64,000 nt of DNA from Adineta vaga (Eukaryota > Animalia > Rotifera), in the NCBI GenBank assembly GCA_021613535.1, contig CP075492.1, positions 20,150,001-20,214,000 on the forward strand. Direction: 5' to 3'. The position numbers and the translations under genes were made by a program. Below the pieces are notes generated by a model, which made no database searches, was not told where the DNA came from, and saw only the letters and a program-made list of their open reading frames with translations. How positions within the stretch are numbered: the stretch's first letter is position 1; the number at the start of each line of letters is the position of its first letter. This document shows positions 1 through 64,000 of this stretch, in pieces.

Positions 1-1119
1 TGTTTAAAAGACTCTAGCCAGTGTTTCGATGCTTTAAAATCTAGAACCGAATCTTTAGCAGCTTTTTGAAGGGCTCACCGTTTCAAATCGTGGTCGTGAA
101 CAGAAAAAACATTTTCGCGATCTTCTTCGAATTTGTCGTATACAAAATTATCTATAGTTTGTATTTTCTCTCGTCTTGTACCATGTTGTTCAATGTAATG
201 ACGAAAACGAGAAATACACTGCTGGCAAGGAACAGCCTTAAATTGATGCTTTGCTGATTTCCATGTATGTTTCTTTCTTCCATTTGAGTCGCAAGCATTA
301 TAGTAATCAATGACCTTTTTCATATATTCCAAGGTAAAGTTCATTTGGTTGGGCGAACTCTCAGTATTTTCAGTTTCATCGAAATCTCGGTCCATATTTT
401 CATCTTCGGAATCACTAAATGCGTCGTCGTCATCGAAATCGAGTGTTGTTTCTGATTCAACTTCAAACGATATGCATCGTTAACGCTGTCAATTATTTCT
501 AATAGGGAACGCACGATTTTCTCTTCGAATGGATTTGCTCGTAAGCTTCGACGATCCGGTTCTTCACGCTCAGTAATTCGGTTCATCAAGAGTTTCGCTA
601 TTTTTCTAGCATCACTCATAGTTTTAGTTATGTAAAAATGCAACGAACGAACAGTTTGATAAAAATACTTCTTTCGATTAACAAATATCACACGGTAGCA
701 CATGTTCTTTATATCGAACTTTTGATTATTATCATTTTCAAGACAACGTGAAAGAATGCGTATGATATGCATCTGCTGTATATCCTTTATGAGTTATCGT
801 GTTCGTAATAGTGAGTAATACGATACAAAAAGCTTCTCTGATCAACAGAAATGAAAAAAAAACTCTGAATTTTATAGTTAATTTCTAGCGATGCAACCAG
901 TTCATCATAGAATTTCCTACTTACAGCTTATTTTTGTTTTACAATATACATAGTATAGGATTAAAATTCCTTTTATCGTATGAAACTTGAAACTTGAATA
1001 TCTCAGGCTAAAAGAGACATGGGCCCAAATCCTTTTAGGGTTGTTGTTATCTATACGTCACCTCGATATGCCCAAAGTATAGACTCTAAAGCGATTAAAC
1101 ACTTCGGGTACCTCCCTCG
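1..1119 (-). mobile_element. Tc4/Tc5-like (pogo/DDE_1) transposon, copy 1, cut by the window edge
   Basis: Reverse complement of 9181-10304. The TIR ends ...GGTACCTCCCTCG at 1119, flanked by TCAG. Confidence 0.85.
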
Positions 1120-1258
1120 TCAGTCGTGTTTCTCTTTATCCATTGTAAGATGATATCATTAGATATCATCTCGTCTACCGCTTTGTCTTTCTCTCTGTAT
1201 ATAAACATGTGTGAATTTCCATCTTGTGGTCGGTCTCTTCCTTTCGTCTTCTCTCTTT

Positions 1259-1296
<38 letters not shown>

Positions 1297-1623
1297 TAAC
1301 TTGTGTTTGATTTACGAATAAAGAACCGCATCGAACATTATTTCTTTTTCTTTCCCTTCTCTCACGTTCAGGGATAAATCCCTAACCATGAGTAATACGC
1401 TGGTTTTTACAAAGTATACAACTACATTAGGTGAAGAATATATAAATACTACGACTTTCTATTTATTTAAATTCATACTAACTAAAGTGTTTTAGACATC
1501 GACAAGCTAACCATCAGAAAAGGTAATATATTTACAAAACTTTTTATGTGGAAAAAAGGAGACATTGAAGTGAAGATGAGGATGAGAAGAATATTGATTT
1601 ATTATTTTATTTAGATACTGAAA

Positions 1624-1815
1624 ATGAACTTCGTTCTTCGAAATATCATACTAATTCTATTAATTGGATCTATAGCAGTTGCAAATGCCGGTCCAGCAGC
1701 ATATTCATCATGTATGGCAGCATGCACGGCAGGTGCCTCGTTTTGGGGAGTGACACTAGGCACTGCAGGCTGTTCGAGAATATGTGCACCGCTTTTATCA
1801 GCTCCAACACCATGA
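1624..1815 (+). CDS. Small secreted cysteine peptide P1 (63 aa; signal peptide + GPAAY..CX3C-X15-CX3C..LLSAPTP), copy 1
   Basis: Hydrophobic 22-aa leader ending ANA. TATA-like TATATAAATA ~1439, putative 5'UTR intron 1523-1614 (GT..AG), AATAAA ~1918. Paralogous to P2. Confidence 0.88.
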   Translation: MNFVLRNIILILLIGSIAVANAGPAAYSSCMAACTAGASFWGVTLGTAGCSRICAPLLSAPTP

Positions 1816-2245
1816 TGACTTTTTGGTAACTCAGACAATACTTTCAATATATCTTTATATAAAAGATTAATCGAGAAGAAGAACACATGTTGTTTTAAGA
1901 TTTTTATTTATTTGTTTAATAAATCACGAAATGTATATTGGAATTTACTGGTATTTAAAAATGAATATGCAAAATCACAACAGTAAAGACAGGAGGATAG
2001 ATGAAAATATGAAAATATCAGACGAAACTTAAAGAAAAACATAGTCAATTCATCTTCTGATGCTGTGAGAAGAAAGTAACAAAGTTTTACAGAGATAATA
2101 GTGTGAGACAATGAAACAACACAAAACTAAATAAAAGAAGTACAACGTGGGGTGAACGTCAATGAAATATAGAGAAAAGACACATACCCACAGCTTCCTC
2201 CCTCTCCTCACACCTACACTCACACTCTCAAGTTGAGAGTGTGAG

Positions 2246-2894
2246 CAGTGTTGCCACCTCTTCTACTTTTCGGATTTTTTTATCTTTTATGTTTTCAATG
2301 AAAACTCTCAATATTTTAACCGATCTTTTTGTCAAAATAATCATTTAATACAAAGTCAGATTGTAAGATCTGATCAACTCTGGATGTTATTACTTTCTCT
2401 TACTCTATCACCAAATTTTAAAAACTCTTATGTTTTTTATTTTCATTACGTTGCGGTAATACTTATGTTGAATCTGTATTTTCACAAATGCAATATTTAG
2501 TAAATGACAAGCGGAACTGTATAACAAAAGAATTAGTGTCAGCTGAATTAAAAATATGTTTGAATGCTACTTGAAAATGTACTAATATGTACAAGTATAT
2601 ATTATCGAACCAGGATATATTGAAAGCTATTAAGGTCAGATAAAAAATATATGTTTAAGAAAAATGTTTAATAAATGCATTTATCTGTTTAATGTCGTTT
2701 TTTTGATTTTGTGCACTAGAATATAAAATATAATGCTAAACTTTCTTATTATTTTATTATAGCTGAGCTTAAACCATAGTTTGACATTAAAAAACACTTT
2801 CTCTTTTCTTCTGCTCTTTAACAATTGAAACTCTGTCATTTTCTGCTTTTTACAGATCATTTTTGCTTTTCGAGGGCAAAAGGTGGCAACACTG
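2246..2894. mobile_element. Possible hAT-like MITE between P1 and P2 (present in all four arms)
   Basis: 14-bp perfect inverted ends CAGTGTTGCCACCT / AGGTGGCAACACTG. No 8-bp TSD found. Confidence 0.5.
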
Positions 2895-3828
2895 TATTCA
2901 ACATTGAATTGATACTTTATATATTCAGTATAATAATGATGGTATTAATACTAACGAACTTCTCGATGGATTATTTTATGTTATTTTTTCTAAAAATATT
3001 AAATCAAAAAGAAAATGAACAATCATTATCGTATGTGTTAGGATGTATGTTATGTTCTTCATGTCCTTCGATCATATGGACATTTCCATGTGTTTTCTTT
3101 TCTTTTCCTTTCTTTCTTTCCCTTCTTTCTGTATGTTAACATATGTGTAGTTGGATTGTTCCTATCGTTCATGGGTTCTTTCCGCTTTTGATTTAAATAT
3201 ATATACGCTCGCTTCTCAGGAGAGGTGGATGGCGAATTAGCGAACTTTCTAATTTATGTGAACTGACATTTCGTCTCAGTTTTTATTATCTTTTATAGTT
3301 ACTTTTCATCTATGTAATCAAATTTATCACTTTATATATATATATATATATCAAGTCTTATTTAGATGTTTTAATATTCGATATTTTTCCTCTTCTATAT
3401 TTTCTTTTCCACACAGTTTTTTTTCTACACTTATTCTTTCGGCACTTTTTCTTTTAGTCTTTTTTCATCCAGTCGAAAAAAAGAGGGTCGTTTGGATGAC
3501 TGCGTTACTGGCATGTATTTTTCTTATGAAACATAAACTATTAAGTCAAATTGAGATGAAACTGTTACGCATTAATGAGCTTAAAAAGATACATCTATGC
3601 ACACAATATTGCGACTCTATGTTCAGTTGTTTTGCAAAAATTCGAATATAAAGTTGTCGGAACGTGAGTGTGTTACTAGCGGACAACCCGTGGCTTTTTG
3701 CAATTGCTTTTTATTTTAAACAAAAACCAAGAATTAAAAATCAGGATTAAAATGATTGTTAATAGAATATTTTAAAGAGAAAGCAAGCATAATAAATAAG
3801 GAATAGAATAGTTGTTATTTAAATTCAG

Positions 3829-4032
3829 TTATAGTACTGGAACAGCCAATAATGGTGAACACGCTGATGTGCATGCTGCAAGACATGCTGGGCTACCATA
3901 AAATAGCGTTGTTGATGAGCATGTGGCAGAACAGCTAATAAGACACGCCATGTAGGCTGCAGGCCCAGCATCTGAGACTAACGAAATCGATAATAGGAAA
4001 AAGATTATTATTGCAAACTTTTGTGTGAACAT
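3829..4032 (-). CDS. Small secreted cysteine peptide P2 (67 aa; signal peptide + GPAAY..CX3CX3C-X11-CX3CX3C..LLAVPVL), copy 1
   Basis: 22-aa leader ending SDA. Same GPAAY mature start as P1, with six evenly spaced Cys. Confidence 0.88.
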   Translation of the reverse strand: MFTQKFAIIIFFLLSISLVSDAGPAAYMACLISCSATCSSTTLFYGSPACLAACTSACSPLLAVPVL

Positions 4033-4519
4033 TGTTTCTAGAATTAAAATATTATTATAGAATTAAGAAAGTCAATGAATTCTATTTATCTACTTACATT
4101 GCCTTGCTGTTTCGTGTGTACGAGGCAGAAGAATGCTTCGAATGAGTGTTCGGAAGCAAAATCAACGTATTTTATACCATCATTGTTTTGTAATTTCACT
4201 ACCGTTTCGACAGAGAAAAAGGTAAAAAGGGACAAATACTTTGGTAAATTCCAGACAACAAAATCATTGTGACGACTATTAGAGTGGTCATGGGAGAGCG
4301 GAACGAGAGAGACGTGATGTTGTGAGAGAACGAGCGAGGCCCGACCGATACCTTTATTTAAAAGAAAAGAGAGGACAGATCGAACCGAACCTGAGTGGAA
4401 AACACACATGTTTATATACTCGACGGAGAGAAAGAGGGATGATATCATCCGAGATGATATCACCTTGAACAAAGACAACGAGGGAAAGATATCACCGAGA
4501 ACAAGAGAGAGAGAACACG

Positions 4520-4550
<31 letters not shown>

Positions 4551-4797
4551 TGTGTGTGTATTGGCTGTGGCTGTAACAACGACAAATCAAGTTTCGTTGG
4601 AAAGAGAGAAAAAGGTAAAAAGAGACAAATATTCTGGTAACTTCCAGTCAACACAATAATCGTGTGAGGATGAGTCAAGTTTCGTTGTAAGGAAGGAAAA
4701 AGGTAGAAAGAAAGAAATATTTAGGTAAACTCCAGCCGACACAATAATGAGCCATGTTTACCAATCGCTTATAAGCCATCCGACAGCAAAACTGTGC

Positions 4798-4835
<38 letters not shown>

Positions 4836-5741
4836 ACTACTATATGCGGCTTATCTCTCTTCATCTTTTTCTTCGACTGTAGAGAAAGAAGATGCTCATG
4901 GTTACCAAATAATAACGTCATTCTCTTTTTATCTTCTATTATCTTTGATCTATTCTCTTCCTTCCGAATCAATGAACATAGACAAACTTGTTGCAGAAAA
5001 TAGGAAATAATCACGATTTATCATATCATTCTTACTGATAAGTTGCAGTTGTTCTTGTGAGAAAAGTCTCGAGTCAACTACGGCTGGAAGTAGATTTATC
5101 AATATTAACAAATTCAAACATACTAGAACGACAATCACATTCTTATTTATTTCAAACATAGCTCAAAAACTCCTCTAAGAAATAAACATCATATACAGTA
5201 AAAAACTAGCTATGAATCGTGATCATCTTGAGTAAAGAAACTATTCATCTATTTACTTTTTATATGATTGAAAAAATAAAAATCATCATTTTCCTATTTT
5301 CTGCAACAAGTTTGTCTATGTTCATTGATTCGGAAGGAAGAGAATAGATCAAAGATAATAGAAGATAAAAAGAGAATGACGTTATTATTTGTTAACCATG
5401 AGCATCTTCTTTCTCTACAGTCGAAGAAAAAGATGAAGAGAGATAAGCCGCATATAGTAGTATATCTCTCTCTCTCTCTCTCTCTCTCTCAAGGCACAGT
5501 TTTGCTGTCGGATGGCTTATAAGCGATTGGTAAACATGGCTCATTATTGTGTCGGCTGGAGTTTACCTAAATATTTCTTTCTTTCTACCTTTTTCCTTCC
5601 TTACAACGAAACTTGACTCATCCTCACACGATTATTGTGTTGACTGGAAGTTACCAGAATATTTGTCTCTTTTTACCTTTTTTCTCTCTTTCCAACGAAA
5701 CTTGATTTGTCGTTGTTACAGCCACAGCCAATACACACACA

Positions 5742-5772
<31 letters not shown>

Positions 5773-6262
5773 CGTGTTCTCTCTCTCTTGTTCTCGGTGA
5801 TATCTTTCCCTCGTTGTCTTTGTTCAAGGTGATATCATCTCGGATGATATCATCCCTCTTTCTCTCCGTCGTCGAGTATATAAACATGTGTGTTTTCCAC
5901 TCAGGTTCGGTTCGATCTGTCCTCTCTTTTCTTTTAAATAAAGGTATCGGTCGGGCCTCGCTCGTTCTCTCACAACATCACGTCTCTCTCGTTCCGCTCT
6001 CCCATGACCACTCTAATAGTCGTCACAATGATTTTGTTGTCTGGAATTTACCAAAGTATTTGTCCCTTTTTACCTTTTTCTCTGTCGAAACGGTAGTGAA
6101 ATTACAAAACAATGATGGTATAAAATACGTTGATTTTGCTTCCGAACACTCATTCGAAGCATTCTTCTGCCTCGTACACACGAAACAGCAAGGCAATGTA
6201 AGTAGATAAATAGAATTCATTGACTTTCTTAATTCTATAATAATATTTTAATTCTAGAAACA

Positions 6263-6466
6263 ATGTTCACACAAAAGTTTGCAATAATAATCTTTTTCCT
6301 ATTATCGATTTCGTTAGTCTCAGATGCTGGGCCTGCAGCCTACATGGCGTGTCTTATTAGCTGTTCTGCCACATGCTCATCAACAACGCTATTTTATGGT
6401 AGCCCAGCATGTCTTGCAGCATGCACATCAGCGTGTTCACCATTATTGGCTGTTCCAGTACTATAA
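6263..6466 (+). CDS. Secreted cysteine peptide P2, copy 2
   Basis: Identical protein. TATAAAA ~6119 and putative 60-bp 5'UTR intron 6198-6257 (GTAAGT..TTCTAG). Confidence 0.88.
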   Translation: MFTQKFAIIIFFLLSISLVSDAGPAAYMACLISCSATCSSTTLFYGSPACLAACTSACSPLLAVPVL

Positions 6467-8480
6467 CTGAATTTAAATAACAACTATTCTATTCCTTATT
6501 TATTATGCTTGCTTTCTCTTTAAAATATTCTATTAACAATCATTTTAATCCTGATTTTTAATTCTTGGTTTTTGTTTAAAATAAAAAGCAATTGCAAAAA
6601 GCCACGGGTTGTCCGCTAGTAACACACTCACGTTCCGACAACTTTATATTCGAATTTTTGCAAAACAACTGAACATAGAGTCGCAATATTGTGTGCATAG
6701 ATGTATCTTTTTAAGCTCATTAATGCGTAACAGTTTCATCTCAATTTGACTTAATAGTTTATGTTTCATAAGAAAAATACATGCCAGTAACGCAGTCATC
6801 CAAACGACCCTCTTTTTTTCGACTGGATGAAAAAAGACTAAAAGAAAAAGTGCCGAAAGAATAAGTGTAGAAAAAAAAACTGTGTGGAAAAGAAAATATA
6901 GAAGAGGAAAAATATCGAATATTAAAACATCTAAATAAGACTTGATATATATATATATATATAAAGTGATAAATTTGATTACATAGATGAAAAGTAACTA
7001 TAAAAGATAATAAAAACTGAGACGAAATGTCAGTTCACATAAATTAGAAAGTTCGCTAATTCGCCATCCACCTCTCCTGAGAAGCGAGCGTATATATATT
7101 TAAATCAAAAGCGGAAAGAACCCATGAACGATAGGAACAATCCAACTACACATATGTTAACATACAGAAAGAAGGGAAAGAAAGAAAGGAAAAGAAAAGA
7201 AAACACATGGAAATGTCCATATGATCGAAGGACATGAAGAACATAACATACATCCTAACACATACGATAATGATTGTTCATTTTCTTTTTGATTTAATAT
7301 TTTTAGAAAAAATAACATAAAATAATCCATCGAGAAGTTCGTTAGTATTAATACCATCATTATTATACTGAATATATAAAGTATCAATTCAATGTTGAAT
7401 ACAGTGTTGCCACCTTTTGCCCTCGAAAAGCAAAAATGATCTGTAAAAAGCAGAAAATGACAGAGTTTCAATTGTTAAAGAGCAGAAGAAAAGAGAAAGT
7501 GTTTTTTAATGTCAAACTATGGTTTAAGCTCAGCTATAATAAAATAATAAGAAAGTTTAGCATTATATTTTATATTCTAGTGCACAAAATCAAAAAAACG
7601 ACATTAAACAGATAAATGCATTTATTAAACATTTTTCTTAAACATATATTTTTTATCTGACCTTAATAGCTTTCAATATATCCTGGTTCGATAATATATA
7701 CTTGTACATATTAGTACATTTTCAAGTAGCATTCAAACATATTTTTAATTCAGCTGACACTAATTCTTTTGTTATACAGTTCCGCTTGTCATTTACTAAA
7801 TATTGCATTTGTGAAAATACAGATTCAACATAAGTATTACCGCAACGTAATGAAAATAAAAAACATAAGAGTTTTTAAAATTTGGTGATAGAGTAAGAGA
7901 AAGTAATAACATCCAGAGTTGATCAGATCTTACAATCTGACTTTGTATTAAATGATTATTTTGACAAAAAGATCGGTTAAAATATTGAGAGTTTTCATTG
8001 AAAACATAAAAGATAAAAAAATCCGAAAAGTAGAAGAGGTGGCAACACTGCTCACACTCTCAACTTGAGAGTGTGAGTGTAGGTGTGAGGAGAGGGAGGA
8101 AGCTGTGGGTATGTGTCTTTTCTCTATATTTCATTGACGTTCACCCCACGTTGTACTTCTTTTATTTAGTTTTGCGTTGTTTCATTGTCTCACACTATTA
8201 TCTCTGTAAAACTTTGTTACTTTCTTCTCACAGCATCAGAAGATGAATTGACTATGTTTTTCTTTAAGTTTCGTCTGATATTTTCATATTTTCATCTATC
8301 CTCCTGTCTTTACTGTTGTGATTTTGCATATTCATTTTTAAATACCAGTAAATTCCAATATACATTTCGTGATTTATTAAACAAATAAATAAAAATCTTA
8401 AAACAACATGTGTTCTTCTTCTCGATTAATCTTTTATATAAAGATATATTGAAAGTATTGTCTGAGTTACCAAAAAGTCA

Positions 8481-8672
8481 TCATGGTGTTGGAGCTGATA
8501 AAAGCGGTGCACATATTCTCGAACAGCCTGCAGTGCCTAGTGTCACTCCCCAAAACGAGGCACCTGCCGTGCATGCTGCCATACATGATGAATATGCTGC
8601 TGGACCGGCATTTGCAACTGCTATAGATCCAATTAATAGAATTAGTATGATATTTCGAAGAACGAAGTTCAT
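8481..8672 (-). CDS. Secreted cysteine peptide P1, copy 2
   Basis: Identical translation to 1624-1815. Confidence 0.88.
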   Translation of the reverse strand: MNFVLRNIILILLIGSIAVANAGPAAYSSCMAACTAGASFWGVTLGTAGCSRICAPLLSAPTP

Positions 8673-8999
8673 TTTCAGTATCTAAATAAAATAATAAATC
8701 AATATTCTTCTCATCCTCATCTTCACTTCAATGTCTCCTTTTTTCCACATAAAAAGTTTTGTAAATATATTACCTTTTCTGATGGTTAGCTTGTCGATGT
8801 CTAAAACACTTTAGTTAGTATGAATTTAAATAAATAGAAAGTCGTAGTATTTATATATTCTTCACCTAATGTAGTTGTATACTTTGTAAAAACCAGCGTA
8901 TTACTCATGGTTAGGGATTTATCCCTGAACGTGAGAGAAGGGAAAGAAAAAGAAATAATGTTCGATGCGGTTCTTTATTCGTAAATCAAACACAAGTTA

Positions 9000-9041
<42 letters not shown>

Positions 9042-9180
9042 AAAGAGAGAAGACGAAAGGAAGAGACCGACCACAAGATGGAAATTCACACATGTTTATA
9101 TACAGAGAGAAAGACAAAGCGGTAGACGAGATGATATCTAATGATATCATCTTACAATGGATAAAGAGAAACACGACTGA

Positions 9181-11695
9181 CGAGGGAGGTACCCGAAGTG
9201 TTTAATCGCTTTAGAGTCTATACTTTGGGCATATCGAGGTGACGTATAGATAACAACAACCCTAAAAGGATTTGGGCCCATGTCTCTTTTAGCCTGAGAT
9301 ATTCAAGTTTCAAGTTTCAAGTTTCATACGAAAAGGAATTTTAATCCTATACTATGTATATTGTAAAACAAAAATAAGCTGTAAGTAGGAAATTCTATGA
9401 TGAACTGGTTGCATCGCTAGAAATTAACTATAAAATTCAGAGTTTTTTTTTCATTTCTGTTGATCAGAGAAGCTTTTTGTATCGTATTACTCACTATTAC
9501 GAACACGATAACTCATAAAGGATATACAGCAGATGCATATCATACGCATTCTTTCACGTTGTCTTGAAAATGATAATAATCAAAAGTTCGATATAAAGAA
9601 CATGTGCTACCGTGTGATATTTGTTAATCGAAAGAAGTATTTTTATCAAACTGTTCGTTCGTTGCATTTTTACATAACTAAAACTATGAGTGATGCTAGA
9701 AAAATAGCGAAACTCTTGATGAACCGAATTACTGAGCGTGAAGAACCGGATCGTCGAAGCTTACGAGCAAATCCATTCGAAGAGAAAATCGTGCGTTCCC
9801 TATTAGAAATAATTGACAGCGTTAACGATGCATATCGTTTGAAGTTGAATCAGAAACAACACTCGATTTCGATGACGACGACGCATTTAGTGATTCCGAA
9901 GATGAAAATATGGACCGAGATTTCGATGAAACTGAAAATACTGAGAGTTCGCCCAACCAAATGAACTTTACCTTGGAATATATGAAAAAGGTCATTGATT
10001 ACTATAATGCTTGCGACTCAAATGGAAGAAAGAAACATACATGGAAATCAGCAAAGCATCAATTTAAGGCTGTTCCTTGCCAGCAGTGTATTTCTCGTTT
10101 TCGTCATTACATTGAACAACATGGTACAAGACGAGAGAAAATACAAACTATAGATAATTTTGTATACGACAAATTCGAAGAAGATCGCGAAAATGTTTTC
10201 TCTGTTCACGACCACGATTTGAAACGGTGAGCCCTTCAAAAAGCTGCTAAAGATTCGGTTCTAGATTTTAAAGCATCGAAACACTGGCTAGAGTCTTTTA
10301 AACATCGTCATAATATTTGTTCGAGAAAATCTACGAAAATAATGACCCGTCATCAAATAACTGATTCTGATACTATAGACGCGTCTGCCGATTCCTTTGT
10401 AGCAAAAGTGAAACAAGAAATGAGTCATTACACACCTGAAGAAATTCTTAATACTGATCAGGCTGGCATCGAGCTAGAGATACACTCGACAAGAACTCTG
10501 TCGCATAAAGGTGAAGATGTTACTATAGCACGCGTAAAATCAAAGAATGCGACAACACATTCTTACACCATTCAACCAATAATAACTCTTGCCGGTCAAC
10601 TTCTCGGTCCTGTCTTTATTTGCTTAAGGGAACCAAAGGCAAAGGTGAGCGATAGTGAGTTAACTTTAATCTTTTCTTCTATAATATGCGAACGTTTTTT
10701 TTACTAGATATCAAAAAGAAACTATTTGATGCCCCAAACGTGGTTGTAACGTGTAGTTCTTCAGGAAAACTCACTGGCTCTTTGATAGAATATTGGCGAG
10801 ATCACGTTCTTCGCCCATTTGCTTCATCAAATTCTCTTCTAATCTCGGACTACTGGCCGGGTCAATGAGACTCAAAGATATACTCCGCTGTTCAAGGATG
10901 TAAGAGATTAGAGATACCAGCTCATACTACGTCAGGCATTCAACCACTTGATGTCTATTTTAACAGACAATGGAAGGTATTCACTCGACGTATATTCGAT
11001 CACGTTCAACTTGATGACATCGCCATCAACTTGTCTGAACGAAACAATATAGTACAATTGAATTCTGTTATTCATAATCAGGTGTCGTCGTCTCAATTTG
11101 TACCTATGATCAAGTATGCATGGTTTGCATCATGGTATGCTGATCAGGATCCAGGAAGTTTTAAGTCTGTCAATGAAGTTTGCTTCAACATTGCTGCTGA
11201 TGTTTGTCAACATTCGAGCTGTCACTCGTTATGCTTTATTCAATGCAGCCATTGTCAAAAACTACTCTGCTTCGAACATTTCTTTGAAGCTTACCACTAT
11301 CATAAATAGATATCGGCCTTTTCTAGTGTGATACCACAGATTTCTTAGAAATGACTTTTATTAAAATAGACGGTTCATCGACTACGAGGCTTCCAAGAAA
11401 ATAATTCTGATTAACAGAAATGAAAAAAAAACTCTGAATTTTATAGTTAATTTCTAGCGATGCAACCAGTTCATCATAGAATTTCCTACTTACAGCTTAT
11501 TTTTGTTTTACAATATACATAGTATAGGATTAAAATTCCTTTTATCGTATGAAACTTGAAACTTGAAACTTGAATATCTCAGGCTAAAAGAGACATGGGC
11601 CCAAATCCTTTTAGGGTTGTTGTTATCTATACGTCACCTCGATATGCCCAAAGTATAGACTCTAAAGCGATTAAACACTTCGGGTACCTCCCTCG
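9181..11695 (+). mobile_element. Tc4/Tc5-like (pogo/DDE_1) DNA transposon, full length, ~285-bp TIRs, pseudogenised transposase (~9686-11309)
   Basis: TIRs CGAGGGAGGTACCCGAAG... at 9181-~9467 and ~11406-11695. CENP-B-like HTH (FKASKHWLESFKHRH), NTDQ, TTHSYT and IQPLDVYF motifs, Cys-rich tail. In-frame stops at 10228 and 10866. Flanks are C-TGA and TAA-G. Confidence 0.85.
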
Positions 11696-12935
11696 TAAGT
11701 TTAATTTTGCCTATGACATATATGTATATGACCAAGCTGAGAATGGAAAGAACCATATATCATGACGGGTTGAATGGTTTATTTTCCAAACACGCCATAC
11801 GCTTCTTTTATTCGCTAGTAGAATAAAGGAAAGAAATAACCAACATAAGTGAGTTACGCTATAACAATAAGTTATCTGGAAAAAGAGAGTGGTGATATTG
11901 GCCTTGTTCGAATCACAATAGGTAATTTCCTTTTTGGAGATAGATTCTTCCCATTCGTTAACATAACATTAGTCATGAGCAAGGCCATCAGGTGATTAAT
12001 TCAAAGAGAGAGACTAGGACTATTTACTGTGGTTCTTTCCCTTTCGTTTCGACATGTCTTTCATATATATATATATATATATATATACTGACAAACAGCG
12101 TATTGTTATTATTTGGTATTACTGTAATCTAGTGTGGATAAGGTAAGGTTGTAAAAACAACTAGCGGTCATCCTTTAGATTCGCTGACCCTTTTCTGAAA
12201 GAATTATAATAAGACTGAGGATATTTCGATAGTTCGATTAACAAAGAACTCAAAGAGCATCTTGCGACACTCTTCAGTCAAAATAAGACTTATACGAGAG
12301 AATTTACTAGTTTCGTTGTGGCGAGCGAGAAAACTTCTGTAGTGCCCGATGTATCAATGTCATTTGGAATAGATGTAGCTTCGAAATTCTCGTTGAAATC
12401 AACGGAATTGGCGAGATAAAGACGATGTATAAGAAATAGAATAGAATATTGTTTGATCCTCAGAACATGAAGCAGTAGTGGCGATGGTAGGATGCAGAGA
12501 TTCGGGTATCAGTAGTGAAAAGGCGATGACCACATTTGGACCCATTTGTTGTTCATCAATGCGCGGTTTTTTATGAGAAGAGACGAAATAACACTCAATA
12601 ATGTGACGTTTCTCGGAATTTGTCTTTCAATTTCAAGCTAGTTTTTCATCAAGAAAAAGGCAAACATAGTAACTTCAATTGTAGTAGACTGTTTAAGCAG
12701 CCAACAAAAAAACCTAATAAAACTGTTTTAGTTGAAACTGCCCTTACTCGACACAGTTCTTCCGTATAAGAATCAACGATTGCTTCAAAACTCTTTACAA
12801 GAGTTTAAAAGAGCTAAAAAAATTCCGGAGAAAGGGGGCTCAGCCCCTCTTCGCCCCCCCTCCCCCTCTCCCATTGGCGCCACCGCTACTTAGCTGCATT
12901 ATTCACATTTCAGATCTTCATCGTTTCATCTAAAA

Positions 12936-13959
12936 ATGTCACCGGGATCCCACCGTAATATGGACAAAATCGATGAGATAATCTATCTGGGCAATCTCGA
13001 CGCACTGGTTCACCTGCCCAGATCCTTCACTCATGTTATCAGTGTCCTTAGTGACAAATCGAGTTTGCCAAACGATCGTATTGTACAAGAGCATTTATTC
13101 ATCGAAGCCGAAGATCACCCTGAAGAAGATCTGATGTCACAGTTTGGAATATGCTATGATTTCCTTACCAATGCAATGAGTCAGTATTCCAAGCCAAAAA
13201 TATTCGTCCACTGTCGTGCTGGCATCAGTCGAAGTCCAACGATTGTCATGATGTTTTTAATTAGAAAAAATCGATGGAGTTTTAGCGCAGCTTACGAATA
13301 TTTAAAGAGAAAACGACCGGTGGTTTCTATCAATTCAGGTAAGAATAGTCTAGAGGGAACATTCCAGTCAAAGAAGTCATTTTACTTTGAGCATCATAAG
13401 TTCGAAAAGTAGAAAGGTTATGGAGAATCGAATAGACTAAGCAGAATCATTTGCATGATTTAATGCGCAAAAGCTAAGCGAAATGTTTCTTTCGACTGTC
13501 TGCGTTTTTGGCTTTTATCATTCATAAGAGACAAACATCATTTTCTCATCAACATGCCATTATTGTTCTCAAAGCTAATGTCAAGATTGATGCATTTTTC
13601 GGCTAAAAATAAGCAAAGCGCATCAACCTTTGTTCATGGTCTTTGTTGTGACCAGTAAGATTTTTTCTACGATGAAAAAAACTAAACAGAGGATGAAATA
13701 TCCTCAAAAGAGGCTCATGACGCTTAAATCAGCGTATGAATGTGGTGTATGCTCTGATAAATCTTTTTCTCGCTTATACCTCCGCGAGAATTTAATGCTC
13801 GTTATAAGCAAATATATTCCTGTATTCGTTCTTAAACTCTTTTCCATAGATCAACAGTGTTAGGATTTATCCCTTAGTTTATCTTATGTTATCAATGAAA
13901 GAAAGAAAAGACGAAAAAAAGAACGAGAAGAAGAATCTCTCGTAAGTAAAAGTGACAGG

Positions 13960-14008
<49 letters not shown>

Positions 14009-15107
14009 ACAAAGAGATGGACGAGAAGATATCTTATGATATCATTTTAACAAACGAGTAGTGCCTGGAAAAGATGTATAGGCGATAACAAGAATGAAAG
14101 TGATTTGAAAGACATGTGAGTCATGGACCCGTCACAAACAGAATCAATCTTTATTCAAGGGTTCATGACACTTGATACTAAACCGGGTATTTGTAGATTG
14201 ATGTTATGTAAGTATGAAAAAAGATCCTAAGAACGAAGAAAATAATACAATGATACATCCGTTGGTAACCAGGGACAAACACTCGTATAGTTATAAACGG
14301 AAAAAGGATTTATCAGTGGGTACATCACATTGATAAGCTGATTTAAGTGCCATAAACCTGTTTTACAAGTATATCATTGTCTGCTTTTTTGCAGTGAACT
14401 TCGATATGTTAGTAATAACCTAATCATTTTGATTGGTCAATGTTTCACTATATAGTACGTGATGAAATCCCTAAATCATAATGAGTTAGGGAAACAGATC
14501 ACAGACTCTTGTTTCAAAAAAAGACAAAAGCAGAGTATCATGATTTTCCAAGTCAGTCGTGAGCAGTTTAGTTGAGTGAATATATATCTAAATGAAAGAA
14601 ATTTGCACATCTACATACGCAATAAGTATTACATCTGTCAAGGGCTAATTCCCAAATAAATCACATCTGAAATCACTTTTAATGGTAGAGAAATGACTAT
14701 TAAGAAAAAAGAATTTTTTCTCAAGTTTTTTTGCAAACACCTGTATAAATTTTCGGTTTTGTTCTGATATATCATATTTTGAACAATAAGATGTCAACCA
14801 TAATCGAAATGCTCTAACGAACCTACTCTTTTTGTTTTATATAGGTTTCAAAGAGCAACTGAAGAAATTTGCTACCATGATGAAAAGACTGGAGCCGGGA
14901 TACTATTTTGAAGGTCCAGGTTTTGAAAAAATCTTGGGAAGAAGAGGAGACAGAAAATTGATTCCGTACGAACGAAAATTAAGAAGATCATCGTCATATG
15001 AGTCCAGTTTATACAAGTCGGACTCGGACGAAGAAGATGTTCTTATTGCGTTCGGTTACCTACAAATACAACCGATTTCATTACAAACGGTGGTTGCATA
15101 CTGTTAG
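12936..15107 (+). CDS. Dual-specificity protein phosphatase (atypical DUSP); exons 12936-13338 and 14845-15107
   Basis: IYLG, ED acid loop and HCRAGISRS catalytic motif. GTAAG donor at 13339 and TATAG acceptor at 14844 join to give INSGFKEQL, matching the DUSP NxGFxxQL motif. Confidence 0.93.
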
Positions 15108-16853
15108 GAAGTGATTGACTATGTTAGCGTCAACGGTTGTTACTTTATGACGCTATCTTGTACACATACTTGTATATGTGTTTTCTTTTCTTTCCTCTTC
15201 TATACTTCATTTTAGTCAATACATACACGTTTTCTTTCTTTCTTTTGGATTGTAGCTCTCTCTTGATCATCATGTTTTCATGATGATCTTCTTTGTTATG
15301 TCTTCTCTTTCGTTTTCATCTCTTTCCATCGTGTTATTATTTTTCATTTTTACTTTATTTTCTCTCTCTACGTCTCGTTATACATATAGAGATGTTTTTC
15401 TATTTTCATCTCGGTTATTGTTATTATTTTTTTCTGTCTTTGTTTATCCCCAAATAAACGTGGTCATCAGCATCACTTATCTTCTATTCTTTATTACTGT
15501 GTCTGGTAGGATTATTACTTTATATTTTTGGTGAGATTTCTCGATCATTGTAGTTCTGGCCTTTCGTAGATATCGGAGGTTAGAGTTTTAGTCACATTCC
15601 CATCTCGAGTACCTCACAATTGGTGGAGAAGTTGGACAACTTTCGCCTCGTTCGTCATAGTGCATATATATATATATGTAATCAACTTTACCTAAAATCG
15701 TTGAATTACTGACATAATCTCGAAAAGAAAAATCTCGAAAATATAATGTCGAAAAATAATTCTCATTACGAATGGAACATATGATGGGGAATATGATTTT
15801 GCAGCAAAATCATTTACTTTTAAAGTAAATGAATTTGCAAACAATTAATATTAAGTGACATTATAACTGTAGTGGTCTATGATGTCTATGGAGTCTTTGG
15901 GATCTTTGGAGTCTATGGGGTCTACGGGGTCTTGTGCTCTCAAAGAGATAAGATTTTTCGTGATTCTGTGCGAAGTAGGGGTGTTACTTTATTTTTATTT
16001 TTCTTTAAATAAAGTATAAAGTAACGACAAATCTTTATCTTTATTTTATAAAGAATAAAGATTTTTCTTTATTTTTTATCTTTATTTTTAAAGTAATGAT
16101 TATCTTTATTCTTTAAAAAATAAAGATAAAGAAAATCTTTATATTTATAAAATAAAGATAAAGATAAAACTTTATTTGCAAAATAAAGTTAAAATAAAGA
16201 ATAAAGTTATTTTTTCTTAATTTAGGAAAAATAATTTAATATCTAATATCATCATAATTTTGATAGATTTGTTAAATTCAAGTATCTTATAAAGGAAAGG
16301 AGCTAATACCTTCTCTAATATAAAATTATTATAACGCTTATTGAAAGAGAATTGATATCATCAATATACTCAGTTTGTGATATGTGATATAGATGATCAT
16401 TTTTTTCATCAGAAATACTATCTTCTTTAGTAAAGTTTCAATATATAATCGCTGTTAAGATAAAGTTCGTTATCTAATTTACTAGAAGTATGGATAAAAT
16501 TTTTATATCTATTGTACATCGATGACGTATATGCTATTTTTATATTTAATCAATTTATCTCTATTTACGATTATGCCGTTGTCATATTCGATACATGTGT
16601 ATATATGTAGATAATTCATTACATTATTATAATATAATCAGCTGCATTCTTTATGTTTCATATTACACAATGAGCAATGCTTGCAATGTGTTGTTTAACT
16701 GATATATTTAAACTCGTAGTTCATTCATAAATCAAACTAATGAGATAGATCAGTCTATTATAGGGTATCAAGTGCATTTTCAGTACATAACAGAACAAGG
16801 CACACTCTTGGCGAGAGAGAGAGGAAAGTAAAAATTTTGTTCGTACATCTTAA

Positions 16854-18627
16854 CACATTCACTACGATGGGACCCACCGGTGGGTCCCACGTTTTATTAA
16901 CAATGAACTCAATAGGAAAATGCTTCTTTTCATATTTTTTTCATAGTTAAAGACCACATATCATGTGTCATTAGTTCTGCCTTCGATACTATTTAATCAT
17001 TTATTGAATAGTGCGATGCTTTTCATTAAAACAATCAAGACACAAAAGGTTTTTACTTTCTTTGCAGCCGCATGACCGGCTTCTCTTGATTGTTGTTGTC
17101 GGCTGGTTTTCTCATAGCAGTCAGCACAGCGTCTTCGGACATCGCGAGCAGATCCTTCTTTTTCTTCGAACATGTGATCAGCGAGTTTGCGCTTCGATTG
17201 ACTTTCTGAGACACGTGTAATATGCTGATAGTTGATCAGATAAATCAGTCCCTTGTCTTCCTTCGTTGTAATCTAATACAACTTGAGGCTTCATAATGCG
17301 CTCATTTTGAAAATTTGTTTTTCCACTGTCTACTACACTTGCTGAATGTGACCGTCTTGCAGATATTATCAAGACATCGTTTTTGTCTTTCCACCTGATT
17401 AATTGAATTCCATCTTTATTCTGAAGTCCATCAATCTCTCCACGACTAATGTTTTCTTCAAGAACTTTATTTCCTGATCCAACACGATTACTTCGTAGTG
17501 TACCAATGAGATAAGTATCATGTTCCAACAAATATTTTGCAAGAGAAATAGTGGTATAGAAATTATCAGCTACGACGGTTCGATAACATCCATCAAGACC
17601 ATCTAGTAGTTTCATTACTACTGTTTGAGCATGTCCGACACCTGCCGTTGAATCTTGCTCACTAGTATAGATTACATAATTCCAAGTGTATCCGTTGGTA
17701 GCCGATAATTTGTACATCTTTATACCATACTTGTGCGCTTTACCAGGTATATATTGCCTGAATAAAAGTCTGTCTCGCCATGGTATCATTGTTTCGTCAA
17801 TACTAATGACTGAGCCAGGCATATATACTGATGAAAATCTCTCTTTCAGTAGATCCGAGAGTGGTTTCAACTTGATCAGCCTGTCCTCATTTGAGTTCTC
17901 CTTATTGTTGTTCGAAAAATGCCAAAAGTTGAGGAGTAGTTCGAATCTCTCTCTCTCTCTCGACATAGTCTTTCGAATAATCTCTAATCCGTACAACTGA
18001 CTACTGCTCCAGTAGTGATTCAGCTGCGGCATTGGCACTAAACCCATCTCAATAATAATCTCAAAGTACTTGAATATTTCTTCACGAGTGGTTGGTATCC
18101 ATTGACGATATTTGGACCGTCTGCTAATCTGATGGGCTCGTAAGTATTGTTCTGCATATCGATTAGTCTCACGAACCATAAGATCGATAATTTCGTCCGT
18201 GATGAAATGTCGATAACAATCGAGAGGGTTGACCATATGATCTTCCGAAGCAGAAGTTACTTCTTCGACGGAGCTTTCAATATCAACGTGCATTCTATCC
18301 AGATCATCATTCAACAAACTTAGGTCACTAAGTGAACCAGCACTCTTGTCTGTATCGGTTTCTTCGAACGACATGTAAATAACTCGAAAAGTTCGGCTGC
18401 TTTTATAGGCAAAATCACAGATACAAAATAAGTAGGAAAAAACCAAAATTTTCGCTCTGAGTCAAAGCCTCTGACTCATGGCATGTGGTTATACGAAGAG
18501 GAGAATGATGAATAACCCATAGAGGATAGTGAAAAGGTCACTTCGTGCATTTATTAGAAGTTACCAACTGACAGGTATAGATATTTTGAACACTTTCTTT
18601 CGAGAAAAACGAATCGTGGTGAATGTG
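16854..18627 (-). mobile_element. piggyBac element (CAC-type ends), transposase 17178-~18374 internally deleted near the C terminus
   Basis: TTAA at 16850-16853 and 18628-18631. TIR CACATTCACTACGAT. SIDETM, ADNFY and GTDLSDQ motifs. Confidence 0.93.
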
Positions 18628-18899
18628 TTAATAAAACATCCTATTCGTAGATGAATACAATCATAACTTGTATTTTCTGATTAATTACTTAATAATGAAA
18701 CCTATCGCTTTCTAATGTTGTCACAAATATCTAGTGAAGAATGGTGTACGTTAACAAATACGAGGTGAGGCATGTTTACCATATAATCATAAGGATGTCC
18801 TTAGTAATCCTCATTTTTACCAATATCTGTGTCTCGAATAGTTACAGATCAATAGCATTCGACAAATGGTATAAGTGATAGAAAAATCACGTTTTCTGA

Positions 18900-19893
18900 T
18901 AGATAGTTGAACCTACATGAATGAATGAGTATTGGGGTATCCTAACAGTTGGTCACGCCCAAATACAATTCATCAAAACAAGAGTTATCTTTTCCATTAC
19001 ATCACAAACACAAACGTAAAGATGAAAATTATTTGTCCACATCGTTTTCTCAATTAGATGAAATTGATACATTAGATATCGAACAAACAATATTAGATGC
19101 ATTTGATGAATCAATAAGGCTCGTGAAACAATCAAGAATGTTAGATTTATTAAGCAAATTTAATCTTGATAATACTAATAGTTTAAGTCAATATATTTTT
19201 GATACATTAAAGAAAAATTCTAAAATGATTAATTATTCTTCGCCGATAGAAGTTGATATTAATGAAGAATTTGGATTAGATGAAGAAAATGAAGATGATG
19301 ATAATAAAAATCTTACTGAAGATGAAGTTGCTGATGAAAGTCAGATTGGGTCTGATAATGATTCTCTCAGTGAAGATGAGTAGGATTCGTTAAATTCAAC
19401 GAAATCAGAATTCGATGGTGTACGAATACTTGATGCTTGCAATGCAGCATCGAGACAATCTTATTTCAAAGTTAAAATCAATGGAAACATCAAATATCTA
19501 CACAAACAAACCGCGTGCTGGTTCATATCTAATAATTCGTCAAAGTTATCCAGTGATCGTTTGTCTCGTGTTAAACAACAAATGACCGAGAATAATTAAC
19601 AAACATAATACATACCTATTTTTGTGTTTAACTAATCATTTATTAACCGTGTCGTTGAACAATAAGCCCGTCTCTATCTTACAACTTCATTATTTCTATG
19701 ATTTCTTACACTATTCTTTTGATCTCTTTTTAGATTAACAACACTTTAACGCAAATACAAAGGTTTTAATGTATTTCGGTATACTTTGTCGTATTTTAAG
19801 GTGCCAGGCGTACTTTGAGGTACTTTCAACTACTTTCAGGTACTGTGAACTACTTTTACACTTTTGGGCTTAAAGTCCGCTGTTTCCCCCTTG
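18900..19893 (+). pseudogene. Degenerate C-terminal transposase remnant, possibly P-element/Galileo-like
   Basis: Acidic ORF 18949-19383 continues past a stop into YFKVKIN..YLHKQTACW..KLSSDRLSRV. Possible terminus ...TTTCCCCCTTG at 19893. Family assignment from memory. Confidence 0.45.
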
Positions 19894-20307
19894 CATCTAT
19901 GCCATAGTCGTTGACAGTCATGAATCATCGCTAACAAGGGTGACACTTAGAATGTCACTTGCTCTCCTCTGCACTCTCTCCTGAGAGCTAGACATATATA
20001 TATTTCGATCAAAGGGAAAAAACCAACATACTAAGAACTATAGGAGAAGTCCCAGCTATACATATGTCAAACGTCATATACATAGAAGGGAAAGAACGAA
20101 AGAAGAGAATATGGAAATGTCCATAGAACGATAAATAACCTGTATCCTAACAGTGACTCATAGTTCATTTTCGAGTATAAAAAGAGCTTGCTCAACGCAT
20201 TCATCATTTCATTTGATCAACTTTCTCACATCACCTCAACGTGCTTATTCTCTCGAATCAACTAAACAAAAAAAGTTCTTCCTCATTCATCAAATCGAAC
20301 TTTCATA

Positions 20308-21287
20308 ATGGCATCTAATACTGCATTTAATAATGACCAACATGTAATATTATTCAAATATTTTTTTCATCTCTTAACATATTTTAATTGTAGATGAATA
20401 CGCCAGTTGCTATCCTAATTCCAATTCCAGCTATGATGCTTCCAGTTTTATTTCTGGGACCACAGTTTGTTCTGCCACAAAACGTTCAATGTTGTATGTA
20501 TTGTGGACAGAAAAGTCAGTCGTCTATAATTGAAAAAGAAGAAAAAAAGGTAGATGATGATGTTATATTCATAAAGGAAGAAAAAAAGGTAGATGATGAT
20601 GTTATATTCATAAAGGAAGGAAAGAGAATTAAGAACATCAAAAAGATTTGTTCTTCATCTATCTATCATTGAAAAAGTTGTATCATGGCTATCTTCTATT
20701 CCTTTAAATTCTTCTGTTCCTGATTATGATCTTGATGATGTTCTATTATTACAGTATTTTTCGGATACTTTTTGTTAAAGCTGTTGTTTTCTCTTTGTTT
20801 TCTCTTTACTCGTGATTGTTACTAATACTCTATGGATTTCTTTCTTTTTGTTGATTTTTCTGTGGTGTATCCACGTGTTCTCTTTCTATTTTCTTTCATT
20901 TGGTGACTTCATCGTTATCTTGTACTGTTAGGATCATATGATCGCAGTTATCAGCAAAATAAAAAAAAAAAGGAAGAAAAAAAGGTAGATGATGATGTTA
21001 TATTCATAAAGGAAGAAAAACACGACGATGTAGATATTTACAGCGACATTAAAATGGATGATTTATTTGAACAATTTGACACCGATGAACGTCAATTAAA
21101 TCACATTAATAATAATTACTGTAATAACTATTCACCAATTTCTACGTTCTATAATGGAAATGCAGAACTGAATCCATCGAATTTTAATGAATATCGAGAT
21201 CAATTTTTAAATAATCACATGGAAAAATGTTTCAATGACATCGATGAAGTGGTACAATACTTAAACAACGATATTAGTTTTGTCTGA
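20308..21287 (+). pseudogene. Unknown low-complexity protein gene with 39-bp (EEKKVDDDVIFIK) repeats, interrupted by a 357-bp insertion
   Basis: Putative short first exon plus intron ending TAG at 20393. Removing 20620-20976 fuses ORF 20394 in frame with ORF 21054-21287. Confidence 0.55.
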
Positions 21288-21920
21288 ATCTAAAAAAAAA
21301 ATCAAACTATGCAATGAACTCTTACGATACATGTGTAAATATATGTTTATATGTATTAGACATGATTTATGGTAAAGATTTCTAACAGTAAAAATTTATC
21401 ATATCATATATTATTCATAGTTAGTGTTCTTATGTGTTAAAATGTACTTTTTAAAATTAAATAAAAATAATAAATAATCTATGTTATATATGCAAAAATG
21501 GGATATTCTATGACTTCCAACATCATCAAATTCACACAATGCTTCAAATCTATCTGTTGCAATAGATGCAAAAAATGGAAATTTGTCACTCAGTAATAAA
21601 AACTTGTTGTGACAGACTTAGAAATTTTAAATGAATTATGAGCATTCTTTTTCAAGTATAATTTTCATAATTTTTTTTCTAGCGTAACTTGGTCTATAAT
21701 ATCGGAGATATTCTTTTTTTCACAGTTCAGTGGAAGGTGTTAAATGAGTGCTTTTTCGTATATTTACTTGCGAACGATAAAACATATATCAATGGAAATA
21801 AAAATAACGATTCAATCAAATCTTCTTTAACATCGCATGTCGCTAGAACTCGATTATTATTTCTTTCATATTTATGTCGTACAATTTTTGATAAGTTCCT
21901 TACAATATTTCGAAAGACCA

Positions 21921-22277
21921 CACTGTAAATAAAAAAGTTGCAGTACCGAACCCGTCGAAAAGGTTTCGTAGATTCTAAAAACTTAAGAATGCGACGACAG
22001 ATTGAATACAATGCTTTTCAAAATCTACGAAACCTAGAAAGGATCTGACGGTGGGCACAATCTCCAGACCATCGTCTGGGAAACTATTCTAAGTTCCGCA
22101 AAGCTAAAAAAGGTTTTCGTAAACGATGGTTCGGAAACTGTGCCCACCGTCAGATCCTTTCTAGGTTTCGTAGATTTTAAAAACCATTGCATTCGATTTA
22201 TCGTCGCATTCTAAAGCTTTTATAATCTACAGAACATTTTCGACGGGTTCGGTAGTGCACTTTTTTAGTTATACTGT
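21921..22277. mobile_element. Fold-back MITE with CACTG-type (CMC/EnSpm-like) end
   Basis: ~140-bp imperfect inverted repeats (CCGAACCCGTCGAAA..GAAAGGATCTGACGGTGGGCACA and its reverse complement). Starts CACTGTAAATAAAAAA. Confidence 0.75.
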
Positions 22278-22931
22278 AGTTTCAATATAAGTTGGTAGTT
22301 ACAATCTGACTTTTGTAATTGAGATGTGTCAGTATATTTCAACTCAGTTTCTTCGCCATATATCAGATTCGATACATCTTACATTCTAAGTTAGAATGAT
22401 CTTCAAAGTTAATAGTATATGATTGACGCCGTTGTGTGACAGATGTCTCCATAATGATGGTTAAATTATTCGTCGGATAATCCCATGGAAGCGTCATATT
22501 ATTGCAGGATTTTAATTCCGTCGTATCCAAATGGAACGTCATCGAATTACATGGCTTGGGAGTAAATAATCGACCATTGTTTAGATCGAAAGAGTTAATA
22601 AAAAATGAATGGAATAGTGGAAGGCGTCCGGTAAACTTATCAACTCAATATTAAATAATTTCACTAATATATTCCCCAAACTATGATCAAAAATATTTAA
22701 AATTTGGAATTGAAAATTCGTTTGTTCAGGTTCTTCCAATAAATAGCTTTTGTGCAACTCAGATTTATTTTTTGAAGAAAAATAAGTGAGCGTAAGGTTT
22801 AAATCCAGAAAAATATGGCACCCACCGACACCCTTACACCTACACCATATTGAATAGCACACAAAACTATTTATATTTATATTTTTGTCCACGTGCGACT
22901 GTTGAAGGTGAAATGTGTAACTAATGTTAAG

Positions 22932-24424
22932 AACTAGTAACGCTCGTCGAGGCAGACTCGCTTAACCCTCGACTGAAGAATTGACGAATGGAATTTGTTG
23001 ATTAGTTTTCCTATAATGCTTTTCTTTGCAAGTGCATATTTTTATAAACCAGGTATACTTGTTGAAGTAATCATTTGCTCCAACGTCCAATTTCTCATCA
23101 ACAAATATTTTTCCTTCTGGATCTAATCATTCGAGAGTATTCAAAGCATGAAAACTCTCATGTATTGTATTAACAATGAATCTAACATCAACGTTTACCC
23201 GTTCCTCGGTCTTTCTCCGACTGTTACCTCATAACTATCCGTTGCGATCCATAGTTTATTCTCGTGGCCAGCATAACTTGAATTACAATTAAAACACCAG
23301 AGAACTTATCCACCTATCGTACATAGATACGCGCTCAAATGACAGAATCGATTCAGTTATTTTGAAAGCTCATCCGAAACAGTTTAGGCTCAATACTCGA
23401 CGTTTTATTTTAAAACGGCTTGTTCGATAAGCGACTGGTCGTTCGTCGGTCTCCCTCCGGTCGACCACTCACGGCCAGTCGTTCCCAGGTTTCCCCCACA
23501 ATCAATCGTTCCCTCGTGGTTAAATTTCAGACGCAACAACTGCACTCAACTTTCAATCTTTTATCAGTTTGATTCTGAAAAACACTGTAAAGTGCGAAAG
23601 ATTTGTTAGATGTGTCCGTTTAAAAACACATTATGCAATGACTTTGCACAGATATTTTCGTTCCTTAGAGGTTTTCATGAATATAATATGGAAGAGTGAG
23701 CCAAAAACAAAACCAGTCATTTTTACAGATCGCTCAAAAAACACTCCTCCAGTTAGATTCACAATTACATCTTCTACATTGTAGTACATTTGAGTTTTTA
23801 ACGTACAAAACCGTTTACCGGTACCACTATAAGTACGATCTGAAGACTCAGTGGTACCCCCTAGTTTGGGACTTAAAGATTCTCTGTATATGGAAAAACC
23901 TGACCTGTGACATACGATAGATCTACATAGATGTAAACGAATTTCTGTTTTTTTCGTCACTTTTTTCGACACGATACCCTCCTTTCGGTCGACGGAGAGA
24001 GATCCTGAGAAAAGTTCGAAAAACTGACATCAAAATCGTGATCCTCGACTTCGATTACCCTTTGGTCAAGTTTTATAGAAAATATTAATAGTTGTTAATT
24101 AACTAGCTAATTAATTAATAATTAGTTAAAACTAACCTCATATTCGCGATCCTTGACCTCGATTACCCTTTAGTCAAGTTTAAAAAAAAATGTTAATAAT
24201 TAATAATTAATAAGCTAATTAGTTAATAATTAGTCAAAACTAACATCAAATTCGTCATCCCTGACCTCGATTACCCTCTTGGTTAAGTTTTATTGTGATT
24301 ACCGAAAAAATCTAGTTTTATGACCTTTGAACTTTGACCTTTGACCCTGACACCCACAAACAAACAGACATACAAACTATTTTTTTTCATATGACCCTCC
24401 TTTCAGTCGAGGGAATAAACAAAA
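22932..24424 (+). mobile_element. Helentron-associated (HINE/DINE-1-like) non-autonomous element 1
   Basis: Subterminal IR CCCTCGACTGAA (22966) / TTCAGTCGAGGG (24402). Three 108-bp tandem units (24021, 24129, 24237), ACAA/ACAG microsatellite and a 3' stem-loop. Confidence 0.7.
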
Positions 24425-24920
24425 CCTCATCTCGAAAAAAGCAAATATTGTTTCATTTGTGACGAACGTTTCATTCTGCTGAACGTAATAAATTGGATCT
24501 GAAATAGAATTCATAGCTACATTTTCAATCAGAACAAAAAACAGATACAACGTCTATTTGTTTTTTGAACTGGGAAAAGAATTACTTACCAATAGAGTTA
24601 AAATATGAAAAACAAATAATACGTTTCTGTGGATAGGTTAGAAAAGTCAATATAATAAACAATAATCTGACAAAGCGTATAGTTTAATATAATTATTAAG
24701 TTGACAACTCAAAAATAACGATTGATAAACATTGGACTTATATTTAGTTGATTATTTATTTCTAATAGAAGTTTGAATCAGTCAGTACTGGATATTTTTT
24801 ACAAAATTGATATTGAAAACAAACAGAAATATAAATAATTCGATCAATATCATCAACAAAATAAATATAAAAGACGATTATGAATTTTAAACATAAAACC
24901 TATAGAACTTCAGTATTTAA

Positions 24921-27032
24921 CACATTCGAGGCGATTCAATTTTGGTAAAAAAAATTTTTTATTGATTGATTTTCATGTATATTTATCGTCGATAAATACA
25001 CTCATTGACCTTTTCAGTGAGTACAATAATTTTTTTTCTTTCGTCTTGTTAATATTCACATGTAGATTATCCTCTTTCTCATCGCATCTGCTAATTGTTT
25101 ACGTTTGTTTTTTTTTGTATATGTATTACGCAGTAGAAACGAGATAGTGAAATAAAATTTCGTTTTTTTCTTTTGCGTTCTCTTTGTAACATTATCTATG
25201 ATTCTTTTCTCTCATTTATATCAAAATAACTGAGGTTTTACGCTGATTTATATGTCGTCTGAAGAAACGAATACAGAAAATAGTGAAAACTCACTGAGTG
25301 ACGTGAGTTCCTTAGATAATAATTTTGCTGCAATGCAGTTCGAATCTTCAAGTTCCGACGAAGAAGTTACTGATGATGACTTAGATTCACAAGTCTGGAA
25401 TGAAATAGAACAAGAATCGGATGGTGAATTTCTAGAAGATCATGGAATCGTCGAAGAAATAACACCAACTTCGGAAGATAATACAATCAATCCTGTTGAT
25501 TGCTATCGACATTTTATTACTGACGAAATTATTAGTCTAATGGTTCGTGAAACGAATCGATATGCACAACAACACTTAAAAAACCAAGAACTTAGCAAAC
25601 GATCAAAAACCCTTCAATGGAAACCAAATACTCATGAAGAAATGCTAAAATTTTTGGGAATTATTATTCAGATGGGTTTGGTACAAAATGCCGAAAGTGG
25701 ACTATTACTGGAGTAAAAGTCAACTGTATGGATCGAAAATTATTCAAAACACAATGTCGAGAGACAAATTTGAATTACTTCTCAAGTTCTTTCATTTTTC
25801 GAACAACGAGGAAAACGATAGAAATCAAGACAGACTAGCGAAGTTGAATCCACTTTTGATCCTACTGAAAGCTAGATTTAAGTCGATTTATATGCCTTGT
25901 CCTGTCGTTACGGTTGATGAAACAATGGTACCGTGGCGAGGTCGACTCTCCTTCAAGCAATACATTCCAGGCAAAGCCCACAAATATGGAGTTAAAATGT
26001 ACAAAGCAGCAGACACCAATGGATATACTTGGAATTTTGTAATTTATACAGGAAAACAAAATCCAGTGGCTAACCTCGGACACTCCCAAACAGTTACCAT
26101 ACAATTATTAGAAGATCTTTTTGGATGTTATCGAACTGTAGTAGCTGACAATTTTTTTACGAATATTGCTCTCGCCAAACAATTATTGGAAAATGATACC
26201 TACCTCATTGGAACACTGAGAAGTAATCGTGTTAAATCCGGTAAAGAAGTTGTCCAGAAACAGCTCAAGAAAGGCGAAACTTATGGACTGCAGAACGGCG
26301 ATGGTATTAAGTTGATCAAATGGAAAGATAAAAGAGAAGTTTTGATGATATCTACCCTCTCATACATCTTCGCTCGTGGACATTAGAAAAACCACGTCAT
26401 CTAACGAACGGGTTATGAAACCAAAAGTTGTACTCGATTACAATAAAGGAAGACAAGGTACAGATTTGTCGGATCAACTATCGGCGTACTACACATGTCT
26501 AAGGCGATCGATAAAATGGTACCAAAGGGTGGCATTTGAATTGATATTTGGAACATCAATAGTGAATAGTTATTTGATATACAAGGAAAACTATGCAACA
26601 GATGACATAACGATCCTGCAGTTCCGTGAGAGTGTCGTGCGATCTTTACTCCTTGGTGTATCTATTGAAAATCTGAAACCCGGTCCAAGACAACAATCGA
26701 CAGGTCATCTGAAACGCAAACTAGCTGATCATAAGCTAGAGGAAATAGAAGGATATGCACGCAATGTTCGAAGACGCTGCACCGGCTGTTATGAAGAAGG
26801 AAGGAAAGTACAATCAAGAGAAGCGAGATATGCGGCAGCAAAAAAAGTAAAAACTTTTTGTTCTGAATGTGATAAGTTTTTTTGTATTGAATGTTTTAAC
26901 AAGAAGCATCGTGTTATGAAATAAAATATTTAACCTTTTGCCGAAGAAAAACGCAGAAGAAAGTGTTTTTCCCTACAGTTTCTTCTTAAAATATAGCGTG
27001 GCCCACCGGTGGGCCACATCGCCTCGAATGTG
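24921..27032 (+). mobile_element. piggyBac element, full length, transposase split by two frameshifts (25252-26924)
   Basis: TTAA at 24917-24920 and 27033-27036. TIR CACATTCGAGGCGAT, DDD motifs and a Cys-rich C terminus. Related to the element at 16854. Confidence 0.95.
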
Positions 27033-27369
27033 TTAAATAACCAGCAGTCAAGAAATAATCATTTTGGCATATTTTACTCCATACTGAATATTTTATATCA
27101 AGAAACTCTTTATCTATTAGTGACTATTTGAAGCATCGAGCTTAATATCTCTTATCTTTCCATTCCTTTCGGTCATCTAATATTATTTTCTTTCGTACAA
27201 CAATCTCAAATTAACCAACGTAACTTGTAGCTTGAACGTTATTCTCTGATTCTTTGATAATTAGATAATATTTTCACATAGGTTTTTATATGCAGTGCCA
27301 TAGTGTCAAATCATTATGAAATAATTTATGATTCTCTTGGAAGAGTGTAAATCTTCTAGTAATTAATAT

Positions 27370-28177
27370 AGAACTACTATTGAATTCAGAGAAGAGCTAT
27401 AGACCGATCAGATAATGTTCGAAACCATTGAAGGTTACGTATAGAATCTACCAAACCCTATTGATGCATCATTGATTTAAAATAGTTCGGTGTGAGAGTT
27501 ACAGAACTACTGAGAGCTATAAGTTCTACCTACCGAACTTTATTGTTGCATTGTATATTTAAAAGATTTCAGTGCAAGAGCTGCGCAACCATGTGTACTG
27601 TTCAAGACCATTAAAGGTTCGGTATTGAATCTTCCGAACATTACTGCTGCATTGTAGACTAAAAAAGGTTCGGTGTGAGAGCTACGGAACCATCAGCTAA
27701 TACTCAGAACTATTGAAGGTTATGTAATGAATCTACTGAACCTTTTAAGAAACTATCAAGGTTTCGAGTGTCTCATACGATACCATTGAGTAGGTCATCT
27801 AACTAACAGTGGTTCTATATTGCACGTTCGAAACCTTTTTGATGTCTACAAAACCATCATTGGTTCGGTATTCTTGTAGCCGAACCTTTCAAATGCATTT
27901 AAAGGCTTCATTAGTACTGTACAAAACCTTTCGAGCTATTGCGTATTTTACAAAACCTCTCGATAGATTATTGAGTGAAGTTCAGAACCTTGAAACACTT
28001 TGCAGTACCTCTTCATGGTACGGTATAATTCATACAAAACCCTATGAAACTTACGGAACTTAATTAAGATCTAAAAACACATCACAGAACTATTTTCAAT
28101 CTACGGAACTTAAAAACGTTTAGCAAAGCAATTCGAAACTTTCAAGGTTTCGTAGAGCACCAATTTTTTTTAGAGTG
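27370..28177 (-). mobile_element. One end of a CACT-type element with many short degenerate sub-repeats
   Basis: Minus-strand terminus CACTCTAAAAAAAATTGGTGCTCTACGAAACC resembles the MITE at 21921. Repeated GAACC/AAGGTT/GGTTCGG motifs. Left boundary is approximate. Confidence 0.5.
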
Positions 28178-30402
28178 TATGATAATCTTGAAAACAACCA
28201 GAAACGCAAAGTCCCACATCGCATTCAGTACATTCGTATCTACTGTCAGTTCGCTTTTTAGTTCTTCTTGTTGTTTTCGCACAAACGACACATTTTCTTT
28301 GAGGATTTTGTTTGGTCAATGTTGAAGGTATAAGTGATGGAAAACGGCGAGCGATAAGTCTAACAGGATTGTCTCCAGTGGTTGGTCGTCCTGTCGGCGC
28401 TTTTGGTTTTCCGTAAGTTTCGATAATTTGACGAATCAGCTGTAATCGAAAGTCACAAGAATGAATCGTTTTACCAGTTTTTCGCTTGTATAGAATGTGT
28501 GAATTTAGGATGGATATATCCAGTAAATGGAAAAAGAGTTTTTTATACCATTTCACTGTCTTTCTGACACATTCAACATAACTAATCTGCATATCAGACC
28601 TATCAACAGCGCTCATATTTTCAATATAGTTCTTGACAGACTCAGGCTTCTGAATTTGTTCACCAGTAGCGTAGTGAACTTTTCCACTACTTGCCACCTG
28701 TGGTTTATGTGTTGTTGAGAGTATTGTAACTTCACATTTGTCGAACCATCGTTCACAAAGTAGAATATCAGTGTGTTGATGTTCGTATTCACCTCTTTTC
28801 AACTTATTCTTAAAATCTGGCATTCCGATTCGGTTTCGTCGAACTGTACGACATGCACCAGTAGAATTCGCATGCAACAGCTCGAAAAGACGTGGACTTG
28901 TGTACCAATTATCAACGAATAACTTATGACCTCTCTAAAGGTACGGTTGCATAAGTGTCATTATAATCGAACCTGGAATTCCGAGATGGTTATTACGTTG
29001 AATTTCTGTTTGAGATCCTGTGTAAATCACAAAGTCCAAAATAAATCCAGTACTACAGTCGCATCGAACAAATAACTTTATTCCAAAGCGACGTCGTTTT
29101 CATGGAATATATTGTTTAAAAGATAAACGTCCTTTCCAAAGTACTAAACTTTCATTGATACAGAGGTTTCTATACGGAATCATAATTTGTTTGAATTTTT
29201 CTTTCAAATGTTGAACAACAAATTTGATTCTGTATAATCTGTCACCTTTGGGTTGAGTTAGATCAGTGAAGTGCAGATATTTCAAAAGGAGCAAAAATCT
29301 ATCTCTCGGCATAATATCACTAAATATTGGCGTTGCAATCAAAGGATCAACGGACCAATAATCTTTGACTCGGAAATTTTTCATATGAGCCATCAACATG
29401 AAGGTCGCCAAAAAAAGATATATCTCTTCAAGATTAGTTGAATACCATTTAGCTTGATGTGGGGATGAATGCTTATCAGCAGAATCTACTTGAAATTGAT
29501 TTGTCTTATCAGCAGTCACCTGTATCAGTTCTGGATCAAAAACTATTTTGAAAAAGTCTAACGGTGTATTCTCATCTGGATTAGCAGTTACACCACAATT
29601 ATTGTCTTGAAATGAAAAGAAAGTTGGTCCAAAATTGCCTTTTTGCCACGATTTTGATGTGTGATTGTATGTGTGAACTGAAGGAGTATTTTCATCATCC
29701 TCGACATCCATCGCATCCTCAACATCCGAGTTACCAGAGTCGTCTTCACTTCCAGTTTCACCATCAGTTTCAATTTCTGATTCAGTTTCTGATTCATCAC
29801 TAGAAATCTCATCAATTTCATTGTAGCTGCGCTTTCTGGATGTTGCCATTTTGAATTAGAAAAGATGCAGAAAGCGTGTAAAGTGTTTTATTACGTTCTT
29901 TATTTAAAAGTCGTAGTTCACTACTACCAGATAAAAATACATTTATATATATGAGAGAATGCCATTCTCACGTTGTATCTTATTCGAATGAAGAACAAAA
30001 GAAAAAGAAGTAAAGAATGTGTATAATGAAAAACAAGATGTGATGTGAAAGAATGCGTAAAGACGTATGAAGATATGACTGTAACAATATGTATATAAAT
30101 GAAATCGACATGAAGACAATGTACTAGAAAATAAAGAAAATCCATAATGAAAGAGAATGCGTAGATAAATAAGAAATAAGCCGTATACGATATCAGTGGA
30201 AGATGACGTAAGGAAAGAACAGAAGTTATGGGTATAAGTGCAAAAGGAATAAGGTGAATAAGGTCATTGTATGAATAGTGATATAGCAGATTAACGATTT
30301 ATGTGGTGGCAACTCATAAAAAACATACAAACAGGTATATTTTAATTATTTACGAGCTTATTTGAAGCTGGACGTATATATACGTCGCCCGTCCCCAAGG
30401 GG
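28178..30402 (-). mobile_element. piggyBac element (PGBD4-like), degenerate, 3' end lost
   Basis: CCC-type end with TTAA at 30403-30406. ORFs 29100-29849 and 28170-28877 (KGRLSFKQYIP, VDRSD, Cys tail), stops between them. No second TIR. Confidence 0.88.
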
Positions 30403-31641
30403 TTAATTGATACGGGTTCAATCGGATTGCATGTGTTGGCGTTTGGTTTGTGAGTATGGACGTTGATCAAAAGCAGCGGCCGTTGAACGTTGAACAAGAC
30501 CAAACATTCCATGATTATGTCGACTGGAATAGATCGATGGGAAGTGGGTGTGATGGTGGTAATATTTATTCATGCACGTGTAGCAAAGGTTAGCCTGATG
30601 ATGGTTATCGGTTCGAGAAAAAAAAAGATTTTGTTGAATTTCTTGTTTTAGATAATGATATTGCCTCGAATATATCGTCATCAACGGCATTGGCGTGGTG
30701 GTGGTGTTCCTGTGTGTTCTAACAACAGTTGTAGAGATCACATGTGGTAAGATGTGAATGATTATACTCTTTGAAACGTTCTCCCTTGTTGTATCTCATC
30801 GGTAGAGTATTGGTTTATTGACGAAATCACTCAACTGAAACAAAATGGTCGCGAATTAATAAACGAAAACGGATTGGACAAGATGGTGCTGCTTGACCTA
30901 TTCGAGAAGATCTGTATTATTAACGGATATGTCGTCGCCGCCACCGCATGGATTCTTCGTCTTTAATAGCGGCGGCAGCAGCAACAATAAGAACAACATG
31001 CTCCAACAAATGCCACGAAAATCACAGTGTATGTACATAATCTGGAGAGCATTAAGCGAGATGTTCGCATCGACAACTACAATATCAAATGCGCAAAACT
31101 ATGAGGTGTTATCGTCATGATCGAATCTATTCAACTGTACGAAGCACATTCTTCCAATTTTATGAACTGCATGCAATCGCCCTGGCTGAAAAACAACGGC
31201 GCCCCCTTAAGAAAGAATTCGACCTTATCGACGTTCATCTATTCGAAAAGAAAATACCATCAACCGATGCTGCTAATAGACAAATATGCGAGAACGAGAT
31301 AGATAAACAAGTATCTTTGTGTTTATCGGTATGTTCAACGTCGAAAGTAGTCTGCTTCTCAAGAATTTCTTTCGCCTCAATTCGATGAACTCAACTCATC
31401 CGATCCGGTATCGATCTATCAAGGAAATCATCTTGTCTTCAACCATCTGTTCATCAATTCGTATTGACTGGGCCTTCCGAAGCACCCTCAAAACATGGGA
31501 GAATTCCAACAAGTTATGTCTGTCTGTTCATCTTGTGATTGCACAAAAAAAAGAAGTTTGCTGACCTAGATAATGAAATAGCTTGTAAATGGTGTTGAAT
31601 AGTTGAAATTGAGTAGAAATGCGAGTAAATGATAGGAGAAC

Positions 31642-31760
31642 GGATGGGGATATGATAAGATGAGGGTGAAGGCAGTGAGTGTTGAACGGTAAAACGGTGT
31701 GTGGATGGGGATATGACAAGATGAGGGTGAAGGGAGTGAGTGTATGAACGAATAAAGGTG
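31642..31760. repeat. Two ~61-bp tandem units
   Basis: GGATGGGGATATGAYAAGATGAGGGTGAAGG starts at 31642 and 31703. Confidence 0.8.
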
Positions 31761-31899
31761 TTGAAATATGTTCAGGGTGTAAATCCCACCTCTTCAGGTG
31801 ATTTCGTGCTGATGTAGTACTACTAGTTGAAGTACAGAACACTCACTGCCACATTGATACCTGTTACAAATACTATGATGCTATTACAACGGCAAAAGG

Positions 31900-34800
31900 A
31901 TTTGTCGACTACGTTTGCCACAAAATTAGTGCTAAAGTCAATGATCGATCCTGAAACAGGTGAATATACGTATGCGACGATCGCATCCGATGATTAATAA
32001 TTTTTTAACGAATATATGATATATCCGCATGTCGTTCTAACATGGACATCAAATTTATTTGGACAGGGAGCGATGCTAAAGCTCTCGTCTATTATATTAC
32101 AGATTATGTGACAAAATCCAGTCTTTCTTTTCACGACACATTCTCTCTCATACAAAAAAATGTTACATCATTCGGAGACATTTCGAATCAAACGGACAAT
32201 AAAGACAGTGCTATTGAAAGATCACGTAAATTCGTTTTACGTTGCTACAATACACTTGCGTCTCAACAAGAATTATCTGGAGTGCACGTTGCTTCTATCT
32301 TATGAATCGGGACGATGATTATACGACACACAAATTTCAAGGACTTATCTAATTCAAACTGAACGATACTTGCAGGCAGAATTGAATGAATTACGTGTCA
32401 AACGAAATCTAGAAACAAATTCATACGGTAGTATGATGATTGGTTGCAATTCATTTCTCTTATAGTTACATTTTTTCATATGAGAATTCTTCTTCTATCT
32501 TCAAACGCGAGGAGAGATAGAAAGAGATAGAGAGAGGGAGAAGAAGAAAGAGAAGAGAAGAAAAAGAAAAATCAATCAAGACATAATGTGCATGCTGTAA
32601 TGAGCGGAAGAATGAAAGAAAAAGAAGAGACAGTTGTTATATAAACAATCAATGAGATTAGAGGAAGGAAAAAGAATACGTTCATCACGTAGAAGACATA
32701 ATGAGATATTTAACACGATGTCCAGCTGTGATAAAAAAAATTGTTGTCACATCAAATATATCAAGTAAATAAGTCACAGGAATTGAATAGAGTTATTCCA
32801 GTAAAATTCTTCCCTTATTATTTAGAAACGTGAACATGTGCAATCATAAAAATCAAATCAACGAAAAAATATCTTTTCTTTTTTTCACACATAGATGTAA
32901 TGGATGATAATGATGATGACCATAATGACAATGTGCTCAATGATGAGAATGCAAACGATATAAATAATAATGAAGAAAATTTTCAAATTCAATCTGCTGA
33001 AAATGAAAATGGAAACAATTTCGTGCTAGTTAACGGACGGATTGATTATCAGTATCGATCTGATACTCTCGAGAATATATGCTTATACGATTTTGTTAGT
33101 GCATTTTATAAGAAAAAAATCAATGCAGCGGACTTAAAATATTTAGCTGATAGTTCTATAACAAGAGAAGAGCAAGATAATCGAAGAGGTCGACCACCTA
33201 ATCAACGATTTCCTTTTCGAAAACAACACCCTCAAGCAACAACCTACTTAATGATGAAACATACTGAATATCGTGTACCCATCCTGTATGGTCCTCAAAT
33301 ACCTCGGCGAGATCGCGAAGACACTCGAGAACGGTATTGCCGAGCTATTCTTACACTTTTTATGCCTTGGAGAACTGTATCTGATCTTTGTGATGTGAAC
33401 CAGAATTGGGAAGATGCACTTAAGTCTCGTCAGCACCATATATCTGCACACTCGTGGAATATCATCGATAATATTCAAATTTTACATGAATGTAAGAAAG
33501 ACCGAGATGAACATTTAGTCAAAGTTATTACAGAAGCTCAAGTTGAGAATGACACAATCGATCCCGAGCTATTTCCAAAAAATCAAAGTGCATAAGATGA
33601 ATATGATGATACAAGTGATAGTGAAGATTTACTTGAATTGCTCGGTAATTTAAATGATTCTACTACAGTTGCAATGAGCAGCACAAAAAAATCAACAGAA
33701 TATGTATATATTGAAGAAACTATAGAAACTGTAGAAAAAATGGGACGATTCTCTCATACACACAGTAGGCAATATCAATTCGTAACGACTCAGCTTTAAA
33801 ATAATGTTATTTTCTTGTAACATCAAATCAAATTTTGATAAATGCATCATATGCTGATAATTATGAGCAGATGTTACCATTTGTTCCTTCAACATTTGAT
33901 CTCGTTCGACTCAATACTAAATGGCAAGAGCAACTGAAAATCGAAAGAGAACGAGTTAGACGAAATTTAATCACTGGCAAACATTATAAAACAGATGACG
34001 AGTCAAATAATGACGATATAGAAGATACAGTTGTAACACTGATAAATTCAACTAGTTCAAATATAAACATATTTGATAATTATAACTCAATTCTTTCAGT
34101 TGCTTCAGTAATAAGTACAACATACTGTAATCAAAAGACTATTGTTGATCAATATACACTAAACAGAGAGCAAAGAGCTGCATTTATGATAATAACAAGT
34201 CATCTTGATGGTGACAAACAGTCACTTGCAGGTATGTTCATGCATATAGTTTTTTATATTATCATAAACTGAAAAATATCATTCATATAGGAGGTAACAA
34301 TGGTCAACTCATTATGTGTATACCAGGATGTGGTGGTACAGGAAAATCCCAACTTATTCGTGCTGTTACTGAATATTTTGTTATTACAAACAGAGTACAA
34401 AAGATGCGAAAGCTAGCACCTATTGGAATTGCAGCCGCTGAAATTGGTGGTATAACTATCCATTCATTTTTAGGTGAACAACGCCATTCTGGAAAGGCAC
34501 GAACCATTAAACCAGGCGACTTAAAACTTGAAAAAGAATGGACACTTGTAGAATATCTCTTGGTTGATGAAATCAGTATGGTTGGTTTGACTTTACTCGG
34601 AAAACTCAACCGAATTCTTTGTGCCGCGAAACATACCGATGCTCAAATTGCATTCGGTGGTATAAACGTTATATTCTTTGGTGATTATCTACAGTATCGA
34701 CCCGTATACGATGCCCCGTTACACACTGACTTTTCGTCGGAAAACAAAAAGAAATTTAATAAATTACCTTCAGAAAAAGAAATCCAACAACGTGTGGCAC

Positions 34801-35894
34801 GTTCGTTAATTCTACAAATTAATTGTGTGGTAAAACTTACTCAACAGATGCGAACAGAAGATCTACGATATCTTCAATTACTTGAGCGACATCGTCAGAG
34901 CCAATGTAATTATGAAGATTACGAATTATTATTGACGCGGGTTGTCGGACAATCATCAGTATCTCTTCGTGAACCACCATGGAATCAAGTAACCATATAT
35001 ATTTCTTTATTCTACACAAACATATTTTATATTGCTTTTTTTTCTTATTTTAGGCACCAATGCTTGTATTTAGATAAAATACGAACGCAGTTGAACCACA
35101 AGTCGGCAATTCATAATGCAGTAGAAGCTGTTTCCAATCTAATGGTATGTGTTGCTCAGGATTTTTGTAAAGGCAAGGCTGTGGAGGAGCCGACACTTGT
35201 GAAAAAATGATTAGAATTATCTGATAGTAAGACAGAACACTTACCGGGGTTGTTACCGTTAGTTCCTGGAATGCCGGTTATTCTTACAGAAAATATTGCT
35301 GTTGAACTGGGATTAATTAATGGCATAAATGGAATCTTTAGACAACTAGTTGATGATCTTGATTCAGTGTCAACAGATAGTCTATCAAAAACGTTTCCAA
35401 TGAACACTACATATGTGCACAAGCCAATATATGAATTGGTCGAAATAAGAAAAGCAAAAATTGAATGTAATCTTGAAAAACTTCAACCAAAACTTGTCCC
35501 AATAGCAATAATGAAACAAACATTTCAGGTTGACATTTCTGATATTATTCCGAAAATGAACAACAAAAAGTCAAGAACAAATCGAAAGACAATGTTATCG
35601 ATAAAGCGACGCGCATTACCTCTTGTGCCCGCCTATTCTATCACAATCCATAAAAGTCAGGGACAAACTTTAAATAATGTTGTAATTGATTTAAAGTTAC
35701 CAAAGGATACAGATGATATCGCTGCAGTCTATGTACTATTATCAAGAGTCAAACGTTTAACTGACTTAATTATTTTGCGACATTTCGATTACAAAGTCTT
35801 GCTGATTAAATCCAATAAATCTCAAGTCGCCGAGATGCAAAGTCTAGAAAAACTCTACATCGAAACGCAGATGCGTTTTTCAGAATGGTTTTAA
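31900..35894 (+). mobile_element. Degenerate Helitron/Helentron RepHel (Rep C-terminal part + PIF1 helicase), intron-containing and 5' truncated
   Basis: Rep motif MDIKFI..YYITDYVTK. Helicase motifs GCGGTGKS, DEISM, FGGINVIFFGD, QMR and PAYSITIHKSQGQTL. Several stops. Confidence 0.9.
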
Positions 35895-36951
35895 CAAATT
35901 TTATAGAACACACTAGATCTCGGTATGCTGACAAAATCGCGAAAAAAAATCTCGAAAGCAAAAATTTCGAAAATAAAATCTCGAAAAAGAAATATTCCGA
36001 AAATTTCTAATCTCGAAAACGTGCAATATCGAAAGCAAAAAAAATCGAAAATCAAAAATATCGAAAAATATTTATAATAATAGAACAAGTTAGAATCATG
36101 ACAGTTAATAGTAGAACAGTATTTGTAAGGTAATATAGTTTATTTTATTTTCATGTAGAATATTCGTGATAATTTGTTCATCACATACAACGTTTAAACG
36201 TAATTAGAATTAAAAAAATTAAATTTTTGTTGCTATCAAGAGTTAATCCTTGAGTAAATGCGTCGATTGCAATCGTTTTGTTATCAAATTAAGATTGAAG
36301 AGAATCGAGTCGTTCTTGAAAAATAGTCGCTTTGTTCTTGACTTGCTTTTTCTCCTCCATGATTGTTTTTAACATCGCTTGTCGTACATATACTTCTTCC
36401 ATACGAAAGCAATCGAACAAATGCCACACGTTCGGATGGAACTTTCCAATCAAACGGTTAAATCGATGATTCCAACCTAATGAGAGCAATTACTTTAGCA
36501 AAAGAAGAAATCTTTACCCTCTACAAAATTGTTCGTTCGAAATTCCATTCCATGAACATTCCATTAAGTCCACCGCATTTTTCTGATCCAATAACCTTCG
36601 AAATAATCAACTAATGGTTTTATCACATCAGGTGCTGTAATAACAATTTGACCGAACACCGATTGAATTTGATTAAGAGGAATGAGAGGAAGTATCATGA
36701 GTTGACGTACAATAGAACGTGCAATCTCATCGTCACGATATACGATAACAAGATTAAGACTTTGAATTTGTATAACAATTGAATTCATAAAATGAAAATA
36801 ACAACCATCATGTCTGCATTAGGAAACTAAAGATTGTGAAAATAAATGCGAAAACTTCGGATTTTATCCGAAAGTTATGTGTACTCTAAAAAGTGTATGA
36901 GACTTAAGCTACAAAGCACTCTAAGTATCATATCAAGATTGTACAATGAGT

Positions 36952-37664
36952 AACAAAAGACACGTCCGGGCAGCCGAGTATTGCGAACCCAAACGAGATC
37001 TTCCTATAACGCTACTTCCGAGACAATTTCATGACAGCTAGAGAGAGTTCATGCAAAACTCCAGAATACCATCATCGCTTAAAACTGGAGAACCCGAGCC
37101 ATCTCCGCGCTATAGCATAAAAGAAGCCATGGCTACCCAAAGTATAGGACTTGAGGACCCAAGGGTCCCTCATAATATAGGACATGAGGATCCAAGGGTA
37201 CCCCCATAGTATAGGAGTTGAGGACCTAAGGGTACCCCCATAGTATGGGACTTGAGGATCGAAGGGTACTTCTATAGTATAGGACATGAGGACCTAAGGG
37301 TACGCAGGTAGTATAGCCTATGAGGTCCCAAGGTTACCTGCATAGAACAGCTTTTCAAGACGTGGTTGCTGTCTTGAAGCTGACTACAGCAATATATGTG
37401 GCGGAAAAAAGTTTGTTTTTGAAAATCCCTGTACTCTCCCTCACGACTCATGGGGTCATTTTTTAGAATTTTTACGATATCTCAGCCATTTCTTGACGGA
37501 TCCTTCTCATCTTCGAACTCGACCGAGATATTCATGAGACCAACCTGCGGAAGAAAAATTCCTGTCAATAGCGCAAACTTTTCGAGAGTTATCGGATAAA
37601 CGAACGGACGGACGGACATACAGACCGATTTTAGTAGTGTACTCACTTTTTGAGTACACAAAAA
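36952..37664 (+). mobile_element. HINE/DINE-1-like element 2, nested in the MULE
   Basis: About six 34-bp tandem units (37128-37345), (ACGG)n microsatellite, terminal hairpin GTGTACTCA-CTTTT-TGAGTACAC (37637-37659). Confidence 0.7.
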
Positions 37665-38176
37665 TCAATGAAAAAGAGAATATATGAAGGGACTCAATTC
37701 ATCGGCTATTGATTTAATCATAGTTGTTTCAAAATCAGTTGTTATGATTTTAGGATTGAATGTTAATCCACGACGATGAGCGTGATTAGTGGGTATTGAA
37801 AATAATTCTTTGTAAATGACACTAGATCGACCACAAAGAATAGAAATGACCGAGAGATAACCTATTTTAAGATATTTGATAGAAGTCATTTACAAGTATG
37901 ATAAAAATAATTTACTTTGACTATTTTTGACCGCATGAATAGAATAAATTTGATCAAAATGCGGCGGACAAGTATCAAATGTACCATCCGTCATAATATG
38001 TGATGATGTAAATAGGAGACGAAGTTGTTCATCTGTTGCATAAACAATAATACGTTTACTAACAATTCCATCAACAGATTGAATTCAATCAGAAAGTAAA
38101 TACCGTTGACCATCAGTTGTTTTTTTTATAATATAATGGAATATCAAAGTTCATTGATGATGGAAGATTTGATGTA

Positions 38177-39049
38177 TCAGGTTGTCCACAAAGTTCGTGC
38201 AACTACTATTCTACTGCAAGCGTGAAACATATGGTTTCCAGCATTGTGTAGAGCGTCCATTTTTAGGATGGTACACCAATGTTGACCTAACTACTTCATT
38301 GTCTTCTTGGAGAAAATAATGACATTTTAACACCCAGATGTATCCATGTTTTAGATGTCATACTTCGAAGTTAAATATCAATGAGATGTATGTTTCAGAA
38401 ATTGGATTCATAGTTTTGTAGAGCTGATCGAAGGCTTCATGGTGTACTATGTTGGTTTGAAGTTTCAATCGGTTAAGTGTCGGAAAACCCATTTTGAGGA
38501 CGATGCAATATGGAGGCGCAAAAACTCGAAAATAAAATGCGCATTTTTTGTCAAAATATTTGCGCACCACTTCGAAATCTCGTTCGATCGCTCCGAAAAT
38601 TCACCCACACATAGAATTTTCGTTACTCTTTCAACAGGCAATCTCTGAATTTCGAGATTCTATGATCAGATATGAAAGATTATTCCAACGATCTCTGGAG
38701 CACCCTCAATACTTCATCTGGAAGACTTGAAAATTTGAAAGCAACATTTTTTTATTTTGACCGCTGTAGATTCTGCGCCGTATGAAATTGTACTTATCCT
38801 ATAAATCTTACTTGCAGATCCTATCTAAGTATGCAGATGCATAGACACTAAAGTACTGGTACTAGCATTATATTTGAAAATGACACATCGGAGTGTTAAA
38901 ATGTCATTATTTTCTTCAAGAAGACAATGAAGTAGTTAAGTCAACATCGGTGTACCATCCTAAAAATGGACGCTCTACACAATGCTGGAAACCATATGTT
39001 TCACGCTTGCAGCAGAACAATAGTTGCACGAACTTTGTGGACAACCTAA
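38177..39049. mobile_element. mariner-derived MITE with ~155-bp TIRs, nested in the MULE
   Basis: TA flanks at 38175-76 and 39050-51. Ends TCAGGTTGTCCACAAAGTTCGTGC / GCACGAACTTTGTGGACAACCTAA. Confidence 0.88.
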
Positions 39050-40647
39050 TATCTTGACGACGAACTTGATGTAATCCATGATCTAAAAGTGAAGAATGTT
39101 TTTTTTGAGCAACGACCTTTTTTACACACTGGCTTCTTTAGCTGTATTAGCGATAACAAGTGCTGTTGTTGACAGATTGCTTCGAGAAAGTTCTTCAATA
39201 TAGATTTTACCAACAGCGGTTGTCTCACAACTGATATGACTTTTCACCTTCAATAACATTTTTGGAACTTCGAATTTCTCAGGTGCAGGCATATGTGTAT
39301 GATTAGGTTTTGTAAATTTAATGAATAAATCATTATTATTAAGATGAACACCCATATCACACATTTTCTCTTGACAGACCCCATAGGTAACCTTGTCCGT
39401 ACATTTGTTTTGCTGGAAAATAAAACCATCGATAACGAGAAGACGCTTTTTCTTGTTGCTTGTGATGAACATAATGGTTGGTCGGTTGTTTGTTTGAATC
39501 GGACGGTGACATAGTTGTAAGATGAAAAAATGGAGAGAGATGATAGAAGAACAATAAAATGAGCTGTATTTATAGAGGATAGGAGCGGTGTAGAGGAATG
39601 TAAATAGTTTGTATTGACTGATCGATGTAAACGCAGGAGTGAACGAAAAGTTAAATATATTACGTGAAGACAAAGAAAAGACGCCTCGACAAACGAAAGA
39701 AAGATAGAATATATCTATATGAATAAAGAATAACAGCCTGTATTAGTAAAAGAAATCTGATTAGATATCATAACTAATATCAATAAGTATTTTAAGTGTT
39801 ATAATGGTTAAATCCTCGATAAATGAAAGAAAATGAACCAATAGTAATTGAAGATGAATCATATACAAATCAGTTTATCATAAACACACGAATTGTATCA
39901 TATTTTGCTGTGAAAAATATTAAATTTTAAATTCTGATCATCTTAGATTTCATGTTTCCATTCGTAATGAGAATTATTTTTCGACAATATATTTTCGATA
40001 TTTTTGCTTTCGAGGTTTTTGTTTTTGAGATTATGTCAGTAATGCAACGATTTTAGGTAAAGTTGATTACACATATATATATATATATGCACTATGACGA
40101 ACAAGGCGAAAGTTGCCCAACTTCTCCACCAATTGTGAGGTACTCGAGATGGGGATGTGACTAAAACTCTAACCTCCGATATCTACGAAAGGCCAGAACT
40201 ACAATGATCGAGAAATCTCACCAAAAATATAAAGTAATAATCCTACCAGACACAGTAATAAAGAACAGAAGATAAGTGATGCTGATGACCACGTTTATTT
40301 GGGGATAAACAAAGACAGAAAAAAAATAATAACAATAACTGAGATGAAAATAGAAAAACATTTCTATATGTATAACGAGACATAGACAGGGAAAATAAAG
40401 TAAAAATGAAAAATAATAACACGATGAAAAGAGATGAAAACGAAAGAGAAGATATAACAAAGAAGATCATCATGAAGACATGATGATCAAGAGAGAGCTA
40501 CAATCCAAAAGAAAGAAAGAAAACGTGTATGTATTGACTAAAATGAAGTATAGAAGAGGAAAGAAAAGAAAACACATATACAAGTATATGTGTACAAGAT
40601 AGCGTCATAAAGTAACAACCGTTGACGCTAACATAGTCAATCACTTC

Positions 40648-41749
40648 CTAACAGTATGCAACCACCGTTTGTAATGCAATCGGTTGTATTTGTAGGTAAC
40701 CGAACGCAATAAGAACATCTTCTTCGTCCGAGTCTGACTCGTATAAACTGGACTCATATGACGATGATCTTCTTAATTTTCGTTCGTACGGAATCAATTT
40801 TCTGTCTCCTCTTCTTCCCAAGATTTTTTCAAAACCTGGACCTTCAAAATAGTATCCCGGCTCCAGTCTTTTCATCATGGTAGCAAATTTCTTCAGTTGC
40901 TCTTTGAAACCTATATAAAACAAAAAGAGTAGGTTCGTTAGAGCATTTCGATTATGGTTGACATCTCATTGTTCAAAATATGATATATCAGAACAAAACC
41001 GAAAATTTATACAGGTGTTTGCAAAAAAAACTTGAGAAAAAATTCTTTTTTCTTAATAGTAATTTCTCTACCATTAAAAGTGATTTCAAATGTGATTTAT
41101 TTGGGAATTAGCCCTTGACAGATGTAATACTTATTGTGTATGTAGATGTGCAAGTGCTTTTTATTTCGATATATATTCACTCAACTAAACTGCTCACGAC
41201 TGACTTGGAAAATCATGATACTCTGGTTTTGTCTTTTTTTGAAACAAGAGTCTGTGATCTGTTTCCCTAACTCATTATGATTTAGGGATTTCATCACGTA
41301 CTATATAGTGAAACATTGACCAATCAAAATGATTAGGTTATTACTAACATATCGAAGTTCACTGCAAAAAAGCAGACAATGATATACTTGTAAAACAGGT
41401 TTATGGCACTTAAATCAGCTTATCAATGTGATGTACCCACTGATAAATCCTTTTTCCGTTTATAACTATACGAGTGTTTGTCCCTGGTTACCAACGGATG
41501 TATCATTGTATTATTTTCTTCGTTCTTAGGATCTTTTTTCATACTTACATAACATCAATCTACAAATACCCGGTTTAGTATCAAGTGTCATGAACCCTTG
41601 AATAAAGATTGATTCTGTTTGTGACGGGTCCATGACTCACATGTCTTTCAAATCACTTTCATTCTTGTTATCGCCTATACATCTTTTCCAGGCACTACTC
41701 GTTTGTTAAAATGATATCATAAGATATCTTCTCGTCCATCTCTTTGTTT

Positions 41750-41792
<43 letters not shown>

Positions 41793-42816
41793 CCTGTCAC
41801 TTTTACTTACGAGAGATTCTTCTTCTCGTTCTTTTTTTTCGTCTTTTCTTTCTTTCATTGATAACATAAGATAAACTAAGGGATAAATCCTAACACTGTT
41901 GATCTATGGAAAAGAGTTTAAGAACGAATACAGGAATATATTTGCTTATAACGAGCATTAAATTCTCGCGGAGGTATAAGCGAGAAAAAGATTTATCAGA
42001 GCATACACCACATTCATACGCTGATTTAAGCGTCATGAGCCTCTTTTGAGGATATTTCATCCTCTGTTTAGTTTTTTTCATCGTAGAAAAAATCTTACTG
42101 GTCACAACAAAGACCATGAACAAAGGTTGATGCGCTTTGCTTATTTTTAGCCGAAAAATGCATCAATCTTGACATTAGCTTTGAGAACAATAATGGCATG
42201 TTGATGAGAAAATGATGTTTGTCTCTTATGAATGATAAAAGCCAAAACGCAGACAGTCGAAAGAAACATTTCGCTTAGCTTTTGCGCATTAAATCATGCA
42301 AATGATTCTGCTTAGTCTATTCGATTCTCCATAACCTTTCTACTTTTCGAACTTATGATGCTCAAAGTAAAATGACTTCTTTGACTGGAATGTTCCCTCT
42401 AGACTATTCTTACCTGAATTGATAGAAACCACCGGTCGTTTTCTCTTTAAATATTCGTAAGCTGCGCTAAAACTCCATCGATTTTTTCTAATTAAAAACA
42501 TCATGACAATCGTTGGACTTCGACTGATGCCAGCACGACAGTGGACGAATATTTTTGGCTTGGAATACTGACTCATTGCATTGGTAAGGAAATCATAGCA
42601 TATTCCAAACTGTGACATCAGATCTTCTTCAGGGTGATCTTCGGCTTCGATGAATAAATGCTCTTGTACAATACGATCGTTTGGCAAACTCGATTTGTCA
42701 CTAAGGACACTGATAACATGAGTGAAGGATCTGGGCAGGTGAACCAGTGCGTCGAGATTGCCCAGATAGATTATCTCATCGATTTTGTCCATATTACGGT
42801 GGGATCCCGGTGACAT
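40648..42816 (-). CDS. Dual-specificity phosphatase, copy 2; exons 42414-42816 and 40648-40910
   Basis: Mirror of 12936-15107 with two amino-acid differences in exon 2 (K/E, S/A). Confidence 0.93.
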
Positions 42817-43058
42817 TTTTAGATGAAACGATGAAGATCTGAAATGTGAATAATGCAGCTAAGTAGCGGTGGCGCCAATGGGAGAGGGGAGGGGGGGCGA
42901 AGAGGGGCTGAGCCCCCTTTCTCCGGAATTTTTTTAGCTCTTTTAAACTCTTGTAAAGAGTTTTGAAGCAATCGTTGATTCTTATACGGAAGAACTGTGT
43001 CGAGTAAGGGCAGTTTCAACTAAAACAGTTTTATTAGGTTTTTTTGTTGGCTGCTTAA

Positions 43059-45117
43059 CCCTTTGAGTCCCAGTGGGACATATATGTCCCACCTAAAAAA
43101 ATCTAAGGATTTTCAAAAAATTTCGAATATTTTTCAGGTTTTTGAGGCCTGAAAGTAATATTTATCGTTAACTACGCTAATATTCAGATTAATGGACCAT
43201 ATTAAAAGGTATACTCTGCGTATGCTCATCGGATTTTAGGCGTTTTTCTCAAAAGTTCAAATTTCGAAAGTTTTGTGTTTTTGACTGATTAAGTTATAGT
43301 AAAAATTAATGCCGTATAGTATGATGGATTCGGATTCCGATGAAACTCGATCTGATAAAAGTGAAAGTTCGACTACTTCTGATGAACCAGATGCTAGTGA
43401 TTCAGAAGATAATGATTCATTTACCGAAGAACTCGACCAAATTTCGTTAGATGAATGGGAATGGGATGTCGACAACTCCAATTTTTCAAGTACCTTCGAT
43501 TATTTTGATGGACGTGCATTGGGCGATAATGTTGTTCGACCAATTGATGCATTTAGTAAATATATATCGCAAGATATTATTGAATTAATTGTTGATCAAA
43601 ACGAATATCTATGGGAAAAATCGTTATGTTCAAAAAGGTAAAAAGTCAACAGATTGGAAAGAAATTGATACAGCTCAAATGCACGCTTTTCTTGGAATAT
43701 TATTGATCATGGGATTTCACAAATTACCACGAATTCGTGATTATTGGAGCACGGACAGAAATTTATTTACACCAGCTGTCGCCAATGTAATGACAAGAAA
43801 TGAATTTCAACGAATCTTCTCAAACATTCATCTTGTTGATAATACGAAAATGCCATCGAAAAACATTTCTAAGCGTGATAAACTGTATAAAGTTCATGAT
43901 TTTCTTGTAATGTTGAAAAGAAATTTTCAGAAAAACTATTCTCTTGGGTCATGCGTATCCATAGATGAGGCTATGATTAAGTTCAAGGGAAGATCTTCTC
44001 TGAAACAGTTTCAACCGTTGAAACCAACTAAGAGAGGATATAAAGTGTGGGTTCTTGCCGAGTCAACCACTGGCTATGTATATAATTTCGAAATATATAC
44101 TGGAAAGAGCACAGAACGATCTGGACCACTTGGTGAACATGTGATTATGTCATTGATAAGTGGAATAAATCTGAAAAATCGTCAGTTATTTTTTGATAGT
44201 TTTTTCTCTTCAATTACTCTACTTTACAATCTTAGAAGAAAACGAATTGGTGCTACATGTACCATTCGTTCCGATCGAAAAAACTTTCCAATTGAGTTGA
44301 AGAAAGACGAACACTTGAATAGAGGTGATTATCAGTATCTAGCATCTAATGGAATTTCTATAGTAAAATGGATGGATAAGAAGGAAGTGTTCGTTGCATC
44401 AAACTATTTTGATCCAGAAGAATCAGAGGAAGTTACTAGAGGAAATAAGGATGGCACGAAGAGTCGAATTATTTGTCCGTTGCCAATAGTTCAGTACAAC
44501 AAATATATGGGAGGAGTTGATTTATCCGACCAGAAGACAAAATATTATACAATTGATAGAAAATCGAAAAGAAACTGGATAAGAATTTTTTTCCGTTTTC
44601 TCGGTATAGCATTGATAAATTCATTGATATACTATAAGAATCTTTCTCCTGACAATATTAATACAGTTGAATACATATCATCTATTAGTACTACACTGAC
44701 AGGCGATTATTTTGGTCGGAAAAGGGCAGGAAGACCTTTAGCTTTGAGTAATCAAAAGAAAATACGTGTTGAAAAGAACATTAGTGAGACCAGAAACTAT
44801 GAAACGCCAGAACTACTAGCTCACATGCCAGAAGTTATTTCTACTCGTCGTAGATGCGTCTATTGTAGTACAAAAGAAAAAGAGAAAAGAACGGATGTGA
44901 TGTGTACTTTTTGTGGTGTTTGTTTATGTGTGAAAAATTGTTTTTTGTTATATCATCAGAACTACGTGTGTCGACAGTGAGTTAAATAAACATATCAGCC
45001 TGAAATCAGATACTTTTATGTTGTAACTTGGGTAAACATCTCGTAATATCATCTGAATGCTTAATATGATGTTTCTCTACACTTAAATTCGATAAAAAAA
45101 ATTCGGGACTCAAAGGG
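43059..45117 (+). mobile_element. Young piggyBac element, transposase 43309-44980 with a single frameshift
   Basis: TTAA at 43055-58 and 45118-21. Perfect TIR CCCTTTGAGTCCC. SIDEAM, FFDSFF and GGVDLSDQ motifs, Cys tail. Empty TTAA at 12693-12696 in the other arm. Confidence 0.96.
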
Positions 45118-46125
45118 TTAAACAGTCTACTACAATTGAAGTTACTATGTTTGCCTTTTTCTTGATGAAAAACTAGCTTGAAATTGAAAGACAAATTCCG
45201 AGAAACGTCACATTATTGAGTGTTATTTCGTCTCTTCTCATAAAAAACCGCGCATTGATGAACAACAAATGGGTCCAAATGTGGTCATCGCCTTTTCACT
45301 ACTGATGATACCCGAATCTCTGCATCCTACCATCGCCACTACTGCTTCATGTTCTGAGGATCAAACAATATTCTATTCTATTTCTTATACATCGTCTTTA
45401 TCTCGCCAATTCCGTTGATTTCAACGAGAATTTCGAAGCTACATCTATTCCAAATGACATTGATACATCGGGCACTACAGAAGTTTTCTCGCTCGCCACA
45501 ACGAAACTAGTAAATTCTCTCGTATAAGTCTTATTTTGACTGAAGAGTGTCGCAAGATGCTCTTTGAGTTCTTTGTTAATCGAACTATCGAAATATCCTC
45601 AGTCTTATTATAATTCTTTCAGAAAAGGGTCAGCGAATCTAAAGGATGACCGCTAGTTGTTTTTACAACCTTACCTTATCCACACTAGATTACAGTAATA
45701 CCAAATAATAACAATACGCTGTTTGTCAGTATATATATATATATATATATATATGAAAGACATGTCGAAACGAAAGGGAAAGAACCACAGTAAATAGTCC
45801 TAGTCTCTCTCTCTTTGAGTTAATCACCTGATGGCCTTGCTCATGACTAATGTTATGTTAACGAATGGGAAGAATCTATCTCCAAAAAGGAAATTACCTA
45901 TTGTGATTCGAACAAGGCCAATATCACCACTGTCTTTTTCCAGATAACTTATTGTTATAGCGTAACTCACTTATGTTGGTTATTTCTTTCCTTTATTCTA
46001 CTAGCGAATAAAAGAAGCGTATGGCGTGTTTGGAAAATAAACCATTCAACCCGTCATGATATATGGTTCTTTCCATTCTCTCCATGGTCACATATACATA
46101 TATGTCATAGGCAAAATTAAACTTA

Positions 46126-48633
46126 CGAGGGAGGTACCGCGAAGTGTTTAATCGCTTTAGAGTCTATACTTTGGGCATATCGAGGTGACGTATAGATAAC
46201 AACAACCCTAAAAGGATTTGGGCCCATGTCTCTTTTAGCCTGAGATATTCAAGTTTCAAGTTTCATACGATAAAAGGAATTTTAATCCTATACTATGTAT
46301 ATTGTAAAACAAAAATAAGCTGTAAGTAGGAAATTCTATGATGAACTGGTTGCATCGCTAGAAATTAACTATAAAATTCAGAGTTTTTTTTTCATTTCTG
46401 TTAATCAGAATTATTTTCTTGGAAGCCTCGTAGTCGATGAACCGTCTATTTTAATAAAAGTCATTTCTAAGAAATCTGTGGTATCACACTAGAAAAGGCC
46501 GATATCTATTTATGATAGTGGTAAGCTTCAAAGAAATGTTCGAAGCAGAGTAGTTTTTGACAATGGCTGCATTGAATAAAGCATAACGAGTGACAGCTCG
46601 AATGTTGACAAACATCAGCAGCAATGTTGAAGCAAACTTCATTGACAGACTTAAAACTTCCTGGATCCTGATCAGCATACCATGATGCAAACCATGCATA
46701 CTTGATCATAGGTACAAATTGAGACGACGACACCTGATTATGAATAACAGAATTCAATTGTACTATATTGTTTCGTTCAGACAAGTTGATGGCGATGTCA
46801 TCAAGTTGAACGTGATCGAATATACGTCGAGTGAATACCTTCCATTGTCTGTTAAAATAGACATCAAGTGGTTGAATGCCTGACGTAGTATGAGCTGGTA
46901 TCTCTAATCTCTTACATCCTTGAACAGCGGAGTATATCTTTGAGTCTCATTGACCCGGCCAGTAGTCCGAGATTAGAAGAGAATTTGATGAAGCAAATGG
47001 GCGAAGAACGTGATCTCGCCAATATTCTATCAAAGAGCCAGTGAGTTTTCCTGAAGAACTACACGTTACAACCACGTTTGGGGCATCAAATAGTTTCTTT
47101 TTGATATCTAGTAAAAACAACGTTCGCATATTATAGAAGAAAAGATTAAAGTTAACTCACTATCGCTCACCTTTGCCTTTGGTTCCCTTAAGCAAATAAA
47201 GACAGGACCGAGAAGTTGACCGGCAAGAGTTATTATTGGTTGAATGGTGTAAGAATGTGTTGTCGCATTCTTTGATTTTACGCGTGCTATAGTAACATCT
47301 TCACCTTTATGCGACAGAGTTCTTGTCGAGTGTATCTCTAGCTCGATGCCAGCCTGATCAGTATTAAGAATTTCTTCAGGTGTGTAATGACTCATTTCTT
47401 GTTTCACTTTTGCTACAAAGGAATCGGCAGACGCGTCTATAGTATCAGAATCAGTTATTTGATGACGGGTCATTATTTTCGTAGATTTTCTCGAACAAAT
47501 ATTATGACGATGTTTAAAAGACTCTAGCCAGTGTTTCGATGCTTTAAAATCTAGAACCGAATCTTTAGCAGCTTTTTGAAGGGCTCACCGTTTCAAATCG
47601 TGGTCGTGAACAGAGAAAACATTTTCGCGATCTTCTTCGAATTTGTCGTATACAAAATTATCTATAGTTTGTATTTTCTCTCGTCTTGTACCATGTTGTT
47701 CAATGTAATGACGAAAACGAGAAATACACTGCTGGCAAGAACAGCCTTAAATTGATGCTTTGCTGATTTCCATGTATGTTTCTTTCTTCCATTTGAGTCG
47801 CAAGCATTATAGTAATCAATGACCTTTTTCATATATTCCAAGGTAAAGTTCATTTGGTTGGGCGAACTCTCAGTATTTTCAGTTTCATCGAAATCTCGGT
47901 CCATATTTTCATCTTCGGAATCACTAAATGCGTCGTCGTCATCGAAATCGAGTGTTGTTTCTGATTCAACTTCAAACGATATGCATCGTTAACGCTGTCA
48001 ATTATTTCTAATAGGGAACGCACGATTTTCTCTTCGAATGGATTTGCTCGTAAGCTTCGACGATCCGGTTCTTCACGCTCAGTAATTCGGTTCATCAAGA
48101 GTTTCGCTATTTTCTAGCATCACTCATAGTTTTAGTTATGTAAAAATGCAACGAACGAACAGTTTGATAAAAATACTTCTTTCGATTAACAAATATCACA
48201 CGGTAGCACATGTTCTTTATATCGAACTTTTGATTATTATCATTTTCAAGACAACGTGAAAGAATGCGTATGATATGCATCTGCTGTATATCCTTTATGA
48301 GTTATCGTGTTCGTAATAGTGAGTAATACGATACAAAAGCTTCTCTGATCAACAGAAATGAAAAAAAAAACTCTGAATTTTATAGTTAATTTCTAGCGAT
48401 GCAACCAGTTCATCATAGAATTTCCTACTTACAGCTTATTTTTGTTTTACAATATACATAGTATAGGATTAAATTCCTTTTATCGTATGAAACTTGAAAC
48501 TTGAAACTTGAATATCTCAGGCTAAAAGAGACATGGGCCCAAATCCTTTTAGGGTTGTTGTTATCTATACGTCACCTCGATATGCCCAAAGTATAGACTC
48601 TAAAGCGATTAAACACTTCGGGTACCTCCCTCG
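46126..48633 (-). mobile_element. Tc4/Tc5-like transposon, copy 3
   Basis: Reverse complement of 9181-11695 with the same stops and the same flanks. Confidence 0.85.
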
Positions 48634-48775
48634 TCAGTCGTGTTTCTCTTTATCCATTGTAAGATGATATCATTAGATATCATCTCGTCTACCGCTTTGT
48701 CTTTCTCTCTGTATATAAACATGTGTGAATTTCCATCTTGTGGTCGGTCTCTTCCTTTCGTCTTCTCTCTTTTCT

Positions 48776-48806
<31 letters not shown>

Positions 48807-49137
48807 GATGTAACTTGTGTTTGATTTACGAATAAAGAACCGCATCGAACATTATTTCTTTTTCTTTCCCTTCTCTCACGTTCAGGGATAAATCCCTAAC
48901 CATGAGTAATACGCTGGTTTTTACAAAGTATACAACTACATTAGGTGAAGAATATATAAATACTACGACTTTCTATTTATTTAAATTCATACTAACTAAA
49001 GTGTTTTAGACATCGACAAGCTAACCATCAGAAAAGGTAATATATTTACAAAACTTTTTATGTGGAAAAAAGGAGACATTGAAGTGAAGATGAGGATGAG
49101 AAGAATATTGATTTATTATTTTATTTAGATACTGAAA

Positions 49138-49329
49138 ATGAACTTCGTTCTTCGAAATATCATACTAATTCTATTAATTGGATCTATAGCAGTTGCAAAT
49201 GCCGGTCCAGCAGCATATTCATCATGTATGGCAGCATGCACGGCAGGTGCCTCGTTTTGGGGAGTGACACTAGGCACTGCAGGCTGTTCGAGAATATGTG
49301 CACCGCTTTTATCAGCTCCAACACCATGA
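49138..49329 (+). CDS. Secreted cysteine peptide P1, copy 3
   Basis: Identical translation to 1624-1815. Confidence 0.88.
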   Translation: MNFVLRNIILILLIGSIAVANAGPAAYSSCMAACTAGASFWGVTLGTAGCSRICAPLLSAPTP

Positions 49330-51344
49330 TGACTTTTTTGGTAACTCAGACAATACTTTCAATATATCTTTTATATAAAAGATTAATCGAGAAGAAGAAC
49401 ACATGTTGTTTTAAGATTTTTATTTATTTGTTTAATAAATCACGAAATGTATATTGGAATTTACTGGTATTTTAAAAATGAATATGCAAAATCACAACAG
49501 TAAAGACAGGAGGATAGATGAAAATATGAAAATATCAGACGAAACTTAAAGAAAAACATAGTCAATTCATCTTCTGATGCTGTGAGAAGAAAGTAACAAA
49601 GTTTTACAGAGATAATAGTGTGAGACAATGAAACAACGCAAAACTAAATAAAAGAAGTACAACGTGGGGTGAACGTCAATGAAATATAGAGAAAAGACAC
49701 ATACCCACAGCTTCCTCCCTCTCCTCACACCTACACTCACACTCTCAAGTTGAGAGTGTGAGCAGTGTTGCCACCTCTTCTACTTTTCGGATTTTTTTTA
49801 TCTTTTATGTTTTCAATGAAAACTCTCAATATTTTAACCGATCTTTTTGTCAAAATAATCATTTAATACAAAGTCAGATTGTAAGATCTGATCAACTCTG
49901 GATGTTATTACTTTCTCTTACTCTATCACCAAATTTTAAAAACTCTTATGTTTTTTATTTTCATTACGTTGCGGTAATACTTATGTTGAATCTGTATTTT
50001 CACAAATGCAATATTTAGTAAATGACAAGCGGAACTGTATAACAAAAGAATTAGTGTCAGCTGAATTAAAAATATGTTTGAATGCTACTTGAAAATGTAC
50101 TAATATGTACAAGTATATATTATCGAACCAGGATATATTGAAAGCTATTAAGGTCAGATAAAAAATATATGTTTAAGAAAAATGTTTAATAAATGCATTT
50201 ATCTGTTTAATGTCGTTTTTTTGATTTTGTGCACTAGAATATAAAATATAATGCTAAACTTTCTTATATTTTATTATAGCTGAGCTTAAACCATAGTTTG
50301 ACATTAAAAAACACTTTCTCTTTTCTTCTGCTCTTTAACAATTGAAACTCTGTCATTTTCTGCTTTTTACAGATCATTTTTGCTTTTCGAGGGCAAAAGG
50401 TGGCAACACTGTATTCAACATTGAATTGATACTTTATATATTCAGTATAATAATGATGGTATTAATACTAACGAACTTCTCGATGGATTATTTTATGTTA
50501 TTTTTTCTAAAAATATTAAATCAAAAAGAAAATGAACAATCATTATCGTATGTGTTAGGATGTATGTTATGTTCTTCATGTCCTTCGATCATATGGACAT
50601 TTCCATGTGTTTTCTTTTCTTTTCCTTTCTTTCTTTCCCTTCTTTCTGTATGTTAACATATGTGTAGTTGGATTGTTCCTATCGTTCATGGGTTCTTTCC
50701 GCTTTTGATTTAAATATATATACGCTCGCTTCTCAGGAGAGGTGGATGGCGAATTAGCGAACTTTCTAATTTATGTGAACTGACATTTCGTCTCAGTTTT
50801 TATTATCTTTTATAGTTACTTTTCATCTATGTAATCAAATTTATCACTTTATTATATATATATATATCAAGTCTTATTTAGATGTTTTAATATTCGATAT
50901 TTTTCCTCTTCTATATTTTCTTTTCCACACAGTTTTTTTTCTACACTTATTCTTTCGGCACTTTTTCTTTTAGTCTTTTTTCATCCAGTCGAAAAAAAGA
51001 GGGTCGTTTGGATGACTGCGTTACTGGCATGTATTTTTCTTATGAAACATAAACTATTAAGTCAAATTGAGATGAAACTGTTACGCATTAATGAGCTTAA
51101 AAAGATACATCTATGCACACAATATTGCGACTCTATGTTCAGTTGTTTTGCAAAAATTCGAATATAAAGTTGTCGGAACGTGAGTGTGTTACTAGCGGAC
51201 AACCCGTGGCTTTTTGCAATTGCTTTTTATTTTAAACAAAAACCAAGAATTAAAAATCAGGATTAAAATGATTGTTAATAGAATATTTTAAAGAGAAAGC
51301 AAGCATAATAAATAAGGAATAGAATAGTTGTTATTTAAATTCAG

Positions 51345-51548
51345 TTATAGTACTGGAACAGCCAATAATGGTGAACACGCTGATGTGCATGCTGCAAGAC
51401 ATGCTGGGCTACCATAAAATAGCGTTGTTGATGAGCATGTGGCAGAACAGCTAATAAGACACGCCATGTAGGCTGCAGGCCCAGCATCTGAGACTAACGA
51501 AATCGATAATAGGAAAAAGATTATTATTGCAAACTTTTGTGTGAACAT
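51345..51548 (-). CDS. Secreted cysteine peptide P2, copy 3
   Basis: Identical translation to 3829-4032. Confidence 0.88.
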   Translation of the reverse strand: MFTQKFAIIIFFLLSISLVSDAGPAAYMACLISCSATCSSTTLFYGSPACLAACTSACSPLLAVPVL

Positions 51549-52968
51549 TGTTTCTAGAATTAAAATATTATTATAGAATTAAGAAAGTCAATGAATTCTA
51601 TTTATCTACTTACATTGCCTTGCTGTTTCGTGTGTACGAGGCAGAAGAATGCTTCGAATGAGTGTTCGGAAGCAAAATCAACGTATTTTATACCATCATT
51701 GTTTTGTAATTTCACTACCGTTTCGACAGAGAAAAAGGTAAAAAGGGACAAATACTTTGGTAAATTCCAGACAACAAAATCATTGTGACGACTATTAGAG
51801 TGGTCATGGGAGAGCGGAACGAGAGAGACGTGATGTTGTGAGAGAACGAGCGAGGCCCGACCGATACCTTTATTTAAAAGAAAAGAGAGGACAGATCGAA
51901 CCGAACCTGAGTGGAAAACACACATGTTTATATACTCGACGGAGAGAAAGAGGGATGATATCATCCGAGATGATATCACCTTGAACAAAGACAACGAGGG
52001 AAAGATATCACCGAGAACAAGAGAGAGAGAACACGACAAGAGAGAGAGAACACGAGAGAGAGAGAGAGAGAGAGAGAGTGTGTGTGTATTGGCTGTGGCT
52101 GTAACAACGACAAATCAAGTTTCGTTGGAAAGAGAGAAAAAGGTAAAAAGAGACAAATATTCTGGTAACTTCCAGTCAACACAATAATCGTGTGAGGATG
52201 AGTCAAGTTTCGTTGTAAGGAAGGAAAAAGGTAGAAAGAAAGAAATATTTAGGTAAACTCCAGCCGACACAATAATGAGCCATGTTTACCAATCGCTTAT
52301 AAGCCATCCGACAGCAAAACTGTGCCTTGAGAGAGAGAATATACTACTATATGCGGCTTATCTCTCTTCATCTTTTTCTTCGACTGTAGAGAAAGAAGAT
52401 GCTCATGGTTACCAAATAATAACGTCATTCTCTTTTTATCTTCTATTATCTTTGATCTATTCTCTTCCTTCCGAATCAATGAACATAGACAAACTTGTTG
52501 CAGAAAATAGGAAAATGATGATTTTTATTTTTTCAATCATATAAAAAGTAAATAGATGAATAGTTTCTTTACTCAAGATGATCACGATTCATAGCTAGTT
52601 TTTTACTGTATATGATGTTTATTTCTTAGAGGAGTTTTTGAGCTATGTTTGAAATAAATAAGAATGTGATTGTCGTTCTAGTATGTTTGAATTTGTTAAT
52701 ATTGATAAATCTACTTCCAGCCGTAGTTGACTCGAGACTTTTCTCACAAGAACAACTGCAACTTATCAGTAAGAATGATATGATAAATCGTGATTATTTC
52801 CTATTTTCTGCAACAAGTTTGTCTATGTTCATTGATTCGGAAGGAAGAGAATAGATCAAAGATAATAGAAGATAAAAAGAGAATGACGTTATTATTTGGT
52901 AACCATGAGCATCTTCTTTCTCTACAGTCGAAGAAAAAGATGAAGAGAGATAAGCCGCATATAGTAGT

Positions 52969-53007
<39 letters not shown>

Positions 53008-53770
53008 GCACAGTTTTGCTGTCGGATGGCTTATAAGCGATTGGTAAACATGGCTCATTATTGTGTCGGCTGGAGTTTACCTAAATATTTCTTTCTTTCT
53101 ACCTTTTTCCTTCCTTACAACGAAACTTGACTCATCCTCACACGATTATTGTGTTGACTGGAAGTTACCAGAATATTTGTCTCTTTTTACCTTTTTCTCT
53201 CTTTCCAACGAAACTTGATTTGTCGTTGTTACAGCCACAGCCAATACACACACACTCTCTCTCTCTCTCTCTCTCTCTCTTGTCGTGTTCTCTCTCTCTT
53301 GTTCTCGGTGATATCTTTCCCTCGTTGTCTTTGTTCAAGGTGATATCATCTCGGATGATATCATCCCTCTTTCTCTCCGTCGAGTATATAAACATGTGTG
53401 TTTTCCACTCAGGTTCGGTTCGATCTGTCCTCTCTTTTCTTTTAAATAAAGGTATCGGTCGGGCCTCGCTCGTTCTCTCACAACATCACGTCTCTCTCGT
53501 TCCGCTCTCCCATGACCACTCTAATAGTCGTCACAATGATTTTGTTGTCTGGAATTTACCAAAGTATTTGTCCCTTTTTACCTTTTTCTCTGTCGAAACG
53601 GTAGTGAAATTACAAAACAATGATGGTATAAAATACGTTGATTTTGCTTCCGAACACTCATTCGAAGCATTCTTCTGCCTCGTACACACGAAACAGCAAG
53701 GCAATGTAAGTAGATAAATAGAATTCATTGACTTTCTTAATTCTATAATAATATTTTAATTCTAGAAACA

Positions 53771-53974
53771 ATGTTCACACAAAAGTTTGCAATAATAATC
53801 TTTTTCCTATTATCGATTTCGTTAGTCTCAGATGCTGGGCCTGCAGCCTACATGGCGTGTCTTATTAGCTGTTCTGCCACATGCTCATCAACAACGCTAT
53901 TTTATGGTAGCCCAGCATGTCTTGCAGCATGCACATCAGCGTGTTCACCATTATTGGCTGTTCCAGTACTATAA
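53771..53974 (+). CDS. Secreted cysteine peptide P2, copy 4
   Basis: Identical translation to 3829-4032. Confidence 0.88.
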   Translation: MFTQKFAIIIFFLLSISLVSDAGPAAYMACLISCSATCSSTTLFYGSPACLAACTSACSPLLAVPVL

Positions 53975-55986
53975 CTGAATTTAAATAACAACTATTCTAT
54001 TCCTTATTTATTATGCTTGCTTTCTCTTTAAAATATTCTATTAACAATCATTTTAATCCTGATTTTTAATTCTTGGTTTTTGTTTAAAATAAAAAGCAAT
54101 TGCAAAAAGCCACGGGTTGTCCGCTAGTAACACACTCACGTTCCGACAACTTTATATTCGAATTTTTGCAAAACAACTGAACATAGAGTCGCAATATTGT
54201 GTGCATAGATGTATCTTTTTAAGCTCATTAATGCGTAACAGTTTCATCTCAATTTGACTTAATAGTTTATGTTTCATAAGAAAAATACATGCCAGTAAAC
54301 AGTCATCCAAACGACCCTCTTTTTTTCGACTGGATGAAAAAAGACTAAAAGAAAAAGTGCCGAAAGAATAAGTGTAGAAAAAAAACTGTGTGGAAAAGAA
54401 AATATAGAAGAGGAAAAATATCGAATATTAAAACATCTAAATAAGACTTGATATATATATATATATATAAAGTGATAAATTTGATTACATAGATGAAAAG
54501 TAACTATAAAAGATAATAAAAACTGAGACGAAATGTCAGTTCACATAAATTAGAAAGTTCGCTAATTCGCCATCCACCTCTCCTGAGAAGCGAGCGTATA
54601 TATATTTAAATCAAAAGCGGAAAGAACCCATGAACGATAGGAACAATCCAACTACACATATGTTAACATACAGAAAGAAGGGAAAGAAAGAAAGGAAAAG
54701 AAAAGAAAACACATGGAAATGTCCATATGATCGAAGGACATGAAGAACATAACATACATCCTAACACATACGATAATGATTGTTCATTTTCTTTTTGATT
54801 TAATATTTTTAGAAAAAATAACATAAAATAATCCATCGAGAAGTTCGTTAGTATTAATACCATCATTATTATACTGAATATATAAAGTATCAATTCAATG
54901 TTGAATACAGTGTTGCCACCTTTTGCCCTCGAAAAGCAAAAATGATCTGTAAAAAGCAGAAAATGACAGAGTTTCAATTGTTAAAGAGCAGAAGAAAAGA
55001 GAAAGTGTTTTTTAATGTCAAACTATGGTTTAAGCTCAGCTATAATAAAATAATAAGAAAGTTTAGCATTATATTTTATATTCTAGTGCACAAAATCAAA
55101 AAAACGACATTAAACAGATAAATGCATTTATTAAACATTTTTCTTAAACATATATTTTTTATCTGACCTTAATAGCTTTCAATATATCCTGGTTCGATAA
55201 TATATACTTGTACATATTAGTACATTTTCAAGTAGCATTCAAACATATTTTTAATTCAGCTGACACTAATTCTTTTGTTATACAGTTCCGCTTGTCATTT
55301 ACTAAATATTGCATTTGTGAAAATACAGATTCAACATAAGTATTACCGCAACGTAATGAAAATAAAAAACATAAGAGTTTTTAAAATTTGGTGATAGAGT
55401 AAGAGAAAGTAATAACATCCAGAGTTGATCAGATCTTACAATCTGACTTTGTATTAAATGATTATTTTGACAAAAAGATCGGTTAAAATATTGAGAGTTT
55501 TCATTGAAAACATAAAAGATAAAAAAATCCGAAAAGTAGAAGAGGTGGCAACACTGCTCACACTCTCAACTTGAGAGTGTGAGTGTAGGTGTGAGGAGAG
55601 GGAGGAAGCTGTGGGTATGTGTCTTTTCTCTATATTTCATTGACGTTCACCCCACGTTGTACTTCTTTTATTTAGTTTTGCGTTGTTTCATTGTCTCACA
55701 CTATTATCTCTGTAAAACTTTGTTACTTTCTTCTCACAGCATCAGAAGATGAATTGACTATGTTTTTCTTTAAGTTTCGTCTGATATTTTCATATTTTCA
55801 TCTATCCTCCTGTCTTTACTGTTGTGATTTTGCATATTCATTTTTAAATACCAGTAAATTCCAATATACATTTCGTGATTTATTAAACAAATAAATAAAA
55901 ATCTTAAAACAACATGTGTTCTTCTTCTCGATTAATCTTTTATATAAAGATATATTGAAAGTATTGTCTGAGTTACCAAAAAGTCA

Positions 55987-56178
55987 TCATGGTGTTGGAG
56001 CTGATAAAAGCGGTGCACATATTCTCGAACAGCCTGCAGTGCCTAGTGTCACTCCCCAAAACGAGGCACCTGCCGTGCATGCTGCCATACATGATGAATA
56101 TGCTGCTGGACCGGCATTTGCAACTGCTATAGATCCAATTAATAGAATTAGTATGATATTTCGAAGAACGAAGTTCAT
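55987..56178 (-). CDS. Secreted cysteine peptide P1, copy 4
   Basis: Identical translation to 1624-1815. Confidence 0.88.
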   Translation of the reverse strand: MNFVLRNIILILLIGSIAVANAGPAAYSSCMAACTAGASFWGVTLGTAGCSRICAPLLSAPTP

Positions 56179-56755
56179 TTTCAGTATCTAAATAAAATAA
56201 TAAATCAATATTCTTCTCATCCTCATCTTCACTTCAATGTCTCCTTTTTTCCACATAAAAAGTTTTGTAAATATATTACCTTTTCTGATGGTTAGCTTGT
56301 CGATGTCTAAAACACTTTAGTTAGTATGAATTTAAATAAATAGAAAGTCGTAGTATTTATATATTCTTCACCTAATGTAGTTGTATACTTTGTAAAAACC
56401 AGCGTATTACTCATGGTTAGGGATTTATCCCTGAACGTGAGAGAAGGGAAAGAAAAAGAAATAATGTTCGATGCGGTTCTTTATTCGTAAATCAAACACA
56501 AGTTACATCGAGAGAGAGAGAGAGAGAGAAAGAAAAGAGAGAAGACGAAAGGAAGAGACCGACCACAAGATGGAAATTCACACATGTTTATATACAGAGA
56601 GAAAGACAAAGCGGTAGACGAGATGATATCTAATGATATCATCTTACAATGGATAAAGAGAAACACGACTGAGAGAAGAAAAAGATAGAATAGTCCAAGG
56701 GTTTCGTCCCGTAACACTCATTAAGAATAAATTGTTCCCAACAATGTATCATTAA

Positions 56756-56961
56756 CCCTCATCCTACCACCTATGGAACACTCAGGTTTTCGTCGCATGG
56801 GGTCTGTCCGAACTCCAGGTCAGTTTTGAATTAAAGATAAAGTAAGGTCCACATGAACATATACAGTAGGTATGAGGAACATGTGCGGGATATTATTATA
56901 AATAGAATTAAAAGAGTGAGTTCTTCTTATAGCATCCTCTCACGATTTTTATTCTTTATTT

Positions 56962-56992
<31 letters not shown>

Positions 56993-57167
56993 TTATTATT
57001 ATTGCTATTATTATTATTATTATTATTATTGCTATTATTATTATTATTATTATTATTGCTATTATTATTATTATTATTATTATTGCTATTATTATTATTA
57101 TTATTATTATTGCTATTATTATTATTATTATTATTATTGCTATTATTATTATTATTATTATTATTGC

Positions 57168-57246
<79 letters not shown>

Positions 57247-58416
57247 TGCTATTATTATTATTATTATTATTATTGCTATTATTATTATTATTATTATTAT
57301 TGCTATTATTATTATTATTATTATTATTGCTATTATTATTATTATTATTATTATTGCTATTATTATTATTATTATTATTATTGCTATTATTATTATTATT
57401 ATTATTATTGCTATTATTATTATTATTATTATTATTGCTATTATTATTATTATTATTATTATCAACATCATCATCATCATCATCATCATCATCATGAAAT
57501 GAACCTAAGCAAGTGCTACAAATTATCTTATGATGATTTGAACAGCGAGGAAAATTGCGTGTTGTGAGAAGGAAATGGTTACGGCATGAGCTATGTATCG
57601 ATGTGAGAGTATCAGGTGTATATATATATATCTAATCAATACATTGAGGTTATTTTCCCAAGAAAACTCGGGATCGAACGACGTGAAAAATCCCAGGAAA
57701 CATATTTCACTATAAAAAAAACGAAGAAATCATCAGAAGAATATGCTCAACGTATACAACGAAGAACGATAGGAAAATCCGAAAAGTATATCAATGACCG
57801 GAGAGAAGAATGCAATGACGTCAGTGGAAAGTGACACAGGTACATGTGCATGAAGTGAATCGAATCTATGTTAGCTGCCGCTCGACAAAATTTGTTCTTG
57901 TTGCAAATATATATGTCAACTTGTGGTAACATAAAAAACAAGTGTAGATTGAAAACAAACTAGCTAATTGAACTTGTCTCTCACAGTCTTACAATGTGTT
58001 TTGCGAAGAAACACAATACTGCAGAAAACTCTGACGAGATGATAGCAGGCCAAGTTGATGTCGCTTTCGGATCTTCTCAATATAATACTAGAATCTCCAT
58101 CATATCGTCTTCGTATGAATGAGTCTATTGAAGATCAAATTCAGATGACATCGTGTTGACACGAGGTATATACATATAACTCTATTCTATGGGGTCCGCC
58201 TGAACCCCAAACGGCGAAAACACGATGGTTGATATTCCGACCTATTTCAGCTAATTAATTCTGTTTGAATTGAAGAAACTAATACTATCGAAAGATTATG
58301 TTAACTCTCTACAATGCATATCTAGAAGGGTAGAGATATATCGATTACTCTGAGAAAATTAAATGGAGTCATAAGTGCTCTGGGGTCTGTTCGGACCCCA
58401 GGTGGTAGGATGAGGG
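56756..58416. mobile_element. Non-autonomous piggyBac derivative carrying a compound microsatellite
   Basis: TTAA at 56752-55 and 58417-20. 17-bp TIR CCCTCATCCTACCACCT. Three GGGGTCYG..CC subterminal motifs. Confidence 0.9.
56960..57495. repeat. Compound trinucleotide microsatellite (TCT)n-[(TAT)8TGC]n-(CAT)n
   Basis: Read directly. 27-bp higher-order period with one phase shift near 57246. Confidence 0.98.
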
Positions 58417-58616
58417 TTAAGAACATAATAATTAACAGAAAGAAAAAAAAGAAATATCATAATGTTCTTTAAATCTAGACATTATAAGTAAATACTATTT
58501 TTGATCTTTTATTTTCTTAGTTATCAATCTTCTTCAAAAGTTAAGAAGTAATCAAACTATGTTCTGTAATTATATAATTAAAAGTCAAAATAATGTCACA
58601 TTTAGTTAATTAATAT

Positions 58617-59394
58617 CTATGATTTCACTAAATATTTAACCATTTTACGCCAATCGTATCTACCAGGATATCTTGCACTTACAAAGAACACATGATCTAC
58701 TCTTTTAAGACCAAGTTCGTTTATTTCTTTGTCAATTTGCTTGTGTAGTTTTGGTTTTTCTTCTTCAGAGACCATGTCATAGTGATTGACCACAATAGCA
58801 TAGTGTAATTTAATATCACCCATTAATTTCATTAGACTTGAATTTTCTTTCACTGTATGTTTAATAATAATAAGACGTCGTTGAAGTCCTTTCAAGAAGG
58901 ATATATATTGCATAGACATATACGACACTTCATCATTTGCGCCAGGCACATCCCAAATAACAAAACCGATACGCTCATATGGTGTCAGTTTGGTCGTTGT
59001 TTCACTGTAGCCGGTTTCAGCTACATTTTCTCCAAGAAGACTGTTGAGCATAGTCGATTTGCCTGTTGATGTTAAACCGAAAAGAGCAATATGATTGCCT
59101 GTCATTTCGATTGGTTTAACTTCTCTAGATAATTCAGTAATAGTATCGGCCACTTTTGGTTTTGTTTGAGTTAGACTTTCATATGAGTTGGTTTGTATTT
59201 CTCTCAGTCTTGTCATAATGTCTGGGTCACGATTCAGTATCGCTTCATGCTCTGTAGCATATTTTGGTCAGATACTTTAAAAGATTTTGAATTAAATAAC
59301 CTAGAATAACACATCAAACTATAATATTTTGTAAAGTTTTAGTATACTCAACTTTCAAAGCTACATTTTATCGAAAATTTCCGTTACTTGCCAT
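58617..59394 (-). CDS. IRG/IIGP- or Era-like P-loop GTPase, paralogue 1 (possible +1 frameshift at 59262-59265)
   Basis: G1 GLTSTGKST, ETT, G3 WDVPG, G4 NHYD. Putative micro-exon 59388-59394 (ATGGCAA), intron 59301-59387, exon 2 from 59300. Confidence 0.8.
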
Positions 59395-59802
59395 GGTTTT
59401 TGAAACAAAAGAAAAACACACTAAGACAAGTCACATCTATTTTATGATGTAGAATGAAGTTCTTTTGTGAAACACAAACTGAAAAGAATGTAGAAATGTA
59501 TGGAGAAGAAATTTTGAACTCAACACTGCCTTCCTCTTCCCACAGACGAAACAGACAATATTAATTAGTGTTTAACTAATATTTAACAAATTTTCATTGG
59601 TGGTTAATAAATATCAAGCTAATAATAAAAAATGAAATGGAATTATGAGCGCAGACCGCTATCGACAAGACTTTAGCCACATATGTAGTATTTGCTGCGG
59701 AACTACTATAAAAAATGGCTCACGTTAAGAGAAACACTATTGATGACCTTTCGAAATTTATCGTAATCTTTTATAATATCTTGTCTATAATCACGAATAT
59801 AT

Positions 59803-61152
59803 ACAAGTAACGCTCGTCAGAAGACTCGCTCAGCTCTTTCTCGTAGAAACGCATCTTCTAAATATAATCATTGAAGAAACGTTTAGAGGAACAGATCTCT
59901 CTCCATGTAATCAACTTAGTACAGACTCGTCTAACGATCAGCAGTGCACATCGTCATAATGAATTACTTTTCACTCTTAACCTTAGTGGTCGCAACTAGG
60001 CTTGGAACAACTGTCAATCGTGTTGATACTGAATAGCCATTCTAATGCAACTGTCTGAGAGCGTTTCATTCCCTACTACCACTTTTCTACATATTTCGTA
60101 TGTGACCTCCATTTTTAGAGTACTGCTGAGCCTTTGCTAATAGCGCGGGTTCAGACACTTTTAGTTGGTTTCCTCAACCAGACTCTCGCCTCTCCTTAAT
60201 GAAGACGCCTGTCCAAGGTAGTGACTAATATTTGAGCATGCTTTTCGGGGCGCTGTATGAGATTCGACTTCCCAACATTCAGAAACCCCAAAATATGCAC
60301 TTTTTCCATAAGTTAATTCTGATTGGCTGTTCGCAGTTGCCCTTAGCAACTGCTTGGGCTGTGCATCATGCGACCAGTTCGACCTCGGATTCAGGTTCCC
60401 CGCATCGAGAAACCTCAGAGAATGTACTTTTTCCAAAACTCGATTCTGATCGGCTGTTCACAGTTGTCCCTAGCAACACCCTTAGCAACGGGTCATGCAG
60501 TCAGCCGGACATCGGATTTGAGTTTCTCGCATCGCAAAACCTCGAAATAAGCACTTTTCTCAAAGCTCGATTCTGATTGGCTGTTCTCGGTTGTCCTTGG
60601 CAACCGCTCAAGCCGTGAGTCATGTGACCAGCCCGACCTCGAATTTGAGTTACGTGTATTGAAAAAACCCAGAATATGCATTTTTTCATGACTCGATTCT
60701 GATTGGCTGTTCAAGTTGTCCCTAGCAACCGCTCAGCACGTGAGTCATGTGACCATCCCGACCTCGAATTCGAGTTTTCCGCATCGAGAGATCCCTATGC
60801 ACTTCTCTCAAAGCTCGATTCTCATTGGCTGTCCATGGTTACCCTTAATAACGGCCTCACGATGGGTCACGTGACCTTTTTGACCTCAAATTCGAACTCC
60901 TCGCATAGAGAAACCTCAGAAAATGCACTTTTCCCAAAACTCGATTCTGATTGGCTGTTCGCGGTTGCCTCTAGCAATGGGTCACGTGATCCATCGGACC
61001 TCGGATTCGAACTCCCCGCATCGGAAAACCCTAGGTGATATCCTTTCCTGAAAATCTAATTTCGATGTTTTTTTGACCCTGCGGACACACAAACAAGCAA
61101 GCAAGCAAACAATTTATGGTTACTGGACTCTTCTCTACGAGAAAGAGAATAA
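59803..61152 (+). mobile_element. HINE/DINE-1-like element 3 with a ~120-bp tandem array (~60240-61030)
   Basis: 5' AGTAACGCTCGTC..AGACTCGCT shared with element 1. Subterminal IR CTCTTTCTCGTAGA (59834) / TCTACGAGAAAGAG (61134). (CAAG)n microsatellite and about six CTCGATTCTGATTGGCTGTTC units. Confidence 0.72.
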
Positions 61153-62766
61153 CTATAATTTAGGAATCATAAGTAGAAGCAGCAGTTTCAGAACCCTTTG
61201 GTTTACTAGATATGTGCGTTGATCGTCTTTCACATTATAATCTCATAAGGGTCGCGCTAAAAGCTTGTCAACCCACTATTATTAATCACGAAAAACTTTG
61301 CTCATAGCAACTGCAAAGTATGTAAATTGTGTCTTATTCTTATCTTAGTTCAATCGGACCAAAAAACATATTCGAGCTGGGAAATATCTATGTAGATCAT
61401 CAAATGGCCAGTTTGGTTTTCTTATAGTACTAAATAATAATAAGTAAAACAAGGAAAGCTGACTTGTCCAGTAGAACAGTTTCGTATATTAGAGTTTAAA
61501 AATAGTCTTTTTATATAATATTTTGTGTAGACAATTGAAATCAGATGATCGGATATTGTTATAGAGAATATCACAGTGTATCTTTTGATAAAAAGTTATT
61601 TTGCAAAGATTAATTATAAATGTGAAATTAATAAAAATATTGAGAAGCTCACCTTTTATGAGCGACTCATTAACTCATAAGAAATTGAGCATTTTGTTAG
61701 TTAGAATTACTATAGATACATGTTGAAGATACGCATAGATATGATTCAGGAGTATTTCTGTTCTGTTGAAAGACAGCAAAGTTTTTGAGACCGAGCACAG
61801 CAGTCGAGTTTACTCATAGAAGTCTATCAATAGATCTGTTCTCTACTATCAAAAATGATTCTATTGTGTTTCATATTTTATTTTCACAAACTTCACTTCA
61901 AACTTGTAATAGAAATTTCATAATAAATCTAGTACAAAACAAATACGTAGTTTATCTCAGAAAGTTTTCAGCTATTTTAGTTTCCTCGTTTTCATGATAA
62001 AGACCATTTAACTACTTACCTGACTTTTCGGTAGCAATCTCGACCAAATTTTCAATAGTTCTATCGAGCCATGGAATGGTTGTGCCAGTCATAGTGAATA
62101 GTATAGTAAAACGAATAAGCAATAGATTATGATTGCTTTAAACGATAAATTCATTTACATATAAACGCATATTCTTAGGAAAATGTCATGTTCTAATTGG
62201 TATTTTCCCGACAAAATGATTATGAAAATTTTATAACTCATCAATGGATTTCTCCATCTGACTCATTTTGCAAGAGTAATCCAATAGAAAATAAAAGAAG
62301 GATTTCTTTCTTGTTGTTTTTGTCAAACACCCTGCATAATGTAGCTCTGACTCAAAGGAATGAGCGCTAAAGAGAGAACAAATTGCAATGAAAATGTGCA
62401 ATTATTCATCCAATGATTACCAAAAACAAATACATCGAATCAATATCTATTGATATTCGTCATTGATGCGATTGACAAAAAGGAAAAAAACAACAAATAT
62501 CGTTTATGTCATAAAGCATGGATTGCATCACAAATGATGATAACAAAAATGCAAGGCCTCGAGGAAACATCCAATATCTTTCTATTGTTTATTTAAGTAG
62601 AGACCAACAAGAAGCCATCGAATTTACCTAAATGCATTTGTATATCCGAGTTTTGAAAAAAGAAAATTCCAATCAATATTGTGCCTATTTATACCAATCG
62701 TTAATCTGATTATAACCAAGCAAAATCAACTAACTGCTATTTCTAATTATACAATCCAACTACAAT

Positions 62767-63915
62767 ATGACTCAAGCTTCGACTACATGGGCTGATGTAG
62801 AATATGCAAAAGCAAGAGAACCTATAATGGCACGACAACGTAAGCAAGTAAACTTTCTTAATTTTAGATCATTTTAGTCATAGAATCAGATTTTAAATCA
62901 CTTGTACTTAAACGAGTTTTCTTCATAGTTAAGGAGAGACGTGAGGATATATTCTTCGTTCTTAAATTTGATTACATTGAAGGAACTAAATCGATTCTAT
63001 AATGCAGCTGACTCATTTGATGCAACACTATTATCAAATATGAAAAATAATAAGTGAGAAAAAATTGCATGATTTTTTTTCCTCCTTATTCAATGTATAA
63101 TCAAGAGTATAGTTGCATTTTGATAAAGTATGATATATGAAAAATGTAAACGTAGAAGAAATATTCTAAATTTTCCAGAAAAATGTTCGCAATAAAAACA
63201 AATTCTATTTTGTTCATTATTCTTCATAGGTCCCGATCAAGCTGATATGGTTGAGAAAATACTCGTAGAATTGCATCGGTATTATCATCAACATAGTGAT
63301 TTACTTCAAGATTTTGAACGTTTTAATGATAATATCAAAAGAATGAATATCGCTTGTTTCGAGACTCTTGCTGCAGAAGATAAGGGTTTAACAGATACTC
63401 TCATTGAATTAGCAAAGAAAACTGAACCGGTTGTATTGCCAGACAATAGCTTTGCTTTCTTCGGTTTGACATCAACCGGCAAGTCAAGTATACTCAATGG
63501 GATTCTACGAAAACAAGTAGCTGAAACAGGTTACGGTGAAACGACAACAGAAATAAGACCATATTACGGTACAAATTTTTTCATTTGGGATATTCCCGGT
63601 AAAAATGATGAGGTATCATATATGACAATATCATCTATATCATTCTGGAAGGGGCTAAAAGAACGTCTCATTGTTATTGAATCGACATTGAAGGAAAATT
63701 GCAGCATGATGAAATTAATGGATGCTATTGGATTACATTATGATATTGTAGTCAACAAGTTTGATATCATCAATCCAGAGCAACAACAAAAACTTCGTCA
63801 AAAAATCCAGGATGAAATAGTCGCACTCGGTTTGAAAAGAGTCGATCATGTATTTTTCATTAGTGCACATTATCCAGACAAGTTTCCTGACTGGGAAAAA
63901 TGGTTAATTATTTGA
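62767..63915 (+). CDS. IRG/IIGP- or Era-like P-loop GTPase, paralogue 2; exons 62767-62839 and 63230-63915
   Basis: G1 GLTSTGKSS, AETGYGETT, G3 WDIPG, G4 NKFD. The phase-1 GTAAG donor and CATAG acceptor join in frame. Confidence 0.87.
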
Positions 63916-64000
63916 CAAATCTAAGCAAATAAACATAAGTGTTTTCATTTTAATGTATTCCCTTTTTTTGCAATACATTTTTGAAAAATAAAAAGAACTC

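Follow-up and report, generated by a model that had tools for sequence, protein, structure and literature searches.

Short inverted repeats seed giant palindromes in several systems, among them the rDNA of Tetrahymena, palindromic amplification in yeast and CHO cells, and template exchange at 'nearby inverted repeats' in S. pombe. In these systems, when a nearby break or a stalled fork occurs, a short inverted repeat that already exists there and encloses a small loop turns into the midpoint of a giant palindrome, and the loop can end up in either orientation. The ampliconic palindromes of primate sex chromosomes, which display nesting in the arms of P1, are much older and are conserved between species. 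Human fold-back inverted duplications have spacers of 766-70,466 bp with repeats at the spacer edges, and their ends are capped, with microhomology of 1-4 bp, by a telomere or a translocation (PMC3907307). Palindromes were also present in the 2013 draft genome (AV13) of the bdelloid rotifer Adineta vaga and were later withdrawn as scaffolding artefacts in which allelic regions had been placed head to head (PMC8494291).

When bdelloids dry out, their DNA suffers double-strand breaks, which they are uncommonly able to repair (PMC7943196), and chromosomal rearrangements in A. vaga are found mostly in subtelomeres (PMC8494291). Here, a nested array of inverted and tandem repeats from this species is described. 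Judged from its sequence, it is probably a recent, lineage-specific subtelomeric amplification of ~163 kb that arose through inverted-repeat-templated fold-back rounds, unequal exchange, and a final healing by telomerase.

Organization of the locus

The window, a 64,000-nucleotide stretch of DNA, belongs to a 20.35-Mb scaffold of A. vaga (6 scaffolds, 100.8 Mb), at a distance of 140-205 kb from its right end. At the higher level, how the near-identical 10-47-kb blocks are ordered and oriented is read from this single ONT-based assembly. Self-comparison was extended beyond the window with 150 kb of flanking sequence, and the 214 kb examined contain no Ns. All coordinates are those of the window, with negative values to its left.

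The complex spans -36493 to +126958 and has the layout tailK-U-g1-K'-S-K-g1'-U'-K'(+piggyBac)-S'-[A W]-[a' S A W]x2-a' S-K-U followed by (TGTGGG)n, where K is a 10.4-kb unit consisting of A+T+B. Every copy of S (5), A (7), T (5), B (5), U (3), and W (3) is at this one locus, and g1 has just two copies genome-wide, one in each arm of palindrome 1. No related locus was found elsewhere in the paleotetraploid genome. The duplicated inverted arms measure 3.9, 13.85, ~33, and ~41 kb with 98.4-99.8% identity. The non-duplicated spacers between them are S (282 bp), U+g1 (24 kb, separating the K/K' pair), and a tandem array (41 kb, separating the L2'/L3 pair; L1, L2, and L3 are the three copies of U). 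Multi-kb matches at an identity of at least 99% make a chance origin impossible.

Palindrome 1 pairs positions 1-5007 with 10304-5290 at 99.5% identity around the 282-bp spacer 5008-5289. With its flanks, its arms reach 13.85 kb at 99.6% (-8827..5007 against 19115..5290) and run on at ~98.4% identity to ~41 kb. Palindrome 2 pairs 48630-52514 with 56675-52797, with 1 mismatch, around the 282-bp spacer 52515-52796. The outer inverted arms pair 1116-12696 with 56675-45118, and 12693-15758 with 43058-39988. The first-pass annotation had reported two palindromes with 282-bp spacers set as inverted copies of each other in 14.7-kb arms, and self-comparison recovers their coordinates and reproduces every element of that layout. 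Its suspicion that the array continues leftwards is borne out in the flanking sequence; the array continues rightwards too, where three more 282-bp spacers sit inside 13.7-13.8-kb tandem units. The central 24 kb of that layout corresponds to U and is not single-copy, U being present three times. As had been argued, a single duplication event does not suffice.

The units within the window, in order, are:

1..1124, minus strand: T' (part), arm 1; Tc4/Tc5-like transposon extending leftward past the window to -1395
1125..5007, minus strand: A', arm 1; inverted peptide unit, the stretch of palindrome 1's left arm closest to the centre
5290..9175, plus strand: A, arm 2; peptide unit with two small ORFs
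9181..11695, plus strand: T, arm 2; Tc4/Tc5-like element of 2.5 kb with 293-bp terminal inverted repeats
11701..15758, plus strand: B; dual-specificity phosphatase ORF at 12936-13412 with a DSPc domain
39988..43058, minus strand: B', arm 3, distal part; outer-K type
43059..45117, plus strand: piggyBac insertion, arm 3; 2,059 bp with a TTAA duplication and an intact 463-aa transposase ORF
45118..48638, minus strand: remaining B' and T' (46121-48638), arm 3
48639..52514, minus strand: A', arm 3; left arm of palindrome 2
52797..56672, plus strand: A, arm 4; ends at an intact CTGAG (the empty T target) and continues into W, not T
56676..64000, plus strand, running to 66063: W, copy 1 of three, in a 13.7-13.8-kb tandem unit [a' S A W]

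Secreted-peptide ORFs (GPAAY...PLLxxP) are found in arm 2 at 6263-6463 (plus strand) and 8484-8681 (minus strand). The seven A copies are essentially identical and contain no variants informative on the order of events. W copy 1 encodes two inverted IIGP-like GTPase ORFs, at 58620-59267 (minus strand) and 63196-63912 (plus strand). B had been named a DUSP segment, in agreement with the DSPc phosphatase ORF found there by domain search.

T, a putative Tc4/Tc5-like element, has long terminal repeats and a Pfam Transp_Tc5_C domain (E = 1e-9); its ORF is fragmented, and the domain search gave no match to a DDE domain. Elements of this type target CTNAG and duplicate TNA. T is flanked by C-TGA / TAA-G in 5/5 copies, and the empty site reads CTGAG. 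These flanks are mismatched, which places T on an old recombinant junction. The absence of T from arm 4 is confirmed, as arm 4 halts exactly where T starts in the other arms. The presence or absence of T is no evidence of arm-specific transposition, since T is fixed in unit K with identical flanks in all five copies. Arm 4 is part of a different unit, A-W, with an intact empty CTGAG.

The true arm-specific transposition is the 2,059-bp piggyBac element in arm 3. This element has CCC...GGG terminal repeats (CCCTTTGAGTCCC) and a DDE_Tnp_1_7 transposase (E = 5e-77), and three identical copies of it exist genome-wide. In arm 2 and L3 the TTAA site is empty and its flanks match, and the element is absent from the arm 1 and L1 alignments. 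Because the insertion and its TTAA duplication are private to arm 3, with an empty site in arm 2 and L3, the copies are physically distinct.

Inverted repeats at the turnarounds

Two kinds of spacer separate the inverted copies within the window:

5008..5289, plus strand: spacer S1, 282 bp, in the middle of palindrome 1; identical to the four other copies of S
15759..17639, minus strand: g1', continuation of U with the 3' portion of a gene for a piggyBac-like transposase
17639..39987, minus strand: U' (copy L2), 22 kb, transposon-rich, with three piggyBac-like elements and Helitron/PIF1
52515..52796, minus strand: spacer S', the sole flipped one among the five 282-bp spacers

Every S sits within an inverted repeat, a'/a, of 240-262 bp. 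The same repeat is found in the tandem units, there without a large palindrome. The stub a' matches a over ~240 bp, with mismatches confined to the outer 20 bp. The a'-S-a module is predicted to fold into a 260-bp stem with a 282-nt loop (-324 kcal/mol, z = -45).

U+g1 is likewise flanked by an inverted repeat, e1/e2, of 1.2 kb and 97% identity. This e segment corresponds to the last 1.2 kb of B (14530-15758), exists in these 5 close copies and no others, and is ~3% diverged between inner and outer K copies, each e type being common to one copy class. The fixed differences between inner and outer K lie almost entirely (38/40) within 14530-15752, adjoining U/g1, and the K core is identical between arms. 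Arm-to-arm conversion, one of the mechanisms that the first-pass annotation had offered, gains support from this combination of an identical core and a diverged edge.

The L2 copy of U is 99.76% identical to L3 (window 104593-126958) and ~98.4% identical to L1 (-29196..-7338). L3 has 0 private substitutions and L2 has 12; L1 is the outlier. Compared with L3, L1 contains 5-8 times as many 1-2-bp indels as L2, about half of them outside homopolymers, and this excess indicates that the L1 consensus is poor. Divergence is greater between the L1 and L2 arms than between L2 and L3, not the pattern expected from a simple palindrome-first history.

Ends of the complex

L3 is cut inside a piggyBac gene at 126958, and (TGTGGG)n follows directly, with GGTG microhomology. 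The intact gene reads ...GGCAGGTG and then TCGGAC, whereas L3 reads ...GGCAGGTG and then GGTGTGGG... The telomere-repeat tract is ~215 bp long, with its G-strand running 5'->3' toward the scaffold end. L3 is without g1 and all that lies beyond it, and a search distal of the tract did not find g1; a reverse-transcriptase-like ORF is present there. The right end of the complex appears to be a former break on which telomere repeats form a cap. At the left junction, a truncated A-tail is joined to a solo transposon terminal repeat, within 1 bp of that repeat's inner end.

A probable history and its precedents

The locus is a clear example of an already known kind of break-repair rearrangement. The inverted copies would arise as broken ends went through rounds of inverted-repeat-templated fold-back repair or of inverted break-induced replication. 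A broken end carrying a or A could prime on an inverted copy and copy K-U back outward, giving inverted duplications whose spacers would be S, U+g1, or the tandem array. Arm-to-arm exchange may have flipped the one spacer, gene conversion would keep the arms identical save at their edges, and unequal exchange between the resulting repeats would enlarge the array. Telomerase would have capped the last broken end, and ~78 kb of terminal sequence bearing retroelements would later have come to lie over it. Fold-back had been suggested at the outset, and a fold-back process at a chromosome end fits both the inverted homology at the two turnaround types and the truncated, telomere-capped distal copy. 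A single consistent fold-back series does not by itself give the layout, which also calls for expansion of the tandem unit and, at the left junction, a deletion or fusion.

As in the short-inverted-repeat systems, the A. vaga palindromes are centred on a pre-existing repeat with a small loop that occurs in either orientation. Unlike in Tetrahymena, yeast, CHO, and S. pombe, 'unfired' (a' S A W) and 'fired' (palindromes 1 and 2) repeats are neighbours within a single locus, which is not an experimental system. With primate sex-chromosome palindromes, the locus shares multi-kb to tens-of-kb arms at an identity of at least 99.9%, short unique spacers, nesting, arm-to-arm conversion, and amplified small gene families; it differs from them in being subtelomeric, in lacking a genomic counterpart, and in bearing break-healing scars at both ends.

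The human fold-back cases, constitutional inverted duplications next to a terminal deletion (Hermetz et al., 2014; PMC3907307), offer a further parallel. Both have inverted arms around a single-copy spacer, inverted homology at the spacer edges (Alu/LINE pairs in the human cases, a'/a and e1/e2 in A. vaga), a distal de novo telomere at 1-5 bp of microhomology or a join to foreign DNA, and further cycles that add complexity (PMC3907307). In contrast to the human cases, A. vaga has nested rounds that reuse two hinge sequences, a 282-bp spacer that falls below the series minimum of 766 bp (PMC3907307), and direct tandem units; the structure is also fixed in the germline reference of an asexual animal and would later have been buried distally.

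Alternative explanations

An assembly artefact is unlikely, though it is the most serious of the alternatives. Blocks and junctions would then be real and the higher-order arrangement partly or wholly false, either because the repeat graph (K, S, U) was walked too often or because two structurally different haplotypes were joined; the true haploid copies would be fewer, e.g., one Q = K-U-K' plus a tandem array. AV20 is a collapsed haploid NextDenovo/ONT assembly processed with purge_dups and Hi-C scaffolding, and its authors report a concentration of uncollapsed haplotigs in subtelomeres and identify the earlier palindromes of A. vaga as artefacts (PMC8494291). The present locus resembles those of AV13 in being a set of palindromes in an assembly of the same species, but its arms are paralogous and 0.05-0.5% diverged, its centre is a natural inverted repeat, and it is gapless with private transposon and telomere marks. 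Alleles scaffolded head to head do not fit as an explanation, given arm divergence far below the mean allelic divergence of 1.7%, the lack of Ns, and a natural inverted-repeat centre that occurs five times. Other forms of misassembly draw on the raw-read-like error profile of L1 with a sharp quality step at -8827, and on the small distance between arms 1 and 2 (only ~20 substitutions over 12 kb, including several that are indel-shift noise). Moreover, short-read polishing cannot validate a palindrome centred on a'-S-a, since such a palindrome introduces no junction k-mers of its own. Against misassembly, the breakpoints coincide with biological features (the fivefold inverted repeat, the TTAA insertion, the telomere tract, and the terminal-repeat edge), and private structural marks are found in L2 (piggyBac), L3 (telomere truncation), and L1 (left junction). 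A false haplotype join at palindrome 2 would rest on just 262 bp of shared sequence, and all simpler haplotype pairs that were constructed still require large palindromes.

It is improbable that the locus is instead an old palindromic and tandem gene cluster, kept uniform by conversion and reshaped by flip-flop inversion and unequal crossing-over, with no fold-back repair and with the telomere tract as an unrelated later truncation. The identical core and diverged edge of K and of the a' stub form a classic conversion signature, one flipped spacer is what arm-to-arm exchange yields, the direct 13.8-kb units are compatible with unequal exchange, and the near-identity of the seven A copies also fits. 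Exchange alone, however, cannot make the first inverted copies and leaves the A-tail joined to a solo repeat and the telomere-capped L3 unaccounted for, and the lack of a related locus elsewhere in the genome favours a young, lineage-specific origin.

Classical breakage-fusion-bridge cycles on a monocentric chromosome (sister fusion after telomere loss and bridge breakage, repeated until a telomere is gained), also put forward in the first-pass annotation, deserve very little credence: K units do alternate head-to-head and tail-to-tail, copy number does climb toward the S turnaround (S 5, A 7, T/B 5, U 3, g1 2), and a telomere does cap the final end, but instead of blunt sister fusions the turnarounds show two sequences, each used repeatedly and each with inverted repeats that were there beforehand, the scaffold end has no terminal palindrome, a hand parse finds the right arm of the giant S1 palindrome longer than its template (left) arm, with three direct tandem units separating the members of the last inverted pair, and suffix inversion and truncation alone do not generate the present map, which demands at least two events of another kind.

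A possible implication for bdelloid genomes

Fold-back amplification, the history favoured here, can be extended to a broader and very doubtful proposal, in which the a'-S-a module would be a reusable fold-back hinge through which a bdelloid chromosome end repeatedly amplifies a defence-type cassette, with giant palindromes stably inherited. The cassette in question consists of secreted Cys-rich peptides, IIGP-like GTPases, and a phosphatase. Bdelloid chromosomes would tolerate intermediates that are lethal or unstable elsewhere, and perfect palindromes would consequently be stable. If this were true, the locus would be a natural record of how desiccation breaks lead to gene amplification without sex.

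A subtelomeric complex of inverted and tandem duplications

The window occupies positions 20,150,001-20,214,000 of a 20,354,754-bp scaffold, one of six that make up the genome (100.8 Mb in total), in an assembly that we infer to be AV20. This haploid chromosome-level assembly comes from ONT reads assembled with NextDenovo, followed by purge_dups, HyPo polishing and instaGRAAL scaffolding (Simion et al., 2021). For self-comparison, 70 kb of left flank and 80 kb of right flank were added, so that 214 kb were examined in all; negative coordinates denote the left flank. The complex found in this way occupies the subtelomere, at distances of 78-241 kb from the right scaffold end.

Two palindromes with 282-bp spacers (5008-5289 and 52515-52796), enclosed in outer inverted arms of ~14.7 kb, had been described from the window alone, and the self-comparison recovers all of these features where they had been placed. 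The arms of palindrome 1 measure 13.85 kb at 99.6% identity, and matching runs on to ~41 kb. The first-pass annotation also read its segments correctly: A is a unit encoding small secreted peptides, T is a Tc5-like element of 2.5 kb with 293-bp terminal repeats, and B carries a dual-specificity phosphatase. The 24-kb centre is not unique sequence. Extending the comparison upstream, as had been proposed, reveals a further copy to the left (L1, reaching -36493), and most of the centre exists in three copies. We designate A+T+B as K (10.4 kb), the last 1.9 kb of the centre as g1, the remainder of the centre as U, the 282-bp spacer as S, and a segment of 9.4 kb that carries two inverted IIGP-like GTPase genes as W. 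L1, L2 and L3 are the three K-U copies from left to right, a' is a short stub of A, and primes mark inverted orientation.

Table. Layout of the complex in window coordinates
up to -36494: flank, then solo terminal repeat (left junction)
-36493 to -5482: copy L1, consisting of the final 0.8 kb of A, then T, B, U and g1
-5482 to 5007: K'
5008-5289: S
5290-15758: K
15759-52514: copy L2, consisting of g1', U' and K', with a private 2,059-bp piggyBac inside
52515-52796: S'
from 52797: A W
S at 66325 and 80049: a' S A W, twice
93591-126958: copy L3, consisting of a' S K U
from 126958: (TGTGGG)n (right junction)

The assembly thus holds seven copies of A, five each of S, T and B, three each of U and W, and two of g1, besides one A tail and three 262-bp stubs a'. 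Every close copy of A, W, S and g1 sits at this locus, while T has one extra copy (93% identity) on another scaffold.

Genes of the region

The genes of the region include piggyBac, Helitron/PIF1, IIGP-like GTPase and ART+WWE types. In each A, two ORFs in divergent placement encode small secreted peptides; they lie at 6263-6463 (+) and 8484-8681 (-) in one copy and recur in all seven. Their products consist of a signal peptide followed by ~45 residues of the form GPAAY...C-rich...PLLxxP, for which no Pfam family and no entry in an exact-protein look-up were found. These ORFs have been amplified along with the IIGP-like GTPase genes of W. The phosphatase ORF of B has a best homologue match of 67%. 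The ART+WWE gene (NAD:arginine ADP-ribosyltransferase) lies in the unique left flank (L034:361-1530, window -49639 to -48470) and belongs to a large family expanded in rotifers, with many matches in Adineta, Rotaria and Didymodactylos.

Turnarounds at natural inverted repeats

The stub a' repeats the first 240-262 bp of A in inverted orientation, matches them exactly save for its outer 20 bp, and already adjoins S in the tandem units. The resulting a'-S-a module folds to a 260-bp stem, and both large palindromes are centred exactly on it. Four spacers point one way and that of palindrome 2 the opposite way, a flip that exchange between a direct and an inverted module, within a' or a, could have produced.

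A second turnaround is visible at the edges of the former centre. The K copies fall into an inner class (arms 1 and 2) and an outer class (L1, arm 3 and L3), which are identical across A, T and most of B and differ at 38 sites (~3%) in the last 1.2 kb, adjoining U/g1. An older inverted repeat therefore flanks the 24-kb "spacer".

Transposons within the arms

T is flanked by C-TGA[T]TAA-G, whereas the A-W junction carries an intact CTGAG (empty site at 56668-56676). Since Tc4-type elements target CTNAG with duplication of TNA, T sits on an old recombinant junction, which all five K copies have inherited. The lack of T in arm 4 is an effect of unit type and not of transposition. The earlier argument from arm-specific presence and absence of T is accordingly abandoned, the unit in arm 4 having an intact CTGAG.

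T itself (window 9181-11695) is a candidate Tc4/Tc5-type element in a rotifer, apparently with a CTNAG target and TNA duplication. According to a 2023 preprint, Tc4 consensus sequences had been known from nematodes and arthropods only; the preprint adds tardigrades and hypothesizes an ecdysozoan origin (10.1101/2023.11.06.565293). A rotifer copy would extend the range given there.

The piggyBac insertion private to arm 3 (window 43059-45117) is 2,059 bp long, with a TTAA duplication, perfect terminal repeats (CCCTTT...AAAGGG) and an intact 463-aa transposase ORF. Its TTAA site reads as empty in arm 2 and L3, and no such insertion shows where arm 1 and L1 are aligned. Two essentially identical copies occur elsewhere in the genome, at C5:1763479-1765536 and C1:1653448-1655505, making three in all, and this suggests a DNA transposon active now or very recently in A. 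vaga.

The two ends of the complex

At the right end, a different piggyBac-like transposase gene is interrupted. The gene is continuous from U into g1 in L2, with a noisier copy in L1. In L3 it breaks off after ...GGCAGGTG, and ~215 bp of irregular TGTGGG repeats come next, with the G-strand directed to the scaffold end; the missing g1 was not found distal to L3. The bdelloid telomere repeat is (TGTGGG)n (PMC8494291, PMC7943196). Such arrays are common in the genome, and no run of five perfect repeats (30 nt) was found for either TTAGGC or TTAGGG. The end of L3 bears the signature of a chromosome break that telomerase has healed. Insertion of the tract into a pre-existing U was ruled out, g1 being present in the two inner arms only.

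Beyond the tract lies a reverse-transcriptase-like ORF, an atlas look-alike match to rotifer reverse-transcriptase fragments. Within L045:2957-3600 (window 126957-127600), the sequence from 127171 recurs ~215 bp further on. The repeat contains CTGATGAG...CGAAAC on the minus strand, noticed by eye, which resembles the hammerhead-like motif of Penelope-type retroelements; it gave no Rfam match at gathering score or at E<=1, and the distal ORFs gave no Pfam match. With Rfam and Pfam empty and a reverse-transcriptase look-alike only, the sequence is not called Athena.

At the left end, a solo terminal repeat of 290 bp (L035:3218-3506, window -36782 to -36494) borders the complex, and the A tail begins one base past its inner end. 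The repeat belongs to a family of DNA transposons or MITEs with terminal inverted repeats of ~290 bp, which elsewhere occurs as inverted pairs (C6:128843-129490 and C6:146686-148316). In one C6 copy there is nothing but two repeats with 70 bp between them, a strong hairpin former. The left breakpoint falls exactly at the inner edge of the solo repeat, as though breakage had taken place at the loop of the element. No partner of the solo repeat occurs within the 214 kb examined, which rules out the complex as the inside of a giant transposon bounded by it.

Divergence and reliability of the assembly

Divergence between copies is 0.05-0.5%, under the mean allelic divergence of 1.7% reported for A. 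vaga (PMC8494291). Variation among the seven A copies is limited to singletons and microsatellite lengths, so that informative sites are absent and no order of events can be drawn from them. Among the three U copies, private substitutions number zero in L3 and 12 in L2, with L1 as the outlier. Against L3, L1 shows 189 gap events and L2 25; about half of those in L1 lie outside homopolymers, with insertions about as frequent as deletions. Relative to its paralogues, L1 carries ~0.6% small indels across window -36493 to -8827 (scaffold 20,113,507-20,141,173), and quality changes abruptly at -8827. Indel shifts account for many of its "substitutions", mixed with a few dense tracts that appear real. 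Given the indel excess and the abrupt step, the L1 consensus is poor, and the stretch looks like one missed by polishing or assembled from few reads.

The number and order of near-identical blocks rest on one long-read assembly, in which L1 looks weak, yet we consider a materially wrong arrangement unlikely; a false join at palindrome 2 would have had an overlap of only 262 bp to support it. The known artefact in A. vaga, in which allelic haplotypes were scaffolded head to head and earlier "palindromes" were withdrawn (PMC8494291), does not fit, because arm divergence is far too low, gaps are absent, the palindrome centres are natural repeats and the copies bear private structural marks.

Proposed origin

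The anatomy matches what an inverted duplication at the broken end of a chromosome would leave, formed by fold-back or on an inverted-repeat template. Human fold-back inverted duplications have a single-copy spacer with inverted homology at its edges, and a telomere or foreign-DNA cap joined through a few bases of microhomology (PMC3907307). Spacer, edge homology and cap with microhomology are all shared with this locus. Under fold-back, L3 would be an inverted copy of L2', its synthesis primed by A/a homology and its spacer being the 41-kb tandem array, and would then have been truncated and capped. Similar events at an earlier stage would be required for the giant palindrome centred on the first spacer (5008-5289) and for the K-U-K' unit, a fusion or deletion for the left junction, and unequal exchange for the tandem units. 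Gene conversion would account for identical cores with diverged edges. Of the earlier interpretation, fold-back (through the edge inverted repeats) and conversion (through the identical cores) are retained, and mobility of T and classical breakage-fusion-bridge are not; as a pure history, the latter fails in a hand parse of the map.

Implications

Interest in A. vaga stems from its survival of massive DNA breakage and from the dispute over its genome structure. In this break-tolerant animal, the locus would provide a base-level record of several repair outcomes at a single chromosome end, namely inverted duplication on an inverted-repeat template, healing by a telomere within a gene, and a fusion where a transposon hairpin has its edge, and it offers a test case for the palindrome question. 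Some 160 kb of the reference are repeated 3-7-fold, which affects read mapping, calls of heterozygosity and its loss, and gene-family counts. The last would amount to 14 peptide, 6 IIGP-like GTPase and 5 phosphatase genes if all assembled copies have the ORFs of one unit.
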